Assembly: GCA_030682175.1 (NCBI GenBank) | Contig: JAUXOM010000031.1 | Span: forward strand, 1,112 to 65,111 | Direction of reading: 5' to 3' | Source of the DNA: Rhodocyclaceae bacterium | GTDB lineage: Bacteria; Pseudomonadota; Gammaproteobacteria; Burkholderiales; Rhodocyclaceae | DNA: 64,000 bases | Shown: positions 1 through 64,000 of the stretch, piece after piece | Layout of the letters: each line of letters begins with the position of its first letter | Numbering within the stretch: the first letter of the stretch is position 1 | Made by a program: the position numbers and the translations under genes | Notes under the pieces: generated by a model | Database searches by the model: none | The model's input: only the letters and a program-made list of their open reading frames with translations | What the model was told of the DNA's origin: nothing

Positions 1-2
1 GC

Positions 3-275
3 GGCTATGCCGACGGCTATCCGCGCCACGCGCCGACCGGCACGCCCGTGCTGGTGGATGGCATCCGCACGCGCACCCTCGGCCGCGTGTCGATGGACAA
101 GCTGTGTGTCGACCTGACGGAACTCCCGGCAAAAGTCGGCGTTGGCGGGACGGCGACCCTGTGGGGCAGGGCAGGGGAAACCGTGCTGCCCGCCGACGAA
201 GTCGCCACGGCTGCCGGCACCATCAGCTATGAACTGTTCTGCGCTCTCGCAGCACGAGTTAGTGTGCTAGATTGA
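3..275 (+). CDS. alr: Alanine racemase, C-terminal part (5' end outside window)
   Basis: Frame from base 3 reads [16 protein letters not shown]...[12 protein letters not shown]...TISYELFC, typical Alr C-terminal motifs. Confidence 0.9.
131..155 (+). repeat. 25-bp core motif copy inside alr
   Basis: AAAAGTCGGCGTTGGCGGGACGGCG, one mismatch to consensus, read as KVGVGGTA. Confidence 0.8.
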
Positions 276-299
276 CTTGCATACTTATGGAGACTACGC

Positions 300-524
300 A
301 TGAACCCTCTTGACCGAATTACTTTCGACGCCGCGCAATGCGGCGGTCGGCCGTGCATTCGGCATCTGCGCATCCGGGTCAAGGATGTGCTGGATTTGCT
401 TGCCGCAGGCGCGTCACACGAAGAAATCCTGACTGATTATCCTTACCTCGAGCCAGAGGATATTTCGGCGGCGCTGGCTTATGCGGCAGCCCAGGTTGAT
501 CACCTCATATTGAGAGCTGCCTGA
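300..524 (+). CDS. DUF433 family protein (putative antitoxin)
   Basis: RITFDAAQCGGRPCIRHLRIRVKDVLDLLAAGASHEEILTDYPYLEPEDI matches the DUF433 pattern; GGAG upstream. Confidence 0.85.
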   Translation: MNPLDRITFDAAQCGGRPCIRHLRIRVKDVLDLLAAGASHEEILTDYPYLEPEDISAALAYAAAQVDHLILRAA

Positions 525-526
525 GC

Positions 527-661
527 TTGAAGTTCATCGTCGATGCCCAGTTGCCACCCGCGCTGGCGCGCAAGCAGCCGTTGCTTGAGAAGTTCGATAC
601 CTTGCTCCCCGCTATTCTTGCCGCGCTCGACCGTGGCGAAACCCTGATCGAGCTAATCTGA
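527..661 (+). pseudogene. DUF5615 PIN-like toxin with in-frame internal deletion (44 aa)
   Basis: TTG start; reads MKFIVDAQLPPALAR-KQPLLEKFDTLLPAILAALDRGETLIELI; family-like N- and C-termini with the central core missing; directly follows DUF433. Confidence 0.7.
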
Positions 662-662
662 C

Positions 663-2051
663 ATGGTCAAGGCCAAATCGATTTATTCCTGCACCGAATG
701 CGGCGCGAGCGCGCCGAAATGGCAGGGGCAGTGTCCCGGTTGTGGAGAATGGAACACGCTGGTGGAAGCCGTCGCCGAAGCGGCGACGCCGGCGGCCAAG
801 CGCTTCGGCGCCAGCTTTGCCCCATTGGTTGGCGGGGCGGCCAGCAGCAAACCGCAGGACCTGGCAAGCATCCGCCCGCGCGATGAGCCCAGGCTCCCGA
901 CCGGCGTCGAGGAGTTCGACCGCGTGCTGGGCGGCGGCCTGGTCGCCGGCGGCGTGGTGCTGATCGGTGGCGATCCGGGCATCGGCAAATCGACACTGTT
1001 GCTGCAAGCACTGGCGCGCCTCGCCGAAGCCGGCCAGCCGGTGCTGTATGTCTCGGGGGAAGAATCCGGCGAACAGATTGCCCTGCGCGCCAATCGGTTG
1101 CAGCTCCCGGCTGCCGGGCTGCGCCTGCTGGCCGAGATCAATCTCGAAAAAATCATCGCCACCTTGCAGGATGAAAAACCGCTGGTCGCCGTGATCGACT
1201 CGATCCAGACGCTCTGGTCGGACGCCCTGCAATCCGCGCCCGGCTCGGTCGCGCAGGTGCGCGAATGCGCGGCGCAATTGACGCGCTTCGCCAAGCAGAC
1301 CGGCGTCTGCATCATCCTCGTCGGCCATGTGACGAAGGAAGGCGCGCTGGCCGGCCCGCGCGTGCTCGAACACATCGTCGATACCGTGCTGTATTTCGAG
1401 GGCGACACGCACTCGAGCTTTCGCCTCGTGCGCGCCGTCAAGAACCGCTTCGGCGCGGTCAATGAACTCGGTGTGTTCGCCATGACCGACCGTGGCCTGA
1501 AGGGCGTTGCCAACCCCTCGGCCCTGTTCCTCTCGCAGCATGCGCAGGACGTCGCGGGCAGTTGCGTGCTGGTCACGCAGGAAGGCACGCGCCCCTTGCT
1601 GGTCGAGATACAGGCGCTGGTCGATGCCGCCATGTCGGGCAATCCGCGCCGCCTGACGGTCGGCCTCGACCCGCAGCGGCTGGCGATGCTGCTGGCCGTG
1701 CTGCACCGGCATGCCGGCGTGACCTGCGGCGATCAGGATGTCTTCGTCAATGCCGTCGGCGGCGTGCGCATCCAGGAACCGGCGGCCGACCTGGCCGTGC
1801 TGCTGGCCATCGTCTCGTCCTTGCGCAACAAGCCGCTGCCCGGCAAATGGGTGGCCTTCGGCGAAGTCGGCCTGGCCGGCGAAATCCGTCCCGCCCCGCG
1901 CGGCCAGGAACGCCTGAAAGAAGCCGCCAAGCTGGGCTTCACCCATGCCCTGATCCCCAAGGCCAATGCCCCGCGGCAGGCGATCAAGGGCATGACGGTG
2001 ATCGCCCTGGATCGGGTCGAGCAGGCGATGGATCAGTTGCGGAACAGGTAA
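663..2051 (+). CDS. radA: DNA repair protein RadA/Sms
   Basis: CxxC-CxxC zinc finger, GGDPGIGKST Walker A, KNRFG motif, Lon-like C-terminus. Confidence 0.97.
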   Translation: MVKAKSIYSCTECGASAPKWQGQCPGCGEWNTLVEAVAEAATPAAKRFGASFAPLVGGAASSKPQDLASIRPRDEPRLPTGVEEFDRVLGGGLVAGGVVLIGGDPGIGKSTLLLQALARLAEAGQPVLYVSGEESGEQIALRANRLQLPAAGLRLLAEINLEKIIATLQDEKPLVAVIDSIQTLWSDALQSAPGSVAQVRECAAQLTRFAKQTGVCIILVGHVTKEGALAGPRVLEHIVDTVLYFEGDTHSSFRLVRAVKNRFGAVNELGVFAMTDRGLKGVANPSALFLSQHAQDVAGSCVLVTQEGTRPLLVEIQALVDAAMSGNPRRLTVGLDPQRLAMLLAVLHRHAGVTCGDQDVFVNAVGGVRIQEPAADLAVLLAIVSSLRNKPLPGKWVAFGEVGLAGEIRPAPRGQERLKEAAKLGFTHALIPKANAPRQAIKGMTVIALDRVEQAMDQLRNR

Positions 2052-2056
2052 TTAAA

Positions 2057-2268
2057 GCCCGCCCCTCCCGACCTCCCCTCGCGGGGAGGTGACTGTTGCT
2101 CGCTGCGCTCGTTTGTTACGGGCCGCCCCGTTCAAGCTTGGGCGCGGATTGCGGCTGGCGCCGCGTGCCGCCTTGTGTGCGACAAAGTCGCATTCCGCTG
2201 CGCGGAACCAGCCTTCGGCTGTCCTGCGGCCTACGGCCTTGTCTTGGGGCGGCCCGGCGACAAGGCTA
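2057..2268 (+). repeat. Structured intergenic element, copy A
   Basis: Shares GTGACTGTTGCTCGCTGCGCTCG, GCGGATTGCGGCTGGCGCCGCGTGCCGC and CTTGGGGCGGCCCGGCG with other copies. Confidence 0.85.
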
Positions 2269-2269
2269 C

Positions 2270-2294
2270 CGCCGTCCCGCCAGCGTCGACTTTT
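2270..2294 (-). repeat. 25-bp core motif copy
   Basis: Reverse complement AAAAGTCGACGCTGGCGGGACGGCG. Confidence 0.85.
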
Positions 2295-2319
2295 GCTTTA
2301 GTGTGAAACACCCACTACC

Positions 2320-2340
2320 CGTCACACCGGCGCAGGCCGG
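2320..2340 (+). repeat. REP-like hairpin arm
   Basis: CGTCACACCGGCGCAGGCCGG; inverted counterpart at 4854-4876. Confidence 0.55.
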
Positions 2341-2448
2341 AGAGGCGGCGATCTGGTCATCGGTAATGCCGGCCAAGGCTGCACCATCATTGTGTCTGGG
2401 GCGGGTGAATTGTCGTTCTATCGCCTTCGTCACGCCTTTAATAGTGCC

Positions 2449-2502
2449 TTGACATATTAACGACTACCGTAGTAGTCTTTAACTGTCATCCGCATTGTTA
2501 AA
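2449..2502 (+). promoter_or_regulatory. Sigma70-type promoter with two overlapping inverted repeats upstream of fic
   Basis: TTGACA 2449-2454, TAGTCT 2473-2478; palindromes GACTAC-N4-GTAGTC (2462-2477) and TTTAAC...GTTAAA (2478-2502). Confidence 0.55.
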
Positions 2503-2508
2503 GGCATC

Positions 2509-3669
2509 GTGAAGCGCTCCGACCTCAGCCCTGCGCACCAAAAGCGACTCGTTCCGGTTCCGGACCGGTCGGGGGCATTCGCGCTCATTCCGCCACCGAC
2601 GCCGGCCATGGTGCCGCTGACCGGAATCGAGCATGAGGTGCTCAAGGCACACGAAGCGCTGGGTCTGGTTCGACAACTGGTCACCGACTTGCCGAACCCG
2701 TATCTGATTGCACGCACGCTGGATCGGCGTGAAGCGGTGAAGAGCAGCCAGATCGAGGGTACCCATGCCGAGGTCGATGAGTTGTTCGAGTACGAGGTGA
2801 CCGGAGAAGAGGAAGGCTTGCCTGCCGATGTTCGGGTCACGCTCAACTACGTCGAGGCAATGGATGTCGGTCTCAAGGCGGTTCGACTGGCCGGCACCCC
2901 GGCCATCACGAAATCGCTGATCCAGGATCTGCACCGTGTCCTGATGGAAGGCGTGAAGGACTACCGCGATGCCCCGGGCGACCTGCGCACCATCCAGAAC
3001 TGGATCGGCAGCGGCAACATCCACGACGCCAGCTTGGTGCCACCGCCGCCCAATCAGGTGAGCCCCTGCCTCGACGACCTGATCGGCTTGTTGCAATATC
3101 AAGCAGACGGCGTCGCCGTTGTTTCAATCGTCGTGCGGCTGGCGATCGCACATGCCCAGTTCGAAGCCATTCACCCCTTCCGTGACGGCAACGGCCGTGT
3201 CGGCCGCTTGCTGCTGCCGATCATGCTGGCGGCAGAGGACTATCCGCTGGTCTATCTGGCGGGGTATCTCAAGTCCAACCAGCGCAGTTACTACGACACC
3301 CTGCTGCGCGCACAGACGCGGGGCGAATGGCAAGCGTGGGTACGCTTCCTGGCACGCGGGATCGTCGAGTCCTGCAATGAGGCGGCCGAGATGACGCGCC
3401 GCCTGCTTGCACTGCGTGACGAGTGGCGTCAGCGGGTATCGTCATTGCGAGGCGATGCCACGGGTCGCAAGCTGGTCGAGATCCTGATCGGCGCGCCGAT
3501 CGTGACGGCCAATTCGGTCAAGGAGCAACTCGGCGTGAGTTTCCCGGCAGCAAATACGGCCATAGCGCAACTGGTCGACCTGGGCATCCTGCAGGCCTCC
3601 GAGCGGCGGCGTAACCGGATATTTGTCGCTGATCAGGTGGTGGCACTATTGCGGCGAGGTATTGAATGA
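2509..3669 (+). CDS. Fic family protein with probable C-terminal HTH
   Basis: HPFRDGNGRVGR Fic motif, EAVKSSQIEGT N-terminal motif, C-terminal winged-HTH-like segment; GTG start. Confidence 0.92.
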   Translation: MKRSDLSPAHQKRLVPVPDRSGAFALIPPPTPAMVPLTGIEHEVLKAHEALGLVRQLVTDLPNPYLIARTLDRREAVKSSQIEGTHAEVDELFEYEVTGEEEGLPADVRVTLNYVEAMDVGLKAVRLAGTPAITKSLIQDLHRVLMEGVKDYRDAPGDLRTIQNWIGSGNIHDASLVPPPPNQVSPCLDDLIGLLQYQADGVAVVSIVVRLAIAHAQFEAIHPFRDGNGRVGRLLLPIMLAAEDYPLVYLAGYLKSNQRSYYDTLLRAQTRGEWQAWVRFLARGIVESCNEAAEMTRRLLALRDEWRQRVSSLRGDATGRKLVEILIGAPIVTANSVKEQLGVSFPAANTAIAQLVDLGILQASERRRNRIFVADQVVALLRRGIE

Positions 3670-3876
3670 GCATTTCGAAGACTCCCCCAGTTCTACTTCG
3701 TGACTTCGCGAGAATTTCTCGGAGCCGGTGAATCTTTCGCCCGTATGACTGGGTAGTCATGCGAAGGTGGTTGCCGCCGCCGTGCGGGGCGCAATATGTT
3801 TTTCGCATCGTTTATCCCGCTATTGAACGTTGATTTGTCGATCCCGGAGCAATTCGCTTTCTCAAGCCATCATTCC

Positions 3877-3924
3877 GGGGCAAGAACGTCAGCCCGGAAT
3901 GATTTGATCCGGGGCGGAATTCAG
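3877..3924 (+). repeat. 48-bp direct repeat, copy 1 (REP-like)
   Basis: 43/48 identical to 4788-4835 by manual alignment. Confidence 0.85.
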
Positions 3925-3950
3925 CACAAACAGGGTAAGACCTCGGTTTT

Positions 3951-3973
3951 GCCGTCCCGCCAGCGCCAAACTT
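3951..3973 (-). repeat. Degenerate core motif copy
   Basis: Reverse complement AAGTTTGGCGCTGGCGGGACGGC, inside an ACCTCGGTTT...AAACCGAGGT inverted repeat. Confidence 0.7.
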
Positions 3974-4105
3974 CGGACAGGGAAACCGAGGTGACCCATT
4001 TTTATGACAACATGAGTTCTTGCAAGACTGAATCGACACTCGGTAATCAGCAAATCAGGTAGCATGAACCCCGCCCGTTGGAGGACGAAAAACTCAGGGG
4101 ATCTC

Positions 4106-4495
4106 ATGCAATACACACCACTACATTGGACGTCTGATTACGAGACGGGGATCGAGGAAATCGACCTCCAGCACCACTACTTCATGACCCTAATCAACCG
4201 TATCGAGGATGAGATTCAGCAATCGACGGACCTCGCTTACCACAAGCGCTTGCTGGATGAGCTCTGCAAGTACGCTTCATTTCATTTCATCAGCGAGGAA
4301 AACATCATGCATAAGCTCGGCTACCCGGAGAGGCAGCAACACTATCTGTTGCACCGGAACCTGCTCGACAAGCTCTCCTGGGCCCTCGTGCAACACTCGG
4401 AGGAGAAGTTCATCGGGTTCCTGCACGACTGGTTCTTGCACCACACCGTGACCGAAGACAAAAAGGTCGGCGTATTCGCCCGGACGGTGAACTGA
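4106..4495 (+). CDS. Bacteriohemerythrin
   Basis: W..DYETGIEEIDLQH, HFISEE, YP..QH...H, DWFLHH..TED iron-ligand pattern; GGGGA RBS. Confidence 0.9.
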   Translation: MQYTPLHWTSDYETGIEEIDLQHHYFMTLINRIEDEIQQSTDLAYHKRLLDELCKYASFHFISEENIMHKLGYPERQQHYLLHRNLLDKLSWALVQHSEEKFIGFLHDWFLHHTVTEDKKVGVFARTVN

Positions 4496-4699
4496 CCGGC
4501 ATACAGTCGCGCGCCATAGCGAACAGACCGGTACCTGCCCCTGCCGAGCCCCCACAGGTTTTCTGTGAAATGCGTGCCCCTTTAAATCTTTTACTTTCCA
4601 GCACCCAGATCGACACCACCTGCATCCGCCTCGACTTCACGCAAGTCGTTGCACTGCTGGCAAGTCGCCATGCCTCCGACGCCAAGGCGGCCTCAACAG

Positions 4700-4723
4700 A
4701 AAGTCGGCGCTGGCGGGACGGCG
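4700..4723 (+). repeat. Core motif copy
   Basis: AAAGTCGGCGCTGGCGGGACGGCG, perfect match. Confidence 0.9.
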
Positions 4724-4787
4724 TCAAAGATGATAAGGAGGCAGCGAATGACGGGCGGTGGAGGTTGGTGGCGTGACTGAAGCAGCT

Positions 4788-4876
4788 GGGGCAAGAATGT
4801 CAGCCCGGAATGATTAAATACGGGGCGGAATCCAGGAAAATCAACAACCTGGACACCGGTTTGTGCCGGTGTGACG
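4788..4876 (+). repeat. 48-bp direct repeat copy 2 followed by REP-like right arm
   Basis: Repeat of 3877-3924, then CCAGG...CCTGG and CACCGG-TTTGTG-CCGGTG-TGACG hairpins. Confidence 0.75.
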
Positions 4877-4910
4877 AGCAATCAGCGCTCCTTGGGTATG
4901 ATCTTCACCC

Positions 4911-7430
4911 ATGAACACCCTGAGACTCACTTTACGCATGCTGCTGCGCGACCTGCGCGCCGGCGAGTTGACCGTCCTCGCGCTGGCGCTGGTGCTGGCG
5001 GTGACGGCGCTGACCAGTGTCGGTTTTCTGGCCGATCGGGTCGAGCGGGCGGTCGCGCGCGAGGCGCACCAGTTGCTGGGGGGCGATCTGCTGTTGACGG
5101 CCGATCATCCGTGGCCGGAAACGTTTCGCGCGGCGGCGGAGCGGCATGGCTTGCGGCTGGCGGAAAGCGTCAACTTCGTCAGCATGGTGGCAAGCGCCGC
5201 GGAGAATGGCGGCGTGCAACTGGCCGAAATCAAGGCGGTGTCGGACGGTTACCCACTGCGCGGCGCCCTGCGCATCGCGCCGCGCCTGAATGTCGGCGAT
5301 GGTGAGACGGCGACCATTCCCGCGCCCGGCACGGTCTGGCCCGATGAACGGCTGGCGACCGGACTGGGTGTCGACAGCGCGGCCCGGCTGCGCCTCGGCG
5401 AGCTCGAAACCACAGTGGCGGCCATCGTCACGCTGGAGCCGGATCGTGGCATCAACCCGTTCGCGCTGGCGCCGCGCCTGATCATCAATCTGGCCGACGT
5501 GCCGGCCACTGAGCTGATCCAGCCCGGCAGCCGCGCCCGCTGGCGCCTGCATGTGGCGGGCGACGCGCCGGCTGTTGCCGAGTTTCGCCAGTGGGCGCAG
5601 GCCAATTTGCAGCGCGGCGAGAAACTCGAAAGCCTCGACAACGCGCGCCCGGAAATCCGCAACATCATCGAGCGCGCGCAGCGCTTCCTGCGCCTGGCGG
5701 CGTTGTTGACCGTGGTGCTGGCCGCCGTGGCGGTCGGCATGGCGGCACGGCGCTACATGCAGCGCCATCTGGATGCTTGTGCGGTCATGCGCTGTCTGGG
5801 GGCCAGCGAACGGCAGATTTTGCTGATCCACGGCGGCGAGTTCATCGTGCTGGGTCTGGTGGCCACTCTGCTCGGCGGGGCGCTGGGCTATCTGGCCCAG
5901 GAGGCCTTGCACATGCTGCTGGCCGGACTGGTCGCCGAACAGTTGCCCGCACCCGGCTGGCTGCCCTGGTTGCACGGTCTGGCGGTCGGCAGCGTACTGG
6001 TGGCGGGTTTCGTGCTGCCGCCGCTGCTGCGCCTCAAGTCAGTGCCGACGGTGCGCGTGCTGCGGCGCGAATGGGGCGCGCATTTTGCTGGAGTCGAACC
6101 GCTGTCGGCGGCTTCCTATCTGCTCGGCATGGGCTGTCTGGCCGGGCTGATGTTGTGGATGGCGAATGATGTGCGGCTGGGCAGCGTGGTGCTGGGTGGT
6201 TTTCTGGTCGCGGTGGCGGTGTTCGCCCTGGCCGGACAGGGCTTGCTGGTGCTGCTTGGCCGCTTGCCGGCCCGGCTGCTGTCTGGCGGTTGGCGCATCG
6301 GGCTGGCCAATCTGCACCGCCGCGCCGGGGCGACGCTGGTGCAGGTGGTGGCGCTGGCGCTGGGGCTGACCACGCTGCTGATCCTGACGCTGGCAAAAGA
6401 CGATCTCATGTCGGTTTGGCAGACCCAGACGCCGCCCAACGCGCCCAACCGTTTTCTCATCAACGTGCAGCCCGATCAGCGCAGCGCCATCGGCGACTTT
6501 TTCGTGAATAAGGGATTGCCCGCGCCGCGCCTCGAACCGATGGTGCGCGGGCGGCTGACCAGCGTGAATGGCCGCAAGGTGGCGCCGCGCGATTTTGTCG
6601 ATGAACGCGCCCAGCGTCTCGTCGAGCGCGAGTTCAACCTGTCGAGCCGCGATGACCTGCCGCCCGGCAACCGGGTCGTCGCCGGGCGCTGGCATGCTGG
6701 CGATGGCCCCTCACGCGCGCCAATCCCGCTCTCGGTGGAAAAGGGTCTGGCCGATACGCTCAACCTGCACATCGGCGACGAACTGCTGTTCGACATCGGC
6801 GGCCAGCCGTTTGTCGCGCAGATCGCCTCGCTGCGCAGCCTTGAATGGGACTCGATGCGCGTCAATTTCTTCGTCATCGCGCCAGCCGGCAGCATGGACG
6901 ATCAGCCCACCAGTCTCATCACCAGCTTCCACTTGCCGGACGGCAGTGAAACGATCATCAGCGATCTGGTGCGGCAGTTTCCGAACCTCACGGTGATCGA
7001 CGTGGCCGCGCTGGTGCGGCAGTTGCGGAATACGCTCGACCAGGTGGCGCGCGCGGTGCAACTGGTGTTCGGCTTCGCCCTGCTGGCCGGGCTGGTGGTG
7101 CTGTATGCCGCGCTGCAGGCCAGCGCCGGCGAGCGCAATCACGAGCTGGCAGTGTTGCGCGCGCTCGGCGGCCGGCGCCGCCAGTTGCATCAGGCATTAT
7201 TTGCGGAATTTGCCACGCTCGGTGCGCTGGCGGGCTTGCTCGCCGGCCTGGCCGCCACGGCCATCGGCACGGCGCTGGCGCGCTGGGTATTCCAGCTCGA
7301 CTATCTGCCAACCCCCAGCCTGCTCTTGGTCGGCTTGCTGGCCGGGTTGGCCGGGGTAGCGCTGGCAGGTCTCATGGCGACCCGCAAGGCGCTGGCCGGG
7401 CAGGTGGTGGAAGGCCTGCGCGGCGTTTGA
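4911..7430 (+). CDS. ABC transporter permease, FtsX/YbbP-like
   Basis: MLLRDLRAGEL start, two FtsX-like membrane blocks, F.INVQPDQ and VEREFNLS motifs; 839 aa. Confidence 0.88.
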   Translation: MNTLRLTLRMLLRDLRAGELTVLALALVLAVTALTSVGFLADRVERAVAREAHQLLGGDLLLTADHPWPETFRAAAERHGLRLAESVNFVSMVASAAENGGVQLAEIKAVSDGYPLRGALRIAPRLNVGDGETATIPAPGTVWPDERLATGLGVDSAARLRLGELETTVAAIVTLEPDRGINPFALAPRLIINLADVPATELIQPGSRARWRLHVAGDAPAVAEFRQWAQANLQRGEKLESLDNARPEIRNIIERAQRFLRLAALLTVVLAAVAVGMAARRYMQRHLDACAVMRCLGASERQILLIHGGEFIVLGLVATLLGGALGYLAQEALHMLLAGLVAEQLPAPGWLPWLHGLAVGSVLVAGFVLPPLLRLKSVPTVRVLRREWGAHFAGVEPLSAASYLLGMGCLAGLMLWMANDVRLGSVVLGGFLVAVAVFALAGQGLLVLLGRLPARLLSGGWRIGLANLHRRAGATLVQVVALALGLTTLLILTLAKDDLMSVWQTQTPPNAPNRFLINVQPDQRSAIGDFFVNKGLPAPRLEPMVRGRLTSVNGRKVAPRDFVDERAQRLVEREFNLSSRDDLPPGNRVVAGRWHAGDGPSRAPIPLSVEKGLADTLNLHIGDELLFDIGGQPFVAQIASLRSLEWDSMRVNFFVIAPAGSMDDQPTSLITSFHLPDGSETIISDLVRQFPNLTVIDVAALVRQLRNTLDQVARAVQLVFGFALLAGLVVLYAALQASAGERNHELAVLRALGGRRRQLHQALFAEFATLGALAGLLAGLAATAIGTALARWVFQLDYLPTPSLLLVGLLAGLAGVALAGLMATRKALAGQVVEGLRGV

Positions 7431-7473
7431 TCTGGTGCAAGCATTTCCCGCTGTTGTGTACCATAATGGATTT

Positions 7474-9291
7474 ATGAAATCGACTGCCGCCAAAGATGGT
7501 AAAGCAACAAGATCGTTGGCTGACGGGTGGGTGCATTTGTTAGGCTACTACCGCAGCATCCTCATGATATTGTATTTGGCGGCGGGGCTTTTCTTCCTGG
7601 CAATTGCGAGTATCCAGTGGCGGCAGGTAGGCGAAAACACCGACGCTATCGCACGCGAACGCGGTCGTGAACTGTTCGTGCTGATCGAACTGACGCGCGA
7701 CTGGAATGCCAACCACGATGGCGTGTATGTGCCGGTTACCGAGCAGGTCCAGCCCAACCCCTATCTGACTCACCCGAGGCGCGACCAGACGACCAGCGAT
7801 GGCCGCGAACTGACGATGGTCAATCCGTCCTACATGGCCCGGCAGATTGCCGAACTGGCGGGAAAAACCACGGGGGCGCACTTCCGTATCACCAGTCTGA
7901 AGCCCTTGCGGCCCACCAATATGCCCGACCCGTGGGAGGCCGAGACGCTGCAAATGTTCAGCGCGAACAAGACCAAAGAGCGGATCGGCTACGTCGGCGA
8001 ATTTTCCTTCGAGGGGAAGTTGCTGCCTGCCTACCGTTACATGGCGCCCCTGTACATCAAGCCATCCTGCATCGTCTGCCACGAAAAGCTGGGCTACAAG
8101 GTGGGTGACATCCGCGGCGGCATTTCGGTGAGCATGCCGGCCACAGACCTGCTGGCGGCACGCGATCGGGAACGCAAGGGTATGTTGCTTGTCGTGCTGG
8201 CCAGCTTCATCGTCACCAGCGCCTTGCTGCACCTGATGGTCAACCGGGCCCGCCGCCACTACCTGAGCCTGCAACGGCTGGCGAGCCTGCAGGAGGGCAT
8301 CATTGCCGAACGCACGCGCGAGCTCAAGGCAAGCAATGCCGAACTCCAACGCGAGGTGACGGAGCGTCGCCAGCGCGAGGATGAGTTGCGCCTTGCCGAC
8401 GCGGTGTTCGAGAGTGCCGCCGAAGCGATTTTCGTTACCGATGCCGACAACCACATCGTGCGCGTCAATCCGGCCTTTACGGCGATCACCGGCTATGCGG
8501 CCAGCGAAGTGCTGGGCAAGGACCCGTCCCTGCTGAAATCCGGTCGCCACAGCGCGGAGTTTTTTGCCGAGATGTGGGAGTTTTTGCGGTTGCGCGGCCA
8601 TTGGGAAGGCGAAATCTGGAATCGCCACAAGAACGGCGATATTCGCGTCGAATGGCTGTCGATCTCGCGGATTGGCGACGAGCAGAGTGCCGGTCAGTAT
8701 CTGGCGATCTTCCACGACATTTCGCGGCGCAAGGAAGCCGAGGAATTGCTGCGTCACCGGGCGCATCACGATGCCCTGACCGAACTGCCCAACCGCAGTT
8801 TGTTTTACGACCGCCTGCAATCCACCTTCAACCAGGCCAAGCGCTACCATCGTATTTTCGCTTTGCTGCTGGTCGATCTCGATCGTTTCAAAGAGGTGAA
8901 TGACACGCTGGGGCACACGGCCGGCGACGAACTGCTGATCGAGGCGGCGCGGCGTCTGAGCAGTTGCGTGCGCGAATCGGATACCGTGGCGCGACTGGGT
9001 GGCGACGAATTCGCCATCATCCTCTCCGACATGGCGACTGAAGACGAGGCCGAACAGGTGGCTCGCCGCGCGGTACAACTGCTGGCCGAGCCGTACCATC
9101 TGGATGCCGGTACGGCGGGTGTTTCCGGCAGTATCGGCATCGCGCTTTACCCGCAACACGGCCAGGACAGCGAGCAACTGATGCGCAATGCCGACAGCGC
9201 CATGTATGCCGCCAAGACGGGTGGCAGAAATGCATATCACCTGTTTGCGCCGCTCCAGCATGCCGCCAACCGGCAAGGCGATTTGATATAG
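7474..9291 (+). CDS. Diguanylate cyclase with periplasmic DUF3365-like heme c domain and PAS
   Basis: TM, RITSLKPLRP and CIVCH heme motif, TM, PAS (NPAFTAITGY), RESD I-site, GGDEF. Confidence 0.88.
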   Translation: MKSTAAKDGKATRSLADGWVHLLGYYRSILMILYLAAGLFFLAIASIQWRQVGENTDAIARERGRELFVLIELTRDWNANHDGVYVPVTEQVQPNPYLTHPRRDQTTSDGRELTMVNPSYMARQIAELAGKTTGAHFRITSLKPLRPTNMPDPWEAETLQMFSANKTKERIGYVGEFSFEGKLLPAYRYMAPLYIKPSCIVCHEKLGYKVGDIRGGISVSMPATDLLAARDRERKGMLLVVLASFIVTSALLHLMVNRARRHYLSLQRLASLQEGIIAERTRELKASNAELQREVTERRQREDELRLADAVFESAAEAIFVTDADNHIVRVNPAFTAITGYAASEVLGKDPSLLKSGRHSAEFFAEMWEFLRLRGHWEGEIWNRHKNGDIRVEWLSISRIGDEQSAGQYLAIFHDISRRKEAEELLRHRAHHDALTELPNRSLFYDRLQSTFNQAKRYHRIFALLLVDLDRFKEVNDTLGHTAGDELLIEAARRLSSCVRESDTVARLGGDEFAIILSDMATEDEAEQVARRAVQLLAEPYHLDAGTAGVSGSIGIALYPQHGQDSEQLMRNADSAMYAAKTGGRNAYHLFAPLQHAANRQGDLI

Positions 9292-9410
9292 CCAAGCACG
9301 CTGGGCCGCCAAGGTAAATAGCCCATTTGCGCTTGATGGGCATGCAGCCGGTGGCGTTGCGGCCCTCGGTCAGTCGGTTAGAATCGGGTACCGATTTCCG
9401 AAAGGCACCG

Positions 9411-9881
9411 ATGCTTCACGAAGGTCAACCCGCGCCCCAATTCAGCTTGCCCGATGCGGACATGGAAATGTTCGATTCCGCATCCTTGCTGGGCAAGCAG
9501 CACGTCGTGCTGTTCTTTTATCCGAAAGATGGCACGCCCTATTGCACCCTTGAGGCGATTGATTTTTCCGATCATGAGAGCGAGTTCAATCGTCATGGTT
9601 GCGCCGTGATCGGCATATCGCGCGACGATTGCCTGTCTCATGCCGATTTTCGTGACAAGCATGGCCTGTCGATTCGCCTGCTGTCCGACGAGGATGCCGA
9701 GGTCAGCCACAAATTCGGCGTGATGCACTATCGCGAACATGAGGGGCACAAGAAGCTTTTCCTGACCCGCTCGACCTTCGTGATCGACAAGCACGGCATC
9801 ATTCGCCACATCGTTTCCGACGTGAAGCCGAAAGGCCACGCCGCTGAAATCTTTCAACTCGTCAAACGGCTTGGCAAATAG
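9411..9881 (+). CDS. bcp: Peroxiredoxin, BCP type
   Basis: FYPKDGTPYCTLEA (PxxxTxxC), RSTFVIDK. Confidence 0.85.
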   Translation: MLHEGQPAPQFSLPDADMEMFDSASLLGKQHVVLFFYPKDGTPYCTLEAIDFSDHESEFNRHGCAVIGISRDDCLSHADFRDKHGLSIRLLSDEDAEVSHKFGVMHYREHEGHKKLFLTRSTFVIDKHGIIRHIVSDVKPKGHAAEIFQLVKRLGK

Positions 9882-9918
9882 TTGGCCCGCCACGCGCACA
9901 TTAGCCCGCTCTCCCCCA

Positions 9919-9939
9919 TTAAATCACCCGCAGCGGTGA
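9919..9939 (+). repeat. 21-nt hairpin module
   Basis: TTAAATCACCCGCAGCGGTGA, one mismatch to 57800-57820, same CCCCCA^C flanks. Confidence 0.7.
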
Positions 9940-10013
9940 CCGGAGGACGTCGTCGCCCGTGGCGCGGCGTGGCGGGCGACTAGCCCGACAATCATTTCCA
10001 GTAGGAGTTATTT

Positions 10014-10496
10014 ATGCAAATCGATAAACATACAATAGTCACCCTGGCCTATAGCGTCACGGATAGCGAGGGCAATCTGATCGACGCGGGCGAGCATCCG
10101 CTGACCTATCTGCATGGCGGTTATGGCGGCATCTTCGAGAAAATCGAAGAGGAGCTTGTCGGCCAGGTGGCCGGTTTTCAGAAAGCAATCCGCCTGCAGC
10201 CCGAGGAAGCCTTCGGCGAATATGACGCCGAGCTCGTGATGATGGAACCGCGCGACCTGTTCCCGGAAGACATCGAGGTCGGCATGCAGTTCGAGCGCGC
10301 CTCCAGCAAGGAAGACGAAGACGGCATGCTGTTTACCATTACCGACATTGCTGAAGGCAAGGTGGTGGTCGATGGCAATCATCCGCTGGCCGGCATGGCA
10401 CTGGTGTTCTCCTGCACCGTCAGCGATGTGCGTGCTGCCACCCCCGAAGAAATCGAACATGGTCACGCGCACGGCGAGGGCGGGCATCTGCACTAA
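10014..10496 (+). CDS. slyD: FKBP-type peptidyl-prolyl isomerase SlyD
   Basis: YLHG, PEEAFGEYD, VDGNHPLAG, His-rich tail. Confidence 0.93.
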   Translation: MQIDKHTIVTLAYSVTDSEGNLIDAGEHPLTYLHGGYGGIFEKIEEELVGQVAGFQKAIRLQPEEAFGEYDAELVMMEPRDLFPEDIEVGMQFERASSKEDEDGMLFTITDIAEGKVVVDGNHPLAGMALVFSCTVSDVRAATPEEIEHGHAHGEGGHLH

Positions 10497-10502
10497 GTTG
10501 AG

Positions 10503-10710
10503 GCCCGCCCCTCCCATCTTCCCCGCGCGGGGAGGTGACTGTTGACTCGCTGCGCTCGTTTGTTACGGGGAGCGTTGTTTCGACTGGGAAGCGGATTGCG
10601 GCTGACGCCGCGTGCTGCCTTGCCTTGGCAGCTCTCAGGAGGCTATCTGCCTCATCTCTCCCGCGGGGAGAGAGGTCGGGAGAGCGGGATTGGCCCGGCG
10701 ACGAGGCTGC
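10503..10710 (+). repeat. Structured intergenic element, copy B
   Basis: Same conserved blocks as copy A, with an extra insertion inside the CTTGG...GGCCCGGCG loop. Confidence 0.8.
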
Positions 10711-10724
10711 CGGGGGGGCGTTAA

Positions 10725-11603
10725 TTGTCCGAGCGCTGGAGCGGGGTGTTGTGGATTGTCCTGTCGGCGGCGGGATTCGGCGCCATGGCGATCTTCGCCA
10801 AGCTGGCCTATCAGGACGGCGTTTCTCTTTCCACCATGTTGTTCCTGCGATTCAGCTTCGCCGGCCTGCTGCTGGCCGCCTGGGGCATGGCGCACGGCAT
10901 GCGTTGGCCACGCGGGCGCGATCTGCTCTGGCTGTTGGCCATGGGTGGCGTGGGCTATGTCGGGCAGGCCTATTGTTATTTCTCCGCCCTGCAACATGCC
11001 AGCGCCGGACTCGTGGCCCTGCTGCTTTACCTCTATCCGGCGATTGTCACGCTGTTGTCGGCGCTGGCTTTCGGCCGTCGCATCGGCCCCGCCCGCGGCT
11101 GGGCGGTGGCCGTGGCGCTGGCGGGCACGGCCTTGACGGTGGGTGGCGACCTGAACAGCGCGCCGCTGGGGATTGCGCTGGGCATCGGCGCCGCGCTGAT
11201 CTATTCGATCTACATCCTGGCTGGCGAGGGCGTGATGCGGCGGGTGCCGCCACTGCCGGCCGCGACGGTGGTGATGCTGGCCGCCGCTGCAGTGTATGGC
11301 GGGGCAGCGTTCAATGCCGGTCTGGCGCCGCCGGCAACATCCGCGGGGTGGCTGGCGGTGCTGGCGATTGCGATTTTCTCTACCCTGCTGGCGATCCTGG
11401 GTTTCCTCAAGGGCATGGAAAAACTCGGTGCCACCGATGCCTCGACGCTATCCACGCTGGAGCCGCTGATCACGATCGGCCTGGCCGCCATCGTGCTGGG
11501 CGAAGTGGTCAGCGAACTGCAACTGGTCGGCGGCGGATTGATACTGGCGGCGATCATCTTCCTCGCCCGGCACGGCGCGCGCCGGGTGGCTACTACAGAG
11601 TAA
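10725..11603 (+). CDS. DMT/EamA family transporter
   Basis: About 10 hydrophobic helices in two EamA repeats; TTG start. Confidence 0.88.
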   Translation: MSERWSGVLWIVLSAAGFGAMAIFAKLAYQDGVSLSTMLFLRFSFAGLLLAAWGMAHGMRWPRGRDLLWLLAMGGVGYVGQAYCYFSALQHASAGLVALLLYLYPAIVTLLSALAFGRRIGPARGWAVAVALAGTALTVGGDLNSAPLGIALGIGAALIYSIYILAGEGVMRRVPPLPAATVVMLAAAAVYGGAAFNAGLAPPATSAGWLAVLAIAIFSTLLAILGFLKGMEKLGATDASTLSTLEPLITIGLAAIVLGEVVSELQLVGGGLILAAIIFLARHGARRVATTE

Positions 11604-11674
11604 CCAGTCATGCGCCGAGCCGTCTCAAGCATGGCGCAGCCAGGCAGCCGGAGCCGCGCAGCGGCGAACCGGTG

Positions 11675-12481
11675 TCACCCCCGTCCGGGCGGGGGGTGGG
11701 GGGTGCGGACCAGTTGCGCCACACCGCTGCGTGCGGCCAGTGCGTGCAAACCCAGTGCCGGCAGCGCGGCGTACAGCCGCTCGGGATGGGCGGTGGCCTG
11801 CAGAATCAGTTGCCCCTGACCCGCGGCATGCTCCCCACCGAGGCGCACCACCTGGCGCGCGACCGCTTCGGCGACATCCACCAGTTCTGCCTGACCCTTC
11901 AACCGGGGTGCGATGAGCGGTGCCAGAAAGGCGTAATGCGTGCAGCCCAGCACCAGCCGGTCGACGCCGGAGGCAATCAGCGGATCGATCTTTGCCGCAA
12001 TTTCGTTGCGAAATTCAGGCGTGTCCGCCTGCAGGGTTTCGACATGGGTGGCCCAGCCGGGGCAGGGCACGATGTCGACCCGGCTGCCAGCGGCATGCCG
12101 TTCGATCAGTTCGGCGAGGCGTTGGCTGCGTGCGGTGGATTCGGTCACCAGCACGGCAATGTGGCGTGACAGTGAAGACTGTGCCGCCGGCTTGACGCCC
12201 GGTTCCACGCCGACCACCGGTATTCCCGGTAAGTGATCGCGCAGAGCCTGGATGGCCGCCGTGGTGGCCGTGTTGCAGGCGACCACCAGGAGGGTGCAGC
12301 CCTGATCCGCCAGATGTTGTCCGATGGCGAGCACACGGCCGGTGATGAAGCTGTCGGGCTTGTCGCCATAGGGAACATGGGCGGAATCGGCCAGATACAG
12401 CAGGTCGGCGCGCGGCAGGGCGGCGGCGATGGCCGCCAGCACCGAGAGCCCGCCGAGGCCGGAATCGAACACGCCGATCAT
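11675..12481 (-). CDS. murI: Glutamate racemase
   Basis: MIGVFDSGLGGLSV, VACNTAT, VLGCTHY. Confidence 0.95.
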   Translation of the reverse strand: MIGVFDSGLGGLSVLAAIAAALPRADLLYLADSAHVPYGDKPDSFITGRVLAIGQHLADQGCTLLVVACNTATTAAIQALRDHLPGIPVVGVEPGVKPAAQSSLSRHIAVLVTESTARSQRLAELIERHAAGSRVDIVPCPGWATHVETLQADTPEFRNEIAAKIDPLIASGVDRLVLGCTHYAFLAPLIAPRLKGQAELVDVAEAVARQVVRLGGEHAAGQGQLILQATAHPERLYAALPALGLHALAARSGVAQLVRTPHPPPGRG

Positions 12482-12487
12482 GTGTTT

Positions 12488-12715
12488 GCCCGCCCCCCTT
12501 TGTGCGCCGTTGGCGCATCCCTCGCTTCGCTCAGGACCGCTGCTACGCAGCGTCCTGCGGCCTGCGGCCTTGTGCCCCCCTCGCGGGGGGTTCTCGTTTG
12601 CGCGCTGCGCGCGGCTATTACGGGGTGCTTCGTTTGGCTGCAGAGCGGGTTGCGCCTGGCGGCGCGTGCCGCGTTTGCTTGGGGCGGCACTGCGCAAACA
12701 CTGCGGTGTGTCACG
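12488..12715 (+). repeat. Structured intergenic element, copy C
   Basis: Closely similar to 43327-43565, including the internal CTCGCTTCGCTCAGGACC...GTCCTGCGGCCTGCGGCCT module. Confidence 0.85.
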
Positions 12716-12755
12716 TTCATCGTCGTTGCTGGCGAGTTGGCGCGGGGAATCAGGC

Positions 12756-13238
12756 TCACTGCGGCTTCGCCTTCAGCAGCATGGTGTCGGCGGTCTGGAT
12801 CACCTCAAGATGGCGCAGCACGTTCTGGCCGAGCAGCGCTTCGGTGCCCAGGTTCGCCATGACCATCACGCGCACGTCGCGCACGACGATGCTGCCGAGG
12901 CTGAGTTCCCGGGCCTGGGTTTCTTCGGCATGGGCCAGGCCGTTGGCCGTCTGCAGGGTGGTGGGCCTGCCGCGCGGCAGGTTCAGGCGCCGCGCCATGT
13001 CAGCGCCAATCGCGACCGTGCTGGCACCGGTGTCGATCATGAAGGTGACCGGCTGAGCGTTGATGGCGCCGGCCACATAAAAGTGGCCGTTGCGCGAACG
13101 GGGTATCTCGATGCTGGCGGCGCCGTTCTCGGCCACGCCGATCTTGGGTTCGAGTTGTCCATCAATGACGACGTAGAAGATGCCGAACAGGATGCACCAG
13201 ACAATGCCGGCAACGTAGTGTTTGCTGGCAAGGTTCAT
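12756..13238 (-). CDS. Retropepsin-like aspartic protease (clan AA)
   Basis: GHF, FMIDTGASTVAI, LLGQNVL; N-terminal TM. Confidence 0.9.
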   Translation of the reverse strand: MNLASKHYVAGIVWCILFGIFYVVIDGQLEPKIGVAENGAASIEIPRSRNGHFYVAGAINAQPVTFMIDTGASTVAIGADMARRLNLPRGRPTTLQTANGLAHAEETQARELSLGSIVVRDVRVMVMANLGTEALLGQNVLRHLEVIQTADTMLLKAKPQ

Positions 13239-13253
13239 CGGCGGGTCGGAAGC

Positions 13254-13278
13254 AAAAGTCGGCGCTGGCGGGACGGCG
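13254..13278 (+). repeat. Core motif copy
   Basis: AAAAGTCGGCGCTGGCGGGACGGCG, perfect match. Confidence 0.9.
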
Positions 13279-13302
13279 TTGGGGGGCGCGGGGCGATCTG
13301 CC

Positions 13303-14826
13303 TCAGGCCACGACCACCGGAATCTTGCCGATCTTCGCCTGCCATTCCCGCGGCCCGGTGTTGTGCACCGAGGTGCCGGTGGAATCGACGGCGACGGTCA
13401 CTGGCATGTCGGCCACCTCGAATTCGTAGATCGCTTCCATGCCCAGGTCGGCGAAGGCGACCACCTTGGCCGACTTGATGGCCTTGGAGACCAGATAGGC
13501 GGCGCCACCGACGGCCATCAGATAAGCCGACTTGTGCTGCTTGATCGACTCGATGGCGGCCGGACCGCGTTCCGCCTTGCCGACCATGGAGATGAGGCCG
13601 GTTTGCGACAGCATCATTTCGACGAACTTGTCCATGCGCGTGGCGGTGGTCGGTCCGGCGGGACCGACGGCTTCGTCGCGCACCGGATCGACCGGGCCGA
13701 CATAGTAGATGACGCGATTGGTGAAATCGACCGGCAGCATCTCGCCCTGCGCCAGCATTTCCTGAATGCGCTTGTGGGCGGCATCGCGCCCGGTGAACAT
13801 CTTGCCGTTGAGCAGCAGGGTCTGCCCCGGCTGCCAGGCGGCAACCTCGGCCGGCGTGAGGGTGTCGAGATTGACGCGCGTCGAGGTCTGCGTATTCGGC
13901 GCCCAGGCGACTTGCGGCCATTGGTCGAGACGTGGAGGCGTCAGCTTGGCCGGTCCGGAGCCATCGAGATGGAAATGGATGTGGCGGGTCGCCGCGCAGT
14001 TGGGAATCAGCGCCACCGGCAGGCTGGCGGCGTGCGTCGGGTAATCCAGGATCTTGACGTCGAGCACGGTGGTGAGGCCACCGAGGCCTTGCGCACCGAT
14101 GCCGAGCGCGTTGACCTTGTCATAGAGTTCAAGGCGCAGTTCCTCGCTGCGATTTGCCGGACCGCGCTTGATCAAATCCTGGATGTCCACCGGCGCCATC
14201 AGCGCTTCTTTCGCCAGCAGCATGGCCTTTTCCGGCGTGCCGCCGATGCCGATGCCGAGAATGCCCGGCGGGCACCAGCCGGCGCCCATCGTCGGCAGGG
14301 TTTTCAGCACCCAGTCGACGATGGAATCCGAGGGATTCAGCATGACCATCTTCGCCTTGTTTTCAGAGCCGCCGCCCTTTGCCGCACAGATTACCTCGAC
14401 CTGGTCGCCCGCAACCATTTCGGTGTGGATGACGGCGGGGGTGTTGTCCTTGCTGTTGATGCGCTTGCCAGCCGGATCGAGCAGCACCGAGGCACGCAGC
14501 TTGTTGTCGGGATGCAGATAGGCGCGCCGCACGCCTTCATCGACCATTTCCTGAATGCTCAGCGTGGCATCCCATTGCGCGTGCATGCCGATCTTGAGGA
14601 ACACCACGGCGATGCCGGTATCCTGGCAGATCGGCCGCTTGCCTTCGGCGCACATGCGGCTGTTGGTGAGGATCTGGGCGATGGCATCCTTCGCGGCGGG
14701 GCTTTCCTCGCGTTCGTAGGCATGGCCAAGCGCCTGGATGTAGTCGAGCGGGTGGTAGTAGCTGATGAACTGGAAGGCGTCGAAAATCGACTGGATGAAA
14801 TCGTCCTGGCGGATGGGTGCGGACAT
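13303..14826 (-). CDS. fumA: Fumarate hydratase class I (Fe-S)
   Basis: RPICQDTG, KGGGSEN, CPP, GRDAAH, GPTTATRMD. Confidence 0.93.
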   Translation of the reverse strand: MSAPIRQDDFIQSIFDAFQFISYYHPLDYIQALGHAYEREESPAAKDAIAQILTNSRMCAEGKRPICQDTGIAVVFLKIGMHAQWDATLSIQEMVDEGVRRAYLHPDNKLRASVLLDPAGKRINSKDNTPAVIHTEMVAGDQVEVICAAKGGGSENKAKMVMLNPSDSIVDWVLKTLPTMGAGWCPPGILGIGIGGTPEKAMLLAKEALMAPVDIQDLIKRGPANRSEELRLELYDKVNALGIGAQGLGGLTTVLDVKILDYPTHAASLPVALIPNCAATRHIHFHLDGSGPAKLTPPRLDQWPQVAWAPNTQTSTRVNLDTLTPAEVAAWQPGQTLLLNGKMFTGRDAAHKRIQEMLAQGEMLPVDFTNRVIYYVGPVDPVRDEAVGPAGPTTATRMDKFVEMMLSQTGLISMVGKAERGPAAIESIKQHKSAYLMAVGGAAYLVSKAIKSAKVVAFADLGMEAIYEFEVADMPVTVAVDSTGTSVHNTGPREWQAKIGKIPVVVA

Positions 14827-14840
14827 GGCGGAACTCCCGG

Positions 14841-15368
14841 TTAGTGTTTGGCTTGACTGCTGATGGCCAGTGTCTGCACCATGAGCTTGTCGGTCCAGGC
14901 GATGGACAGCGCCGAGACGAGGAAGGCGACATGGATCGCGACCTGGATGATGACCACCCGGTCTTCGGTCTGCGGCGCGTTGATGAAGGTGCGCAGCAGG
15001 TGGATGGAGGAGATGCTGATCAGGGCCACCGCCAGCTTGACCTTGAGCACGCCGGCATTGACGTGGGAGAGCCACTCGGGCTGGTCGGGGTTGCCGCGCA
15101 GGTCAAGCTTGGAAACGAAGGTCTCGTAGCCGCCGATGGTGACCATGGTCAGCAGGTTGGCGATCATCACCACATCGATCAGGCCCAGCACGATCAGCAT
15201 CACTTCGGTTTCGGAAAGCGTGCCGGTCTTGGTGACCAGGATGATCAGTTCGTGCATGAACTGATAGACATACACGCCCTGCGCGACGATCAGGCCGAGG
15301 TAGAGCGGTGCCTGCAGCCAGCGGCTCCAGAAGATGAAGGCTTCCATTGCATGCACGGGTTTTGCCAC
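14841..15368 (-). CDS. TIGR00645/YqhA-like membrane protein
   Basis: SRWLQAPLYLGL, LIDVVMIANL, GGYETFVS, LKVKLA; start codon uncertain. Confidence 0.85.
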   Translation of the reverse strand: MAKPVHAMEAFIFWSRWLQAPLYLGLIVAQGVYVYQFMHELIILVTKTGTLSETEVMLIVLGLIDVVMIANLLTMVTIGGYETFVSKLDLRGNPDQPEWLSHVNAGVLKVKLAVALISISSIHLLRTFINAPQTEDRVVIIQVAIHVAFLVSALSIAWTDKLMVQTLAISSQAKH

Positions 15369-15647
15369 GGGGACCTCTGGGGAAGAGTGTATGAAAAAGA
15401 CTGCTGATTTTACACGGCACGGTGCCTGAGCCGGCTGGGCGATAATGCCTTCGTAAGAGGCGTGTAAGCTTTGTCGGTTGTAATAATCGGATAAAATCAG
15501 CGCTTGAAAGCAATCCGTTGGCAACGCTTGTCGCGGCTTGCTCCGGAGCAGTCCGGGACGATTCAAGCACTATTCTGGAACTGTCCGCCAACTGGTTTGA
15601 CTGGTTGGCGCCGGTTCCGCAACTTTACTGCAAGAGGAGAAACCTCA

Positions 15648-17630
15648 ATGAGTGGTATCGAATCGGTGATGCATGAAGCCCGTGTCTTTCCTCCTTCCGA
15701 AGATGTCGTCAAGCGCGCCACCATCTCCGGCATGGCGGCCTACGATGCCTTGTGCAAGGAAGCAGAGCAGGACTACCAGGGTTACTGGGGGCGGCTGGCC
15801 AAGGAGCACGTGGTATGGCAGCAGCCCTTTACCCAGGTGCTGGATGAATCGAATGTGCCGTTTTACAGATGGTTTGCCGACGGCAAGCTGAACGTTTCCT
15901 ACAATTGCCTCGACAAAAACGTCGAGGCCGGTCTGGGCGACAAGGTCGCCATCATCTTCGAAGCCGACGACGGCACGGTCACCCCGGTGACCTACAAGGA
16001 TCTGCTGACCCGCGTCGCCAAGTTTGCCAATGCACTCAAGGCAAAAGGCATCCAGAAGGGTGACCGCGTCCTGATCTACATGCCGATGTCCATCGAGGGC
16101 ATCGTTGCCATGCAGGCCTGCGCCCGCATCGGCGCAATCCATTCCGTCGTGTTTGGCGGCTTCTCGGCCAAGTCGGTACAGGAGCGCATCCAGGACGCCG
16201 GTGCCGTTGCCGTGATCACCGCCGACGAGCAGTGCCGCGGTGGCAAGCGCATCCCCCTCAAGCCTGCCGTCGATGAAGCACTCACCATGGGGGGCTGCGG
16301 GTCGTGCAAGACCGTCTTCGTCGCCAAGCGTACCGGCGGCGCCTGCAACATGGTGGAAGGCCGCGACGTCTGGTGGCATGAAATTGCCGACAGCCAATCC
16401 GAAACCTGCGAGCCCGAATGGGTCGATGCCGAGCATCCCTTGTTCCTGCTTTACACCTCCGGTTCGACCGGCAAGCCGAAGGGCGTGCAGCACAGTTCCG
16501 GCGGCTATCTGCTGCAAGCCATCCTGAGCACGCGCTGGACCTTCGACCTCAAGAAGGACGATATCTTCTGGTGCACCGCTGACATCGGCTGGGTTACCGG
16601 CCACACCTACATTGCCTATGGCCCGCTGGCCTGCGGCGCCACCGAAATCGTTTTCGAAGGCGTGCCGACCTATCCGGACGCCGGCCGTTTCTGGCGCATG
16701 ATCCAGGACCACAAGGCGACGATTTTCTACACCGCGCCGACGGCGATTCGCTCACTGATCAAGGCCTCCGAAGTCACCCCTGCCACCCATCCGCGCAACT
16801 ATGACCTCAAGTCGCTGCGCATCCTGGGTTCGGTCGGCGAACCGATCAACCCCGAGGCCTGGATGTGGTACTACGAAAACGTTGGCGGCAGCCGTTGCCC
16901 GGTGGTGGACACCTTCTGGCAGACCGAGACCGGCGCCCACATGATCACCCCGCTGCCCGGCGCTACACCGCTGGTGCCGGGTTCGTGCACCCTGCCGTTC
17001 CCGGGCATCCAGGCGGCCATCGTCGATGAGACCGGCCACGATGTCGCCTGGGGGAATGGCGGCTTCCTGGTCGTCAAGAAACCCTGGCCATCGATGATCC
17101 GCACCATTTACGGCGATCCTGAACGCTTCAAGGCATCTTATTACCCGGCCGACTTTGGCGGCAATCTCTACCTCGCCGGCGACGGTGCAATTCGTGACGC
17201 CAAGACCGGCTACTTCACCATCATGGGCCGCATCGACGACGTGCTGAACGTCTCCGGCCATCGCATGGGCACGATGGAAATCGAATCCGCGCTGGTCTCC
17301 AATCCGATGGTGGCCGAAGCGGCCGTGGTCGGTCGTCCCGACGATGTGACCGGTGAGGCGATCTGCGCCTTCGTCGTGCTCAAGCAATCGCGCCCCTCGG
17401 GTGAAGAAGCCAAGAAGATCGCCACTGAGCTGCGTAACTGGGTCGGCAAGGAAATCGGTCCGATCGCCAAGCCGCGCGATATCCGTTTCGGCGAAAACCT
17501 GCCGAAGACGCGTTCCGGCAAGATTATGCGGCGCTTGCTGCGCGCCCTCGCCAAGGGCGAAGAAATCACGCAAGATGTGTCTACATTAGAGAATCCCGCG
17601 ATTCTGGATCAGCTCAAACAGGGCATCTAA
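15648..17630 (+). CDS. acs: Acetyl-CoA synthetase
   Basis: [43 protein letters not shown]; GAGGAG RBS. Confidence 0.97.
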
Positions 17631-17656
17631 TCCAGAACCAGGACCGGAGGAGGAAC

Positions 17657-17806
17657 ATGATGGGCGCCCGCCACAAGCGAGCGCCCATTTCATTTGCAGA
17701 ACCCGTTAGCGAAAACTTGAGTCTGCATGACGGCAAAGCAACAGTGGTTTTCCCCTCATTCTTGGCCTTGAGTCGAGCCAGGCGGCGGCGCAGGATGTGC
17801 CTGTAG
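17657..17806 (+). CDS. Putative small protein (49 aa), below ORF-track threshold
   Basis: GGAGGAGG at 17646-17653; MMGARHKRAPISFAEPVSENLSLHDGKATVVFPSFLALSRARRRRRMCL. Confidence 0.4.
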   Translation: MMGARHKRAPISFAEPVSENLSLHDGKATVVFPSFLALSRARRRRRMCL

Positions 17807-17835
17807 TCAATCCCGTCGTTTCGTTGAGGTGAACC

Positions 17836-18051
17836 ATGATCATCCAGTCGGTTGAACTGGTGGCGCTGCCGGATGCGCCTGCCTATCAGGAGAAAATTTA
17901 TCGCGCCCACCTGGATACCGGTGAGGACGTGGATCTGTTTCAGCAGCACTGGGATGTGCCGCTGCCGCCAGAGTCACTGGTGGGATTGACCCCCGCCGAA
18001 GCGCGCCGCAAACGCGCTGAAAAAATGCTGGCCGCCGCCGGCGTTCACTGA
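17836..18051 (+). CDS. Hypothetical protein (71 aa)
   Basis: GAGGTG RBS, plausible codon usage, no motif recognised. Confidence 0.55.
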   Translation: MIIQSVELVALPDAPAYQEKIYRAHLDTGEDVDLFQQHWDVPLPPESLVGLTPAEARRKRAEKMLAAAGVH

Positions 18052-18132
18052 CACGATTTCTGTCATTGCCATCAAGTTCCGCGTGGCGCTGCCGTTGTAG
18101 GCGTATCCGGTTGAATTTGAGGGGAGCTAACC

Positions 18133-18408
18133 GTGGTCGTGACCAATCATCAACGCAGCACCGCCATCGTGATTCGCAATGACGGCAGCAAGGTTACGCT
18201 GGTGCCGATGAAAAGCGGCAAGCTGTCCGCGCGCACCGTGAGTTTTGCGGAATTTCGTACCGAGTGGCGGGAAACTGGATATGCGCTGTCACTGGCGCTG
18301 ACCACCTTCCTGACCCACGTCATGCGCTGGGGCGCATCGCTCGAAGCTGCGCGTGGCCTGGAAAAGTTGGCCGCCCGCGATCGCTTCGTGGTGGCCAGTC
18401 TGTTCTGA
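18133..18408 (+). CDS. Hypothetical protein (91 aa)
   Basis: GGGGAG RBS with GTG start, plausible codon usage. Confidence 0.55.
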   Translation: MVVTNHQRSTAIVIRNDGSKVTLVPMKSGKLSARTVSFAEFRTEWRETGYALSLALTTFLTHVMRWGASLEAARGLEKLAARDRFVVASLF

Positions 18409-18432
18409 TCTGCACAGGACCGCTGCCAGCGC

Positions 18433-18505
18433 AAAAGTCGGCGTGACCGCAGGGAATCCCCTTTTCGGGACTGGCGGGATGAAATGCCCCGCATGGGGTA
18501 CGGCG
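18433..18505 (+). repeat. Core motif carrying both a 27-nt and a 21-nt hairpin insert
   Basis: AAAAGTCGGCG[TGACCGCAGGGAATCCCCTTTTCGGGA]CTGGCGGGA[TGAAATGCCCCGCATGGGGTA]CGGCG. Confidence 0.85.
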
Positions 18506-18587
18506 CTGGCGGCTGTGCATGGCGTGGCAAGCAGCGCAGGCCGTGTTAATCTATCTCCATCAACTAATAATGTCAGGTGATTTCATC

Positions 18588-19805
18588 ATGCATCGCAAAC
18601 CCTGGATGACAACTCTGCTGCTGGCAGCGTTGTGTTGTGGCAATGCCTGGGCTACCCAACCTGACGATGCTGCGACCCTTACCGTGCGCGGGTTTGGCAC
18701 CTTGGGCGTGGCGCGCTCATCTTCGGATCAGGCCGAATTCGCGCGCGATTTCTCGCAGCCGAAAGGCATCAAGGGTGGGCAATGGTCGGGGCGCATCGAT
18801 AGCGTGCTTGGCGTGCAGGCCAACTGGCAGGCAACGCCCCAACTGGAGTTGGTGGGCCAGGTGGTCAGTCGCTATCGCTACGACGAGAGCCGCGTTCCCG
18901 AAGTGATGTGGGCCTTTGCCAAATGGGAACCGGATGCCCGGCTTGCCCTGCGGGCCGGTCGGATTGGCGCCGATTTCATGATGCTTGCCGATTCGCGGCT
19001 GGTGGGATATTCCAGTCTGACAGTGCGGCCATCGACAGATTTTTTCGGCCCGTTGTTCTTTTCCCATTTCGATGGCGCCGATGCCAGCCTGACCGTGCCG
19101 CTGGGTAACGGCCTGGCCCGTGGCAAGGTTTTCGGCGGCACGATAAGTGAAAAGACACCATTGGCCGTGGAGATCTGGGATACCAGCGGTGCGTCGACAC
19201 GCGGGCTGGTGTTTGATTACCTGACCGGTCCATGGCAGTTGCGTGCCAGCACGGCATATGTCGAGTATTCGAATGACATACAATTTGCCCGGCAACTTGC
19301 CATCACCCTGCGAGCCTCTGGTGCCGCCGCCGCCGCCGCTGATGCCCTGAAAGTCGCCGGAACCACAACGCGCTACGATTCATTGGGTGTGGCCTATGAC
19401 GCCGGACCATTGCAGGTGCAGGCCATGCTCAACAGTATCCGTCACGAGGCGGGCTTATTGCACAACTCGCACGCCGGCTACCTGTTGGCGGGTTACCGGC
19501 TTGGGGCGCTGATGCCGTATGCCGGTGTGTCCTGGTGGAAGAGCAGGCTGAAATCACCAGCTCTGCCCAATACGGCTTCCGCGGATTTGAACCGGGAATA
19601 TGATCAAGTCATGGGGGTGTCAGTGGCCGATCAGACCACCTATACACTGGGTGCGCGCTGGAGCCTGTGCAGAAATACTGCAATCAAGTTGCAGTGGGAC
19701 GCCATTCGCGGCAGTGCGTCCTCGCGACTCCCGCTTCCCCACAGCCAGCCGGGCTGGAACGGGCGCACCGATGTCATTTCGGCTGTCGTCGATTTCATTT
19801 TCTGA
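18588..19805 (+). CDS. Putative outer-membrane beta-barrel (porin-like) protein
   Basis: Signal peptide, GFGTLG N-terminal motif, alternating beta-strand pattern, C-terminal VDFIF. Confidence 0.75.
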   Translation: MHRKPWMTTLLLAALCCGNAWATQPDDAATLTVRGFGTLGVARSSSDQAEFARDFSQPKGIKGGQWSGRIDSVLGVQANWQATPQLELVGQVVSRYRYDESRVPEVMWAFAKWEPDARLALRAGRIGADFMMLADSRLVGYSSLTVRPSTDFFGPLFFSHFDGADASLTVPLGNGLARGKVFGGTISEKTPLAVEIWDTSGASTRGLVFDYLTGPWQLRASTAYVEYSNDIQFARQLAITLRASGAAAAAADALKVAGTTTRYDSLGVAYDAGPLQVQAMLNSIRHEAGLLHNSHAGYLLAGYRLGALMPYAGVSWWKSRLKSPALPNTASADLNREYDQVMGVSVADQTTYTLGARWSLCRNTAIKLQWDAIRGSASSRLPLPHSQPGWNGRTDVISAVVDFIF

Positions 19806-19809
19806 CAGC

Positions 19810-20235
19810 ATGACCCTCCGCTACATTCTCCTCAGCCTGTTCCTGATGCTGCTGGCGCCACACGCGGCAGCCGATCTGGTGGTGGTTGCCAACCCGAAGA
19901 GTGGCATCGAGCGTCTGTCGCAGGACGAAGTCATCAACATCTATCTGGGACGTTACCGCCGGCTGGCTTCCGGCATCACTGCCGAGCCGGTCGATCTGCC
20001 GGGCGATGCAGAACAGAAGCTGCGGTTTTACCGTCGTCTGGTGGGCAAGACGCTGGCCGAGATTAACGCCTACTGGGCGCGTCTGGTGTTTTCCGGCCGA
20101 ACACGCCCCCCGCAGATCGCCGAAAATGCCGAGGCCGCCCTGGATTTTGTGGCTGCCCGTCCCGGCGCGCTGGCTTATGTCGAGCGTACCCAGGTCGACA
20201 AGCGGGTGCGGATTGTCTTCGAGTTGGGTGAATAG
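19810..20235 (+). CDS. Small periplasmic binding-protein-like protein (PstS/PBP2-like)
   Basis: Signal peptide, then ADLVVVANP, IYLGR, YWARLVFSG, PGALAY. Confidence 0.75.
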   Translation: MTLRYILLSLFLMLLAPHAAADLVVVANPKSGIERLSQDEVINIYLGRYRRLASGITAEPVDLPGDAEQKLRFYRRLVGKTLAEINAYWARLVFSGRTRPPQIAENAEAALDFVAARPGALAYVERTQVDKRVRIVFELGE

Positions 20236-20241
20236 CCAGGC

Positions 20242-22707
20242 ATGAAAAGCCAGACCCACTGGTGGCATGGCCTGCTTGCGCGCAGCCTGATGGCGGTAGT
20301 GGGCATCGCCTTGTTGATGGGGGGCGCCTCCAGCGTATTGGTGAGCCGGGTCGCCGGAGAGCGCGCCTACGAGCAGGCCATGGTCAAACTGGACGAATTG
20401 CTCGACACCGTCGAGAGCACGGCCACCATTGCCGCTTTTGTTGGCGACGAACAGTTGGCGAAAGAGCTTGCGCAAGGCCTGATGCGCAATAGCGAGGTGT
20501 TGCGGGTAACAATACGCGGCAATGAACATGGTAATGAGCGCGAGTTGGCGCGCGCGGAACGGGCACCACCAAGCCCCGCTGTGAACGAAGGAAGTCCCCG
20601 CGGGACTGGCGGGATGAAGGATCCCGCAACGGGTGCGGAGAGCAACAGGACACTGATTCCATCCGTCAAACGCCAGTTGTATTCACCCTTTACCCCGCAC
20701 GAAGCCGTCGGCGAGATCCGTCTCGATGCGGATCAGGATGTCATCGATGCGCGCATGGCGAACGACGCCCGCTTCATCAGCCTGCTGCTGGCGGGTCAAT
20801 TGGCCCTGGTGATTGCCGCAGCGGCAGCCGCAATGCTGTTTCTGGTGGTGCGGCCAATCAAGGCAACCTCCGACCGCCTGCATCGCCTTGATGCCGCCAA
20901 GGGGGAGCGTCTTGCCGTGCCGGAAAGCCATGCACGCTCGGAACTGGGCCGCCTGGTCGAGGACATCAATAATCTCACGGCGCGACTGGTGGCAACCATC
21001 GGCATCGAGAGCGACCTGCTCCGTCAGCAGGTGATCGACCAGCGCAAATATCAGGATCTTTTCGAAAATGCGGCCTTTGGCATCTTTGTCGCCGATCATG
21101 CCGGACGTCTCGAGTCATTCAACCTTGCCTATGCATCATTGACCTGGCTGTCCCGGCGCAAGGAAGCCGTTGGCCGCTGGTTGACCGAAGCCGGTTGGGC
21201 AAACCCCGAACAACTGCTGGCCCTGTTGCGCAACAGCCTGAATGCGGCCGATAACCAGGCGTTGGAGGAAGACTTCCTGCTCATCGGCCAGCGGAAGGAT
21301 GAGCGCTGGCTGCATGTCGCCGTGACACCGCTGGGCAACGGCAGCGTGCAGGGCATCGTTACCGATGTGACGCAGCGCCGCAGCGAGGAAATCTCGGCCC
21401 GCCAGCTTGCCGTAACCGACGCCTTGACCGGGTTTGCCAATCGCTCCGGCCTGCAAAATGCCCTGTCCGGCATCGGTCCGGACACGCCGCCATTTGCCCT
21501 GGTGATGATCGATCTGGATGGCTTCAGGCGCATCAATGACGCCATGGGGTTTCAGGTGGGCGACCAGTTGCTGATGATGGTGGCGGCACGCATCCGCAAG
21601 CTGCTCGAAGACGGGGATCGGGCGGCGCGGGTTGGTGGCGATGAGTTTGCGCTGGTGCTCGCCGGTGAGCGCGGCAGCGCCGCGATCGATCTACGGGTTG
21701 GCCAACTGCTGCAGTTGATCGGGCAAGCTTATGACGTGAATATATCCGGCGGTCGCGAGGAGATCGACATTTCGGCAAGCGCCGGCATCGCCTTTTTCCC
21801 GAGCGACGGTGCCGATCTGCACGAACTCCTGCGCAGCACCGAACTCGCATTGAACAGCGTCCAGGCCAGCGGTGGGCGCAAATACTGTTATTTTGACCTT
21901 GCCCAGCAGACCGCCGTCGAGCATCGTCGCCGGCTGGAGGACGACCTGCGTCACGCGCTGGATGGCGGAGAGCTGCATCTGGTCTTCCAGCCGGTCGTCG
22001 ATCTCGCCAGCGGCCAACCGGTGGGCGCCGAAGCCTTGCTGCGCTGGTCGCATCCGGTGCGCGGCCTGGTTTCACCGGAAGTCTTCATCCCGCTTGCCGA
22101 GGATCTCGGTCTGATCGGCGAGATCGGCCTGATGGTACTTGACGAGGCCTGCCGGCAGGTGGCCGCCTGGCGCAAGGCCGGGCTCGATTTGTCTGTATCG
22201 GTCAACGTCTCGGTGCGGCAGATTCCGGAAGACCTGCCACCCTTGACCGTGGCCACCATGCTCAAGCAGCATGGTTTGCCGCCCACGGCGGTTGCCATCG
22301 AGATCACCGAGGGGGTGCTGATGAACAACGTTGCGGTGGCGCAAAGCTGGATCGAATACCTGCGTGCCGACGGCATGCGGGTTTATCTGGATGACTTCGG
22401 TACCGGGTATTCATCATTGTCATATCTGAAGCGCTTTGCGCTGGACACCGTGAAGATCGACAAGTCTTTCGTTCGCGACATGAGCGAGGACAACAATGAC
22501 CGCGCCCTGGTCGATGCGATTGTCACGATGGCGCGAAGTCTTGGCCTGCAGGTCATCGCCGAGGGCATCGAAACCCAGGCGCAGCTCGACATACTGCGCC
22601 AGATGGGTTGCGGCTACGGGCAAGGTTACTTCTTCTCGAAACCCGTGAAAGCCGATGAGTTCGTCACGGCCATTGCGAAAATCAGCGCCGTAGCAGCGCG
22701 CGGCTGA
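20242..22707 (+). CDS. Membrane sensor with HAMP-PAS-GGDEF-EAL domains
   Basis: Two TMs, HAMP-like ELGRL, GGDEF, EALLRW, DDFGTGYSSLSYL. Confidence 0.92.
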   Translation: MKSQTHWWHGLLARSLMAVVGIALLMGGASSVLVSRVAGERAYEQAMVKLDELLDTVESTATIAAFVGDEQLAKELAQGLMRNSEVLRVTIRGNEHGNERELARAERAPPSPAVNEGSPRGTGGMKDPATGAESNRTLIPSVKRQLYSPFTPHEAVGEIRLDADQDVIDARMANDARFISLLLAGQLALVIAAAAAAMLFLVVRPIKATSDRLHRLDAAKGERLAVPESHARSELGRLVEDINNLTARLVATIGIESDLLRQQVIDQRKYQDLFENAAFGIFVADHAGRLESFNLAYASLTWLSRRKEAVGRWLTEAGWANPEQLLALLRNSLNAADNQALEEDFLLIGQRKDERWLHVAVTPLGNGSVQGIVTDVTQRRSEEISARQLAVTDALTGFANRSGLQNALSGIGPDTPPFALVMIDLDGFRRINDAMGFQVGDQLLMMVAARIRKLLEDGDRAARVGGDEFALVLAGERGSAAIDLRVGQLLQLIGQAYDVNISGGREEIDISASAGIAFFPSDGADLHELLRSTELALNSVQASGGRKYCYFDLAQQTAVEHRRRLEDDLRHALDGGELHLVFQPVVDLASGQPVGAEALLRWSHPVRGLVSPEVFIPLAEDLGLIGEIGLMVLDEACRQVAAWRKAGLDLSVSVNVSVRQIPEDLPPLTVATMLKQHGLPPTAVAIEITEGVLMNNVAVAQSWIEYLRADGMRVYLDDFGTGYSSLSYLKRFALDTVKIDKSFVRDMSEDNNDRALVDAIVTMARSLGLQVIAEGIETQAQLDILRQMGCGYGQGYFFSKPVKADEFVTAIAKISAVAARG
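20571..20640 (+). repeat. Degenerate core motif with 24-nt and 21-nt inserts inside the EAL gene
   Basis: [TGAACGAAGGAAGTCCCCGCGGGA]CTGGCGGGA[TGAAGGATCCCGCAACGGGTG]CGGAG; left arm poorly conserved. Confidence 0.7.
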
Positions 22708-22737
22708 AGCCAGCGACCCGGGGCGACCCGCGCCCGG

Positions 22738-24384
22738 CTACATTCCCTGATAAATCGGCCCTTCGCCACCCTGCGGGCTTACCCAGTCGATATTCTGGCC
22801 GGGGTCCTTGATATCGCAGGTCTTGCAATGCACGCAATTCTGCGCATTGATCTGCAGGCGCGGAACAGCGTTCTCCGTGACGATTTCATACACGCCGGCG
22901 GGGCAGTAGCGCTGTTCGGGCGCGTCATACAGCGCCAGGTTATGGCTGATCGCCAGGGCGGGGTCTTTCAGTCGCAGGTGGCAGGGCTGGTCTTCCTCGT
23001 GATTGGTATTGGAGAGAAAGACCGAGGACAGCCGGTCGAAGGTGAGGGTGCCGTCCGGTTTTGGATAGTCGATCGGGGCGCACTGCGTGGCGGGTTTCAG
23101 TTTGCCGTGATCGGCGGTCAGTCCCAGCGTCCATGGCGCCTTGCCGCGCAACACCTGCTGATCGATGCCGAACAGCAGTGAGCCGAGCCACAGGCCCTTG
23201 CTCATCAGTGGTTTGAAGTTGCGCGCCTGGTGCAGTTCGTCGAACAGCCAGGACTGGCGGAACTTTTTCGGGTACGCGGTGAGTTCGTCGCCGGCCCGTG
23301 CATCTGCCAGCGCCGCGGCGGCGGCTTCCGCCGCCAGCATGCCCGATTTGATGGCGGCGTGCGAACCCTTGATGCGCGAGGCGACGAGAAAGCCGGCATC
23401 GTCACCGATCAGCGCTCCGCCGGGGAAAATCAGTTTTGGCAGGGCCTGCAGGCCGCCGGAGGTCATCGCCCGCGCACCGTAAGCCAGTCGTTTGCCATCG
23501 GTCAGCATCGGGCGGATGGCGGGGTGGGTCTTCAGTCGCTGCATTTCCTCGAAGGGGGCCAGATAGGGATTGCTGTAGCCAAGGCCGACGACCAGGCCGA
23601 TGGCGATCAGGTTGGGCTGCGTGGGGTTGCCACTCATTCCGCCATAGTGATAGCAGAAGCCGCCGCCGTAAGTGTCGGCACTCAGGGGCCAGCCGGCGGT
23701 ATGCATCACCAGGCCATTGACGTGCTGCGCGGCAGGTACTTCCCAGAGTTCCTTGAGCCCTAAGCCATATACCTGCGGTGCGGCGCCGGCGCGCAGGTTG
23801 AAACGCTGTTCCAGCCGCTTGCCGAGATGACCACGGCAGCCCTCGGCGAACAGGGTGTATTTGCCGCGCAGTTCCATGCCCGGCTGATAGCCTGGACCGG
23901 CTTGGCCATCCTTGCCGATGCCCATGTCACCGGTGACGACGCCGACAACGCGACCATCTTCCTCGATGAATTCGGCGGCGGCAAACCCCGGATAGATCTC
24001 GACGCCCAGCGCCTCGGCTTGCGCGCCCAGCCAGCGGCACACCTCGCCCAGGCTGATGACATAATTGCCGTCATTGTGGAAGCAGCCAGGGAGCAGGGCA
24101 TTGGGCAATTGGCGACTGCCGCTGGCAGTCAGCAGGAGAAAACGGTCTTCACTGACCAGCGTGTCGAGCGGGGCGTTGCGTTCCTGCCAGTCGGGAAACA
24201 ATTCGGTCAGCGCGCGCGGATCCATCACCGCGCCGGAGAGGATGTGGGCGCCGATCTCGGCACCTTTTTCGATCAGGCAGACGCCGAGTTCCGGGTTCAG
24301 CTGCTTGAGCCGGATGGCCGCCGCCAGTCCCGCCGGCCCGCCACCCACCACCACCACATCGAATTCCATTGCTTCGCGTTCCAT
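22738..24384 (-). CDS. Electron transfer flavoprotein-ubiquinone oxidoreductase
   Basis: VVVVGGGPAGL, HILSGA, CPAGVYE, CVHCKTCDIKDP. Confidence 0.96.
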   Translation of the reverse strand: MEREAMEFDVVVVGGGPAGLAAAIRLKQLNPELGVCLIEKGAEIGAHILSGAVMDPRALTELFPDWQERNAPLDTLVSEDRFLLLTASGSRQLPNALLPGCFHNDGNYVISLGEVCRWLGAQAEALGVEIYPGFAAAEFIEEDGRVVGVVTGDMGIGKDGQAGPGYQPGMELRGKYTLFAEGCRGHLGKRLEQRFNLRAGAAPQVYGLGLKELWEVPAAQHVNGLVMHTAGWPLSADTYGGGFCYHYGGMSGNPTQPNLIAIGLVVGLGYSNPYLAPFEEMQRLKTHPAIRPMLTDGKRLAYGARAMTSGGLQALPKLIFPGGALIGDDAGFLVASRIKGSHAAIKSGMLAAEAAAAALADARAGDELTAYPKKFRQSWLFDELHQARNFKPLMSKGLWLGSLLFGIDQQVLRGKAPWTLGLTADHGKLKPATQCAPIDYPKPDGTLTFDRLSSVFLSNTNHEEDQPCHLRLKDPALAISHNLALYDAPEQRYCPAGVYEIVTENAVPRLQINAQNCVHCKTCDIKDPGQNIDWVSPQGGEGPIYQGM

Positions 24385-24452
24385 GACGTTTCTCCCAAGG
24401 CGGTGACGAGGCGCGATTATAATTTGCCAATCCCATTCTGGCTGCCGCGATC

Positions 24453-24867
24453 ATGGAACATCCGCACCACCTGGTCCACACTACGCACATTCCCGTACGC
24501 TGGGGCGACATGGACGCGCTGGGCCATGTCAACAACACCGTCTATTTCCGCTTTGCCGAGCAGGCGCGCATCGACTGGATGACCTCCCTGGGCTTTGCCG
24601 ATATCGTCGAAGTCGAGGAGGGGCCGGTGATCATCAACGCGAGCTGCACCTTTCTCAAGCCGATTACATTTCCGGCCACCGTGGAGGTGCGCACGCTGAT
24701 CGGCAAGCCGGGCAAAAGCAGTTTGCCGACCTATTACGAAATGCGCTGTGTCGGCCAAGGTGACGATGGCACGCTCTACGCCGAGGGCGCCGCCAAGATC
24801 GTCTGGTGGAATCCGCGCACCGGCAAGTCGCAGGCGCTGCCCGATTTCATTCGCGCGATTTACCCGC

Positions 24868-24875
<8 letters not shown>
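24453..24875 (+). CDS. Acyl-CoA thioesterase (4HBT/YbgC family)
   Basis: [17 protein letters not shown] hotdog motif. Confidence 0.9.
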
Positions 24876-26856
<1,981 letters not shown>

Positions 26857-27753
26857 TCAGGCGGCGCTGGTTTCCGCCGTCCAGCCAGTCCCACGGGGAT
26901 TTCCTGCGGTCACGCCGACTTTCTCGATGGCCAAGGTATCGGCCAGCCAAGGCAGCGTTTCACGCATCTCCTTGGCGAGGGTCCACGGCGGATTGACGAC
27001 GAAGACGCCGCTGCCGTGCATGCCGAGGCCTTCGGCGCCGGGGTTCTGCACGGTCAGCGTGACATTGAGCCAGTCCGGCGCGAGCTTCTTCAGCCGGCCG
27101 GCCAGTAGGATGCTTTCATTCCGCTGCAGCAGCGGATACCAGATCAGGTAAGTGCCGGTGGCGAAACGCGCCAGGCCTTCCTTCACGGCCGTGACCACGC
27201 GGGCATAGTCGCGCTTGTCTTCATAGGCCGGGTCGATGACGATCAGGCCGCGGCGCGGCGGTGGCGGCAGCAGGGTTTGCAGTCCGGTGAAGCCGTCCTC
27301 CTGGCGAATCGCCACACGCTTGCTGGCGTGCGGGTCGACAAACGCGACGGCCTCGCCCAGCAGGCGCACATCGGCCGGATGCAGTTCAAACAAGCGTAGC
27401 TGATCCCGCGGACGCAACAGGCGCAGCGTCAGCAGGGGCGAACCGGGGTAGCGGCGCAATTGGCCATCCGGGTTGTCGTGGCGCACGGCGGCAACGTAAG
27501 CGGCGAGCAGCGGCGGCAGGTCGGCGCGTGCCCATAGCCGGCCAATGCCATCCGCGTATTCGGGGCTGTGTTGCGCGGCATGGGACTTCGCCCGGCCGGC
27601 GTCGAACCGATAGCCGCCGGCGCCCGCATGGGTGTCGATCACCCAGTAAGGCTTGTCCTTCTGGTTGAAATAGGCCAGCGTCGCCAGCAAGACGGTGTGC
27701 TTGAGGACATCGGCGTGGTTGCCGGCATGGAAGACGTGGCGGTAGCTGAGCAT
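26857..27753 (-). CDS. rlmJ: 23S rRNA m6A2030 methyltransferase RlmJ
   Basis: MLSYRHVFHAGNHADVLKH, DTHAGAG, YPGSP, IDPAYE. Confidence 0.95.
   Translation of the reverse strand: MLSYRHVFHAGNHADVLKHTVLLATLAYFNQKDKPYWVIDTHAGAGGYRFDAGRAKSHAAQHSPEYADGIGRLWARADLPPLLAAYVAAVRHDNPDGQLRRYPGSPLLTLRLLRPRDQLRLFELHPADVRLLGEAVAFVDPHASKRVAIRQEDGFTGLQTLLPPPPRRGLIVIDPAYEDKRDYARVVTAVKEGLARFATGTYLIWYPLLQRNESILLAGRLKKLAPDWLNVTLTVQNPGAEGLGMHGSGVFVVNPPWTLAKEMRETLPWLADTLAIEKVGVTAGNPRGTGWTAETSAA
26875..26922 (-). repeat. Core motif with 24-nt insert inside rlmJ 3' end
   Basis: Reverse complement AAAGTCGGCG[TGACCGCAGGAAATCCCCGTGGGA]CTGGCTGGACGGCG. Confidence 0.88.
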
Positions 27754-27779
27754 GACGGGCGGGGGATAGAATGCGCGGC

Positions 27780-28610
27780 ATGAATGATACCTCCTCCCCG
27801 CGCCCGAAAATCCGCGCTGTGCGTGTTGCGCGGCACGTTGCCGCACCTGCTGCCGCGCCCGTCCAAGCGGCAGCGCCGAGTGGCGTGCGCATCTCGAAAC
27901 TGCTCGCCGAGCGCGGCCTGTGCTCGCGGCGCGAGGCCGATGCCTACATCGAGCGCGGGCTGGTGCATGTCAATGGCGAACAGGTGACGCAGCTCGGCAC
28001 ACGCGCCGCGCCGGATGCCGAGATCACGCTGGCGACGGCAGCCCGTGAGCAGCAGGCGCGGCAGGCGACGATTCTGGTGCACAAGCCGATCGGTTATGTG
28101 TCCGGCCAGGCCGAAGATGGCCATCAGCCGGCAATCGTCCTGGTCGTCCCCGCTGGCCAGATGGCCGGCCAGGTTGTCGATGGGCAACGCTTTCATGCCG
28201 GCTGCCTGAAGGGACTGGCGCCCGCCGGCCGGCTCGACATCGATTCGACGGGGCTGCTGGTGCTGACGCAGGATGGCCGCGTCGCGCGCCAGTTGATCGG
28301 TGCGGACAGCGACATCGAGAAGGAATATCTGGTGCGCGTCGAGGGGCGGCTCGATGACAAGGGACTGGCTTTGTTGAATCATGGCCTGTCGCTCGATGAC
28401 AAGCCCTTGCGCCCGGCCAGGGTGAGCTGGCAGAACGAAGACCAGCTGCGTTTCATCCTGAAAGAGGGGAAAAAACGGCAGATTCGCCGCATGTGCGAAC
28501 TGGTCGGTCTGCGGGTCACCGGCTTGAAGCGCGTGCGTATCGGACGCCTGGTGCTGGGCGACCTGCCTGTGGGGCAGTGGCGCTATTTAAGGCCGGATGA
28601 AAGGTTTTAG
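27780..28610 (+). CDS. rRNA pseudouridine synthase (RsuA/RluF family) with S4 domain
   Basis: [37 protein letters not shown]. Confidence 0.92.
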
Positions 28611-28673
28611 CGATAGACATAAGGCGTATTCGCGAGTATGTTTGTGCGTATATGTACACACAGGAGGCTCGCC

Positions 28674-28925
28674 ATGTTGGATACTGCCGGATCTGCTACC
28701 AAGAAGGGCCGTCTGTCCTTGTCGATCAATCAGAGTCTGCTTGATCGGCTCGAACCCTTTAAGCAGCGGATCAATCTATCAGCACAAGCCGAGCAATTCT
28801 TTGCCAGCATGCTTGAAGAATTGGAGAATCGCGCATGGGCGGAGCGTAACGCAACCGCCTTGGTAGCTCATGGGCGCGACATCGCCGCCACCGGGCTAGC
28901 CGGCGAAGAGTTCGAGCGAGTTTAG
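28674..28925 (+). CDS. ccdA: CcdA-like antitoxin
   Basis: RHH-like LSLSINQSLL, INLS, W..RN..A pattern; CAGGAGG RBS; upstream of ccdB-like gene. Confidence 0.7.
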   Translation: MLDTAGSATKKGRLSLSINQSLLDRLEPFKQRINLSAQAEQFFASMLEELENRAWAERNATALVAHGRDIAATGLAGEEFERV

Positions 28926-28928
28926 CGC

Positions 28929-29240
28929 TTGGCTCAATATCACATTTACCACAATCCGGGCCTGAAGCAGGCGGCGATTCCGTTTCTGCTTGCCGTGCAG
29001 AATGACCATATCAGCAGCCGGACAGGCGCTTGCGTGGTCATTCCTTTGCGTGCGAATGCGCAACCGGTCGAGATCATGGCGCCGCTGGTCGAGGTACCCG
29101 GAATCGGGGCATTTGTGTTGTCCGCCGACGAGATATTTGCCATAGATGTTTCGCGGCTGAAACAGCCGGTGGGGATATTAAGCCTGCCAGACCGGGCAAA
29201 GATCAAGCCCGCCATCGATAAGGTGATTGGCGAGTATTAG
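28929..29240 (+). CDS. ccdB: CcdB-like toxin
   Basis: MAQY.IY.NP, PFLLAVQND, VVIPL, I..AID pattern; TTG start. Confidence 0.78.
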   Translation: MAQYHIYHNPGLKQAAIPFLLAVQNDHISSRTGACVVIPLRANAQPVEIMAPLVEVPGIGAFVLSADEIFAIDVSRLKQPVGILSLPDRAKIKPAIDKVIGEY

Positions 29241-29243
29241 AAG

Positions 29244-29390
29244 GCCCTCCCCTCCCGGCCTCCCCGCATGGGGAGGTGACTGTTGCTCGCTGCGCTCGAA
29301 TATTACGGGGCGCGTCAATATTGATTCTGGTACGGATTGCGGCTGGCGCCGCGTGCCGCCTTTCCTTGGGGCGGCCCGGCGGAAAGGCTA
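29244..29390 (+). repeat. Structured intergenic element, copy D
   Basis: Conserved blocks as in copy A; stem GCCTTTC/GAAAGGC. Confidence 0.85.
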
Positions 29391-29395
29391 CATAG

Positions 29396-30295
29396 CTAAC
29401 GAAAGGCCAAATCCTCGCGCCGCAGCATGAACAGCTTGCCCTCACCGCTCGGGGTGTCGAGCCAGGTGAGCGGCAGTTCCGGGAAGGCGGCTTCGACGAT
29501 TTCCTTGTTGTGACCGACTTCCACGGCCAGCAGGCCGCCGGGCTTGAGGTGGCTTGCGGCAGCGGCCAGAATGCGCCGCACGATGTCGAGGCCGTCGGCG
29601 CCGGCGGCCAGTGCATTCTCGGGTTCGTGGCGGTATTCGGGCGGCAGATCGCGCATGGCCTGCGCGGTGACATAGGGCGGGTTGCTCAGGATGAAGTTGT
29701 AGCGGCGGCGGCCGAGCCCAGCGAACAGGTCGCCCTGTACCAGCTTGACGCGTTTTTGCAGCGCGTAATCGCTGACGTTGCGTTTGGCGACCGCCAGCGC
29801 TGCATCCGAAATATCGGCCGCATCGATTTTCGCGTTGGGGAAGGCATGCGCCATCAGGATGGCGAGGCAGCCCGAGCCGGTGCATAGATCGAGGGCACTG
29901 TCGATGCTGTAGGGATCTTCGATCCAGGGCGCGAAGCCGTCGACCAGCAGCTCGGCGAAATACGAGCGGGGAATCAGCACGCGCTCATCGACATAAAAGC
30001 GCAGGCCGGCCTGCCAGGCTTCGTGCGTCAGATAGGCGGCGGGGACGCGGCGGGCGATGCGCTGCTGCAGCAGTTCAAGTACCGCGCGGCGTTCCTGGCG
30101 CGCGAGGCGGGCATCCAGATACGGGTCGAGCTGGTCGGGCGGCAGGTGCAAGGCGGCAAGCACCAGCCAGGCCGCCTCGTCGTGGGCGTTGTCGCAGCCG
30201 TGGCCGAAAAACAGCTTGGCTTCATGGAAGCGGCTGGTGCCCCAGCGCAGCCAGTCGCGCACGGTGATGAGGTCGTCGAGCAGGGAATCGGTCAT
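29396..30295 (-). CDS. prmB: Ribosomal protein L3 glutamine methyltransferase
   Basis: VRDWLRW, VDERVLIPRS, LDLCTGSGCLAI, SNPPYV. Confidence 0.95.
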   Translation of the reverse strand: MTDSLLDDLITVRDWLRWGTSRFHEAKLFFGHGCDNAHDEAAWLVLAALHLPPDQLDPYLDARLARQERRAVLELLQQRIARRVPAAYLTHEAWQAGLRFYVDERVLIPRSYFAELLVDGFAPWIEDPYSIDSALDLCTGSGCLAILMAHAFPNAKIDAADISDAALAVAKRNVSDYALQKRVKLVQGDLFAGLGRRRYNFILSNPPYVTAQAMRDLPPEYRHEPENALAAGADGLDIVRRILAAAASHLKPGGLLAVEVGHNKEIVEAAFPELPLTWLDTPSGEGKLFMLRREDLAFR

Positions 30296-30299
30296 GGTC

Positions 30300-30323
30300 A
30301 AAGTCGGCGCTGGCGGAACGGCG
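30300..30323 (+). repeat. Core motif filling the dapE-prmB gap
   Basis: AAAGTCGGCGCTGGCGGAACGGCG occupies 24 of the 29 intergenic bases. Confidence 0.88.
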
Positions 30324-30324
30324 T

Positions 30325-31464
30325 TCAGCTCAGCAGTTTGCGGAAAGTGGCTGCGTAGATGCGCGTCAGCGGCTCGATGTCGGCCAGCGCGACGCATTCG
30401 TCGATCTTGTGGATGCTGGCATTGATCGGACCGAATTCGACGACTTCTTGGCAGATGTCGGCGATGAAGCGGCCGTCGGAGGTGCCGCCGGTGGTCGAGA
30501 GCTCGGGGGTGATGCCGGTTTCGGCCTGGATGGCGGCAGCGAGTGCCGTAACCAGGCGGCCGGGCGTGGTGAGGAAGGGCCGGCCGCCGAGCATCCAGGC
30601 GAGTTCGTATTCGAGCTGGTGACGGTCCAGAATCTCATGCACGCGATTTTGCAGACTCTCGGCAGTGCTGGCGGTGGAAAAGCGGAAGTTGAACAGCACC
30701 TCGAGCGTGCCCGGCACAACGTTGGTGGCGCCGGTGCCGGCGTGGATGTTCGAGATCTGGAAGCTGGTGGGCGGAAAGAATTCGTTGCCATCATCCCAGC
30801 GCGCCGCCGCGATTTCGGCCAGCGCGGGGGCCGCGAGATGGATGGGGTTCTTCACCTTTTCGGGGTAGGCAACGTGGCCCTGAATCCCCTTGACGACGAG
30901 CTTGCCGGATAGCGATCCGCGCCGGCCGTTCTTCATCATGTCGCCCTGCCGGCTGACCGAGGTGGGTTCGCCGACGATGCAGCAGTCGAGTGTCACGCCA
31001 CGCGCCTTGAGCGCCTCGACCACCTTGACGGTGCCGTCGGTGGCGTCGCCTTCCTCGTCCGAGGTGAGCAGGAAGGCCAGCGAGCCTTGCGGTTCCGGCA
31101 GGCTGGCGAGCAACTGTTCAGCGGCCACCACGGCTGCAGCCACCGAGGTTTTCATGTCGGCCGCGCCGCGGCCATAGAGCATGCCGTCGCGTTCGGTCGG
31201 CACGAAGGGCGCGCTCTGCCATTTGTCTTCCGGACCAGGTGGCACGACATCGATGTGGCCGGCGAAGACGACCAGCGGCTGCGCGGTGCCGCGCCGCGCC
31301 CACAGATTGCAGACGTGGCCGGTTGGACCGGTGCTGTCGATGCGTTCGCAGACAAAACCCAGCGGCGTCAGCCGGTCGGCGACAAGCTCAAGGCAGCCGG
31401 CATCTTCGGTGGTAATCGAACGGCGTTCGATGAGGGCTTTGGCCAATGCAAGTGTCGGCGTCAT
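30325..31464 (-). CDS. dapE: Succinyl-diaminopimelate desuccinylase
   Basis: [35 protein letters not shown]. Confidence 0.96.
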
Positions 31465-32634
31465 TCAGTCGAGCTTCATGGTGAATTTTGAGAAGGTCGC
31501 GCCGCTTTCCGAGGTGCTGGATTCGGCATTGGTGGGTGCCGTCTCGAACGGCCGGTCCCCCGGTTTTCTGTCAGCCATGGCGTTGTTGATCAGCCAGTGC
31601 AGGTTGTTGGCCGAATCGGCGTTGCCGAGCGCCTCTTCCAGTGTGATGGTGCCGGACTTGAACAGCGCATGCAGCGATTGTTCGAAGGTGATTGCTCCAG
31701 GCGAGAGGCTTTGTTCCATCGCTTCCTTGATGCCGCTAAGGTCGCCTTTTTCGATAAGTTCGCTGACATAGCGCGAATTGAGCATCACCTCGGCGGCGGG
31801 GGTGCGTGTGCCATCGGGTTTTTTAACCAGGCGCTGGGAAACGATGCACTTCAGTGTGACTGCGAGGTCGGCCAGCAGCGCGGGACGATTTTCCAGCGGG
31901 TAAAAGCTGATGATGCGGCTCATCGAGTGATAGCTGTTGTTGGCGTGCAGCGTGGCGAGGCAGAGATGGCCGGTCTGCGCGTAGGCGATGGCCTGGGTCA
32001 TCGTTTCCTTGTCGCGGATTTCACCGATGAAGATGCAGTCCGGAGCCTGACGCATCGCATTCTTTAGCGCGAGCTGGAAGTCGCGCGTATCAGAACCGAT
32101 TTCACGTTGATTGACGATGGACTTCTTGTTCTTGAAAACGAATTCGATCGGCTCTTCGAGCGTCAGGATGTGGCCGGACTTTTGTTCGTTGCGGTGGTCG
32201 AGCATGGCGGTGAGCGTGGTCGTCTTGCCCGAACCCGTAGCGCCGACCATCAACACCAGGCCGCGCTTCTCCATGATGATGTCGGCCAGCACCGGCGGCA
32301 GGTTGAGATCTGCCAGCCGGGGGATTTCCGTCGGGATGTAGCGCACGACGAATGCCGGTGTGCCTTTCTGGCGCATCACCGAAAGACGAAAATTGCCGAT
32401 GCCTTCCTGCGCATAGCCGGAATTGAGTTCAAGCGTTTCCGCGAACTCGCGCAGCTGATGCTCGCTGAGAATTTCCTGCAGCAGGCCCATGATGGTCGTC
32501 GCATCCATGATCTGCTGGTTGATCGGCATCGAAACGCCGTTGATCTTGATGTTGATGGGCGCGTCTACTGAAACAAAGATGTCCGACGCCTTCTTGTCGG
32601 CCATCAACTGGAAGAGTCGTTGCATTGCACCCAT
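31465..32634 (-). CDS. pilU: PilT/PilU family type IV pilus ATPase
   Basis: ASDIF, GATGSGKTT, EEPIEF, AMRQAPD, GEIRD, TLHANN. Confidence 0.85.
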   Translation of the reverse strand: MGAMQRLFQLMADKKASDIFVSVDAPINIKINGVSMPINQQIMDATTIMGLLQEILSEHQLREFAETLELNSGYAQEGIGNFRLSVMRQKGTPAFVVRYIPTEIPRLADLNLPPVLADIIMEKRGLVLMVGATGSGKTTTLTAMLDHRNEQKSGHILTLEEPIEFVFKNKKSIVNQREIGSDTRDFQLALKNAMRQAPDCIFIGEIRDKETMTQAIAYAQTGHLCLATLHANNSYHSMSRIISFYPLENRPALLADLAVTLKCIVSQRLVKKPDGTRTPAAEVMLNSRYVSELIEKGDLSGIKEAMEQSLSPGAITFEQSLHALFKSGTITLEEALGNADSANNLHWLINNAMADRKPGDRPFETAPTNAESSTSESGATFSKFTMKLD

Positions 32635-32653
32635 AATGATTATGCCTCCTGGC

Positions 32654-32819
32654 CGTCAACAGTCACATCGGAGTCCTGGCGCCGTGCCGCCCCAAGCCGG
32701 GGCGTCACGCGCTGCAGGCGCAACCCGCGCGTATGCTCGCCCAGCGCACCCCGTAACCGACGCGCGCAGCGAGCCACAGTCACCCCCTTCCGCGGGAAGG
32801 GGGATGGGGGGAAGGGGGC
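32654..32819 (-). repeat. Structured intergenic element, copy E
   Basis: Reverse complement has GGGGTGACTGTGGCTCGCTGCGCGCG...TTACGGGG and CTTGGGGCGGCACGGCG. Confidence 0.8.
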
Positions 32820-32821
32820 CA

Positions 32822-33640
32822 TCAATCGCGCAGCAGTTCGTTGATGCTGGTCTTGGAGCGGGTCTGGGCATCGACCTTCTTGACGATCACCGCACAGTAG
32901 AGGCTGTACTTGCCATCCTTCGACGGCAGGCTGCCGCTGACGACGACGGAGCCTTCCGGGACGCGACCGTAGATCACTTCGCCGCTGGCGCGGTCGTAGA
33001 TCTTGGTGCTCTGGCCGATGAACACGCCCATCGAGATGACGCAGTTGTCCTCGACGATGACGCCTTCGACGACCTCGGAGCGCGCGCCGATGAAGCAGTT
33101 GTCGCCGATGATGGTCGGATTGGCCTGCAAGGGTTCGAGCACGCCGCCGATGCCGACGCCGCCGCTCAAATGCACGTGCTTGCCGATCTGTGCGCAAGAG
33201 CCGACGGTGACCCAGGTATCGACCATCGTGCCTTCGCCGACATAGGCGCCGATGTTCACGAAGCTGGGCAACAGTACCGCGTTGTTGCCGATGAAGGAAC
33301 CGCGCCGCACCACGGCGCCGGGGACGACGCGATAACCGCCTTTCTGGAAGTCATGTGCATCGAAATTGGCGAACTTGGTCGGCACCTTGTCGAAATAGCG
33401 CATGGCGCCACCATCCATCAGCACGTTGTCTTCCAGGCGGAAGGACAGCAGCACGGCCTTCTTGATCCACTGGTGGGTTACCCACTGCCCATCGATTTTC
33501 TCGGCGACGCGCAGGGTGCCCTTGTCGAGTTCGGCAAGGACGTGCTCGACCGCCTCGCCGACGCGGGCGGGTGCGGCGCCGGGTTTCAGGTTGGCGCGGT
33601 CTTCCCAGGCCTGCTCGATGAGTATTTGCAATTCGGACAT
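32822..33640 (-). CDS. dapD: Tetrahydrodipicolinate N-succinyltransferase
   Basis: [36 protein letters not shown]. Confidence 0.97.
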
Positions 33641-33671
33641 GACGGTTTCCCCTTGATTGTTTTAAGTTGGG

Positions 33672-34874
33672 TTAAAGCGACTGGCAGAAGGCATCAATGC
33701 GCCGTGCTGCAGCACGGCATTCTTCAACGCCGGCGACGAGTGCGATACGGATGAAGTTGCTGCCGGGATTCGAACCCGCCGCATCGCGCGCCAGGTAGCT
33801 GCCGGGCAGGACGGTTACATTATATTGGCGGCGTAGTTCGCGGGCGAATGCGGTGTCGGAAAGTCCGGTCGTCGCGACCGAGGCCCACAGGTAAAACCCG
33901 GCATCGGGTAGTGCGGTTGGCAGGTGCTGCGCAATGATTGGCGTGACCTGGCGGAACTTTTCGACATACAGGCTGCGGTTATCGCGTACATGCACCTCAT
34001 CGCGCCAGGCCGCCGCACTGGCCGCCTGGATCGGCGGGCTCATGGCGCAGCCCTGATAGGTGCGATAGAGCCAGAATTTCCTGAGAATGGCCGCGTCGCC
34101 GGCGACAAAGCCGGAGCGCATGCCCGGCACATTCGAGCGCTTCGACAGGCTGGAAAACATCAGCAAATTGCGGTAATCGGTGCGCCCCAACTGGTGCGCG
34201 GCCTGCAGGCCGCCCAGCGGCGGATTCTTCTCGTCGAAATAAATCTCGGAATAGCATTCGTCGGCGGCAATGACGAAGTTGTAGCGATCGGACAAGTCGA
34301 ACAGGGTCTGCCACTCGTCGCGCGTCATCACCTTGCCGGTCGGGTTGCCGGGCGAGCAGACATAGACCAGCTGACAGTGCTGCCAGATTTCTTCCGGCAC
34401 GCGCGCCCAGTCCATGCGGAAACCATTTTCCGGCGTGGTGTTCATGAAGAACGGCCGGGCCCCGGCCAGCAGTGCTGCTCCTTCGTAGATTTGATAGAAC
34501 GGATTGGGCGAGATAACGACCGGTTTTGTGTGTTTGGCTTCGATCACCGTCTGGGCGATGGCAAACAGCGCCTCGCGCGAGCCGGTCACCGGCAGGATCT
34601 GCGTTGCGCTGTCCGGTGCGGGAATCATGAAGCGCCGGCCGATCCAGTCGGCAATCGATTGACGCAGCTCGTCGGAGCCGTTGGTGGTCGGATAGTTGGC
34701 GAGGCCCCCGAAATTGGCCGCGAGCGCATCCTTGATGAATTGCGGCGTGGGATGCTGCGGCTCGCCGATATGCAGCTTGATTTCCTGCAATCCGTCGGGT
34801 GGCGTGCTGTCGGCGAACAGTTCGCGCAGCCGCTCGAAAGGATAGGGCTGCAGTTTGTCGAGGTTGGGGTTCAT
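33672..34874 (-). CDS. dapC: Succinyldiaminopimelate transaminase
   Basis: LQPYPFE, PNPFYQIYEGA, SLSKRSNVPGMRSG. Confidence 0.93.
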   Translation of the reverse strand: MNPNLDKLQPYPFERLRELFADSTPPDGLQEIKLHIGEPQHPTPQFIKDALAANFGGLANYPTTNGSDELRQSIADWIGRRFMIPAPDSATQILPVTGSREALFAIAQTVIEAKHTKPVVISPNPFYQIYEGAALLAGARPFFMNTTPENGFRMDWARVPEEIWQHCQLVYVCSPGNPTGKVMTRDEWQTLFDLSDRYNFVIAADECYSEIYFDEKNPPLGGLQAAHQLGRTDYRNLLMFSSLSKRSNVPGMRSGFVAGDAAILRKFWLYRTYQGCAMSPPIQAASAAAWRDEVHVRDNRSLYVEKFRQVTPIIAQHLPTALPDAGFYLWASVATTGLSDTAFARELRRQYNVTVLPGSYLARDAAGSNPGSNFIRIALVAGVEECRAAARRIDAFCQSL

Positions 34875-34886
34875 GGCAGGAAAAGA

Positions 34887-35306
34887 TCAGCCGCGGGTGT
34901 TCGATTGGGACGGGAAGCTGGCGAGGTCGACCGGCGCTAGCGGTTTCCAGCCCTTCTTGCGGTGCTCGGCAACGACATTGGTGAAAATGCCGCCGCGCAC
35001 AAAAAAACGCGCGGTCAGGCGCATGAACCGAGGCTTCAGCGTCCTGGCCAGATCGTCAAGGATGCGGTTGGTGACATCCTCGTGAAAATGCCCTTCGTCA
35101 CGGAAGCTCCAGATGTAGAGCTTCAGGCTCTTCAGCTCGACGCAAAGCTTGTCCGGCACATAGTCGAGTGTCAGCACCGCAAAATCCGGCTGGCCGGTTT
35201 TCGGGCACAGGCAGGTGAATTCCGGGATTTCCATGTGGATCTGGTAATCTCGTTGCGGAGCCGGATTGGTGAAGGTGTCGAGGGTTTTGACAGGTGCGCT
35301 GGACAT
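34887..35306 (-). CDS. queF: preQ0 reductase QueF (short type)
   Basis: [31 protein letters not shown]. Confidence 0.95.
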
Positions 35307-35408
35307 GGCGAATCGGGCAAGAGTTAAGGTCGGCGATTATAAGTCGCCGTCCCCGATGTTAGGCGGTGTGTCGGCTGCGCAGTCCGATGTGACGCGGCGC
35401 GCCGGCTG

Positions 35409-35475
35409 CGCCGTACCCCATGTGGGGCATTTCATACCCGCTGCGGGGCACTTTGTCCCGCCAGCGCCGACTTTT
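35409..35475 (-). repeat. Core motif with two tandem 21-nt inserts
   Basis: Reverse complement AAAAGTCGGCGCTGGCGGGA[CAAAGTGCCCCGCAGCGGGTA][TGAAATGCCCCACATGGGGTA]CGGCG. Confidence 0.85.
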
Positions 35476-35498
35476 AACGTGAAACACAATTCAACCAC

Positions 35499-35600
35499 CG
35501 TCATTCCCGCGAAGGCGGGAATCATAGTCCATCAGTCTGACCGCCACAGTATGGATTCCCGTCCCCGATAAAAGCATTCGGGGATGACGCACGGGAAAGA
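35499..35600 (+). repeat. REP doublet of ATTCCC-N8-GGGAAT type with a 24-nt insertion
   Basis: CGTCATTCCCGCGAAGGCGGGAATC...GGATTCCCGT[CCCCGATAAAAGCATTCGGGATGA]CGCACGGGAA. Confidence 0.7.
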
Positions 35601-35652
35601 CAGATTTCATCATCAGGGGTGGTGTCTGCCGCCATGAAAGTTAGGTGTGTAG

Positions 35653-36105
35653 TCAGGGCTGGGCTCGTCTGGCCAGCAATCCGTCGAGCCGGTTCGCAAA
35701 TGCCTGCCGGTCGGCGGCTGAGAAAGCGGCGGGGCCACCGGTTTCGACACCGCCGCTGCGCAAACCATCCATGAAGTTGCGCAGCGTCAGCCGTTCCTGA
35801 ATGTTGCTTGCATCGAGCAGGTCGCCACGCGGATCGAGCACCAGGGCGCCCTTGGCGACCACCTGCGCGGCGAGCGGGATGTCGGCAGAGATCACCAGAT
35901 CGCCGGCTACCACTTCCTGCACAATGCGCTGGTCGGCGACGTCGAACCCGGACTGCACCTGCAAGGCGCGGATCCACGGCGAAGGCGGCACCCGCAGCAT
36001 CTGGTTGGCGATCAGCGTCAATGGCAGCTGCGCCCGGTTCGCGGCGCGGTAAAGAATGTCTTTGATGGCTGCCGGACAGGCATCGGCATCGACCCAGATT
36101 TTCAC
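35653..36105 (-). CDS. YaiI/YqxD family protein
   Basis: [25 protein letters not shown]. Confidence 0.92.
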
Positions 36106-37028
36106 GGCAGGGGTACGGCCTCGATCAATGCCTGGGCAATTTCAGTGGCACTGCGGGTATCTCCGGCGGTCGGCAGGCGATGCACGGCGACTGCGGGTAA
36201 TACCGCCTGGACGTCTTCCGGCAGGACATGGTTGCGCTCATCGAGTAGCGCCCAGGCGCGGGCAGCGGCGATCAGGCCGAGGCCGGCGCGCGGCGATAGA
36301 CCGGTCTTCCATTCCGGCGCGTTGCGCGTGTGGGCGACCAGGGCCTGCACATAATCAAAGAGCGGCGCCGTCACGCGCACCGTGGCGGCGCGGGCCTGCT
36401 CGGCCAGCAGGATTTCTGGCGATAGCAGCGGCGGGGTTTCGGCCAGCAGGCTGCGGCGGTCGCGTCCTTCCAGCAGGGCGCGTTCGGCAGCGTGGTCGGG
36501 ATAACCCAGTTCAATCCGCATCAGAAAACGGTCGAGCTGTGATTCAGGCAGGGGAAATGTGCCAATCTGGTGCGAGGGGTTTTGTGTGGCGATCACGAAA
36601 AATGGTTGCGGCAAGTACCGGGTTGCCCCTTCGACCGTCACCTGGCGCTCTTCCATTGCCTCAAGGAGGGCGCTTTGCGCCTTGGGAGTGGCGCGATTGA
36701 TCTCGTCCGCCAGCACGACCTGGGTGAAGATGGGGCCGGGATGAAAGCGGAAGGCTCCGGATTCGCGGTCGAATACCGAGATGCCGAGCACGTCGGCCGG
36801 CAGCATGTCGCTGGTGAACTGGATGCGCTGGAAATCGAGCCCGAGCAGACGGGCCAGCGTGTGCGCCAGCGTGGTCTTGCCAACCCCCGGCAGATCTTCA
36901 ATCAGCAGATGACCGCGCGCCAGCAGACAGGACAGCGCCAGGCGCAACTGATGCTCCTTGCCGAGGATGATGGTGGACGCGGCAAGCAGCGCGGCTGAGA
37001 GGGCGGTGGCGTTGGCTGTTGTGGTCAT
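36102..37028 (-). CDS. MoxR family AAA+ ATPase
   Basis: [32 protein letters not shown]. Confidence 0.93.
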
Positions 37029-37106
37029 GAGAAAAAATTTCTCGAACAGGTCATAATGTTGCTTTCTGCCATTGTATGCGAAGCCCCATAATCATTTCGT
37101 GACGCC

Positions 37107-38030
37107 ATGACTGTTGCTTTCATCACCCACCGCGATTGCCTGCTGCATGACATGGGGGCACATCACCCCGAGTGTCCGGACCGGCTGAGTGCCATCCATG
37201 ATCGTTTGATCGCCGCCGGCCTGGATATCTACCTGTCCTATCACGACGCGCCGCAGGCCGACGCCGAGCAACTGCTGCGCGTGCATCCGCAAAGTTATCT
37301 CGACTATCTCCAGGCCAACCTTCCCGAGCATGGCATCCGCCACCTCGATCCCGACACGGCGATGAACCCGGGGACGCTGCAGGCGGCCCTGCGGGCCGCT
37401 GGCGCCGGGGTACTGGCCACCGACCTGGTGATGCGCAAGGAAGCCCCCAGTGCCTTCTGTGCGGTACGGCCGCCCGGCCACCACGCCGAGCGTGCCAAGT
37501 CGATGGGTTTCTGTTTCTTCAACAACATTGCCGTTGCCGCGCGCCACGGCGTCACGGCCTGGGGTTTGCAGCGCGTGGCGATTGTCGACTTCGACGTTCA
37601 TCATGGCAATGGCACCGAAGAAATCTTCTCCAACGACGAACGCATCCTGATGGTCGGGGCATTCCAGCATCCGTTCTATCCTTACTGCGGTACCGAAACT
37701 CCGGCGCCGAATATGTGCAATGTGCCGCTGCCGGCCCGCACCCGGGGCGACCGTTTCCGCGAGGTGGTCACGGACATCTGGCTGCCGCGCCTGCGCGAAT
37801 TTGCTCCCGAGATGATTTACATTTCCGCTGGATTCGATGCCCACTACGAAGACGACATGGCTTCGCTGGGGCTGCTCGAATCCGACTACGCCTGGGTGAC
37901 CGAGCAGTTGGTGCAGGTGGCGAAGGAAACCGCCCAGGGCCGTATCGTGTCGATGCTCGAGGGCGGTTATGCCCTGTCGGCCTTGGCCCGCAGCGTGGCG
38001 GCCCACATCAAGGCGATGGCCGAACTGTAA
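37107..38030 (+). CDS. Histone deacetylase family protein
   Basis: HPECPDRL, RPPGHHA, DFDVHHGNGT, SAGFDAH, EGGY. Confidence 0.93.
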   Translation: MTVAFITHRDCLLHDMGAHHPECPDRLSAIHDRLIAAGLDIYLSYHDAPQADAEQLLRVHPQSYLDYLQANLPEHGIRHLDPDTAMNPGTLQAALRAAGAGVLATDLVMRKEAPSAFCAVRPPGHHAERAKSMGFCFFNNIAVAARHGVTAWGLQRVAIVDFDVHHGNGTEEIFSNDERILMVGAFQHPFYPYCGTETPAPNMCNVPLPARTRGDRFREVVTDIWLPRLREFAPEMIYISAGFDAHYEDDMASLGLLESDYAWVTEQLVQVAKETAQGRIVSMLEGGYALSALARSVAAHIKAMAEL

Positions 38031-38096
38031 TTATTGTTGTTATCTCCGCCGGTCAGCCATGACGGGCATATCCGGTAAAATCAAAACTTCTCCAAA

Positions 38097-38987
38097 ATGA
38101 GCTTACCCATGATCCAAGGTTCCATTCCTGCCATCGTCACTCCCATGAATGTGGATGGCTCGCTCGACCTGCCCGCGCTGCGTCGTCTGCTTGACTGGCA
38201 CATCGCCGAAGGCACCGATGCGGTGGTTGTCGTCGGCACGACCGGCGAGTCGCCCACCGTCGATATGGACGAACACTGCGAACTGATTCGCGTAACCGTC
38301 GAACACGTCGCCGGCCGCATCCCGGTGATTGCCGGTACCGGCGCCAACTCGACCAGCGAGGCGATTGACCTAGCCCGCTGCGCCAAGGCCGCGGGCGCCA
38401 ACGCCCATCTGTCGGTGGTGCCCTATTACAACAAGCCGACGCAGGAAGGGCTGTATCTGCACTTCAAGACCATCGCCGAGGCGGTTGACCTGCCGATGAT
38501 CCTCTACAACGTACCGGGACGCACGGTGGCCGATCTGGCCAACGACACGACCCTGCGGTTGGCCCAGGTGCCCGGTATCGTCGGCATCAAGGACGCCACC
38601 GGCAATCTCGAACGCGCTGCCGACCTCATCAAGCGCGCGCCTCCCGGGTTTGCCATTTACAGCGGTGACGACCCCACCGGTTTGGCCATGGTGCTGCTGG
38701 GTGGGCATGGTGTGATTTCCGTGACGGCCAACGTGGCGCCCAAGCTGATGCATGCCATGGTGGCCTTCGGCCTCGCCTGTGACGTCAAGGCCGCGCGCGA
38801 GATCAATGCCCGCCTGATCGGTCTGCACAAGCAGTTGTTCTGCGAGGCCAATCCGATTCCCGTCAAATGGGCTTGCGCCAGCATGGGCCTGATCCAGAAC
38901 ACCTTGCGCTTACCTCTCACCCAACTCTCCGCCGACTGTCACGAGCGCGTGCGTTCCGCCATGCGCGATGCCGGCGTCTCTGCCTGA
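38097..38987 (+). CDS. dapA: 4-hydroxy-tetrahydrodipicolinate synthase
   Basis: [28 protein letters not shown]. Confidence 0.97.
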
Positions 38988-39002
38988 ATCCAAACCGAAT
39001 CC

Positions 39003-40163
39003 ATGAAAATCATATCCGCCATCCTGCGTACCACGCCCTTGCTGGCTGCCAGCCTGCTGGTATTGACTGCCTGCAGCGGCAACATCCTGCCCGAGTCGAA
39101 AAAAATCGAATACAAGTCCGCGGGCAATCAGCGCCTGCCGTCGCTCGAGGTGCCACCCGACCTGACCCAGCCGTCGCGCGACGAGCGCTATGCCGTGCCG
39201 GACGTCACCCCGAAGGGCAGCGCCACTTACTCGGCTTACGCCGGCGAGCGGAGCGCTGCAACCACCGCATCATCCAGTCCCGTCGTCTTGCCCAGTGTCG
39301 ACAAGATGCGCATCGAACGTGCCGGTTCCCAGCGCTGGCTGGTGGTGTCCGGAACCCCCGATAACCTGTGGCCTTCGATCAAGGAGTTCTGGCAGGAAGC
39401 CGGCTTCATCGTCAACATCGAGCTGCCCGAGGCTGGCGTGCTGGAAACCGACTGGGCCGAGAACCGGGCGAAAATACCGCAGGACATCATCCGCTCGACC
39501 CTCGGCAAGGTGATCGATGGTTTGTATTCGACCGCGGAGCGCGACAAATTCCGCACCCGCCTCGAAAAGGGCGCCGAAACCGGTACCACCGAAATTTATA
39601 TCAGCCACCGCGGCATGTATGAGGTGTATGTCACCGAAGGCAAGGACCAGACCCGCTGGCAGCCGCGTCCCGCTGATCCAGACCTCGAGGCCGAGATGCT
39701 GCGGCGCCTGATGGTGCGTCTGGGTGCCGATGAAACACGTGCCAAAACGCAGATGGCCGCCGAACCGAAGCAGGAGCGTGCCAAGCTGACCCGTGCTGCC
39801 GATGGCGCGGGTACCTTGACCGTGCAGGAACCTTTCGACCGTGCCTGGCGGCGCGTCGGCCTGGCGCTTGACCGCGTCGGCTTTACCGTCGAAGACCGCG
39901 ACCGCACGCAGGGGCTGTATTTCGTCCGTTACGTCGACCCGGAAGCCGACCTGCGCAAGAAGGATGGCGACAAGGGCTGGCTGTCGAAGCTGGCCTTCTG
40001 GAAGAGCAACAAGATCGATGTCGATCCGAAGGCGCAATATCGCATCCAGGTTGTCAGCGCCGGCAGCGACAGCAATGTGCGCATCATGACCCGCGAAGGC
40101 GGCGTCGACACATCGGAAACCGCGCGGAAAATCCTCGGGCTGCTGTTTGAACAGTTGAAGTGA
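39003..40163 (+). CDS. bamC: Outer membrane assembly lipoprotein BamC
   Basis: Lipobox LTAC, LEVPPDL, ETDWAENRA; follows dapA. Confidence 0.9.
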   Translation: MKIISAILRTTPLLAASLLVLTACSGNILPESKKIEYKSAGNQRLPSLEVPPDLTQPSRDERYAVPDVTPKGSATYSAYAGERSAATTASSSPVVLPSVDKMRIERAGSQRWLVVSGTPDNLWPSIKEFWQEAGFIVNIELPEAGVLETDWAENRAKIPQDIIRSTLGKVIDGLYSTAERDKFRTRLEKGAETGTTEIYISHRGMYEVYVTEGKDQTRWQPRPADPDLEAEMLRRLMVRLGADETRAKTQMAAEPKQERAKLTRAADGAGTLTVQEPFDRAWRRVGLALDRVGFTVEDRDRTQGLYFVRYVDPEADLRKKDGDKGWLSKLAFWKSNKIDVDPKAQYRIQVVSAGSDSNVRIMTREGGVDTSETARKILGLLFEQLK

Positions 40164-40170
40164 TGCCGGG

Positions 40171-40935
40171 GTGATCCGCTTCGCCTCGCTCGGCAGCGGC
40201 AGCAAGGGCAACGCGCTGCTCGTCGAGTCCGGGCGTACCCGCGTGCTGGTCGATTGCGGTTTCGGCCAGCGCGAAATGGCGCGCCGGCTGGAACGACTGG
40301 GTATTGAGCCGGCATCCGTCGATGCCGTCCTGGTCACCCACGAACATGCCGATCATGTCGGCGGCGTGGCCCGTTGCGCCGCCCGCTTTGGCTGGACGGT
40401 GCATGCCAGCCATGGCACGACGGCAGCCGCACGGCAGCTTGCCGACCTTGCCGTGCGGCGCTTCGACAGCCATGCCAGCTTCCCCATCGGCGACATCGAG
40501 ATACACCCCTATCCCGTGCCGCACGACGCGCGCGAGCCGACGCAGTTTGTATTTTCCGACGGAGCAGCACGTCTCGGTCTGCTCACCGACGCCGGCATGA
40601 TCACCCCCCATATCGTCGCCATGCTGGCCAAGTGTGCGGCGCTGGTGCTCGAAGCCAACCATGACGCCGCAATGCTTGCCAATGGCCGCTATCCCCCGCC
40701 ACTGAAGCGGCGCATCGCCGGCGGCTTCGGCCATCTCGACAATGCCGCCGCGGCCGGCCTGTTGCGCACGCTGGGTGGCGGGCGGCTGCAGCATGTGGTG
40801 GCCGCCCATCTTTCCGCGGAAAACAATACGCCTGACCTGGCGCGAACCGCCTTCGCCACTGCGCTGGGCTGCAGCACCGAATGGATCGGCGTGGCCGACC
40901 AGGCCACCGGCTGCGGCTGGCGCGAACTGCGGTAA
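40171..40935 (+). CDS. MBL-fold metallo-hydrolase (YycJ-like)
   Basis: SLGSGSKGN, THEHADH, PHDAREP, EANHD, AHLSAENN. Confidence 0.92.
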   Translation: MIRFASLGSGSKGNALLVESGRTRVLVDCGFGQREMARRLERLGIEPASVDAVLVTHEHADHVGGVARCAARFGWTVHASHGTTAAARQLADLAVRRFDSHASFPIGDIEIHPYPVPHDAREPTQFVFSDGAARLGLLTDAGMITPHIVAMLAKCAALVLEANHDAAMLANGRYPPPLKRRIAGGFGHLDNAAAAGLLRTLGGGRLQHVVAAHLSAENNTPDLARTAFATALGCSTEWIGVADQATGCGWRELR

Positions 40936-40958
40936 AAGTCGGAGCTGGCGGGACGGCG
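40934..40958 (+). repeat. Core motif overlapping the stop codon
   Basis: AAAAGTCGGAGCTGGCGGGACGGCG. Confidence 0.85.
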
Positions 40959-41052
40959 CTGATGGTTTTTCTCGCAGAAAGAGCCACATCCGGCAAGCCA
41001 TCTGTCATGTAGTAAGGCGCTTAGGGGCCGAATTGACCCTTCCAGCCCCGGG

Positions 41053-41334
41053 GCACACGGCAGCATCAGTCCGCAATTGGCCGAGTGCACTGGCTTCACC
41101 GCCGAGGATGCAACAGTGATTAAGACTTGGCTGCCGAAATTGTTCGAAAATGGCGCATCCTCGGCGCGGCCTGATTGCAGTATGGAGGTCGTCAAGGTCG
41201 TCTGGTGGCAACATGACAGCAAAGCCGGCAAGTATTCTTCCGCCAAGGTGCATGGTAGTTTGGCCGTGGCACCTGATGGCTCCATTTCGTTGGCAGATAT
41301 TCGCGTTAGACCTGAAATCATCGAGGGATTTTGA
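41053..41334 (+). pseudogene. cas7: 3' fragment of type I-C CRISPR cas7 (Csd2)
   Basis: AHGSISPQLAECTGFTAEDA...LFENGASSARPDCSMEVVKVVWWQH.SK.GKYSSAKVH matches my recollection of the Csd2 C-terminus; no N-terminal two-thirds and no proper start. Confidence 0.8.
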
Positions 41335-41336
41335 AC

Positions 41337-41543
41337 ATGACCGAAATTCACTTCATCGTCGAAGAAGCGCCCGAAGGCGGTTTTACTGCCCGCGCCGTCG
41401 GGGAGGACATCTTTACCGAAGCAGATGATCTGCCCGGTCTGCATGCGCAGCTGCGTGACGCCGTGCGTTGTCATTTCGACGACCACAAGAAACCGAGCGT
41501 GATCCGGTTGCATATCACGCGAGAAGAGGCGCTGGCGGTATGA
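41337..41543 (+). CDS. hicB: HicB-like antitoxin (short, upstream of toxin)
   Basis: EIHFIVEEAPEGGFTARAVGEDIFTEADDL...LRDAVRCHF fits the HicB partial RNase H fold. Confidence 0.7.
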   Translation: MTEIHFIVEEAPEGGFTARAVGEDIFTEADDLPGLHAQLRDAVRCHFDDHKKPSVIRLHITREEALAV

Positions 41544-41782
41544 AGCTGCCGCGCGATCTGTCCGGACCGGACCTGATCCGGCTGTTGGCGAAACTGGGCT
41601 ATACCGCTACGCGACAGGTCGGCAGTTACGTCCGGCTGACGACACAGGTTCACGGCGAACATCACGTCACCATTCCCAATCATGATCCGCTGCGCATCTG
41701 CACGCTGGCATCGATTCTTGCGGTGGCTGCGTCCCACCATGGAATCAGTCGGGAAGAACTGCTGAACCGGTTGCTGGGCTGA
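41540..41782 (+). CDS. hicA: HicA family toxin, catalytic His apparently replaced by Tyr
   Basis: MKLPRDLSG..L..LGY..RQVGSYVRL..HHVTIPNHDPLR..TL; GSY instead of GSH. Confidence 0.8.
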   Translation: MKLPRDLSGPDLIRLLAKLGYTATRQVGSYVRLTTQVHGEHHVTIPNHDPLRICTLASILAVAASHHGISREELLNRLLG

Positions 41783-41916
41783 AGCGCTTGGTGTGACTGA
41801 AGTTCCCGACCCCGTTCCCGAGCCAGTGGAACTTCATGTACGCGGCATGGCAAATTTAAAGCGGTGAATTTCGAGTTCCCGTCTGTCTTGCACGGCGCGC
41901 GTCGGTTGTTGTAGAG

Positions 41917-41939
41917 AAAAGTCGGCGCTGGCTTTACGG
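41917..41939 (+). repeat. Core motif copy, 3' part degenerate
   Basis: AAAAGTCGGCGCTGGCTTTACGG. Confidence 0.8.
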
Positions 41940-42020
41940 TTTAACGGACTGCTGTCGTATGGCGGACGGCGTTCGGATCTGGCGTTTATAATCGCGCCCC
42001 TTTCTCGTCCGTTTGTCCCC

Positions 42021-43325
42021 ATGAATCCAGTCACCATCGAATCGCTTGACTACGAAGGGCATGGCGTCGCCCATGTCGAGGGCAAGGCCATCTTCATCGA
42101 TGGCGCGCTGCCAGGCGAACTCGTTACCTTTACTTCTTACCGCCGCAAGCCGAAGTTCGAGAGTGCGGGCGTCGATGCTGTTCTCAAGACGTCCAGTCAG
42201 AGGGTTACGCCGGCCTGCCCGCATTTTGGCGTGTGCGGCGGCTGCAGCATGCAGCATCTGGATGCGACGGCACAGGTGGCCGCCAAGCAGCGGGTGCTGG
42301 AAGATGCCTTCTGGCATCTGTCGCGATTGAGGCCCGCGACGATCCTGTCGCCGATCATCGGTCCCGCCTGGGGCTATCGTCGGCGTGCGCGGCTGACGGT
42401 GCGCAAGGTCGAGAAAAAGGGTTGCGTGCTGGTCGGTTTCCATGAAAAGCGGCGCAGTTTTGTGGCTGACATGGATTCCTGCGCCGTCCTGCCAGCGCCG
42501 ATTTCTTCCCTGTTGCCGAAAATGCGCGAACTGATTGCGGCCTTGTCGATCCCCGACCGCGTGCCACAAATCGAGGTGGCCGCCGGCGACATGCCGACGG
42601 TGCTGGTGCTGCGCATTCTGGAAGCAATCTCAAATGACGACGCGGTGCTGCTGCGCGAATTTGCCGACCGGCATGGTGTGACGATCTACCTGCAAACCAG
42701 CGGGCCGGAAAGCGCCACATTGTTCCATCCGCCCGATGCGCCGATGCCGGCCTATCACCTGCCCGAGTTCGGCGTCACCCTGCGTTTTCGGCCGACCGAT
42801 TTCACGCAGGTCAATCATGATGTGAATCGGGTGCTGGTGCGGCGGGCGCTGGGGCTGCTGGATATCCAGCCGGACGACCGGGTTGCCGACATGTTCTGCG
42901 GCCTCGGTAACTTCACCCTGCCGCTGGCGCGCTGGGGTGCCCGGGTGGTGGGTGTCGAGGGGAGTGCGCCTTTGCTGGAGCGGGCGAAGGAGAATGCGGT
43001 GTTCAATGGTCTGGCCGACCGCATCGAATACCACGTGGCCAACCTGTTCAAGGTGACGCCGGAAAGCCTGGCGGCCTGGGGCAGCTTCGACAAGATGCTG
43101 ATCGATCCGCCGCGCGACGGGGCAATGGAACTCATCAAGTCGCTGGGCGGCCCAGGTGAGGCTGCACCTTCACGGATCGTCTATGTCTCGTGCAGTCCCG
43201 CAACACTGGCACGCGATGCCGGCGTGCTGGTGCATGAAAAGGGCTACCGGCTGGTTGCGGCGGGGGTTGCCAACATGTTCCCGCATACCTCGCACGTCGA
43301 ATCGATCGCGCTGTTCGCGCGGTAA
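42021..43325 (+). CDS. rlmD: 23S rRNA m5U1939 methyltransferase
   Basis: TRAM domain, [43 protein letters not shown]. Confidence 0.95.
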
Positions 43326-43326
43326 A

Positions 43327-43731
43327 GACGCCCGCCCCCCTTTGTTTGGCTGCGCCGAATCCCTCGCTTCGCTCAGGACCGCCACTTCGTGGCGTCCTGC
43401 GGCCTGCGGCCTAGTGCCCCCTCGCGGGGGGTTCGATACAGATCGCTTTCGCTCACATATCACGGGGCGCTCTGATCAAATGTGCGTGCGGATTGCGGCA
43501 TTCTCCGCGTGCCGCGTTTGCTTGGGACGGCCCGGCGCAAACGCTGCGGTGTCTTTCACGGTCAAGACGCCCGCCCCCCTTCGCCCCCCTCGCGGGGGGT
43601 TCGATACAGATCGCTTGCGCTCCAATATCACGGGGCGCTACGATCAAGTGTGGTGCGGATTGCGGCATTCGCCGCGTGCCGCGTTTGCTTGGGACTGCCC
43701 GGCGCAAACGCTGCGGTGTCTTTCAGGTTAA
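43327..43731 (+). repeat. Two tandem structured elements, F1 (43327-43565) and F2 (43566-43731)
   Basis: Both begin GACGCCCGCCCCCCTT and end GCGGTGTCTTTCA; F2 lacks a ~73-nt internal module. Confidence 0.9.
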
Positions 43732-43758
43732 GCGAGCTACTCCACAGCCTAGCCAGGG

Positions 43759-44433
43759 TTACCTCGTCACGCCGGGGGGCTGTGAGGATGAGGCCTTCAC
43801 GGCTTCATTAACCATCTGTTTCAACGGCTCGGCACCGAAACGCGGCAATGGTTTGCCGTTGATGAAGAACTCCGGCGTTGTGTCGATGTTGAATTTATTG
43901 GCATCCTCGATATCCTGGGCGATGATCAGGGCAATCTCCGGGTCGTTCATGTCGGTCCGCATTTGATCGAGGTCGAGGTCGAGGTTTTCCAGGTGCTGCC
44001 AGACCAGGTCCACCTTCGCTGCCTGCAGTGGCTTCCATTCATCCTGTGTGTCCATCAATACGTCGAGTACCGGCCAGAACATGTCCTGCTTGCGCGCCGC
44101 TTCCAGCACCGCCACAATTTTGTCGGAACCTTCGTGGAAGGGCGCGTAGCGCAGCACCAGGCGAACCTGGTCGGGATGACTTTCCAGCAAACCCATGACC
44201 AGCGGGTGATACGCCTGGCAGGTGCCACAGGCCGGATCGAAAAATTCGACAATCACGACCGGCGCATCGTCTCTGCCGAGCGATGGCGAGTGCGGACGGA
44301 TTAGCGATGATCTGTTCTGATCGACGAGTTGCGCTGACTTTTCGGCTTTATGGTTTTTGTAGATCAGTGATCCCGTGATGAAAGTCAGCAACAGGACGCT
44401 GGCTGTAGCGATCAGCAGCGCTTTCTGATTCAT
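43759..44433 (-). CDS. DsbA-family thioredoxin-fold oxidoreductase
   Basis: N-terminal anchor, EFFDPACGTC, TPEFFING. Confidence 0.88.
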   Translation of the reverse strand: MNQKALLIATASVLLLTFITGSLIYKNHKAEKSAQLVDQNRSSLIRPHSPSLGRDDAPVVIVEFFDPACGTCQAYHPLVMGLLESHPDQVRLVLRYAPFHEGSDKIVAVLEAARKQDMFWPVLDVLMDTQDEWKPLQAAKVDLVWQHLENLDLDLDQMRTDMNDPEIALIIAQDIEDANKFNIDTTPEFFINGKPLPRFGAEPLKQMVNEAVKASSSQPPGVTR

Positions 44434-44885
44434 CGGGTGCTCCGGAAATGTGCCAGTACCAGCAGTGCGATGATGGCCGAAAAAGCCGCGATCGACAGGA
44501 GCGGAATCGTGATGAAATCCAACAAGGTGATGACCGTTTTAGAGCAGGGGACGCCGCGTGCACAGGGCTCCATGGCTTTGGGGACCAGTCCAGCCACGAG
44601 GGCTTGGTGAAATACGGCAACCAGCCAGCCACAGATCGCCAGGGGCAGGGCATAGCGGACAATTTTCGCGTCGAATGGCGCCAGCCCGAAAGGCAATATC
44701 AGCGCCAGCGGAAACATGAAAATGCGTTGATACCAGCAGAGCAGGCATGGCGGCAAGGCCATGACTTCACCAAAGAACAGTGCGCCCAATGTTGCACTGC
44801 TGGCGATCAGCCAGGCACCGAACACCAGTTTCCATGCGGTGGAATAGCTGTGTATGTCTGTGGTATTGGCAGGCGCGGTATTCAT
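44430..44885 (-). CDS. Disulfide bond formation protein B (DsbB/BdbC-like)
   Basis: PCLLCWYQRIFMFPL and a second Cys pair CARGVPC; four TMs. Confidence 0.9.
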   Translation of the reverse strand: MNTAPANTTDIHSYSTAWKLVFGAWLIASSATLGALFFGEVMALPPCLLCWYQRIFMFPLALILPFGLAPFDAKIVRYALPLAICGWLVAVFHQALVAGLVPKAMEPCARGVPCSKTVITLLDFITIPLLSIAAFSAIIALLVLAHFRSTR

Positions 44886-44944
44886 GGCGGTTATCCTAAC
44901 ATAAGAAAACGGCGACCCAGTGGTCGCCGTTCGTGTTGCCGTGC

Positions 44945-44987
44945 CGCCGTACCCCATTCGGGGCATTTCATCCTGGCAGCGCCGATT
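44945..44987 (-). repeat. Degenerate core motif with 21-nt insert
   Basis: Reverse complement AATCGGCGCTGCCAGGA[TGAAATGCCCCGAATGGGGTA]CGGCG. Confidence 0.8.
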
Positions 44988-44998
44988 CTTGCCGTTGC

Positions 44999-45694
44999 TC
45001 AGTCGCGCTGGCCCGTGAAAGCCAGCAGGAGATGCAGCAGGCTGACGAAGACGTTGTAGATGCTGAGGTATACCGACAGCGTGGCGCTGATGTAGTTGTC
45101 CTCGCCGCCTTTGACGATGCGGTTGATGTCATAGAGGATGTAGGCGGAGAAAATCACCACGGCAAGTGCCGAGATCGCCAGCGCCAGAGCCGGGATCTGG
45201 AAGAAGGCATTGGCCAGCAGCGCCAGCAGGATGAGGATGACGCCGGAGAAGAGGAATTTGCCGAGGTTGGAGAAGTCGCGCTTGCTGGTCGCGGCAATGC
45301 CGGCGAGCGAAAAGAAGATTGCGCCGGTACCGCCAGCAGCGAGGGCGATCAGGGTGCCGCCATTGCTGAAACCGAGCGCCACCTGCAGGATGCGCGAGAG
45401 CATCAGCCCCATGAAGAAGGTGAAGCCGAGCAACAGTACCACGCCCATGCCGCTGTTCTTGGTTTTCTCGATGCCCCACATGAAGCCAAAGGCGATGCCC
45501 AGAAACAGCAGCAAGCCCATCATCGGGCTGCCGGCCATGAATGAGAAGTTCATCTGGATGCCCAGCAACGCACCGAGTACCGTGGGTACCATCGAAACTG
45601 CCAGCAAGGCATAGGTATTGCGCAAGACACGATTCTGGCGCTGGGTGATTTCAGTAGGGGCGGTGGTTTGTTGCGCGATCTGGAACGGTTGCAT
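44999..45694 (-). CDS. yccA: Bax inhibitor-1/YccA family membrane protein
   Basis: NRVLRNTYALL, seven TMs, YILYD, GEDNYI.AT..LY. Confidence 0.92.
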   Translation of the reverse strand: MQPFQIAQQTTAPTEITQRQNRVLRNTYALLAVSMVPTVLGALLGIQMNFSFMAGSPMMGLLLFLGIAFGFMWGIEKTKNSGMGVVLLLGFTFFMGLMLSRILQVALGFSNGGTLIALAAGGTGAIFFSLAGIAATSKRDFSNLGKFLFSGVILILLALLANAFFQIPALALAISALAVVIFSAYILYDINRIVKGGEDNYISATLSVYLSIYNVFVSLLHLLLAFTGQRD

Positions 45695-45789
45695 GAGCAT
45701 TCCCTTTCAGTAGTAAATCGAGGTGGCAATAAGACTAGCGAAGTTGAGCAAAAGTTTCAAGATTCATCGCATTGAATTCATCGCATTGA

Positions 45790-45817
45790 AAATAGGGCAT
45801 AAATCCCCTGTTTCAAG
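45790..45817 (-). promoter_or_regulatory. Putative sigma32 promoter for yccA
   Basis: Minus strand CTTGAAA-N13-CCCTATTT versus RpoH consensus CTTGAAA-N13/14-CCCCATnT. Confidence 0.55.
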
Positions 45818-45896
45818 TAGGCCTGATCATGCCGTGCTACCGGCGGCCTGAACGGCGTGCCGGTAGCGGATTCAACTTTGCTGCGCGCGCAGGATT

Positions 45897-47723
45897 TCAG
45901 GTTGCCGTGGCAACTTCGCGGTCGGCGCGTTTGCGGTCATGCGCCTTGAGGAAGCGCTTGCGCAGGCGGATCGACTTGGGCGTGATTTCGACCAGTTCGT
46001 CGTCGGCGATGAATTCCACGGCGGATTCGAGCGTAATCTGGATCGGCGTTATCAGCCGCACCGCTTCGTCGGTGCCCGAGGAGCGCACGTTGGTCAGCTG
46101 TTTGCCCTTGATCGGGTTGACCACCAGATCGTTGTCGCGGCTGTGGATGCCGATGATGATGCCTTCGTAGAGTGGGTCGCCAGGGCTGACAAACATGCGG
46201 CCGCGATCCTGCAGTTTCCAGAGCGCATAGGCGACGGCGGGGCCATCCTCAGCCGAGACCAGCACGCCGTTGCGCCGGTCGGCCATGACACCCGCCCAGG
46301 GGCCGTATTCGTCGAAGACGTGGCTGGCGAGGCCGGTGCCGCGCGTCAGGGTAAGGAATTCGCCCTGGAAGCCGATCAGGCCGCGCGCCGGAATGCGGTA
46401 TTCGAGCCGCACGCGGCCCCGGCCGTCCGGCTGCATGTCCTGCAGTTCGCCCTTGCGGCGACCGAGTTCTTCCATGATGCCACCCTGGTGACCTTCTTCG
46501 ACGTCCACCGTGAGCATTTCGTAGGGTTCCTGCTTTTCGCCATTCGCTGCTTCGTGAATGATCACGCGCGGGCGCGAGACGGCGAGTTCGTAGCCTTCAC
46601 GGCGCATGTTTTCGAGCAGGATGGTCAGGTGCAGTTCACCACGCCCGGAAACCTCGAACACATCGGCATTTTCGGTTTCGACGACGCGCAGGGCGACGTT
46701 GGAGAGCAGTTCCTTGTTGAGCCGCTCGCGAATCTGGCGGCTGGTGACGTATTTGCCTTCCTTGCCGGCGAGCGGCGAAGTGTTGACCTGAAAGTTCATT
46801 GTCAGCGTGGGCTCGTCCACCGTGATGGGGGGCAAGGGTTCAAGGCAATCCGGGGCGCAAAGCGTAACGCCGATGTTCACCTGCTCGATACCGGTGACCA
46901 GAACGATGTCGCCGGCTTCGGCATCGAGGGCGGGCTGGCGTTCCAGGCCGTGGAAGGTCAGTACCTGGCCTACCTTGGCCAGGCCGCGCGCTTCGTCGCC
47001 ATACATCACGGCGATCTGCTGGCCGGGCTTGATGTGGCCTTTCGTGACGCGGCCGATGCCGATCTTGCCGACATAGGAGTTGTAGTCGAGCGAGCAGATC
47101 TGCAACTGCAGCGGCGCGTCTGAATCAACTTTGGGCGGCGGCACATGACGCAGGATCGCTTCGTAAAGCGGGCGCATGTCGGTGCCGGGCGTGCTCGAGG
47201 CCATCATGGCGTAGCCGTTGAGCGCCGAAGCGTAAACGACGGGAAAGTCGAGCTGTTCCTCGGTGGCCCCGAGCTTGTCGAACAGGTCGAAGGTGTGGTT
47301 GATGACCCAGTCGGGACGGACGCCCGGACGGTCGATCTTGTTGATGACGACAATCGGCTTGAGACCCAGTGCCAATGCCTTTTTCGTCACGAAGCGGGTT
47401 TGTGGCATCGGGCCTTCGACGGCATCGACGAGCAGCAGCACACCATCGACCATCGACAGCACGCGCTCGACTTCACCGCCGAAATCGGCGTGGCCCGGGG
47501 TGTCGATGATGTTGATGTGGGTGCCTTCAAAGTCGATGGCGCAGTTTTTGGCGAGAATGGTGATGCCGCGCTCTTTCTCGATGTCGTTCGAGTCCATCAC
47601 CCGTTCGGCTACCTGCTGGTTATCGCGGAAGGTGCCGGACTGGCGGAGCAGCTGGTCGACAAGAGTGGTCTTGCCATGATCGACGTGGGCGATAATGGCG
47701 ATATTGCGCAGTTGGCGGGACAT
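45897..47723 (-). CDS. typA: Translational GTPase TypA/BipA
   Basis: [31 protein letters not shown]. Confidence 0.97.
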
Positions 47724-47820
47724 CGGTAATGGGGGGCGCGGAAAAGCGCGGTCTGACGAAAAGGGGCGCGGATTCTAGCACGCTGCCTGTAAACGCTTTG
47801 ATTTTGTAGGAGATAAATAA

Positions 47821-48567
47821 ATGTTGGCAATCATTGGTGGCAGCGGACTGACCCGGTTGTCCAGCCTGGAAATCGAGCGACGCGAGGTGGTGCGCACCCC
47901 CTACGGCGAACCTTCGGGAACGCTGGCCTACGGCCGGATCGGCCACCAGCAGGTGGTTTTTCTGGCGCGTCACGGGCATGGACATACCATTCCGCCGCAC
48001 CGCGTCAATTACCGTGCGAACCTCTGGGCGCTCGTGAAATCCGCCGGTGCGGATGGCATCGTTTCAGTCGCCTCGGTGGGCGGCATGCGCGATGACCTCA
48101 AGCCCGGAGCACTGGTCGTGCCGCACCAGATCATCGACTACACCTGGGGCCGGCTGGCCACTTTCTTCGATGGCGGCGATGCACCCGTGGTGCATGTGGA
48201 TTTCACCGAACCCTATGATCGGGCCTTGCGCGAGCGTCTGCTGTGCGCCAGCGACGCGGCGGGATTAAAGGTGTCCGGTGCGGCGGTATATGCCGCCACG
48301 CAAGGGCCGCGACTGGAAAGCGCCGCGGAAATCGAGCGCCTGGTCCGTGATGGCGCCGACATCGTCGGCATGACCGGCATGCCCGAGGCCGTGCTGGCGC
48401 GCGAATTGAAGACCCCTTACGCGGCGGTGTGCGTCGTGGCCAATTGGGCCGCCGGCCGCGGCGATTCAGCCAGCTCGATCCGTTTCGAGCAGATCGAGGC
48501 CGTGCTGCATGAGTCGATGGGCAAGGTGCGCAGTGTCATAGAACATCTTTGCACTGCAACCGTTTAG
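47821..48567 (+). CDS. mtnP: S-methyl-5'-thioinosine/thioadenosine phosphorylase
   Basis: IIGGSG, ARHG..H.IPPH.VNYRAN, TQGPRLES, GMTGMPE. Confidence 0.88.
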   Translation: MLAIIGGSGLTRLSSLEIERREVVRTPYGEPSGTLAYGRIGHQQVVFLARHGHGHTIPPHRVNYRANLWALVKSAGADGIVSVASVGGMRDDLKPGALVVPHQIIDYTWGRLATFFDGGDAPVVHVDFTEPYDRALRERLLCASDAAGLKVSGAAVYAATQGPRLESAAEIERLVRDGADIVGMTGMPEAVLARELKTPYAAVCVVANWAAGRGDSASSIRFEQIEAVLHESMGKVRSVIEHLCTATV

Positions 48568-48568
48568 T

Positions 48569-48660
48569 CGCCGTACCCCATGTTGGCGGCGCACCGGCTG
48601 CGCCGTACCCCATGCGGGGCATTTCATCCCACCAGCGCCGTCCCGCCAGCGCCGACTTTT
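48569..48660 (-). repeat. Core motif plus duplicated half-core with 21-nt insert and a truncated insert
   Basis: Reverse complement AAAAGTCGGCGCTGGCGGGACGGCG-CTGGTGGGA[TGAAATGCCCCGCATGGGGTA]CGGCG. Confidence 0.85.
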
Positions 48661-48665
48661 ATTCA

Positions 48666-48817
48666 GCAGCCTTGCCGCCGGGCCGCCCCAAGGCAAGGCG
48701 GCACGCGGCGCCAGCCGCAACCCGCGCCCAAGTTTTAACGGGGGCTCCCCGTAACAAACGAGCGCAGCAAGTCAACAGTCACCCCTCCCGTGAGGGAGGG
48801 GCTGGGGGAGGGTGGGT
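48666..48817 (-). repeat. Structured intergenic element, copy G
   Basis: Conserved blocks as in copy A; stem GCCTTGC/GCAAGGC. Confidence 0.85.
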
Positions 48818-48821
48818 CTAT

Positions 48822-49295
48822 CTATATTCTCCAGGCCAGCGCCTCGTCGGCGCTGCGCAGTCGCGCTGAAACCACGCGGGCAACGTTGCGATAGACCTTC
48901 ATGCCGATCTCCGGATTACTGTTCAGCACCTGATCTGACAGGCGCACCAGTACGCAAGGAGAGCGCGCGGTTACCGTGGCGCTGCGGGCCTCGTTGTCAG
49001 CCAGTGCCATTTCTCCAAAGCTGTCGGCGGAGGATAGCCGCGCGAGTTCCAGTTCGCCCTCGCGCCCTTTTTTCGAGACGACCGCTTCGCCGTCGAGAAT
49101 GATATACATGTGATTGCCGACGCTGCCTTCCCGGACGATCTGGGCTCCGGCCTCAAACGAGCATTTCTCGGTGCGGGCGAGCAGTTCGCTGATCTCGCCG
49201 GGCTTCAGCCCTTGAAAGGCCTTGACGCGCTCGGCCAGCTTGAACAGCAGTCGTTGCAGGTCATGGAAGGTGAATTGTTCGCGTATCCAGCTCAT
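48822..49295 (-). CDS. Stand-alone cyclic nucleotide-binding domain protein
   Basis: IVREGSVGNHMYIILDGEA, DSFGEMALA...RSATV. Confidence 0.88.
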   Translation of the reverse strand: MSWIREQFTFHDLQRLLFKLAERVKAFQGLKPGEISELLARTEKCSFEAGAQIVREGSVGNHMYIILDGEAVVSKKGREGELELARLSSADSFGEMALADNEARSATVTARSPCVLVRLSDQVLNSNPEIGMKVYRNVARVVSARLRSADEALAWRI

Positions 49296-49309
49296 GGTGG
49301 TTATCCCTT

Positions 49310-51889
49310 TCAGACGTGCAGGATTTCGAGCAGTTCCTGTTCCAGCTTGATCAGTGTGGCCGTTTTACCGAGTTCTGCACCACTAATCAAGAAAGTATCC
49401 TCGACACGCTCGCCCAGTGTGGCAATTTTGGCGGAATACAGTCTTACTTCGTGTTTGGCCAGCGTGCGGGCGATGGCATAGAGCAGGCCGGCGCGGTCGG
49501 CTGCAGTGATCGACAGGATGTAATTGTTGCTGCTTTCGTCGGCGCGGATGGAGACTTCCGGCGTTAATGGGATATGCCGCACCTGCCGCGATACGCGGGC
49601 CTGCGCTGGCGGAGCGAGCGGCGGCTGCAGCGCGAGATGCTCTGCCAGGTCATGGTTGATCAGGCCGATCATGTCGCGGTATGGCAGCTGGTTGCCCGAA
49701 TCGAGCAGGATAAAGCTGTCAAGGGCATAGCCATGCCGTGTGGTGTGAATTTTGGCGTCGACAATCGAGTAGCCGAGTCGGGAGAAAAAACCGCACAAGC
49801 GGGCGAACAGCCAGGGTTGGTCACGGGTGTAGATCATCACCTGGAGACCGGCCCCGGCTGGATTGAGGCGGGCGCGGACGATGGGTTCCGGGCTTTCCGG
49901 ACAGTAATAGAGGGTCTGGGTGTGCCAGGCAATTTCCTCGCTATCGTGCCGCAGGAAATATGGCGTGTCGAGCCGGTCCCACAACGCGGTTTCTACCCCC
50001 GGACTGAGTCCGCGCAAACGCAGCAGGCGGCGCGCATCTTCACTGCGTTCCTCGATGCCGGCCAGCGGACTCTTGCTCTCGCCTCTCAGCAAGCGCAGTG
50101 TGATGCGGTAAAGGTCTTCGAGCAGCTTGGCTTTCCAGGCGTTCCATACCTTGGGGCTGGTGCCGCGAATATCGCAGACCGTCAGGAGATAAAGTGCGGT
50201 CAGGTGTTCTTCGCTATCGACAATGGTGGCGAACCGATGAATGACCTTGGGATCGGCGAGGTCGTGTTTCTGGGCGAATGTCGACATGGTCAGGTGATGT
50301 TCGACAAGAAAGCCGACCAGTTCAGTGTCGTCCTTGTTGATGCCGTGCATACGGCAAAAGCGCCGGGCGTCCCCTTCGCCCAGCTGCGAATGGTCGCCGC
50401 CGCGCCCCTTGGCTATGTCGTGGAACAGGGCGGCCAGGAAAAGTCGCCAGCGCTGCGGAAAGGCCGCCATCAGTCGCGCGCAATAGGGATATTCGTGGGC
50501 GAATTCCGGCAGGGAAAAACGCCGCAAGTTGCGTACGACCTGCAGGATGTGCTGGTCGACGGTGTAAACATGAAACAGGTCGTGCTGCATGCGCCCGACA
50601 ATGCGACCGAACACCGGCAGGTAGGCGCCGAGGATGTCGAACTGGTTCATGCGGCGCAACTGGTGGGTCAGCCCGCGGTTTTCCTTGAAGAGGGCCAGGA
50701 AATTGGCCTGGTTGGCGGGGTCGCGCCGGAACTTTGCATCGATGCGGCCACGGGCGCGCCACAGGGCGCGCAGCGTGCGGGAGGTCATGCCTTTCAGTTC
50801 CGGCCGTTGCGACAGCAACAGGAAGCTCTTGAGCAGGGCGGCCGGATGCTGTTCGAAATGATCGTCAGCGCGGATATCGAGTTGCTCGCGCACGATCTGG
50901 AAATCGGCGTCGATGATGAGTGGCGGGACGGCCGGATTCCGCTCCAGACGCGAGGCGAGATCGGCAAGGACCAGGGTATTCAACTGGGTGACGCGCTTGG
51001 CATTCCGGTAATACCGTTGCATCAGGACTTCCGCCGCACGCCGCGACGCCGTGGCGGCAAAGCCCATGGCCTTGGCCAGCGCTTCCTGATAGTCGAACAA
51101 CAGGCGGTCTTCGCGGCGACCGGTGAGCAAGTGCAGGCCAATGCGGATGCGCCGCAAAAAATCTTCCGAGCGGGCCAGCAGCCGGGCCTCGGCGCGCGTG
51201 ATGACTTCCGCGCCGGCGAGTTTGCGCCAGCTGTCGGTCAGCATTGCGGCGCGCGCAACCCACAGAATGGTATGCAGGTCGCGCAGGCCGCCGGGATTTT
51301 CCTTGCAGTTGGGCTCGAGGTTATAGGGCGTGTCGTTGTGCTTCGCGTAGCGCGCTTCCTGCTCCAGTCGCTTGGCCTTGAAGAAGGCCAGCGGGTCAAG
51401 CGCCTGGTCGAAGGCGTTGCGAAACCGGCTGTAAAGCTTGCGGTTGCCGCACAGGAAACGGGTTTCCAGCAGTGTGGTCTGCACCGTGATGTCGCGGTCG
51501 GCTTCTTCGATGCATTCACCGACAGTGCGTACGCTATGGCCGATGTCGAGACCAATGTCCCAGAATAATCCGATCAGTCTTTCGAGTGCCGGCCGGTGTG
51601 TTTCGGCGCTGCCGTCAGGCAGCAGAATCAGCAGGTCAACGTCCGACCCCGGATATTGTTCGCGCCTTCCATAGCCGCCGACCGCCGCCAGGCAAAGTTG
51701 CCGGTCCGGTGCCAGGGTGTGCCAGATGTGCTGCAATACACCGTCGATCAGGCGGGTTGTCCCGCGCAACAGCGCGGCCGGGTTGCCGTTGGCGAGATAC
51801 GTCTCCTTGAGGGCCTGTTTGCGCTCCTGCAGGGAGCGGCGCAGTTCGGCCACGAGCGTGGCGTCCGGCAAGGAAGGTGCTTGCTCCAC
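49310..51889 (-). CDS. glnD: PII uridylyltransferase GlnD
   Basis: AVGGYGR..PGSDVDL, GGLRD, HD domain (HVYTVDQH, FHDIAKGRGGDHS), ACT domains; GTG start. Confidence 0.96.
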   Translation of the reverse strand: MEQAPSLPDATLVAELRRSLQERKQALKETYLANGNPAALLRGTTRLIDGVLQHIWHTLAPDRQLCLAAVGGYGRREQYPGSDVDLLILLPDGSAETHRPALERLIGLFWDIGLDIGHSVRTVGECIEEADRDITVQTTLLETRFLCGNRKLYSRFRNAFDQALDPLAFFKAKRLEQEARYAKHNDTPYNLEPNCKENPGGLRDLHTILWVARAAMLTDSWRKLAGAEVITRAEARLLARSEDFLRRIRIGLHLLTGRREDRLLFDYQEALAKAMGFAATASRRAAEVLMQRYYRNAKRVTQLNTLVLADLASRLERNPAVPPLIIDADFQIVREQLDIRADDHFEQHPAALLKSFLLLSQRPELKGMTSRTLRALWRARGRIDAKFRRDPANQANFLALFKENRGLTHQLRRMNQFDILGAYLPVFGRIVGRMQHDLFHVYTVDQHILQVVRNLRRFSLPEFAHEYPYCARLMAAFPQRWRLFLAALFHDIAKGRGGDHSQLGEGDARRFCRMHGINKDDTELVGFLVEHHLTMSTFAQKHDLADPKVIHRFATIVDSEEHLTALYLLTVCDIRGTSPKVWNAWKAKLLEDLYRITLRLLRGESKSPLAGIEERSEDARRLLRLRGLSPGVETALWDRLDTPYFLRHDSEEIAWHTQTLYYCPESPEPIVRARLNPAGAGLQVMIYTRDQPWLFARLCGFFSRLGYSIVDAKIHTTRHGYALDSFILLDSGNQLPYRDMIGLINHDLAEHLALQPPLAPPAQARVSRQVRHIPLTPEVSIRADESSNNYILSITAADRAGLLYAIARTLAKHEVRLYSAKIATLGERVEDTFLISGAELGKTATLIKLEQELLEILHV

Positions 51890-51905
51890 GGCTGGCAGGA
51901 ACGAA

Positions 51906-52706
51906 TCAGGTCGCGAAGGGATTGGGCGGCGCGCCGGCCGAGAGGGTCATCACTTCGTAGCCGCTGGCCGTGACCGCGATGGTGTGCTCCCACTGCGCCG
52001 ACAGGCTGCGATCCTTGGTGACTATCGTCCAGCCGTCGGGCAGTTCCGACACGGTGGCCTTGCCGGCATTGATCATGGGTTCGATGGTGAAGGTCATGCC
52101 TTCTTCGAGCCGCAGGCCTTCCCCCGGCTTGCCGTAGTGCAACACCTGGGGTTCTTCGTGGAATTTCAGCCCGATCCCGTGGCCGCAAAATTCCCGCACC
52201 ACCGAAAAGCCATGCGACTCGGCATGCCGCTGGATGGCGGCACCGATGTCGCCGAGCCTTGCCCCCGGTTTGACCTCGCCGATACCGAGCCAGAGACATT
52301 CGTGGGCGATGGTGACCAGCCGGTTGGCGAGAATGGAGGCGGTGCCGCCAACATTGAACATGCGGCTGGTGTCGCCATGCCAGCCATCCTTGATGGTGGT
52401 GATGTCGAGATTGACAATATCCCCCTTTTTCAGGGTACGGTCATTGGGCAAGCCATGACAGACCTGATGATTTACCGAGGTGCAAATCGACTTTGGATAG
52501 GGCTGGTAACCCGGGGGAGAGTAGTTGAGCGGTGCCGGAATGCAGCCCTGGACGTTGACCATATAGTCATGACACAGGCGATCCAACTCGGCTGTGGTGA
52601 CGCCGGGAAGGACGAAGGGCGCGATATAGTCCAGCACCTCGCCGGCCAGGCGGCCGGCGACACGCATGTACTCGAGTTCTTCGGGTGTCTTGATGGTGAT
52701 GCTCAT
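51906..52706 (-). CDS. map: Methionine aminopeptidase
   Basis: SVNHQVCHG, GDTSRM, GHGIG, FHEEP, SAQWEHT. Confidence 0.97.
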   Translation of the reverse strand: MSITIKTPEELEYMRVAGRLAGEVLDYIAPFVLPGVTTAELDRLCHDYMVNVQGCIPAPLNYSPPGYQPYPKSICTSVNHQVCHGLPNDRTLKKGDIVNLDITTIKDGWHGDTSRMFNVGGTASILANRLVTIAHECLWLGIGEVKPGARLGDIGAAIQRHAESHGFSVVREFCGHGIGLKFHEEPQVLHYGKPGEGLRLEEGMTFTIEPMINAGKATVSELPDGWTIVTKDRSLSAQWEHTIAVTASGYEVMTLSAGAPPNPFAT

Positions 52707-52782
52707 GAATGGCTATATGGGGATGAATCGAATAATTCTAACCGCTGTGCCGGGTCGCGGAGCAAGGCACATGTAAGCACTA

Positions 52783-52812
52783 TTGAGGTTTGCTGCATTT
52801 CATAGCTATAAT
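52783..52812 (+). promoter_or_regulatory. Putative rpsB promoter
   Basis: TTGAGG-N18-TATAAT. Confidence 0.55.
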
Positions 52813-52839
52813 CCGCGGCTTGTCTGAATTTATTGGACA

Positions 52840-52929
52840 AAATTCACACACCCGGCGCCGAGTGGGTGCCGTGCCAATGTTGGCGCGGAGACCGGCCGGG
52901 TGGCGGATAACCCATATCGGAGATATGTT
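52840..52929 (+). promoter_or_regulatory. rpsB 5' leader (S2 autoregulatory RNA structure)
   Basis: CACACACCCGG...GGGTGCC...CCGGGTGG..ATAACCC resembles the proteobacterial rpsB leader. Confidence 0.5.
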
Positions 52930-53682
52930 ATGAGCACAACCATGCGTCAAATGCTGGAGGCCGGCGTGCATTTCGGCCACCAGACCCGTTTCTGGAACCC
53001 CAAGATGGCCCCGTACATTTTCGGCCATCGCAACAAGATTCACATCATCAACCTTGAGAAGACGCTCGCCAAGTTCAACGAAGCGACGGACTTCATCAAG
53101 AAGATGTCCTCCCGCAAGGGGAATGTCCTGTTTGTCGGCACCAAGCGTCAGGCGCGGGAAATCCTCTCCGAAGAGGCGCAACGCGCAGGCATGCCCTACG
53201 TCGATGAGCGTTGGTTGGGCGGCATGCTGACCAATTTCAAGACCGTCAAATTGTCGCTGAAGCGTCTCAAGGACATGGACCAAATGGCCGAGGACGGCGC
53301 CTTCGAAAAAATGCCGAAAAAAGAGGCATTGATGATGCAGCGCGAGCACGTCAAACTGCAAAAGAGCCTGGGTGGCATCAAGGATATGGCGGCGCTGCCC
53401 GATGCGATCTTCGTGATCGACGTTGGCTACCACAAGATTGCCGTCACCGAAGCCAAAAAACTGGGTATTCCGGTGGTCGGTGTAGTGGATACCAATCACA
53501 CGCCCATTGGCATTGACTATGTGATCCCGGGTAATGACGATTCGTCAAGCGCCATTCGTCTCTATGCGCGCGGGATTGCGGATGCGGCCCTCGAAGGCAG
53601 AAACCAGTCGCTCAACGAAGTGGTGCAGCAAATGGTTGGCGACGACGAGTTTGTCGAAGTCGAAGAAGAGGCTGCTGAATAA
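52930..53682 (+). CDS. rpsB: 30S ribosomal protein S2
   Basis: [35 protein letters not shown]. Confidence 0.98.
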
Positions 53683-53727
53683 AGTTTGCGCTTGCGCTGG
53701 TGCCATGCACACGTGTCACGCCGGCTG

Positions 53728-53794
53728 AAAAGCCGGCGCTGGCGATAGGTTCACGTGACACGCCAGCTGTAAAGTCGGCGCTGGCGAGACGGCG
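53728..53794 (+). repeat. Two core motif copies in rpsB-tsf gap
   Basis: AAAAGCCGGCGCTGGCGA (53728) and AAAGTCGGCGCTGGCGAGACGGCG (53771-53794). Confidence 0.8.
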
Positions 53795-53851
53795 GCAATC
53801 TTGCCGCCGTGCCCAGCGGCCCATGAATATCTGAACTTTGGAGTAAAACGA

Positions 53852-54751
53852 ATGGCGGAAATTACCGCAAGCATGGTTAAGGAACTGCGCGAAAAGACTG
53901 ACGCGCCGATGATGGAATGCAAGAGGGCGCTGACCGAAGCGGCCGGCGATCTGGCCAAGGCCGAGGAGATTTTGCGCGTCAAGCTGGGCAACAAGGCAAG
54001 CAAGGCGGCAACCCGTATTGCCGCTGAGGGTGTGGTTGGCTTGTACCTGGCTGCCGATGGCAAGCTGGGCGTTTTGCTTGAAGTTAACTCCGAGACCGAC
54101 TTCGTTGCGAAGAACGATGAATTTATCGCGCTCGCGAAAGGCTGTGCCGAACTGGTCGCCAAGCAGAATCCTGCCGATGTCGCAGCGCTGTCGGCGCTGT
54201 CGATGGGCGAGGGCACGGTCGAGTCCACCCGCGCTGCCCTGGTTGGCAAGATCGGCGAGAACATGACGCTACGCCGTTTCGCGCGCGTTGCCGCGGTGGG
54301 CAAGCTGGGTTCCTATGTGCATGGCGGTTCGAAGATCGGGGTGTTGGTCGATGTCACCGGTGGCGACGAGCAGTTGGCCAAGGATCTGGCCATGCACATT
54401 GCCGCCTCGAAACCCAAGTCCCTTGATTCCTCCGGCGTTCCTGCGGAACTGCTGGATACCGAGCGGCGCATTGCCATCGAAAAAGCCCGCGAATCCGGCA
54501 AGCCGGAAGCGATGCTGGAAAAAATCGCCGAGGGTACGGTACAGAAATATCTCAAGGATGTGACCCTGCTGGGTCAGGTGTTCGTCAAGGCCGAAGATGG
54601 CAAACAGACCATCGAGCAGTTGCTTAAAGCTAAAAACGCCAAGGTCAATGGCTTTACCTTGTATGTCGTGGGTGAGGGCATCGAGAAGAAAGTGAATGAC
54701 TTCGCTGCCGAAGTGGCCGAACAGGCAGCGGCGGCTGCTGCCAAGAAGTAA
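53852..54751 (+). CDS. tsf: Elongation factor Ts
   Basis: [26 protein letters not shown]. Confidence 0.97.
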
Positions 54752-54762
54752 GCGTTTCAGCC

Positions 54763-55488
54763 ATGACCATCGCCGCTTCTCCCAAATACCGGCGCATCCT
54801 GCTCAAGCTTTCGGGCGAAGCGCTGATGGGCAATGATGCCTTTGGCATCAATCGCGAGACGCTGGGGCGAATCGTCAATGAGATCAGGATGGTGACCGAT
54901 CTCGGTGTGGCGGTTGGCGTGGTAATCGGCGGAGGGAATATTTTTCGTGGCATGGCGGGGGCCGCCTCCGGCATGGATCGCGCCGCTGCCGACTACATGG
55001 GCATGCTGGCCACGGTCATGAATGCGATGGCGCTGGCGGATGCCATGCGCCAGGCCGGCTTGCCGGCGCGCGTGCAGTCGGCGCTCAAGATCGATCAGGT
55101 GGTCGAGTCCTACATCCGGGGCAAGGCGATCCGCTATCTGGATGATGGCAAGGTCGTCATCTTCGGCGGTGGCACGGGCAACCCCTTCTTCACCACCGAT
55201 ACGGCGGCGGCATTGCGCGGCGCGGAAATCGGTGCGGAGATCGTCCTCAAGGCCACCAAGGTGGATGGCGTGTATAGCGCCGACCCCAAAAAAGATCCGA
55301 CGGCGACACGTTTTTCCAGCATCAGCTTCGATGAGGCGATTGGCCGCAATCTGGCGGTGATGGATAGCACGGCGTTTGCCCTGTGCCGTGACCAGAAGTT
55401 GCCGATCAATGTGTTTTCGATCTTCAAGGCAGGTGCGCTGAAGCGCGTGGTGATGGGTGAGGATGAAGGCACGCTCGTACACTGTTAG
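54763..55488 (+). CDS. pyrH: UMP kinase
   Basis: [27 protein letters not shown]. Confidence 0.97.
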
Positions 55489-55497
55489 GAGTTTTTC

Positions 55498-56058
55498 ATG
55501 ATCATCGATGAACTTAAAAAAACCACCGAACACAAGATGCAGCGGAGCCTCGAGCTTCTTCGGCTGGACCTCGCCAAGGTGCGCACTGGCCGCGCCCATA
55601 CCGGGCTGCTGGACCATGTTCAGGTTGATTATTACGGCACGCTGATGGCGATCAACCAGGTCGCCAACATCACCCTGCTGGATGCCCGTACCATCGGTGT
55701 GCAACCGTGGGAGAAACCCATGGTTGCCAAAGTGGAGAAGGCGATTCGTGATGCCGATCTTGGCTTGAACCCGGCCACCCAGGGCGACATGTTGCGCGTA
55801 CCGATGCCGGTATTGACCGAAGAGCGTCGCCGCGACCTGATCAAGGTCGTCAAGAATGAGGGCGAGACCGCCAAGGTGGCGATTCGCAATCTGCGCCGCG
55901 ATGCCAACACTCACCTCAAGGACGCCCTCAAGAAGCATGAGGTTCCCGAGGATGAAGAGCGGCGTGCCCAGGATGATGTCCAGAAACTCACCGACAAATA
56001 TGTCGCCGAGGTGGACAAGCTGCTGGCTGAAAAAGAGAAGGATCTGATGGCCATCTAG
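55498..56058 (+). CDS. frr: Ribosome recycling factor
   Basis: RTGRA, QPWEK, TEERRR, IRNLRRD. Confidence 0.97.
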
Positions 56059-56082
56059 GCCATCTGTTCAGCCACGCCAACG

Positions 56083-56877
56083 ATGGCGGATTACAACAGT
56101 TCGACACTCACCATCCCGGAGTCTCGGGATGTGCCGCGTCATGTGGCGATGATCATGGATGGCAATGGCCGCTGGGCGAAGAAGCGTTTTTTGCCCCGCG
56201 TGGCCGGTCACCAGCAGGGGGTCGAGACGGTCCGGCAGGTCGTCAAGACCTGTATCGAGCATGGCATCGAATATCTGACGCTATTTGCCTTCAGTTCGGA
56301 AAACTGGCGCCGCCCGGCCGAGGAAGTCGGGTTTCTCATGAACCTGTTTGTCATGGCGCTCCAGCGCGAGGTCGGCCGTTTGCATAAGAACGGTGTGCGT
56401 TTGCGGGTGATTGGCGACCTGTCTGCCTTCGAACCGCGACTGATTGAGCTGATTCGCCGTGGCGAGAACCTTACGGCGGGCAATGACAAGCTGGTCCTGA
56501 CGATTGCCGCCAATTACGGTGGCCGCTGGGACCTGATGCAGGCGTTCAATGGCCTGGTTCTGGCGAATCCTGAAAAAGCCGGGGCATACACCGAGGCCGA
56601 TCTCGAGCCTTTCCTGGCGATGAGTTATGCCCCGGAACCCGATTTGTTCATTCGCACTGGTGGCGAGCAGCGCATCAGCAACTTTCTGCTCTGGCAACTG
56701 GCCTATTGCGAGCTGTTTTTTACCGACAAGTTCTGGCCGGATTTCGATGCGAACACACTGGATGCCGCCATTCAGAGCTATCGGCGGCGCGAGAGGCGCT
56801 TTGGCCGTACCAGCGAACAACTGCTCGACAAGAAAACAGTGCAGTCGACATTAAGTACCGCGGAGTCAAATGCTTAG
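56083..56877 (+). CDS. uppS: Undecaprenyl diphosphate synthase
   Basis: [34 protein letters not shown]. Confidence 0.97.
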
Positions 56878-57670
56878 GGCGCGGGTGATTACCGCGCTGT
56901 TTCTGGCCGCCGGTTTTCTTGCCGTATTGTTTTTTCTGCCCGAGTCCCTGGTCGGAATAGTGTTTGCCATCATTGCCGCATTGGCTGCCTGGGAATGGGC
57001 CGGTTTGATGAAGCCGGGCAAGCCGGGCGCAGCGTTTCGCCTCCTGTATGCCGGTTTAGTGCTCGGTCTGTGCGGCGCGCTCTGGGCCATGCCGTATGAC
57101 TATTCGACCTTGCCCGTATTAATGTGGTCGGTGTCCGCCCTGTTTTGGCTGTTCATCGTGCCAGTCTGGCTGATGCGTGGCTGGCGGCCCGGTTGGGCCG
57201 GATATGTTGTTGGCCTGATTCTGCTGGTACCCGCCTGGGCAGCGCTGGTGGCCTTGTATGCGCATGGCCCGCTGGTGCTCCTGGCGGTCATGGCGCTGGT
57301 CTGGGTCGCCGACATTGCAGCGTACTTTACCGGTCGGGCTTTCGGACGGCACAAACTGGCGCCCGCCATCAGTCCGGGAAAAACCTGGGAGGGCGTGGCC
57401 GGGGCCGTTGTCGGCGTAGTGCTGGTTGGCCTGCTCCTCAGTAAGCTTCTGCCGCTGGCTCATGGCCTGGGCTGGGTGCCGCTGGCCGGTTTCCTGCTGC
57501 TCTTTACGGCATTCAGCATCATCGGCGACCTGTTTGAATCGCTGATCAAGCGCCAGGCCAACATGAAGGACAGCAGTCAGATGCTGCCAGGCCATGGTGG
57601 CATACTGGACCGCATCGACAGTCAGATGTCCACCCTGCCGCTGGCGGCTTTGACGCTGCATTGGATATAG
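56870..57670 (+). CDS. cdsA: Phosphatidate cytidylyltransferase
   Basis: [33 protein letters not shown]. Confidence 0.96.
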
Positions 57671-57676
57671 AGTAAT

Positions 57677-57866
57677 TGGCCCCCCACGCTCGTAAATTCG
57701 ACTCGCTGCCCCCCACAGGGGGGCGCATGCCTCCTTGGGGCGGCCCGGCGGAGGCATGGGTGGCCCCCCACGCTCGCAAATTCGACTCGCTGCCCCCCAT
57801 GAAATCACCCGCAGCGGTGACGGGTGAACTTATGCCTCCTTGGGACGGCCCGGCGGAGGCATGGTG
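57677..57866 (+). repeat. Two tandem hairpin elements (family H); second carries a 21-nt module and overlaps the dxr start
   Basis: GGCCCCCCACGCTCG.AAATTCGACTCGCTGCCCCCCA...ATGCCTC-CTTGGG(G/A)CGGCCCGGCG-GAGGCAT twice. Confidence 0.88.
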
Positions 57867-59051
57867 ACCCGCCAGAAACTGACGGTGCTGGGCGCCACGG
57901 GTTCGATCGGTGTCAGTACGCTGGATGTGGTGGCACGCCATCCCGACCGCTACGAGGTGATTGCCCTGACGGGCAACAGTCGTGTCGAGGTGCTGCTTGA
58001 GCAATGTCTGCAACACCGGCCGCGTTATGCGGTGGTGGGACACGCAGATGCTGTGGCCGGACTCACCGAACGTCTGCGCAGTGCCGGGCTGAGCACCGCG
58101 GTGCTGGCCGGGCCGGCTGCGCTGGAGCAGGTGGCGGCATTACCCGAAGTCGATATGGTGATGGCGGCGATTGTCGGTGCGGCTGGACTGCAGCCGACCT
58201 TGGCCGCGGTGCGCCAGGGCAAGCGCGTGCTGCTGGCCAACAAGGAAGTGCTGGTAATGGCCGGAGCCTTGTTCATGGCCGAAGTGCGCAAATATGGCGC
58301 CACGCTGTTGCCCATCGACAGCGAGCACAACGCGATATTCCAATCGCTGCCGGCTGGCTATGCTGGAGAACCAGCTGGCGCCGGGGTGAGCCATATCCTG
58401 CTGACGGCTTCCGGTGGCCCGTTCCTCGGCACGCCCCTTGAGCGCTTGCGGAATGTGACGCCTGCGGAGGCCTGCGCCCATCCCAACTGGACGATGGGGC
58501 GGAAAATTTCCGTCGATTCGGCCACCCTGATGAACAAGGGGCTGGAGGTCATCGAGGCGCACTGGCTGTTCAATCTTCCTTCCGAGCAGATCGAGGTGGT
58601 GATCCACCCGCAAAGCGTCATCCATTCGCTGGTGCAATATGTCGATGGCTCGGTGCTGGCTGAGCTCGGCAACCCCGACATGCGCACCCCGATCGCCTAT
58701 GCAATGGCCTGGCCGGAGCGCATTGCGGCGGGAGTGGCGCCGCTGGATCTGCCGGCGATTGCCAAACTCAGCTTCGAACGACCCGATCTGCTGCGTTTCC
58801 CTTGCCTGGCGCTGGCATTTCGCGCCTTGCGCGACGGGGCGAATGCGGCGACGGTGCTGAATGCCGCCAACGAGGTGGCCGTGGCGGCATTCCTCGCCGG
58901 GCGTTTGCCATTCCTCGCCATTGCCGAAATCATTGCCGCCACGCTGGATGCCGTGCCGGTCAGGCCGATGGCCGATCTGCCGGCGATTCTGGCGGAGGAC
59001 GCCAATGCCCGTGCCGTCGCTACGGAACTGCTGGCCAGGAGGTCCGCATGA
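57861..59051 (+). CDS. dxr: 1-deoxy-D-xylulose-5-phosphate reductoisomerase
   Basis: [40 protein letters not shown]. Confidence 0.97.
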
Positions 59052-60424
59052 CCGCCCAGGGTTTCCTCTGGGTTCTGGGTGCTTTCCTGCTGGCGCTGGG
59101 CCTGCTGATCGTTGTCCATGAGCTGGGGCATTACCTGGCGGCACGGATCTGCAACGTCAAGGTGCTGCGTTTTTCCGTGGGTTTCGGCCGGCCGCTCTGG
59201 ACGCGGCGCTTCGGCCGCGATCAAACAGAGTGGTCGGTGGCGGTTTTCCCCCTGGGTGGTTACGTCAAGATGCTCGATGAGCGCGAGGCTGATGTGCCCG
59301 AGCACGAACTCGGGCGTGCCTTCAACCGTCAGAGTGTGGGGCGACGCAGTTTTATTGTGGTGGCGGGGCCGGTGGCCAACCTGTTGCTGGCGGTTCTCTT
59401 GTATTGGTTCCTGTTCATGAGCGGGGTGCAAGAGCCGCGTCCGGTGCTTGCCGCTCCCCCGGCCGGCACGCTGGCGGCAGAAGCAAAAGTCGGCGCTGGC
59501 GAGACGGCGCGCGCGGTGTCGGGTACGCCGGTGGAGACCTGGACCGAGTTGCGCTGGGAATTGCTGCGACGGGTTCTGGATCGTGAAACCGTAGTGCTCG
59601 AGACCATTGATGCCCGCGGCAATATCGCTGTGTACCGCCTTGCGGTCGAGCGACTTGACAGCGCCGCGCTTGACACTGATGTGATGCAGGTCCTCGGCCT
59701 GTACCTGATGCGGCCGGATTTGCCCGCAATACTTGGCGAAGTGCAGCCAGGTTCGCCGGCCGCTGCCGCCGGTTTGCAGTCAGCAGACTTGATTCAGGGA
59801 ATCAACGGTAGTCCCGTTGCGTCCTGGCACGAACTGGTTCAGGGTATCCGTGCCGGGGCGGCAGCGGAACTTCTTCTGGACGTCAAGCGTGGCGAACAGC
59901 TTTTACAGGTGCGGGTCGTTCCGGAAATGGTCGAAGAGCGTGGTGGCAAGCGGGTTCCCCGTATCGGTATCGCCGTGCGTGACGATCCCGAGCTGCGCAA
60001 AAATGCGCTGGTGACTGTGCGTTACGGCGTGGGTGATTCGCTGCAGCGCGCCTTGGTGCAAACCTGGGACATCTCGGTGCTGAGTCTGCGCATGATCGGC
60101 CGCATGCTGATCGGCGAACTTTCAGTCAAGAACATCTCCGGGCCGGTGACCATTGCCGACTACGCCGGCCAGTCCGCGCGGATGGGCGCGGACCATTATC
60201 TGCGTTTTCTGGCACTCATCAGCATCAGTCTCGGAGTGCTCAATCTGCTGCCCATACCGGTTCTGGATGGGGGGCACTTGATGTATTATCTTGCCGAAGT
60301 TATCAAGGGTGGACCTCTCTCCGAACGAGTCATGGAAATCGGCCAGCAGATCGGTTTTGCGCTGCTGTTTTTGCTGATGGCCCTGGCGTTCTATAACGAC
60401 ATTATTCGCTTGGTTGCCAACTGA
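59048..60424 (+). CDS. rseP: RIP metalloprotease RseP
   Basis: HELGH, two PDZ domains, [12 protein letters not shown]. Confidence 0.96.
59485..59509 (+). repeat. Core motif inside rseP PDZ1
   Basis: AAAAGTCGGCGCTGGCGAGACGGCG, one mismatch, read as KVGAGETA. Confidence 0.85.
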
Positions 60425-60435
60425 GTTTCTGACTG

Positions 60436-62739
60436 ATGCAAAAATTGCGCATGAAACACAATGTTCTCGCTGGTTTGCTCTCGGCCCTGTTGGCATCAAG
60501 CGCCGTCGCCTTTGACCCTTTCGTGGTGCGCGATATCCGTGTGGAAGGGATTCAACGCACCGAAGCGGGAACCGTCTTCAATTATCTGCCGGTCAAGGTG
60601 GGCGATACCCTCACCGACGACAAGGCTGCCCAGGCAATCAAGGCCCTCTTCGGCACGGGATTCTTCAAGGACGTCCGCCTGGAAGTCGAGGGCGGTGTAC
60701 TCGTGGTGCTGGTGGAAGAGCGCCCGGCCATTTCCTCGCTCGAATTTTCCGGTGTCAAGGCCTTCGACAAGGAGCAGTTGCGCAAAGGCTTGCGCGAGGT
60801 CGGGCTTGCGGAATCGCGGATTTTTGATCGCTCGCTGGTCGAGCGCGCCGAGCAGGAACTCAAACGCCAGTATCTGTCGCGTGGCCATTACGCCGCCCAG
60901 ATCACCACCACGGTGACACCACTCGAACGCAACCGCGTCGGCATCAACTTCGCTGTCGATGAAGGGGAGGTTGCCACGATCAAGCAGATCAATATTGTCG
61001 GCGTCAAGGCCTTCAAGGAGAAGGATCTGCTCAATCTGTTTGCCCTGCGCACGCCCGGCTGGCTGACCTGGTATACCAAGAACGACCAGTATTCCAAGCA
61101 GAAACTGTCCGGCGACCTGGAGACCTTGCGTTCGTATTACCTTGACCGTGGCTATATCGAATTCAATGTCGAGTCGACACAGGTGTCGATCTCGACCAGC
61201 AAAGAAGATATCTACATCACCATCAACATCAGCGAGGGTGAGCCGTATTCGGTGTCGTCGGTCAAATTGGCCGGCGAGACGCTGCTGCCCGAGGCTGAAT
61301 TACTCAAGCTGGTGACCATCCAGCCCGGAAAATTGTTTTCGCGCGAGCAGGTGACGGCAACGATCAAGGCGATTAGCGAGCGTCTTTCCAACGATGGTTA
61401 TGCCTTTGCCAACGTGAATGCCGCCCCCGAGATGGACAAGGAAAAGAAGCAGGTTGCCTTCACCCTGTTTGTCGATCCGGGCCGGCGCGTCTATGTGCGG
61501 CGCATCCAGGTGGCGGGCAATACGCGTACCCGCGACGAGGTGATCCGCCGCGAGATGCGCCAGATGGAATCGGCCTGGTATGACGGCGAGAAAATCAACA
61601 AGTCGCGCACTCGCGTCGATCGACTGGGGTATTTCGATGAGGTGACGGTGGAAACGCCCGCCGTGCCGGGCACCACCGACCAGGTTGACCTGAATGTGGC
61701 CGTCAAGGAAAAACCGACCGGCAACCTGATGCTGGGTGCCGGTCTGTCAAGCTCGGAAGGCCTGGTGTTTTCCGGTTCGGTGCAGCAGCAAAACCTCTTC
61801 GGCAGCGGCAAGCACGTCGGTGTCGGCTTCAACACCAGCAAGATCAATACGCTGTATTCGTTTTCCTACACCGATCCCTATCACACGGTGGATGGCGTCA
61901 GCCGCGGTTTCGATGCCTATATGCGCGACACAAATACCGCTTCATTGACCGTGGCGAGCTATGGCACCAAATCGTTCGGTGGCGGGGTGCGTTACGGGAT
62001 TCCGATCGGCGAGGAAGACACCATCAATTTCGGCCTGGCATTCGACTCGACCCAGATCAAGCAGACCGACTATACACCGCAACGTTTCCAGAAGTTCCTT
62101 GAAGATTACGGTAACAAATTCTCGGGGCCGATTGCCACGCTGGGCTGGGCGAAGGACACGCTCGACAGCCGCATTTATCCGATGAAGGGCCACGTGGCAC
62201 GCATCGGCGGCGAACTGGCGCTGGGCGGAACGCTGCGCTACTACCGCACCAACTTCCAGTATCAGCGCTACATACCCATCGGGCGGGAATACACCTTGAT
62301 GTTGAATGGCGAGTTGGGGACTGCCGACGGCATGGGCGGCCGCCCGCTGCCCTTCTACAAGTACTATTACTCGGGCGGCGTCGGCTCGGTGCGCGGCTTC
62401 CAGGCGGGTTCGCTCGGCCCGGTCGACAGAGAAGAAGGTGGAACGACAGACGACCGGCTGGGCGGTGACCGGCGTCTGGTGATGAATGCCGAATTCCTTT
62501 TTCCGATGCCGGGAAGTGGCCAGGACAAGTCGCTGCGTCTGGGCGCCTTTGTCGATGCCGGTCAGGTCTATGGCGTTGGCAAGAAGTTCGACATCGGCGA
62601 TCTGCGCTACAGTACCGGGCTCTCGCTGGCCTGGACCTCGCCGCTGGGCCCGCTCAAGTTCAGCCTCGCCCAGCCGCTCAACAAGAAGGATGGCGATAAA
62701 ACGCAACGCCTACAATTCCAGATGGGCACTTTATTCTGA
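60436..62739 (+). CDS. bamA: Outer membrane protein assembly factor BamA
   Basis: POTRA domains (VRDIRVEGIQR), VRGF, C-terminal FQMGTLF. Confidence 0.97.
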   Translation: MQKLRMKHNVLAGLLSALLASSAVAFDPFVVRDIRVEGIQRTEAGTVFNYLPVKVGDTLTDDKAAQAIKALFGTGFFKDVRLEVEGGVLVVLVEERPAISSLEFSGVKAFDKEQLRKGLREVGLAESRIFDRSLVERAEQELKRQYLSRGHYAAQITTTVTPLERNRVGINFAVDEGEVATIKQINIVGVKAFKEKDLLNLFALRTPGWLTWYTKNDQYSKQKLSGDLETLRSYYLDRGYIEFNVESTQVSISTSKEDIYITINISEGEPYSVSSVKLAGETLLPEAELLKLVTIQPGKLFSREQVTATIKAISERLSNDGYAFANVNAAPEMDKEKKQVAFTLFVDPGRRVYVRRIQVAGNTRTRDEVIRREMRQMESAWYDGEKINKSRTRVDRLGYFDEVTVETPAVPGTTDQVDLNVAVKEKPTGNLMLGAGLSSSEGLVFSGSVQQQNLFGSGKHVGVGFNTSKINTLYSFSYTDPYHTVDGVSRGFDAYMRDTNTASLTVASYGTKSFGGGVRYGIPIGEEDTINFGLAFDSTQIKQTDYTPQRFQKFLEDYGNKFSGPIATLGWAKDTLDSRIYPMKGHVARIGGELALGGTLRYYRTNFQYQRYIPIGREYTLMLNGELGTADGMGGRPLPFYKYYYSGGVGSVRGFQAGSLGPVDREEGGTTDDRLGGDRRLVMNAEFLFPMPGSGQDKSLRLGAFVDAGQVYGVGKKFDIGDLRYSTGLSLAWTSPLGPLKFSLAQPLNKKDGDKTQRLQFQMGTLF

Positions 62740-62752
62740 AGCAGGAGTAACG

Positions 62753-63265
62753 ATGAAGCATATTTACAAGACACTGGTTCCCCTATTGCTGGCACTCGCC
62801 GTGACCACGGCACTGGCTGCAGATATCAAGCTGGGCTTTGTCAATGGCCAGCGCGTGGTGAATGAATCGCCGCAAGCGGTAAGGGCGAAGAAAAAGATCG
62901 AGAAGGAGTTTGAAAAGCGCGACCAGGAACTGCAAAAACTTTCAAAGCAGTTGCAGTCGATGCAGGAAGCCATGGAAAAGAATGCGGTGACCATGGCCGA
63001 GAGCGAACGACGCAACAAGGAACGCGAGTTCAACGACCTCAATCGCGACTTTCAGCGCAAGCAGCGTGAATTCCGCGAGGATCTTAACCTGCGCCAGAAC
63101 GAGGAAATGGCGGCCATCTTCGAGCGCGCCAACAAGGTCATCAAACAGATCGCCGAAGCCGAGAAGTTTGACCTGATCGTGCAGGAAGCCGTCTATTTCA
63201 GCCCGCGCATCGACATCACCGAAAAGGTGATCAAGGCCCTGGGCGACGGCGCTGCCGCCAAGTAA
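62753..63265 (+). CDS. skp: Skp/OmpH chaperone
   Basis: Signal peptide, KLGFVN, coiled coil, DIT.KVI; between bamA and lpxD. Confidence 0.93.
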   Translation: MKHIYKTLVPLLLALAVTTALAADIKLGFVNGQRVVNESPQAVRAKKKIEKEFEKRDQELQKLSKQLQSMQEAMEKNAVTMAESERRNKEREFNDLNRDFQRKQREFREDLNLRQNEEMAAIFERANKVIKQIAEAEKFDLIVQEAVYFSPRIDITEKVIKALGDGAAAK

Positions 63266-63280
63266 GATTGTCTGTGTGAC

Positions 63281-64000
63281 GTGACACGCCGCCTTGATGA
63301 GATCGTCGCCCGCTTCGGCGGCGATCTGCGTGGAGACGGTTCGATTGCCATCACCGGGCTGGCGACGCTTGAGAAGGCGACAGCGGGGCAGCTGAGTTTC
63401 CTGTCGAATACCAAGTATCGCGGACAATTGGCCGCGACCCATGCTGCTGCCGTTATCCTCTCGACAGAAATGGCCGATCAGTGCCCGGTCGCCGCCATTG
63501 TCACCCCCCAGCCCTATCTGTATTTCGCCCACCTTTCTCAATGGCTGGCCGAGGGACCGCGTCCGGTGGCGGGCATTCATCCCTCCGCAGTGGTTGAGTC
63601 AGCTATTCCGGCCAGTGCCAGCATTGGTCCGCAAGTCTGGATAGCCTCGGATGTTGTACTGGGTGAAAACGTCGTGCTGGGGGCGCAATGTCGCATTGGC
63701 GCCGGGGTGCGGATCGGTGCGGACTGCCGTTTAAATCCAGGCGTTACTGTCTACGCCGGGTGTCGCATCGGCTGCCGGGCCATCATTCATTCGGGTGCCG
63801 TGATCGGTGCCGACGGCTTTGGCTTCGCGCGTGCGCCGGATGGCACATGGGTGAAGATCGCCCAGACGGGGTGCGTCGTAATCGGTGACGATGTCGAAAT
63901 CGGTGCGAATACCACCATCGACCGGGGTGCGCTGGAGGACACGATCATCGGCAATGGCGTCAAGCTCGATAATCAGATCCAGGTCGCCCATAATGTTCAT
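63281..64000 (+). CDS. lpxD: UDP-3-O-acylglucosamine N-acyltransferase (3' end outside window)
   Basis: GTG start; LSFLSNTKY, hexapeptide repeats, [28 protein letters not shown]. Confidence 0.95.

Follow-up and report, generated by a model that had tools for sequence, protein, structure and literature searches.

A highly iterated 24-nucleotide DNA word in Rhodocyclaceae, held constant in place, and its possible role as an uptake tag

We describe a 24-nt word, AAAGTCGGCGCTGGCGGGACGGCG, weakly preceded by an A, that is highly iterated within genes and spacers on both strands of a Rhodocyclaceae genome and is upheld at the DNA level. The word arises and persists in place through base substitution, and it has stayed constant while a whole genus, and several further Rhodocyclaceae genera, diverged. 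As a secondary effect it is the specific landing site of two small modules, A and B, and it is also part of a few larger composite repeats. By analogy with the uptake sequences of other bacteria, it may be a DUS/USS-like sequence and a third kind of ‘self’ tag; for uptake itself, we would put the chances somewhat below even.

Background

To our knowledge, sequence-specific DNA-uptake tags are established in two bacterial families only. The DNA-uptake sequence (DUS) of Neisseriaceae is ATGCCGTCTGAA, with dialects, and is recognized by the receptor ComP; the Pasteurellaceae have the USS, whose receptor was reportedly predicted only in 2025. The birth and the readers of uptake words are still debated, and an uptake role is said to have been proposed in 2026 for the cyanobacterial word HIP1. 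Among other iterated sequences, Chi and KOPS are short, strand-polarised words, while REP, BIME and REPIN elements (with their RAYT transposases) and the Rickettsia palindromic elements (RPEs) are palindromic and enter by insertion, REPs being extragenic.

Results

Copies in the window

We analyzed a stretch of 64,000 nucleotides (“the window”) from a Rhodocyclaceae bacterium, in which a sequence-only reading had listed about 18 copies of a 25-bp motif. The listed copies are all real. In all, the window has 11 bare matches and about seven copies that are split, degenerate or partial; one copy, at 42482(-), had been overlooked in the list. Scanning the window with the 25-mer at ≤ 3 mismatches gave 11 matches (131+, 2270-, 4699+, 13254+, 30299+, 35451-, 40934+, 42482-, 48636-, 53770+, 59485+), against 0 in 100 dinucleotide shuffles. 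The copies are as follows.

131..155, + strand: bare word with 1 mismatch in alr (Ala_racemase_C), read as KVGVGGTA
2270..2294, - strand: bare word, intergenic, at the left edge of a 2.5-kb window-specific segment with a Fic gene
3951..3975, - strand: degenerate copy, GAAGTTTGGCGCTGGCGGGACGGCA
4699..4723, + strand: bare word, intergenic, at the right edge of the Fic segment
13254..13278, + strand: perfect bare word between genes, retained in G015, G021 and G024 despite diverging flanks
18433..18505, + strand: word split by modules A (27 nt) and B (21 nt)
20571..20640, + strand: degenerate word in a GGDEF-EAL gene, containing A-like and B-like modules
24961..25009, - strand: word with a 24-nt module A, antisense in an AMP-binding (acetoacetyl-CoA synthetase-type) gene
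26875..26922, - strand: word with a 24-nt module A, at the C-terminus of rlmJ
30299..30323, + strand: bare word forming the whole spacer between two co-directional genes
35409..35475, - strand: word with two tandem 21-nt B modules
40934..40958, + strand: bare word with 1 mismatch, at the end of a metallo-beta-lactamase-fold gene and the left edge of an accessory stretch of ~1 kb
41917..41941, + strand: partial copy, first 16 nt only
42482..42506, - strand: copy with 3 mismatches, antisense in an RlmD-like methyltransferase gene
44945..44990, - strand: degenerate word with a 21-nt module B
48575..48660 (lower bound approximate), - strand: perfect word, then a unit made of a second CTGGTGGGA, module B and CGGCG, and a 30-nt CAGCCGG...GGGG unit
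53728..53794, + strand: degenerate copy (53728) and a good one (53770), direct repeats 43 nt apart that are both kept in G015
59485..59509, + strand: word in rseP, giving AKVGAGETA in place of the AGFQEGELV of outgroups, without an indel

The reading frame K-V-G-A/V-G-x-T-A that had been proposed for alr, rseP and rlmJ is indeed shared by alr (KVGVGGTA) and rseP (KVGAGETA). The alr copy lies at the same place in G024, G015, G021 and G002, and G011 has a non-word sequence of equal length there.

Abundance, bounds and placement in the genome

The 3.49-Mb genome holds 572-602 copies, the higher figure being the matches at ≤ 4 mismatches, versus 0 in controls: 125, 210, 160 and 77 copies carry 0, 1, 2 and 3 mismatches, and the reversed and shuffled word gave 0. 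The genome-wide count, a check suggested by the sequence-only reading, puts the word hugely over background. Both strands are used, as had been read from the window (312 matches on + and 290 on -), and the copies are not co-oriented with replication, as judged by strand against local GC skew (p = 0.33). The copies show no preference linked to GC skew, to the direction of genes or to the kind of intergenic region; 58% lie inside genes, and across the genome these occupy all six frames. Copies are spaced more regularly than at random (coefficient of variation 0.84), only 1.4% of neighbouring copies are < 200 nt apart, and convergent spacers are not preferred.

The logo shows 24 conserved positions with razor-sharp edges and flanks without information; 21 of the 24 are ≥ 94% conserved, and positions 16-18 are soft. 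The word is asymmetric and unstructured (z = -0.2), with no hairpin, and can be read as three heptamer-like blocks, GTCGGCG / CTGGCGG / GACGGCG. Flanks are unique at 85% of copies, and the remaining ~15% adjoin other repeated modules. Between 61 and 75% of mismatches are transitions. None of 72,556 plasmids carried a full copy.

Substitution in place and upkeep at the DNA level

Alignment with relatives, another check that the sequence-only reading had named, shows residues replaced without indels in alr, in rseP and, against the word-free congener G011, in 33 of the 79 testable genes, where the net gap is zero; the modal inferred length is 24. Across 80 species, rseP shows no indel, and it carries the word in 14 of 14 species at ≥ 72% identity and in none at ≤ 64%. 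Neither the G011 comparison nor the rseP alignment of 80 species revealed a clean 24-nt indel at any solitary copy. Third-codon entropy in rseP is 0.18 bits inside the word versus 0.83 elsewhere, the rare codons AAA and GCT persist, and the synonymous sites of the word are frozen across 15 species. The soft position of the word reads GAG in rseP, so a conserved Glu is kept.

At word sites, the residues of G011 are often already similar. A G002-specific copy overlies a sequence of the same length with 12/25 matches, and at one intergenic site the mismatches grade from 7 to 1 between species. Some copies sit inside insertions of 8 to at least 35 residues relative to G011. All refutation tests named in the sequence-only reading favoured a DUS/USS-like interpretation, which as a whole is partly supported.

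Distribution, dialects and loss

Of 24 congeners, 23 are rich in the word, and copies run to hundreds in at least 7 more genera of the Rhodocyclaceae. Among the genera of the family the distribution is patchy; every word-rich genome seen is an uncultured metagenome-assembled genome (MAG). The consensus is the same in distant genera, at non-orthologous sites, with some dialects (G005 ends in ...GGCA, and G102 has GTCGACGC). The RseP tree nests G011, whose reduced genome has zero copies, within the genus, and its lack of copies implies that the word is actively maintained elsewhere. Word-poor genomes contain small clusters of copies in stretches matching G000 contigs at 65-84% identity, as expected if this DNA came from word-rich donors.

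Nested modules and accessory segments

Modules of 21-27 nt insert precisely at two fixed points within the word: at 18433..18505, module A follows AAAAGTCGGCG and module B follows CTGGCGGGA. Since relatives have a bare word at this site (G015 and G021) or module A alone (G024), the modules are precise insertions. Module B turned up only in word-rich genomes. The earlier suggestion of a target site for a tiny mobile element therefore stands as far as the modules are concerned; the word itself is not inserted.

Copies of the word also bound the Fic segment (2294-4820). At the site of the 30299 copy, G015 has a cassette of ~820 bp instead, and G021 a 43-nt insert that duplicates the head. Of the larger indels relative to relatives, ~7/23 end within 50 nt of a copy, with most ends far away, and this enrichment is confounded by the intergenic location of copies.

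Competence genes

Of 201 Rhodocyclaceae genomes, 185 encode ComP_DUS-family pilins (PF16732), whatever their number of words, and no PF16732 pilin was found in word-carrying G003. ComEC and DprA are present in word-rich and word-poor genomes alike; a PilT/U-type ATPase is also present. A ComEA-type protein (HHH_3, TIGR00426) was not detected in G000 and three other word-rich genomes.

Discussion

Comparison with known systems

The word resembles DUS and USS in being non-palindromic, in its hundreds of copies placed equally on both strands, in lying without indels in core genes where the protein sequence is already compatible, in its clade-wide occurrence with dialects and even spacing, and in being traceable in DNA transferred to other taxa. 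It differs in that DUS and USS have cores of 9-12 nt with graded flanks, whereas the word has 24 uniformly conserved nt; in that no ComEA was detected and the ComP family is uncorrelated with the word; and in its patchiness within one family, with MAGs as the only carriers seen. About half of DUS/USS copies lie in terminators, many as inverted pairs (10.1101/2025.10.24.684340), and the word is seldom paired or at terminators.

HIP1, GCGATCGC, is a cyanobacterial 8-bp palindrome tied to two DNA methyltransferases and now itself proposed as an uptake signal (PMC5861425; PMC13756078); the element SDR5 is described as inserted in it (Elhai et al. 2008, as cited in PMC5861425; PMC13756078). Like HIP1, the word is hyper-abundant in genes and spacers, is kept by a force acting on DNA and, in some lineages only, is the insertion site of SDR-like elements of 21-27 nt (those of HIP1 form a hairpin). 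HIP1 is a palindromic octamer recognized by orphan methyltransferases; the word is asymmetric and 24 bp long. Ssn-related motifs (NTS/dRS3) are likewise oriented repeats in hundreds of copies, cut by the GIY-YIG nuclease SsnA, a dedicated sequence-specific reader that modulates transformation and whose gene was found by association (PMC11893778). The ~30-nt NTS hairpin, however, clusters around genes and ssnA, whereas the word is unstructured and dispersed; a crude regex motif scan found no small GIY-YIG protein or ORF. The mosaic combinations of short modules recall REP, BIME and REPIN elements, and, like RPEs, some composite copies sit in genes as in-frame insertions. The solitary word, in contrast to REPs, REPINs, MITEs and RPEs, is neither palindromic or hairpin-forming nor inserted, and only the nested modules and composite elements fit that description. 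Its orientation, unlike that of Chi and KOPS, is not tied to the direction of replication.

What maintains the word

If the word is an uptake tag, a sequence-specific reader would bias the fate of word-carrying DNA: competent cells would favour word-bearing fragments for import, and better-matching alleles would spread through homologous recombination in the unique flanks. We know of no mechanism other than the molecular drive of DNA-uptake sequences that gives such a pattern. Abundance, sharp bounds, use of both strands, lack of indels, frozen third codons and clade-wide dialects count for uptake, as do even spacing, donor-like copy clusters in word-poor genomes and the loss in G011. Counting against it are the undetected ComEA, the ComP-family pilins, ComEC and DprA that do not track the word, the rarity of pairs at terminators, the patchiness among genera and the fact that all word-rich genomes seen are MAGs. 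In addition, 24 nt of near-uniform conservation would be hard to build up in single steps under a graded receptor preference, and the dominance of transitions gives imperfect copies the look of decayed perfect ones, not of sites still improving. A rather doubtful but serious alternative is that an intracellular protein binds the word, for instance one that organises the chromosome, takes part in repair or controls recombination, or that the word is a defence ‘self’ mark; its copies would then be kept by ordinary selection on their collective function rather than by uptake bias. DNA-level constraint, even spacing, an asymmetric 24-bp site of three heptamer-like blocks, the undetected ComEA and the reduced genome that lost all copies would suit such a role. 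Yet ~40 bits would have to be preserved by selection at every one of ~600 sites, some of them in essential proteins that must accept unusual residues; KOPS and Chi are short and polarised where the word is not polarised; and we found no candidate gene.

We think it quite unlikely that the word, instead of being an uptake tag, results from and is acted on by a dedicated homogenising system inside the cell, protein- or guide-directed, which would have spread patchily among Rhodocyclaceae genera and would write and keep an identical 24-mer at each of hundreds of unique loci. On that reading the word, as a counterpart of HIP1/SDR5, would host mobile elements (21-27 nt) smaller than any others yet seen in Proteobacteria. 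It is highly improbable that a guide- or template-directed system (RNA-guided or reverse-transcriptase-linked) writes the exact 24 nt at near-cognate sites, with copies born perfect. Sharp bounds with near-uniform conservation, transition-dominated mismatches, one consensus at non-orthologous sites of distant genera and the partial similarity already at sites would all agree with writing, but one site shows gradual grading, a limited search found no candidate locus, master copy or gene, and we know of no system that writes such words. It is improbable that the word is mainly a recombination or entry site, at which a recombinase or word-anchored transformation moves small cassettes and leaves nested modules as by-products. 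The bounded Fic segment, the G015 cassette that replaces the 30299 copy, the indels ending ≤ 50 nt from a copy and the fixed module junctions point that way; most indel ends are nevertheless far from copies, the enrichment is confounded as noted, cassette entry would be lethal in the copies within genes, the alr and rseP copies are stable genus-wide, and none of the plasmids scanned has the full word. As a tiny mobile element or insertion scar the word is very improbable indeed: repeated modules adjoin some copies and others lie within insertions relative to G011, but in-place replacement without indels, unique flanks and synonymous sites frozen for the whole life of the genus largely refute a scar.

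Conclusions

If the word does serve in uptake, it would be a third, independent and much longer uptake word, and would allow comparisons between lineages, both to find its reader by phylogenetic profiling and to test drive against selection. Natural losses are available inside the genus (G011) and within another genus (G125 versus G192 and G244), and the small mobile modules that depend on the word offer a further comparative handle. The word is also a marker of the donor lineage in horizontally transferred islands, and the essential proteins RseP and Alr evidently tolerate eight imposed codons.

Abundance and shape of the word

The 25-mer that the sequence-only reading had listed by eye matches the window 11 times at ≤ 3 mismatches and is absent from 100 dinucleotide shuffles of it. 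All of the listed positions are real, but several of them are not bare copies, being split, degenerate or partial; one copy had been overlooked:

18433, 24961, 26875, 35409-35475 and 44945: split copies
3951, 20571, 41917 and 53728: degenerate or partial copies
42482 (-): additional copy, absent from the earlier list

In G000, the whole assembly (3.49 Mb in 153 contigs, 62% G+C), the 24-mer AAAGTCGGCGCTGGCGGGACGGCG (hereafter “the word”) occurs in 125, 210, 160, 77, 52, 57 and 62 copies at 0 to 6 mismatches, respectively, versus 0, 0, 0, 0, 2, 2 and 23 for a reversed-word control. The expectation that the motif exceeds background across the genome was thus borne out, with 602 matches at ≤ 4 mismatches (312 on +, 290 on -) and no reversed word in classes 0-3. 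In a logo built from 600 copies and their 60-nt flanks, the information is confined to 24 positions and a weak preceding A; conservation is soft at positions 16-18, and the flanks contribute zero information. Because the word has no match in Rfam and no intrinsic fold (z = -0.2), we rejected a structured RNA or REP. The word can be parsed into AAA and three heptamers (GTCGGCG / CTGGCGG / GACGGCG), the first heptamer boundary being the exact entry point of module A, one of two inserts that split it.

Location and orientation

With a crude gene caller of our own (2916 genes, 84% coding), 572 copies in G000 divide into 334 within genes, 215 between genes and 23 across a gene end. In-gene copies occupy all six frames, most commonly K-V-G-A-G-G-T-A (123 copies), and comprise 184 sense versus 150 antisense; intergenic copies favor neither spacer type nor gene direction. 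Pfam confirms the identities assigned earlier to host genes: alr, radA, a Fic gene, an AMP-binding synthetase, rlmJ, a GGDEF-EAL gene, rseP and a PilT/U-type ATPase. Strand neutrality with respect to replication, another check proposed in the sequence-only reading, also held: copy strand shows no association with local GC skew (p = 0.33), and a polar word of the Chi/KOPS kind was rejected on this ground. Copies lie on average 5.1 kb apart (coefficient of variation 0.84), and only 1.4% of neighbors are ≤ 200 nt apart. At this spacing of about 5 kb, the longest copy-free stretches are C25:1-54336 (54 kb) and C61:330-35087 (35 kb), which may be foreign DNA.

Substitution in place

Indel-free replacement had been put forward as the decisive test, and in rseP every alignment row is ungapped at the word site, both in the 14 species at ≥ 72% identity, all of which share one reading of 10 residues, and in 66 more distant Rhodocyclaceae, which have A-G-F-Q-E-G-E-L-V-R or similar. 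A second comparison used G011, a congener free of the word. Relaxing the limit to ≤ 6 mismatches gives only six matches in its 683 kb of compared sequence, and the reversed-word control likewise has matches at that limit. When the flanks of copies are mapped onto G011, the orthologous stretch between them has a modal length of 24 and is never 0. Protein alignments of G000 with G011 resolved 79 genes, 33 of which show zero net gap at the word or up to 3 residues from it, and the G011 residues at word sites are frequently similar already (e.g., KVGAGQ or AVPPAP). A copy private to one relative (G002) is represented in four other species by sequence of the same length matching at 12/25 bases, and one intergenic site is graded among four species from 7 mismatches to 1. 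In ~25 of the 79 genes, the word lies within larger insertions present only in G000, which are composite repeats (e.g., encoding GGSELGLRARGAN-KVGAGGTA). Overall, the flanks are unique for 85% of copies, and other repeated modules border ~15%. Since 24-nt indels were not found, the word itself was rejected as an insertion scar or tiny transposon.

The sequence is also kept at the DNA level. Across 15 species, the third-codon entropy of invariant RseP residues is 0.83 bits outside the word and 0.18 bits inside it, where two rare codons, AAA and GCT, persist. The alr copy is common to species with only 77% DNA identity, and the intergenic copy at 13254 is retained while its flanks have diverged. 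Among mismatches in copies, 61-75% are transitions, so that imperfect copies resemble recent decay of perfect ones.

Nested modules and neighboring segments

At 18433 in the window, the word carries inserts of 27 and 21 nt; at the same site, the relative G024 has only the 27-nt insert, the word being bare in G015 and G021. G000 holds 492 bare copies. Module A (~60 copies, 24 or 27 nt, TGACCGAAGGAAATCCCCGTGGGA) is located after AAAGTCGGCG; module B (~70 copies, 21 nt, TGAAATGCCCCGCAGCGGGTA, occasionally doubled) is located after CTGGCGGGA. All module lengths are multiples of three. In a count of module B within the word across genomes, G000 has 86 copies, with further ones in G056 (9), G125 (8), G234 (7) and G093 (4), and none within the word in 196 other genomes surveyed, three congeners among them. 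The modules are therefore small elements in their own right, patchily spread and needing the word as a target. The nearest precedent is SDR5 inside HIP1, the iterated octamer of cyanobacteria, in Nostocaceae (Elhai et al. 2008, cited through PMC5861425). The parallel is the more pertinent because HIP1 itself has recently been proposed as an uptake signal (PMC13756078).

Further repeat families adjoin some G000 copies, e.g., at window 48575-48635 and 2200-2270. They include a ~75-nt element (...GGGCCGTCCCAAGCCGAC...GGGGGGCAGCGAGC...GCGGGGGGCCAAC) with duplicated AAAGTCGGCGC on its flanks, a tandem 30-nt unit (CAGCCGG..CGCCGCCAACATGGGGACGGCG) and intergenic hairpins of the form GCCTTGGGGCGGCCCGGCGGCAAGGC. 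Larger segments also neighbor copies:

2294-4820: segment of 2.5 kb that includes a Fic/DOC gene (2509-3666), with word copies in inverted orientation at its bounds; missing at the same place in G024, G015 and G021; 86%-identical copy on G000 contig C55
30299-30323: spacer holding the word, as in G024 and G021; in G015 (L010, G015:C6, ~28739-29558) the equivalent spacer is occupied by a ~820-bp cassette, by eye a Phd/YefM-like antitoxin and a PIN-domain toxin

Distribution, dialects and loss

The source is uncultured and its relatives are MAGs, which bear the labels Methyloversatilis sp., Rhodocyclaceae or Sterolibacteriaceae; 23 of 24 congeners carry 58-525 copies at ≤ 2 mismatches. In a sample of 201 genomes covering 89 genera of Rhodocyclaceae, the word reaches hundreds of copies in g1, g18, g19, g27, g64, g74 and g101, and also in a single species of the three from g96; in most of the remaining genera there are from zero to a few. 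Dialects exist, with a GGCA ending in G005 and GTCGACGC in G102. RseP of word-rich genera is 52-62% identical to that of G000, and their rseP site is without the word. In the RseP tree, word-rich genomes form three groups (G056/G093/G047/G048/G130; G103 plus g1; G125). The word-free G011, a reduced genome of 2.3 Mb, occupies a long branch nested within g1, so that a loss is the simplest account of its lack of copies; its rseP site still matches the word at 13/24 bases.

Where word-poor genomes carry copies in small clusters, the stretches around them match G000 contigs C112, C91, C66 and C129 at 65-84% identity, which fits DNA transferred from word-rich donors; given this resemblance, we rejected the clusters as a home of the machinery. 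Two of these contigs carry, by eye, metal-efflux and cation-antiporter genes. An exact copy is carried by at least 120 IMG/VR contigs, and no full copy was found on plasmids in PLSDB. One viral contig (L209, IMGVR_UViG_3300009945_000063) has at 880-2240 five tandem units of ~316 nt, the final one of 385 nt, with one word copy apiece and no open reading frame.

Candidate readers and interpretation

ComP, the DUS receptor, is uninformative as a candidate reader because its family is nearly universal: PF16732 (ComP_DUS) matches 185/201 genomes irrespective of the word. ComEC and DprA are found in word-rich and word-poor genomes alike, and their presence in G011 led us to reject their loss as the cause of its empty state. 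HHH_3 and TIGR00426 detected no small ComEA-type protein in G000, G011, G125, G056 or G048, the sole match being a Tex-like ORF of ~800 residues:

G000:C7:45975-46169: ComEA-like helix-hairpin-helix match in the Tex-like ORF, with counterparts in G011, G125, G056 and G048

A regex scan found no SsnA-like small GIY-YIG nuclease (Ssn kind, PMC11893778). Comparison of G000 with 30% of G011 gave 32 synteny gaps and, among them, no convincing reader candidate. By eye, the genes in these gaps encode, among others, transporters and RmuC-, Fic- and HipA-like proteins. A protein that looks RmuC-like (G000:C25:60422-61760) is missing at the syntenic place in the compared part of G011. The searchable literature gave no paper on the word, nor on a DNA uptake sequence in Rhodocyclaceae or Sulfuritalea.

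The word is substituted in place, constant at the DNA level and neutral as to strand; it is evenly spaced, present clade-wide with dialects, and lost in one lineage. Combined, these facts match the pattern of DUS and USS, the uptake words of Neisseriaceae and Pasteurellaceae, and exclude three other readings, namely insertion scar, polar word and structured repeat. As uptake-bias drive is the only known process giving such a pattern, we tentatively rank it first, as a possible cause with a little less than an even chance of being right. Counted against uptake are the ComEA-type protein not detected in the five genomes, a pilin family uncorrelated with the word, a word that is long and uniformly conserved, its transition-rich mismatches and the scarcity of paired copies at terminators. 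A putative intracellular binding site kept by selection ranks second and would be somewhat less likely. Whichever process maintains the word, G011 (L025-L064, L150) provides a natural loss case for identifying its reader.

Follow-up and report, generated by a model that had tools for sequence, protein, structure and literature searches.

BRE-related repeats ending in a covarying hairpin with a near-invariant tip are probable mobile elements of a Rhodocyclaceae bacterium

The repeats in a 64,000-nt stretch of DNA from a Rhodocyclaceae bacterium (hereafter the window) are probably best explained as members of the BRE (Beta-proteobacterial repeat element) superfamily that expanded and diversified in this lineage. 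In this reading they are gene-less, non-autonomous mobile repeats that may behave as selfish DNA and share a hairpin tip that may be recognized in trans. Copies were gained and lost between close relatives and amplified head to tail, and their sites are 3' of stop codons, in spacers separating co-directional genes, or within genes in frame. Judged by their sequence blocks, the units at 57677 and 57761 are BRE (Hot et al. 2011, BMC Genomics 12:207, PMC3110155), and the 150-240-nt copies are composite relatives that have the BRE 3' hairpin in common. The BRE family itself is known; new relative to that paper are the hairpin, its near-invariant folded tip, the covariation, the F1 composites, and the F2 and F4 forms. 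The copies in the window are:

2057..2293, plus strand: composite copy of F1 type, 3' of a gene that ends at 2051, with an extra internal module
2236-2266, plus strand: hairpin of the 2057 copy, stem GCCTTGT/ACAAGGC, tip 2243-2259
2271-2293: copy of a 25-nt motif directly 3' of that hairpin
10501..10727, plus strand: F1-type copy, 3' of a gene that ends at 10496
10629-10691: nested 63-nt insertion in the 10501 copy, between CTTGG and GGCCCGGCG of the tip
11601..11641, minus strand: short hairpin copy, tip CTTGAGACGGCTCGGCG with compensatory G5A/C12T (G5A/C12U in RNA), short stem CATG/CATG
12488..12720, plus strand: F1-type copy with internal module, antisense to both flanking genes; tip 12678-12694, stem GCGTTTG/CAAACAC
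29244..29392, plus strand: F1-type copy flanked by convergent genes; tip 29365-29381, closed by stem GCCTTTC/GAAAGGC
32654..32826, minus strand: composite copy, sense, between two minus-strand genes; tip 32680-32696, lower stem degenerate
43327..43565, plus strand: leading copy of an F1 tandem pair, 3' of a gene that ends at 43325; tip 43521-43537
43566..43740, plus strand: second tandem F1 copy, missing in the relative G024; tip 43688-43704, stem GCGTTTG/CAAACGC
48637-48659: copy of the 25-nt motif abutting the 48660 copy
48660..48820, minus strand: F1 copy between convergent genes; tip 48676-48692, stem GCCTTGC/GCAAGGC
57677..57760, plus strand: 84-nt unit of BRE type (F3) separating cdsA from dxr, with a GGCCCCCCACGCT block on its 5' side, a C6/G6 hairpin, and a terminal hairpin with stem ATGCCTC/GAGGCAT, tip 57734-57750
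57761..57866, plus strand: second BRE-type unit, 105 nt, with an inserted 24-nt module; tip 57839-57855

All ten elements listed in an initial annotation of the window exist. Nine carry the tip with at most two mismatches (those with tip coordinates above), and the tenth, at 10503, is a real copy whose tip is split by the 63-nt insertion. With up to three mismatches the loop motif matched 10 times in the window, against 0.84 expected from shuffles. An eleventh hairpin, absent from that list, lies at 11613-11629 on the minus strand. The stems quoted in the annotation are correct, that of the minus-strand copy at 32680 being degenerate, and every window copy except the one at 12488 (its 'copy C') does start just 3' of a stop codon, in the direction of that gene. 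The proposed size of 150-240 bp suits the composite copies but not the 57677 and 57761 units, at 84 and 105 nt.

Reverse-complemented B. pertussis BRE units (List S1, PMC3110155) contain the blocks CCCCCACGCT and GCTGCCCCCCGAGGGGGC, followed by stem, CTTGGGCGGCCCGCG, stem. The order and spacing of these three blocks, comparing the Bordetella text by eye and not by an alignment program, are the same as in window 57677-57760 and in the 16 units from other genera aligned with it, and the same architecture occurs in Achromobacter, Hydrogenophaga, Variovorax, Burkholderia and others. The genome-wide collection that had been suggested yielded 321 copies with at most two mismatches, 179 of them exact, with 110 different 5' arm 7-mers. 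These form the BRE-type F3 (81/84/105 nt), F2, F4 and composite F1 (150-240 nt) subfamilies, each terminated by the same 3' module: a hairpin with a paired, freely varying 7-9 bp lower stem and a near-invariant 17-nt tip. Tandem head-to-tail arrays have periods of 81, 84 and 105 nt. Units contain almost no stop codons in any of the six frames, and their lengths are mostly multiples of three. Copy number within one genus ranged from 0 to about 280, with about 180-240 copies in each of three sister genomes.

The tip extends well beyond this genome. It was found exactly at at least 118 loci in other Betaproteobacteria; among the matches listed, the exact-tip loci (at least 120) all had Betaproteobacteria, broader or unassigned labels except one in Stenotrophomonas, which is stemless and probably a chance match. 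The exact tip also occurred in 49 viral contigs, with a stem of at least 6 bp in 47 of 58 copies.

The covarying stem claimed by the initial annotation was confirmed. Stem positions 1-7 were paired in 78-94% of 223 distinct arm pairs, compared with 40-60% after partner shuffling and 0-88% (mostly 17-68%) after sliding the arms by one or two positions; each of the four Watson-Crick pair types was represented at every position. When 17 copies spanning about 12 genera were aligned (the window copy 57677-57760 and 16 units from other genera), double compensatory changes were seen at 7/7 variable pairs, with at most two broken cells each. The segment described as a near-constant 17-nt loop is near-invariant, but it is not open: single-sequence folds and the consensus fold gave the same hairpin, in which the tip forms C1-G17, a bulged C16, U2.G15, U3.G14 and three G-C pairs capped by a GCGG tetraloop. 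Pairs 4-13 and 5-12 of the tip helix show compensatory A-T or C-G replacements, and U2 is replaced by C opposite G15 in 13 copies. Compensatory change was also found in the second hairpins of both composite and BRE-type copies. The proposal that such changes conserve a one-strand structure holds for the lower stem, the three tip G-C pairs and the second hairpins.

Most copies are intergenic (219 of 277 well-stemmed ones), as had been claimed, but about 38 lie deep inside ORFs and about 13% are in frame inside real genes. The latter include RecC, RecB, DabA and Lnt, four host genes verified by Pfam; in-gene copies use at least five reading frames and both strands. Relative to transcription, 85% of copies are in the sense orientation. 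Between co-directional genes there were 114 sense and 20 antisense copies (p = 4e-17), and convergent spacers held 52 copies compared with 11 in divergent ones. Copy orientation followed gene direction on both replication strands, as defined by a weak GC skew in a draft assembly.

Many BRE-type copies form a putative mini-cistron with their neighbors. In these, the start codon of the unit overlaps the upstream stop as TAATG/TGATG, and the small frame terminates at an ATGA or GTGA overlapping the start of the next gene. Among 53 non-genic F3 copies, 17 had a start overlapping the upstream stop in the common frame and 13, about a quarter of BRE-type copies, had the full start and stop arrangement, which was not seen in F1 copies. 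At cdsA/dxr a single open frame runs through both units, from a TTG at 57676 to a TGA overlapping the dxr start, and the 3' arm of the 57761 unit, GAGGCATG, contains the new dxr start. The downstream start is paired within the 3' arm or lies directly 3' of the hairpin, and the GGAGG of the arm is too near the ATG for a normal ribosome-binding site. Because of this placement and the stop/start overlaps, ribosomes translating the mini-frame would be expected to melt the hairpin and hand translation to the downstream gene, by analogy with mycobacterial MIRUs. The nearly stop-free frames, the lengths in multiples of three and the stop/start overlaps together suggest that these are units of selfish DNA, shaped so as to cause little harm.

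Comparison with a 91%-identical relative, G024, over 436 kb showed about 19 clean differences in site occupancy (filled/empty), with either genome carrying the copy. The cdsA/dxr insertion is missing in G024, where the orthologous site is a bare ATGA overlap, and that site is also short and lacks the insertion in G015, G002, G003, G005, G006 and G016. At the 43327/43566 locus there are two copies here versus one in G024; the 43327 copy has an extra internal module of about 78 nt, which the single orthologous copy lacks. Neither a consistent target duplication nor terminal inverted repeats were found at the junctions of the ~19 sites. Microhomology of 0-4 nt was present at most junctions and repeats of 8-14 nt at a few. 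The 5' block weakly resembles the reverse-complemented tip, which is not terminal. The elements were therefore rejected as MITEs, which have terminal inverted repeats and duplicate a target site of fixed length, and no element-linked transposase was found, in agreement with the initial annotation. Some 'empty' alleles retain the tip's 3' half along with the 3' arm, which could reflect deletion or homology-guided insertion.

The bias toward the sense strand, together with the ~80-nt BprJ1 transcript, whose genomic region holds a Bordetella BRE (PMC3110155), lends support to the 3'-UTR element or structured RNA that was offered in the initial annotation. The hairpin would then be mainly a host-kept functional RNA (a 3'-UTR or intercistronic stabilizer, a processing site, a protein-docking hairpin, or stable ~80-nt RNAs like BprJ1), with mobility secondary or ancient. 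The persistence of the orientation bias on both skew-defined strands, the formation of the two U.G pairs on one strand only and the covariation of the second hairpins are consistent with such a role. So are the enrichment after genes, with few copies in divergent promoter spacers, and the 48660-48820 copy, which is common to G024 at ~89% identity and seems, by eye, better conserved than its flanks. However, the variation in copy number within one genus and the rapid turnover of sites fit selfish spread better, and copies in frame within proteins, in so many frames and on both strands, are awkward for an RNA function. Rfam gave no match at gathering score across the window, and only noise at E<=10 on 57600-57960. 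We regard the RNA reading as somewhat unlikely. Stem complementarity might instead arise from insertion or copying rather than selection, the 3' arm being the target and the 5' arm a guide or newly templated complement, as in IS200/IS605 guide-target pairing or hairpin-templated repair. A subfamily with GTCGG/CCGAC stems fits this: every copy sits at one place in the 25-nt motif, and since the 11-14 nt GCGCCGACTT(T) recurs at both ends, the entire 3' arm and some of the tip are identical to target sequence there. At one F4 site (case 13) the 'empty' allele already has the 3' arm natively upstream of the start codon, two others (cases 5, 6) retain CCGGCG and the 3' arm, and arm diversity is very high (41 arms among 78 F3 copies; 27 among 46 F4 copies). 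Yet at 4/5 clean F3/F4 sites, including cdsA/dxr (cases 12, 15, 16, 19), the empty allele lacks the 3' arm, both arms were brought by F1 and F2 insertions (cases 1, 2, 3, 7, 14, 17), and arm-retaining alleles can be deletion derivatives, as case 4 clearly is. We consider this account improbable.

The suggested role as REP/REPIN-type substrates for a RAYT (HUH Y1) transposase has already been largely refuted and now seems highly improbable, even though the elements are abundant palindromic extragenic repeats located after genes. The genome does have three Y1_Tnp genes; a Y1 gene of ~250 aa was present in each checked genome with 181-277 copies (G000, G021, G024, G015), and two zero-copy genomes lacked this type. 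The Y1 proteins, however, scored 61 bits against a RAYT model cut-off of 80 bits, and L121, the only Y1 gene with flanks read, is bordered by its own 16-nt inverted repeat and not by these hairpins. Genomes with 97, 53, 39 and 32 copies lack the gene of this type, while genomes with 2-6 copies and zero-copy outgroups have it; across 41 genomes the presence of RAYT-like Y1 genes was uncorrelated with copy number, which IS110 transposases did not track either. The GTAG (or CGTC) tag at the hairpin foot by which REPs are defined (PMC3733652) is absent, as are inverted REP doublets, and the foot varies by subfamily with only the tip conserved. Orientation tracks transcription rather than replication, as in Bordetella (Hot et al., PMC3110155).

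In the favored reading of BRE-derived mobile repeats, the invariant tip would be a putative cis site for a trans factor common to Betaproteobacteria and their phages, which is the weakest step of this explanation; the factor would most likely be a mobilizing activity, or else an RNA-binding or RNA-processing protein. No tip-reading factor was found, and the genes beside 120 tip loci belong only to common families. A bolder version, which we consider unlikely, makes the tip the handle of a new class-wide mobilization route that lacks a linked transposase, terminal inverted repeats and a fixed target duplication. Its driver could be a conserved enzyme of the host or of phages, or hairpin- or homology-templated copying that also resets stem complementarity. 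Across Betaproteobacteria and their phages, small units free of stop codons would thereby be carried into stop/start junctions and into an in-gene 25-nt genomic motif.

The initial annotation would have been overturned by a full match to a described REP/MITE family, and this applies in part: the core unit is BRE, whereas the hairpin, invariant tip and covariation described here are not in PMC3110155. BRE share with the present elements the same three blocks including the tip (the Bordetella tip, two bases shorter), head-to-tail tandem arrays of variable number, a mainly intergenic location with some copies within ORFs, restriction to Betaproteobacteria (here among the matches listed), and orientation independent of replication (Hot et al., in Bordetella). 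Published BRE units measure 75-91 bp, compared with 81-105 here, a range that F1 composites exceed; the maximum per genome was 29, compared with 321; and Thiobacillus, the probable genus here, is not among the published hosts (PMC3110155). The F1 composites (150-240 nt), F2 and F4, which do not appear in that paper, have mainly the terminal hairpin module and C/G-run blocks in common with BRE.

MIRUs (Supply et al. 1997), as summarized in PMC3110155, are likewise short tandem intercistronic repeats in operons, with variable tandem number and small frames whose start and stop overlap the flanking stop and start and pass translation on; here such coupling is only predicted, and no more than about one in four BRE-type copies has the full overlap. 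MIRUs are unrelated in sequence, have Actinobacteria as hosts and are not known to carry a conserved-tip hairpin. REP/BIME and REPIN-RAYT systems of Enterobacteria and Pseudomonas (PMC2817692, PMC3116915, PMC3733652) resemble the present elements in being GC-rich extragenic hairpins that are abundant 3' of genes, vary their stems by compensatory changes and occasionally lie within genes, including recBCD-type repair genes. REPs combine a conserved, GTAG- or CGTC-tagged stem foot with a variable loop, whereas here the tip is invariant and the stem variable, and the elements have neither inverted doublets nor a cognate RAYT. Although they differ in host class and have no sequence relation, invariant hairpin tip or intergenic mini-cistrons, the Rickettsia palindromic elements (RPE), reportedly described by Ogata and colleagues in 2000, are said to be palindromic mobile repeats that lie in frame in protein genes and are translated as extra peptide segments.

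The element family consists of hairpin repeats in which a near-invariant 17-nt tip stands on a variable, paired stem. The motif CTTGGGGCGGCCCGGCG matched the window ten times at up to three mismatches, compared with 0.84 matches in shuffled sequence. Nine of the ten copies originally reported carry it with at most two mismatches; the tenth, at 10503, is genuine and has an interrupted tip. The stem sequences quoted for these copies were correct. Two features add to that list:

10629-10691: nested insertion of 63 nt in the copy at 10503, splitting its tip
11613, minus strand: eleventh hairpin, absent from the original list

The nested insertion is itself hairpin-forming and lies between CTTGG and GGCCCGGCG of an otherwise invariant tip.

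The window's genome, a 3.49-Mb draft of 61.9% G+C, contains 321 copies with at most two mismatches. Of these, 179 match exactly, and the 5' arms of the whole set comprise 110 different 7-mers. These copies comprise 116 composites (subfamily F1), 78 copies of the type of the Beta-proteobacterial repeat element, or BRE (F3), 46 and 41 copies of two other forms with the same 3' hairpin (F4 and F2, respectively), and 40 other or variant copies. A length of 150-240 bp, initially given for the whole family, does not hold throughout: the BRE units that start at 57677 and 57761 measure 84 and 105 nt. The 150-240-nt copies, which make up most of the original finding, are composites sharing the BRE terminal hairpin and C/G-run blocks. 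Copy number within the genus ranges from 0 to ~280 and peaks in the window's own clade, with 225 copies in a relative of 91% identity (G024) and 181 in one of 89% (G015). A MAG locus labelled Thiobacillus sp. is 99.2% identical to the window's genome, which makes Thiobacillus the probable genus of its host.

The covariation of the stem, first noticed in the window, extends to the whole genome: positions 1-7 are paired in 78-94% of 223 distinct arm pairs, compared with 40-60% when partners were shuffled and lower still when the partner was slid. All four Watson-Crick pair types are present at each stem position, and 123 arm pairs from other Betaproteobacteria gave a similar result. We then aligned one copy per genome from 17 genomes (about 12 genera) and folded the consensus. 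Double compensatory changes were present in all seven of the variable pairs (1-10 sequences each), with at most two broken cells per pair.

The 17-nt segment had been described as a loop, and is not an open one; it pairs with itself both in single-sequence folds and in the consensus fold. The predicted structure comprises C1-G17, a bulged C16, U2.G15, U3.G14, G4-C13, G5-C12, G6-C11 and a GCGG tetraloop. Substitutions in the tip support this fold. Five genome copies have A-T at pair 5-12, as do database locus L004 and window position 11613; at pair 4-13, locus L073 has A-T and L006 has C-G; and in 13 copies a C takes the place of U2 opposite G15. Conservation per tip position is 89-99%, except at G7 (A in 19%). 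The conserved feature is a folded tip on a freely changing but paired stem, and because of its two U.G pairs the tip is specific to one strand.

Genes were called with a codon-usage gene finder that covered 87% of the genome and gives approximate start codons. By these calls, the description of the copies as intergenic applies to 219 of 277 well-stemmed copies, but ~38 lie deep inside ORFs. All copies in the window except that at 12488 come after a stop codon and in the direction of that gene, as the initial annotation stated. Genome-wide, co-directional spacers contain 114 sense and 20 antisense copies (p = 4e-17); convergent spacers contain 52 copies and divergent spacers 11, though divergent spacers are longer. 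A replication-strand bias was rejected as the cause of this orientation: copies are aligned with the gene on each of the two strands defined by skew (37:2 and 33:9), a comparison of little power given the weak skew of the draft. Gene-strand bias is absent from the skew-based strand calls (956 vs 939), and the replication-strand test is hence a weak one.

The subfamilies differ in placement. F1 copies prefer 3' ends, convergent spacers included (44 copies), and F3 copies are either intercistronic (40 co-directional, 5 convergent) or intragenic (25). Pfam confirmed RecC, RecB, DabA and Lnt as intragenic hosts. Five or more of the six reading frames are represented among the intragenic inserts; the units are nearly stop-free in every frame (66-96% of copies open per frame) and lengthen real proteins by 27-35 residues. 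Insertion is precise at junctions of translationally coupled genes, and essential repair genes contain copies in frame. The units also break assemblies and inflate predicted ORFs. The tip includes a TTG (CTTGGGG) that in many cases is the earliest start codon in frame with the ORF downstream (e.g., at window position 57840), and longest-ORF calls therefore start genes wrongly inside the hairpin (~20 cases in the first gene call).

We compared 436 kb of G024 with the window's genome to assess mobility. Thirty-nine collinear gaps held copies, and ~19 of these gave clean pairs of filled and empty alleles, in both directions. At the cdsA/dxr junction, G024 has a bare ATGA stop/start overlap where the window has two units; the junction is also short in six further related genomes (G015, G002, G003, G005, G006 and G016). 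Insertion junctions in the G024 comparison revealed no fixed target-site duplication; microhomology is limited to 0-4 nt at most of them, with direct repeats of 8-14 nt at a few. No convincing terminal inverted repeats were found in the elements. In some "empty" alleles the 3' arm is still present together with the 3' half of the tip, and one allele clearly arose by internal deletion; deletion therefore occurs too. Most clean sites contradict the proposal that target sequence always supplies the 3' arm, and we keep it only as a minor rival.

In a same-species MAG (L118, 99.2% identity), a whole convergent spacer is replaced. Contig C67 of the window's genome (28306-28666) holds two facing F1 copies at this place, and L118:73-320 has ~250 nt of different sequence instead, with its own long hairpin repeat and one copy of the 25-nt motif discussed next. 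As the entire spacer differs, this comparison was ruled out as a clean recent insertion.

The 25-nt motif, GCCGTCCCGCCAGCGCCGACTTT, occurs 516 times genome-wide (at most two mismatches), in many cases within genes. The window contains the following:

132-154, minus strand: 25-nt motif
2271-2293, plus strand: 25-nt motif
4700-4722, minus strand: 25-nt motif
13255-13277, minus strand: 25-nt motif
30300-30322, minus strand: 25-nt motif
40935-40957, minus strand: 25-nt motif
48637-48659, plus strand: 25-nt motif
53771-53793, minus strand: 25-nt motif
59486-59508, minus strand: 25-nt motif

The subfamily with the stem GTCGG/CCGAC always occurs at the same place in this motif, its sole insertion site, with GCGCCGACTT(T) repeated at both ends. 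Reverse-complemented, the first 8 nt of the motif give the tip core GGGACGGC, and the final 11 nt are identical to the tip end plus 3' arm of the GTCGG/CCGAC subfamily.

Two further modules are inserted within the elements. One is 24 nt long (consensus ATGAAATCACCCGAAGCGGTGAC; window 57799-57822) and is present 27 times in the genome; it interrupts the C-run/G-run hairpin at a constant position in BRE-type units, lengthening them from 81 to 105 nt. The other, ACCAGCCTTCGGCTGTCCTGCGGCCT (17 copies), lies upstream of the terminal hairpin in F1 and F2 copies, e.g., at window 2190-2235.

The cdsA/dxr insertion suggests how a unit might work at a coupled junction. It supplies the stop for cdsA; a frame opens at a TTG just after, spans both units, and ends at a TGA overlapping the new dxr start, which is itself in the 3' arm of the last hairpin. 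Many F3 copies genome-wide start with TAATGG or TGATGG, in which stop and start overlap, and many finish with CATGA, in which start overlaps stop. Among non-genic F3 copies, a stop-overlapping start in the common frame was present in 17/53 and the whole arrangement in 13/53. As far as sequence can indicate, the putative MIRU-like coupling is borne out in a subset of F3 copies only, and it does not apply to F1. The downstream start would be freed only through upstream translation, and for this proposed reason the stem would have to pair. This mini-cistron model leaves the invariance of the tip across a bacterial class unexplained, and that invariance points to a trans-acting reader.

Candidates for a reader or mobiliser were sought among the usual transposases. 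The initial annotation had suggested an HUH/RAYT substrate. The genome has three Y1 (HUH) genes, which fall below the RAYT cut-off and show no relation to copy number across 41 genomes; the one whose flanks were read, in locus L121, is not flanked by hairpins. This 243-aa Y1 transposase-like gene (L121:1380-2215, contig C44 of the window's genome) is surrounded by a perfect 16-nt inverted repeat, AAAAGGGGCCAGGCTC / GAGCCTGGCCCCTTTT, which does not occur in the window, and the gene appears to belong to an independent element with no relation to the hairpin repeats. An IS110-type transposase was rejected as well: it is present in the window's genome and G024, is absent from the related genomes G020 (97 copies) and G022 (53 copies), and is uncorrelated with copy number. 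No recurrent neighbour gene was found among ORFs less than 1.5 kb from the tip at the 120 loci listed, where the clusters were ABC transporters, histidine kinases, SDRs, LysR and molybdopterin enzymes only. Distances from the 5' module to the next tip in the genome lack a class of ~1-2 kb that would mark an autonomous master copy, and the ORFs enclosed by inverted copy pairs look ordinary and vary in size.

Other routes of spread were considered. The exact tip occurs in 49 IMG/VR viral contigs (L162-L210). Of the 58 copies in these contigs, 47 combine a stem of 6 bp or more with the complete BRE architecture, frequently with CATGATG as their end at the start of a gene. Judging from these contigs, BREs are present in betaproteobacterial phages, which could serve as vehicles for their spread. 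Matches in plasmid collections were few, all in large secondary replicons but one on an Acidovorax plasmid. Among publicly available assembled RNA contigs, summed depth was 10-60 times higher in repeat-bearing bins, for which collapse of the repeats is a sufficient explanation, and no transcript ends were visible.

A folded tip is invariant from Thiobacillus to relatives of Bordetella and in phage contigs, one lineage has amplified the hairpin unit to >300 copies in several modular forms, and none of the usual transposases goes with the elements. An obscure repeat thereby becomes a tractable question: which factor recognises the tip, and by what route units lacking the standard signs of transposition are mobilised.

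An exact 17-mer scan of one genome per species gave at least 120 loci. All but one of the matches listed were labelled Betaproteobacteria or carried broader or unassigned labels; the exception, a stemless Stenotrophomonas match, is probably due to chance. Hosts include Hydrogenophaga, Polaromonas, Rhodoferax, Variovorax, Acidovorax, Ramlibacter, Roseateles, Ideonella, Aquincola, Achromobacter, Pigmentiphaga, Castellaniella, Burkholderia, Methyloversatilis, Zoogloea, Sulfurisoma and Thiobacillus. In most listed loci the tip lies inside a common ~80-nt unit, ordered GCCCCCACGCT, small variable hairpin, CGCTGCCCCCCGAGGGGGC, stem, tip, stem; some loci have tandem arrays of period 60 or 81-85 nt. 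Three loci (L033, L075 and L115; Pseudorhodoferax, Roseateles and another) have 60-nt-period tandem arrays of a different, shorter unit with the same terminal tip; their 3' flank reads ATGAGC... on the opposite strand, so the arrays may be located at the 5' ends of opposite-strand genes.

Neither Rfam nor the literature yielded a match to the tip sequence, and our literature search found no BRE paper besides the single descriptive one (Hot et al. 2011, PMC3110155), which gives the function as unknown and proposes none. It describes ~90-bp units in tandem arrays of variable number, at most 29 copies per genome, chiefly between genes with some within ORFs, and without co-orientation with replication; the source region of the ~80-nt transcript BprJ1 includes one BRE copy (PMC3110155). 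The copies at 57677 and 57761 are such units, so the family is not new. Of the original interpretation, the conserved structure stands, but the RAYT link does not. The elements are a strongly expanded, modular, new variant of a known, barely studied repeat family. When reverse-complemented, the B. pertussis BRE has the same three blocks as the ~80-nt unit, with a tip two bases shorter; the hairpin and its covariation, absent from the published description (PMC3110155), were found here.

Follow-up and report, generated by a model that had tools for sequence, protein, structure and literature searches.

Hairpin modules of 21–27 nt at fixed positions within short repeats of a Rhodocyclaceae genome

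Introduction

The tag of a REP is GTAG or CGTC, and its mobile form is believed to be the inverted doublet (REPIN). Elements of the IS200/IS605 family are hundreds of bases or longer, with subterminal hairpins at both ends, and their transposase binds two hairpins as a dimer. RAYT, an HUH nuclease that has been set against the IS200/IS605 family, acts as a monomer that recognises a tagged hairpin and cuts next to it, and there is still no settled account of how such enzymes spread REPs (PMC3479197). In Thauera sp. MZ1T, GTAG-1 REPs have short stems, occur in tandem and are partly intragenic (PMC3733652, PMC3479197, PMC3116915). Rickettsia palindromic elements (RPEs), of about 100–150 bp, encode a conserved peptide and are inserted in frame into unrelated genes, lengthening the proteins (PMC10969869). 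NTS/SRM repeats, oriented hairpins with a CGTC-type tag, number in the hundreds, lie on either side of ssn, the gene for a GIY-YIG single-strand nuclease, and have been linked to the processing of ssDNA (PMC11893778).

Here we describe three families of modules, M1, M2 and M2c, that are 21–27 nt long and occupy fixed positions within other short repeats, starting from a 64-kb stretch of a Rhodocyclaceae genome (the window; the whole genome, of 3.49 Mb, is referred to as G000). Like the 20–40-nt REPs of REP/RAYT systems, the modules are short tagged hairpins (here of marginal stability) with a high copy number, lineage-specific bursts, tandem clusters and copies inside ORFs; they encode no protein, a Y1 HUH gene elsewhere in the genome is a candidate to act on them in trans, and they are nested with other short motifs in mosaics, as in BIMEs. 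Unlike REPs, they are tagged with GAAAT (GAAGT in B-type M2) instead of GTAG or CGTC, have stems of only 4–6 bp, occur singly or in direct tandem but never as inverted doublets at the junctions, and occupy a single exact bond of a different repeat, which is non-palindromic. With IS200/IS605 elements and their miniature derivatives they share strict orientation, hairpin dependence, a lack of target duplication and a landing point 3' of a short specific sequence, where only the 5' side shows a preference (seen here at the M2 junction); seamless excision is expected of that family and precise loss of modules is probable, but a module consists of one hairpin and 21–27 nt. RPEs are likewise palindromic and in frame, but have no described landing repeat or exact bond (PMC10969869). 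The lack of target duplication at M1 and most M2 junctions sets the modules apart from MITEs of DDE transposons, which have terminal inverted repeats and a target-site duplication. Orientation, a non-palindromic tag and copy number are features shared with NTS/SRM repeats (PMC11893778).

Results

A family-wide 24-nt repeat and its insertion bonds

The host of M1 and M2 is a 24-nt non-palindromic core, AAAGTCGGCGCTGGCGGGACGGCG, whose length is itself a multiple of three and of which G000 contains ~590 copies, about one third of them intragenic. Between 572 and 624 cores in G000 were empty, the figure varying with whether three or four mismatches were allowed, and empty cores outnumbered filled ones by ~4:1. 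The core is found across the Rhodocyclaceae, with letter-for-letter conservation in many genera, whereas the modules are restricted to a few lineages; in 759 kb from other genera there were 142 empty cores and 2 filled ones. A literature search with the exact sequences found no matching paper. In the window, the core at 13255..13278 (+) is empty, as are its orthologous copies in the related genomes G015, G151 and G153, and further empty cores lie at 132, 2270 (−), 3950 (−), 4700, 30300, 40935, 42482 (−), 53774 and 59486.

M1 is inserted after the CGGCG that ends at position 10 of the core (GTCGGCG^CTGG), M2 after the GGGA that ends at position 19 (GGGA^CGGCG), and M2c in the loop of a ~84-nt repeat (CCCCCCA^CRGGGGGG). 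The initial annotation of the window, whose module copies were all found at their coordinates, had recognised two families; its assignment of M2 to GGGA^CGG held, but the copies that it placed at CCCCA^C form a third family, M2c, with a host hairpin of its own. M1 was said to lie always at GTCGGCG^CTGG or a degenerate form of it; GTCGGCG^CTGG is the fixed bond in cores genome-wide, but some M1 copies in G000 lie outside cores, within the ~84-nt repeat; M1 also occurs in the unrelated context GGGTTG^..^CGAGCG. A genome-wide catalogue of filled and empty cores, proposed in that annotation as a check, was compiled: positions are fixed and orientation is absolute. Strict patterns recovered 71 copies of M2 (junction 2) and 30 of M1 (junction 1) in G000, and none of these was reversed or at the wrong junction. 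Target duplication was absent at M1 and most M2 junctions, in keeping with the earlier claim, and junctions are exact against empty orthologous sites; a minority of M2 units led by CGGCG resemble a 5-bp repeat. In dinucleotide shuffles of the window the expected numbers of matches were 0 for M2 and 0.83 for M1, against four observed for each.

The lengths, thought to be always multiples of three, are so for nearly all M1, all pattern-matched M2 and all M2c. G000 contains ~88 M1; those with core-like flanks measured 24 nt (46 copies) or 27 nt (33 copies), with one copy each of 22, 23 and 29 nt, and seven more seed matches were scored as 18 nt by a mis-parsed right flank. The 152 M2 units, which include arrays of two to three in tandem, were matched by a fixed 21-nt pattern that permits no indels, and a single 20-nt variant was seen separately. 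All 27 copies of M2c are 21 nt long and occupy the same loop position, and ~40 host hairpins are empty. Two M2 sequences are present as 21 and 17 identical copies. Most modules begin with TGA, as was noted before of nearly all, but about a quarter of M2 units start with CGAAG, CAAAG or CGGCG, and these are mostly the first unit in a tandem array.

Occupancy of orthologous sites

An intergenic core at 18434..18505 (+) carries both modules: the left half (18434–18443) is followed by M1 (27 nt; 18444–18470), CTGGCGGGA (18471–18479), M2 (21 nt; 18480–18500) and CGGCG (18501–18505). The orthologous site has M1 only in G153 and is an empty core in G015 and G151. A degenerate core at 20582..20635 (+), inside the gene for an EAL/GGDEF/PAS protein (20242–22707), holds a diverged M1 (24 nt; 20582–20605) and a diverged M2 (21 nt; 20615–20635); its orthologs have M2 only (G015 and G151) or M1 only (G153), all in frame. 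The core at 24961..25008 (−) contains M1 (24 nt; 24975–24998) and is read antisense in the N-terminal region of an acetoacetyl-CoA synthetase ORF (24748–26856); it is filled in G015 and G151 too, and the module is absent in G153, G008 and other congeners. M1 at 26889–26912 (24 nt) lies in a core at 26875..26922 (−) in the C-terminal tail of RlmJ (26857–27846), and this site is an empty core in six congeners and in G151. A private variant of the rlmJ core, CTGGCTGGA, is common to G000 (filled) and G151 (empty).

An intergenic core at 35409..35474 (−) bears a tandem M2 pair, B-type (CAAAGT...; 35435–35455) and A-type (TGAAAT...; 35414–35434). In G153, the flank that matches the gene side of this site (window 35068–35308) adjoins a core with M1, by a match of one flank where matching of both failed. 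M2 at 44950–44970 occupies a core variant at 44945..44989 (−) that is an empty core in G015 and G153. At 48601..48659 (−), the core (48636–48659) is joined by a duplicated unit, CTGGTGGGA (48627–48635), M2 (48606–48626) and CGGCG (48601–48605); G153 has a single empty core here, and in G015 a flank matching window 48311–48581 at 98%, one flank only, adjoins a core with M1. The core at 40935..40958 (+) is empty in G000 and M2-filled in its G151 ortholog, the flanks of which map to window 40660–40956 and 41981–42277. The larger repeat carries M2c (TTAAATCACCCGCAGCGGTGA) at 9919..9939 (+), inside its C-rich/G-rich hairpin loop; this site is filled in G153 and lacks the module in G151. A further M2c lies at 57800..57820 (+), where an 84-nt repeat occurs twice in tandem: the second copy holds the module and the first (57677–57760) has an empty loop, CCCCCCA^CAGGGGGG, at 57715/57716.

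Nine orthologous cores differ in occupancy among G000, G015, G151 and G153, with exact junctions, and one core can be empty, M1-filled, M2-filled or double-filled between sister species. The insertion that had been proposed to be site-specific is borne out by these filled and empty cores and by the rlmJ core variant, which is retained beside the module. The modules at rlmJ, 44945 and 48606 are filled in G000 only, and that at 40935 in G151 only; precise gain at orthologous cores is observed. M1 at 18434 and 20570 is present in G000 and G153 but missing from G151 and from G015, which the tree places as sister to G000; this indicates precise loss or recurrent gain, and precise removal is probable. 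The distribution across genomes is patchy, with bursts: four congeners contain 81, 85, 58 and 54 M2, whereas 25 others contain none, and three other genera contain 4–8. M1 and M2 vary independently, G008 having 35 M1 and 0 M2.

Coding frame

Genome-wide in G000, 29 filled cores lie within coding sequence and add 7–9 amino acids, which confirms the proposal that the modules lengthen proteins in frame, as in the EAL/GGDEF protein, acetoacetyl-CoA synthetase and RlmJ. Of empty cores 33% are genic, as are 33% of those with M1 and 27% of those with M2; filled cores can be as often genic as empty ones, and persist equally in the genic third, because insertions of 21, 24 or 27 nt leave the frame intact. 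No genic filled core genome-wide is in the frame that reads the module TGA.

Module design and junction sequence

In all three families a short leader precedes the conserved GAAAT tag, after which come a 4–6-bp hairpin of a C-run and a G-run (C4/G4) and a terminal A. The stems show compensatory changes, and two such pairs distinguish M2 from M2c. The resemblance between M1 and M2 through GAAAT-CCCCG..TGGG has p of about 0.001. One short stem-loop per module, as first described, is present, but the stems (−2 to −4 kcal/mol) are weak and in all three families not significantly better than shuffles.

The central CTGGCGGGA of the core lies between the two junctions, each of which adjoins one of the CGGCG pentamers. 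In M2-filled cores the consensus GGG directly 5' of the junction is enriched, position 18 being non-consensus in 7% versus 22%, whereas there is no homogenisation on the 3' side of M2 junctions or on either side of M1 junctions. Divergence was slightly higher in filled cores (1.65 and 2.23 mismatches) than in empty cores (1.55).

Candidate enzymes

G000 contains three Y1 genes, none of them flanked by M1, M2 or M2c. The candidates are RAYT-like genes of 243 aa (C122) and 272 aa (C44), the former of which is flanked in a REPtron-like manner by inverted repeats, REP-Y. REP-Y itself lies directly against the 3' CGGCG of the core (CGGCG^), and does so more often at cores that bear M2 (6/79 versus 4/625, p = 2e-4); its similarity to M1 (GGAAA..CCGTGG) is marginal (p = 0.03). 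A Y1 homologue is present in all five module-rich congeners, which are related and so do not count as independent trials. In G008 (35 M1), G158 and G002, modules are present and neither a Y1 homologue nor REP-Y was detected, and G157 and G009 have a Y1 gene and REP-Y with almost no modules.

Other candidates were rejected. A true RAYT, which scores 141.6 bits with NF047646, has REPs of its own on its flanks, GTAGGTCGGGCGCAAGCCCGAC, of the classical GTAG type; it was rejected as the common mover, being found only in G000 and G151 while G153 and G015 are also module-rich. Two reverse transcriptase genes resemble group II intron proteins; one lies ~1.2 kb from an M2-like copy, which is outside the intron. 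Unlike the Ssn nuclease gene of NTS/SRM systems, the sole small GIY-YIG gene (C145) has unrelated repeats in its flanks, with no core or module within ~1.5 kb and no REP-Y nearby. A search for module-gene-module arrangements gave 39 module pairs within 0.25–2.6 kb versus ~51 expected by chance, and the genes between inverted pairs are housekeeping-like by eye (PriA, ArgS, LpxC, IspG, LipA and others), which gave no lead. Replication-strand bias, which in IS200/IS605 elements favours the lagging-strand template, was not seen with a GC-skew proxy on contigs that also missed gene-strand bias and so has low power.

Discussion

The modules would be, to our knowledge, among the smallest site-specific mobile DNA, with a putative enzyme as their mover. 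If they are truly mobile at 21–27 nt, they would bring the minimum size of a transposable unit down to one tagged 4–6-bp hairpin. They are a natural case of scarless, frame-preserving, site-specific insertion of 7–9 codons into proteins. For the biochemistry of RAYT-like Y1 enzymes, a ready substrate set is at hand in the orthologous sites, filled and empty. The 24-nt tag of the Rhodocyclaceae proves to be a hotspot for insertion at three exact bonds, which constrains what the tag is.

M1, M2 and M2c are best read as non-autonomous REP-like micro-elements, possibly moved in trans by a Y1 (HUH) transposase, a reading in which our confidence is evenly balanced by doubt. Modules enter fixed bonds in two host repeats, always in a single orientation, by being copied or moved, and intragenic filled cores persist equally well with lengths that preserve the frame. 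The most likely mechanism is single-strand 'peel-and-paste' transposition by a RAYT or IS200/IS605-type enzyme, in which bases 5' of the junction would direct insertion. The analogy to HUH transposition drawn in the initial annotation fits the strict orientation, the 5' target preference, the missing duplication and the probable precise loss; the Y1 genes lack module flanks, the link of Y1 and REP-Y to the modules is imperfect, and the 243-aa and 272-aa products are possibly the movers. A bolder suggestion, which we make tentatively, is that the modules may constitute an undescribed class of mobile DNA, codon-phased hairpin cassettes of 21–27 nt that enter and leave without scars and edit proteins in frame. 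Their landing pads would be an uptake-signal-like, clade-wide 24-nt tag and the loop of another repeat, and a single-strand-specific enzyme would move them, needing no more than one tagged mini-hairpin as its substrate.

It is rather unlikely, but still a serious competitor, that no dedicated enzyme is involved and that, after rare founding events, short-tract templated copying between dispersed cores (microhomology template switching or gene conversion) spreads and erases modules, with homology supplied by core halves of 10–14 nt or the longer arms of the ~84-nt repeat. Such copying would account for scarless junctions, for both gain and loss, for modules being almost confined to repeats with homology on either side, for orientation set by the host repeat and for modules in genomes without a Y1 homologue, and the consensus GGG 5' of the M2 junction could reflect co-conversion. 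However, arms of 10–14 nt fall far short of what RecA-dependent recombination needs, the M2 3' side and both M1 sides are unhomogenised in cores that are if anything more diverged, and the rlmJ site kept its private variant; M1 in GGGTTG^..^CGAGCG and the M2 design in a hairpin loop require de novo insertion, and the conserved tag and covarying hairpin are left unexplained. We think it improbable that some other enzyme acts on the core itself, as a clade-wide recogniser or nicker of the tag (for example, an uptake- or recombination-related nuclease or recombinase) whose cleavage points are the junctions. That both junctions flank CTGGCGGGA next to CGGCG pentamers, that REP-Y too lands at CGGCG^, that the core is identical in many genera and that the core at 42482 sits within genes without indels across six genomes would suit such an enzyme; modules in few lineages against a family-wide core, the completely different host sequence of M2c, the failure to find a candidate gene and the unrelated flanks of the small GIY-YIG gene speak against it.

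The converse view, in which filled cores are ancestral and empty ones are deletions, or the modules are selected functional peptides or RNA hairpins and not mobile DNA, is very improbable and already largely refuted. It draws on the multiple-of-three lengths and on M1 at 18434 and 20570, shared by G000 and the more distant G153 and missing in closer relatives; the initial annotation had named an ancestral filled form as evidence against insertion, and at these two sites the filled form is possibly ancestral and the empty one a precise loss. Set against this are the excess of empty cores (142:2 in other genera), the modules found in G000 only versus several empty relatives at rlmJ, 44945 and 48606, cores that show no orientation preference relative to genes, and the lack of any Rfam family match in the 64-kb window. 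The module TGA acts as a stop codon in only 1 of 132 cases, the host proteins are unrelated, and the insertion sites lie in tails or linkers.

A 24-nt repeat serves as landing pad for the modules

The window has a G+C content of 62%, and its source genome (G000) is a draft assembly of 3.49 Mb in 153 contigs with 4.45% contamination. The host of modules M1 and M2 is a 24-nt core, AAAGTCGGCGCTGGCGGGACGGCG, which is non-palindromic and sharply bounded, is present genome-wide in ~590 copies at three or fewer mismatches, and shows no conservation beyond its 24 nt. Exact copies of the core are found in many Rhodocyclaceae records (e.g., Sulfuritalea, Methyloversatilis, Propionivibrio and Azonexus). 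Open, coding-like frames contain about one-third of the copies, whose commonest reading is K-V-G-A-G-G-T-A, and intergenic cores have no orientation preference with respect to neighbouring genes. Two genic copies were compared in length: the core at 42482 is of equal length in six genomes, and the copy in rseP occupies a stretch that we take to be the same length in E. coli RseP, so that neither is an indel at its locus. For the modules, the core is a landing pad.

M1 has the consensus TGACCGNAGGRAATCCC-loop-GGGA; with core-like flanks, 46 copies in G000 are 24 nt long and 33 are 27 nt (a loop of 3 versus 6 nt), and three are of 22, 23 or 29 nt. It is also found in a second context, GGGTTG^M1^CGAGCG (where ^ marks the insertion bond), within an ~84-nt repeat. 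M2 (consensus TGAAATGCCCCGCAKSGGGTA) is represented in G000 by 152 units that fit a fixed 21-nt pattern, as singles or direct tandems of two or three, and a separate search found one 20-nt variant; two M2 sequences recur identically, in 21 and 17 copies. A third family, M2c (consensus TGAAATCACCCGMAGCGGTGA), has 27 copies, all in the loop CCCCCCA^CRGGGGGG of the ~84-nt repeat, and ~40 such loops are empty.

All modules cited in the initial annotation were found where it had placed them, shuffled sequences gave essentially no chance matches, and the pattern proved to be genome-wide in G000. The fixed insertion positions that it described were borne out: with strict patterns, 71 M2 lie at GGGA^CGGCG and 30 M1 at GTCGGCG^CTGG, none of them reversed or at the other junction, and M2c likewise uses a single bond type. 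Module position and orientation are thus absolute, and no insertion carries a target duplication, again as reported. Other parts of that description needed amending. Lengths are multiples of three for the 24- and 27-nt M1 and the 21-nt M2 and M2c, but not for the rare copies of 20, 22, 23 or 29 nt; the TGA start holds for the last unit of M2 arrays, which begins TGAAA, but first units usually begin CGAAG, CAAAG or CGGCG; and the short stem-loops exist but are weak (-2 to -4 kcal/mol), no better than those of shuffles.

M1 and M2 are related (p ~0.001), having in common GAAAT followed by CCCCG..TGGG, and M2 and M2c share leader and loop, whereas two of their stem pairs change in a compensatory manner, G.T becoming C-G and C-G becoming A-T. 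On the strength of these likenesses, all three read as variants of a common plan comprising a leader, a GAAAT tag, a C-run/G-run mini-hairpin and a terminal A. One core on contig C49 (minus-strand position 5139) holds a hybrid unit, AAAGTCGGCG-TGACCGAA-TGAAATCCCCCGCAGCGGGTG-CGGTG, in which the first 8 nt of M1 are followed by an M2-like unit.

Core occupancy differs among relatives with exact junctions

Set against the syntenic DNA of five congeners, themselves related to each other, the window has nine shared cores that differ in occupancy, with exact junctions. At 18434, G000 carries M1 and M2, G153 carries M1 only, and G015 and G151 are empty. At 20570, inside an EAL/GGDEF gene, G000 again carries both modules, G015 and G151 M2 only, and G153 M1 only, all in frame. 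At 24961, in the frame of an acetoacetyl-CoA synthetase, M1 is present in G000, G015 and G151 and absent from G153 and G008. At 44945, M2 is found in G000, with G015 and G153 empty; at 40935, G000 is empty and G151 has M2; and at 9919, M2c is present in G000 and G153 and absent from G151. At 35414, G000 has two M2 units and G153 has M1, with only one flank matched. At 48606, G000 has M2 together with a duplicated 14-nt core sub-unit, G153 has a single empty core, and G015 has M1 (again with only one flank matched). In the tail of rlmJ (26875), M1 is present in G000, and G151 and six other congeners are empty; the resident core variant, CTGGCTGGA, is common to G000 and G151. Comparison at rlmJ shows that the module entered the resident core and did not replace it.

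The initial annotation had allowed for filled forms being ancestral. Most modules confined to G000 are gains. M1 at both 18434 and 20570 is common to G000 and G153 and missing from G015 and G151, which, on a tree from 4.2 kb, ((G008,G152),(G151,G153,(G000,G015))), implies precise loss or repeated gain at one bond.

The core is internally repetitive (CGGCG-N9-CGGCG), and at 48601-48659 its 14-nt sub-unit, CTGGYGGGA+CGGCG, is tandemly duplicated, a duplication absent from G153. An ~1-kb block 3' of the 40935 core (40959-41980) is missing from G151, where both flanks are joined through one M2-bearing core; the block is therefore either an insertion at the core or a deletion in G151.

Modules lengthen proteins in frame

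The genic share in G000 is alike for filled and empty cores (M1-filled, 33%; M2-filled, 27%; empty, 33%). No genic filled core lies in the single frame that would read the module's TGA, a frame that holds 16% of genic empty cores, and Pfam confirms the three window genes (EAL/GGDEF, acetoacetyl-CoA synthetase and rlmJ), in which modules lie in tails or linkers. Together, these findings indicate that multiple-of-three lengths have a real consequence, and with the differing occupancy they support the proposal of a site-specific micro-insertion that lengthens proteins without frameshift. Statistically, however, the lengths amount to no more than three or four independent choices (24 for the core, 24 and 27 for M1, 21 for M2 and M2c), which would all be multiples of three by chance in roughly 1-4% of cases, and an event that is not a multiple of three also exists, the 14-nt duplication at 48627-48640. 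Use of the module's initial TGA as a stop codon was rejected, being seen in only 1 of 132 cases. A flavoprotein-like ORF (C52:18199-19015) has a 17-residue stretch that corresponds to a core plus a 27-nt M1, both read in frame, and a PriA-like ORF (C12:57-1872) has, by eye, long proline/glycine/arginine-rich stretches of repeat-derived look.

Modules spread in lineage-specific bursts

Across the genus, M2 counts are 81 in G000, 85, 58, 54 and 14 in four congeners, and 0 in 25 others; three other Rhodocyclaceae genera have 4-8 copies. M1 counts are 88, 72, 67, 63 and 35, the last in G008, which has no M2. In other genera, 759 kb around exact cores contained 142 cores without a module and a single copy each of M1 and M2. 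The distribution is that of two independent element families, each amplified in bursts within particular lineages, on a landing site that is much older.

Candidate enzymes and mechanism

The proposed search for mover genes bearing the modules yielded three genes of the Y1 (HUH) transposase class in G000, none of which is flanked by M1, M2 or M2c. One is a true RAYT of 187 aa (NF047646, 141.6 bits; C7:83597-84157, locus L133 1180-2130) in a classical REPtron, with GTAG-tagged REP doublets, GTAGGTCGGGCGCAAGCCCGAC, on both sides. These REPs are of another family than the modules, and the gene is confined within the genus to G000 and G151, so that it cannot account for the modules of G153 and G015.

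The remaining Y1 genes (243 and 272 aa) resemble RAYTs but have scores under the NCBIfam cut-off. The 243-aa type is flanked by an inverted 18-22-nt repeat, REP-Y (AAACCGTGGTCTGWCCCC(TATT)), upstream at six of six loci and also downstream at four, the G015 locus being cut by a contig end. REP-Y also occurs alone, directly abutting the core 3' end (CGGCG^G), and is enriched at M2-bearing cores (6/79 versus 4/625, p = 2e-4); REP-Y/core combinations cluster on contig C7. A Y1 homologue is present in five of five module-rich congeners. However, G008, G158 and G002 have modules yet neither Y1 homologue nor REP-Y, and G157 and G009 have both yet almost no modules. Given these genomes and the lack of a module-flanked Y1 gene, the link between enzyme and modules is a lead, not a result.

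In M2-filled cores, consensus GGG is enriched directly 5' of the junction and the 3' side is not homogenised; filled cores overall are no nearer the consensus than empty ones. This M2 pattern fits 5' target recognition better than co-conversion. The most likely mechanism, to which we commit about half our confidence, is that a RAYT-like Y1 enzyme would act in trans and mobilise a tagged mini-hairpin in single-stranded form. Its main rival, microhomology-templated copying between cores, we consider less likely, though not negligible.

Other candidate movers were set aside. The reverse transcriptases resemble the proteins encoded by group II introns, the flanks of a small GIY-YIG gene are unrelated, and module-gene-module layouts in G000 enclose only housekeeping-looking genes, in pair numbers at or below chance. 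The group II intron at C64:90217-92786 (L134) encodes a 440-aa reverse transcriptase/maturase and has an M2-like unit ~230 nt upstream of its putative 5' end (GTGCG). At C122:8656-10218 (L132/L136), the 243-aa gene has inverted REP-Y flanks, AAACCGTGGTCTGTCCCC, and ends in a stop codon shared with the opening bases of a core, TGAAAGTCGG, an overlap also present in G009 and G017; a toxin-antitoxin pair lies between the gene and the next core. In a run of genes at C7:124000-139000, at least five are followed by an opposite-strand composite made up of a core, M2 units in some cases, and REP-Y, with further plain cores between other genes; the arrangement recalls the REP arrays that have been reported to flank exopolysaccharide genes in Thauera (PMC3733652).

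Relation to known systems and other repeats

The tag-plus-hairpin layout of the modules parallels that of REPs (PMC3479197, PMC3733652). Modules lack several defining features of REP/RAYT, IS200/IS605, MITE, RPE and Ssn/NTS elements; among the five systems compared, they work most like REP/RAYT and IS200/IS605. To the eye, the core GTCGGCGCTGGCGGGAC is similar to the GTAG REP of the true RAYT, GTCGGGCGCAAGCCCGAC, in layout and at ~13 of 18 positions, but its second arm is not complementary and the likeness may be coincidence in G+C-rich DNA.

The window also contains larger modular repeats of 84-240 nt with several hairpins each (57677-57870, 2054-2294, 12488-12715, 29241-29402, 43330-43725 and 48660-48790), which matched no Rfam family. 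One of their hairpins has a near-constant loop, TTGGGGCGGCCCGGC, and stems that covary across copies (ATGCCTCC/GGAGGCAT, GCCTTGTC/GACAAGGC and GCGTTTGC/GCAAACGC).

Follow-up and report, generated by a model that had tools for sequence, protein, structure and literature searches.

The 64,000-nucleotide stretch of DNA analysed here (the window) very likely carries the non-functional deletion scar of a type I-C CRISPR-Cas island, in which a hicBA pair formerly occupied the gap between cas7 and cas4. The preliminary description of this DNA had already proposed the relic of a lost or captured CRISPR-Cas locus with hicBA downstream of cas7, and this proposal is now supported by an intact island that lies at the same site in a genome of the same genus (G015) and contains a hicBA with 96% nucleotide identity. 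Loss and capture do not fare equally well, as island-specific sequence has been kept at four separate places and in the right order, which favours a loss in situ and makes a capture the less likely part of that proposal. Taken individually, the components belong to known kinds, namely pseudogenes of cas genes and toxin-antitoxin modules carried as cargo by cas operons, and no new mechanism is involved, but the comparative series is unusually complete. Within one genus, a single site is found in four states, i.e. empty, occupied by an intact I-C system with hicBA, occupied by an island with a broken hicBA, and, in two cases, decayed with hicBA retained. With a third decayed locus elsewhere in another genome, this series is a natural experiment on the loss of CRISPR-Cas systems.

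The cas7 remnant in the window is a non-functional piece of a type I-C cas7 and by itself an ordinary pseudogene. The plus-strand translation of 41053-41331 comprises 93 codons that match type I-C Cas7/Csd2 profiles, and the DNA homology to the intact cas7 of locus L002, from a Sulfuritalea sp. MAG, covers positions 41057-41334 with 81% identity at the nucleotide as well as at the amino acid level. The stub (41057-41334, plus strand) thus consists of about the last 93 codons and the TGA stop. It is recognized by PF05107 (Cas_Cas7; E 7.7e-15, 55.6 bits with a cut-off of 33.2, profile positions 160-232 of 249), by PADLOC Cas7c (E 1e-24), and by the NCBIfam model TIGR02589 (cas_Csd2; E 4.3e-24), in which case the 85 bits fall short of the cut-off of 182 set for full-length proteins, the stub spanning only positions 181-251 of 284. 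These searches with Cas7/Csd2 models, all of them significant (E 7.7e-15 to 1e-24), confirm what the preliminary description had read at 41053-41334, a Csd2-like 3' fragment of about 93 codons without a start. The coverage is limited to the C-terminal third of the family, and the N-terminal two-thirds of a protein of about 280 amino acids are absent; in the reading frame, a stop occurs 37 codons before position 41053 and a credible start is missing.

Also the sequence of the remaining part has drifted. In an alignment with 81 homologous Cas7 C-termini, the stub deviates in 3 of the 38 columns that are conserved to at least 95%, whereas the homologues deviate in 2 at the most, with a median of 0. 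Two of the three motifs that had been suspected of drift are indeed altered at columns that are 100% invariant in the 81 homologues, which are FENGA (D34G, FENDAS to FENGAS) and RPDCSME (G42C, RPxGSM to RPDCSM), but the third, LAECTG, owes its difference to an R-to-C change in LAERTG, where the column is conserved to less than 90%. The stub therefore neither has the full length of a Cas7/Csd2 protein nor keeps the invariant residues of the family. Like the cas7 genes of the intact loci L002 and G015, it adjoins the upstream side of the cargo slot between cas7 and cas4, but unlike them it has no Cas5, Cas8c, Cas3 or crRNA partners. As it is truncated, mutated at two invariant residues and devoid of partners, it must be regarded as a pseudogene and not as a working Cas7, and as part of the whole scar reading it is very probable that the fragment can no longer be assembled into a Cascade and is subject to neutral drift.

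The site of the former island is a short spacer between a gene for an MBL-fold hydrolase (40171-40935, plus strand; PF12706, E 5e-22) and an rlmD-like methyltransferase gene (42021-43325, plus strand, taken from the ORF listing and labelled solely by the appearance of its protein sequence). These two genes are the conserved left and right flanks, and in at least 20 of 37 congeners they are directly adjacent, the site being empty. In G024, the genome in which the empty spacer was read, it consists of a single copy of a motif (AAAAGTCGGCGCTGGCGGGACGGCG) that is followed by the rlmD promoter region. The homology between window and G024 stops at 40958 and resumes at 41981, and the window thus has a surplus of 1022 bases (40959-41980). 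A direct copy of the motif lies at either end of this block. The left copy (AAAAGTCGGAGCTGGCGGGACGGCG; 40934-40958, plus strand) is the final sequence in common with the empty site, and the right copy (AAAAGTCGGCGCTGGC ... GGACGGCG; 41917-41971, plus strand), which is split by an insert of about 31 nt, marks the right end of the former island. The motif of about 25 nt occurs in hundreds of copies per genome of the genus, is a place where assemblies break, and is found in the window also at 48629-48661.

In G015, the left flank of the window and hicBA lie 5.6 kb apart on one contig, and at the same site there is an intact island with the order cas3-cas5c-cas8c-cas7-hicB-hicA-cas4-cas1-cas2-array. 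Its Cas3 has HD and helicase domains, Cas5c (E 9e-58), Cas8c/Csd1 (E 1e-168), Cas7/Csd2 (E 1e-120), Cas4 (E 4e-35) and Cas1c (E 4e-146) were identified by their matches, hicB and hicA by their similarity to the window, and the likely Cas2 by 85% amino acid identity to the cas2 region of L002; the CRISPR array after cas2 comprises at least 7 repeats that end in ATTGAAAC. Also in G045 the island is at this site, as cas3 directly follows the MBL gene. In G047, a single contig contains the motif, hicB, hicA, a 155-nt piece of cas4, the 3' portion of an HTH gene, again the motif, and rlmD. This HTH gene is located beyond the array in G015, and the contiguity in G047 therefore joins the end of the G015 island to rlmD, which confirms the site. 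In G043, a cas7 stub of 42 amino acids, hicBA and a 3' stub of cas4 are found at another locus. The relics of G047 and G043 are independent decay products, and both have retained hicBA.

The comparison with G015 reveals a collinear order of matches with three gaps between them. The first match extends from 40101 to 41023 (G015 locus L090, 10023-9101; blastn, 91% identity) and ends 14 nt before the start of the G015 cas3. The last 65 nt of this region (40959-41023, plus strand), which are shared with G015 only and are there positioned just upstream of cas3, represent the left end of the former island. They are followed by a 33-nt filler at the left deletion junction (41024-41056), which matches neither the loci retrieved for comparison nor any other part of the own genome, and then by the cas7 stub. 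The second match (41332-41819) covers hicB, hicA and the first nine codons of cas4 with 96% identity; the cas4 part is a 5' stub at 41793-41819 (plus strand) that consists of the GTG start and eight further codons (VTEVPDPVP) and has 93% nucleotide identity to the start of the G015 cas4. This stub is fused to a 3' stub of cas2 (41818-41890, plus strand) that ranges from about codon 73 to the end of the gene and agrees with G015 cas2 in 24 of 27 nt. The DNA of this third match (41818-41874, cas2 from about codon 73) is 89% identical to G015, and the match on the protein level reaches 41890 (tblastn, residues 84-98, the last 15 of the protein; E 0.004). About 25 codons are kept, the translation of which begins with EPVELHVR, with a frameshift of 1 nt and a lost stop. 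The cas4/cas2 junction reads VTEVPDPVP/EPVELHVR and has a microhomology of at most 1-2 nt. As the right motif copy begins about 25 nt past the cas2 relic, leader, array and downstream cargo are gone. At least three deletions are implied by these alignments, each of which would have halted short of hicBA.

Nothing else of a type I-C system was detected in this genome. The window belongs to contig C41 of a 3.49-Mb assembly in 153 contigs that is 99.7% complete with an estimated contamination of 4.45%. The Csd2 model matched only the window fragment in the own genome, profile searches of it for Cas1 and Csd1 yielded no matches, and tblastn searches with Cas3, Cas5c, Cas8c, Cas4, Cas1 and Cas2 of a congener returned nothing beyond the relics of the window; besides the cas7 stub, the genome contains of the type I-C genes only the 9-codon stub of cas4 and the stub of cas2 with its about 25 codons. 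A scan of the whole 3.49 Mb for periodically spaced repeats and, as had been suggested in the preliminary description, for repeats of the I-C type revealed neither a CRISPR array nor an I-C repeat. The earlier statement that the window contains no array and no other cas gene is hence correct for the array, but not for the cas genes, of which the cas4 and cas2 stubs are present. A candidate for an orphan array on contig C3 (about 20300-20900) was rejected, as it turned out to be a coding Ala/Lys-rich repeat and not a CRISPR. This repeat is read on the minus strand, mimics the periodicity of CRISPR arrays and resembles the tail of a histone-H1-like or AlgP-like protein.

The cas7 stub and hicBA do not have the same closest relatives. 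The stub has no DNA alignment to the cas7 of G015, the protein identity is 30%, and about the same identity is found to all 11 Cas7s that were detected in the genus. Its nearest Cas7s are those of L002 (81% amino acid and nucleotide identity), of the metagenome contigs L143/L144 (70%) and of the Gallionella MAG L022 (61%). The similarity between window and G015 flips from unalignable to 96% exactly at the cas7 stop, where both have the junction TGA-AC-ATG. Between L002 and G015 (L090), Cas4, Cas1 and Cas2 are 73-85% identical, whereas Cas3 and Cas7 are only 33-38% identical, a contrast which indicates that interference and adaptation modules recombine at the seam formed by the cargo slot, and the succession of an L002-type cas7 and hicBA does exist, in L143/L144 and L022. 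As part of the scar reading, and with the same high probability, the ancestral island can thus be regarded as a mosaic, as judged from sequence comparison, with an interference module of the L002/L022/L143 lineage and a hicBA-plus-adaptation module of the G015 kind. What speaks against the scar reading is this low identity of the stub to the Cas7s detected in the genus, and that none of the genomes compared combines an L002-type cas7 with a hicBA of 96% identity.

According to this reading, an I-C island with a motif copy at either end would once have separated the MBL-hydrolase gene from rlmD, where there is otherwise only a short spacer, and its order would have been cas3-cas5c-cas8c-cas7-hicB-hicA-cas4-cas1-cas2-leader-array. 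One deletion would have removed the region from cas3 through about codon 190 of cas7, a second the region from cas4 codon 10 through cas2 codon 73, and a third the leader and array together with the cargo downstream of them, and hicBA would have survived, flanked by the stubs of cas7, cas4 and cas2. The sparing of hicBA may be due to the fact that the loss of an active toxin-antitoxin pair kills the cell, and in this case only those deletions would have been recovered that stopped short of the pair. HicA would have been disabled later by H30Y, and the hicBA pair itself would now be decaying.

Alternatively, a piece of the type cas7'-hicBA-cas4'-cas2' that was already decayed may have been imported from another strain by recombination at the bounding motifs, and in this case a full island would never have existed here. 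The two direct motif copies at the ends of the 1-kb block would fit such an import, the lineage of the cas7 stub is not seen in the genus, and over 41000-42000 the GC content is only 0.54-0.60, compared with about 0.65 on either side, a dip that speaks for the scar reading as well. But beyond the motif, the 65 nt of 40959-41023 share 91% with the G015 island, which equals the identity of the neighbouring core gene and fits a vertical descent of the island at this site, and G047 and G045 hold island material at the same site. Moreover, the decay must have taken place somewhere also in the case of an import, which merely relocates the process. A capture is therefore improbable.

Even less probable, and clearly so, is a function of the cas7 remnant as a mini-protein, i.e. 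of a Cas7 C-terminal ORF (85-89 aa) that would serve hicBA as a third component or regulator, or as the source of its promoter. Gene callers predict an ORF of 89 aa (P0001), it ends 2 nt before the hicB start, and also G043 has retained a cas7 stub upstream of hicBA. The G043 stub, however, belongs to another Cas7 lineage and differs in length, and hicBA occurs without any stub in G047, G048, G010 and 19 order-level loci. The mutation of two residues that are invariant in 81 Cas7s argues against a function as well, and a search for a hicBA promoter inside the cas7 stub found no sigma-70-like site. The other short Cas7 fragments in databases are mostly on contigs below 3 kb and are likely cut genes; a stand-alone family of Cas7 C-terminal mini-proteins was considered and rejected, as almost all of the 69 short matches are on contigs of 0.5-3 kb. 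Many of these Cas7c fragments (P0004-P0027) have exactly 107 aa; they probably derive from genes truncated at the end of a contig, with a conserved internal Met taken as the start, and are a trap when "mini-Cas7" proteins are counted. That the contig is an assembly or binning artefact, joining reads from different organisms of the metagenome, can be practically dismissed. The assembly does consist of 153 contigs with 4.45% estimated contamination, and the block has a repeat motif at either end, but the flanking regions on the left and right share their synteny with more than 20 congeners, each junction can be matched to a specific homologue in G015 or G047, and the stub ORF was recorded on two contigs of up to 70 kb.

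The gene that starts 2 nt past the cas7 stop (41337-41543, plus strand) encodes a protein of 68 aa and shares an ATGA overlap with the hicA toxin gene (41540-41782, plus strand; 80 aa). HicA matches PF07927 (E 1.3e-9, 38.5 bits with a cut-off of 27) and PHROG 353, annotated as "toxin" (E 6e-7). The hicBA of the window has 96% nucleotide identity to that of G015, and the 68-aa partner is 99% identical to the G015 copy at the amino acid level. This partner has no match in Pfam, NCBIfam, PHROG, PADLOC or PDB, neither by sequence nor by profile; its best profile match is 2yzt, which is weak (E 0.23), and its AlphaFold model (pLDDT 55) is of too low confidence to be compared with known folds. There are 5589 homologues in the protein database, and in the loci examined the gene is always upstream of a HicA gene. 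Its size, position and constant pairing with HicA make the protein a candidate for a HicB-type antitoxin. Like in the type II HicA/HicB systems, for which HicAB of B. pseudomallei is an example (PMC3969222), there is thus a HicA_toxin protein (PF07927) with a small partner encoded by an overlapping gene, but in the window the partner comes first, has neither a DNA-binding domain nor a match to the HicB family, and HicA has a C-terminal extension of 30 aa and a Tyr in place of the His in the GSH motif. The extension of about 30 aa is conserved in the HicA family of the window, the partner of which lacks a DNA-binding domain. In this family, the autoregulatory DNA-binding part may be on the toxin.

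The HicA of the window carries H30Y (41627-41629; GSH to GSY) and G54C (41699-41701), and both positions are invariant in 9 homologues. In B. pseudomallei HicA, H24A and G22C abolish toxicity (PMC3969222). With two changes at invariant positions and the equivalents in B. pseudomallei being non-toxic, the toxin of the window is probably inactive, as far as can be judged by analogy, while the gene of the partner is intact.

In the genus, a hicB homologue of the window type is found in 8 of 37 other genomes. Three of these have an intact cas7-hicBA-cas4 arrangement (G015, G041, G014), two have hicBA between cas stubs (G047, G043), and two have hicBA without any cas trace (G048, G010). In G045, hicB and hicA are fused by an internal deletion and the operon is otherwise intact; the fusion (L142, G045:C159, 1492-1796) joins hicB residues 1-64 to hicA residues 41-80, which is the reverse of the pattern in the window. 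The Gallionella MAG L022, L143/L144 and genomes from several further genera of the order have cas7, hicBA and cas4 in succession as well. The suggested search for intact I-C loci with hicBA between cas7 and cas4 has thus proven fruitful (G015, G041, G014). In a sample of 400 genomes from the order, 32 other genomes have hicB, and cas genes lie next to it at about 10 of the 29 loci that were inspected; further contexts are restriction-modification genes and other toxin-antitoxin genes. Among the I-C loci of the genus (L123-L132), in those without hicBA the slot is filled by a Gp49/HI1420 pair, DUF433/DUF5615 pairs, a PIN gene or the gene of a YhcG nuclease, and in one genome by nothing. The gene of the YhcG PDDEXK nuclease is truncated in one genome of the genus, and also L002 carries YhcG in its slot (10279-11334). 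In L143 (4131-4727), two toxin-antitoxin pairs are arranged in tandem, and the cargo differs in almost every species.

In the literature searched, no description of hicBA in type I-C operons was found. It has been reported that vapBC is present in cas cassettes of Sulfolobales and that RelE/PIN toxins are encoded near type III loci (PMC3506569), and type I systems can be guarded by CreTA RNAs (PMC9458426, PMC10097628). The window likewise contains an addiction-type module in a cas locus, with the proposed effect that a loss of the locus is costly. CreTA repression requires Cascade, and CreTA therefore guards the cas genes, whereas the hicBA protein pair would guard only its own DNA. If hicBA protects only itself, the cas genes could be lost while the pair stayed, as in the window. 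No repeat-like element was seen beside hicBA, and the module, being a pair of proteins, is not counted among the CreTA-like guards.

An active pair would punish its own loss, and addiction would explain why three independent relics, those of the window, G047 and G043, have kept hicBA. It is conceivable, albeit rather doubtful, that this hicBA family is a protein addiction cassette specialised for the cas7-cas4 seam of I-C systems that shapes their decay, in that it permits the survival only of deletions ending at its borders and so outlasts the operon, and possibly also a homologous anchor through which an adaptation module exchanges one interference module for a divergent one (with Cas7s of only 30% identity). 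If so, the three relics would be independent footprints of post-segregational killing on a chromosome. However, addiction cannot account for the sparing of hicBA if H30Y preceded the deletions, and in G045 the cas genes are intact and hicBA is internally deleted, so that hicBA can be the first to break. This touches the question of whether a toxin-antitoxin cargo in the slot helps to maintain the operon or only itself, and the data favour the latter, unlike in the case of the Cascade-dependent CreTA.

Just downstream of rlmD, a 167-bp unit is repeated 1.9 times with 92% identity (43417-43732), and an ORF of the six-frame listing that spans the region (43156-43731) holds a repeated peptide.
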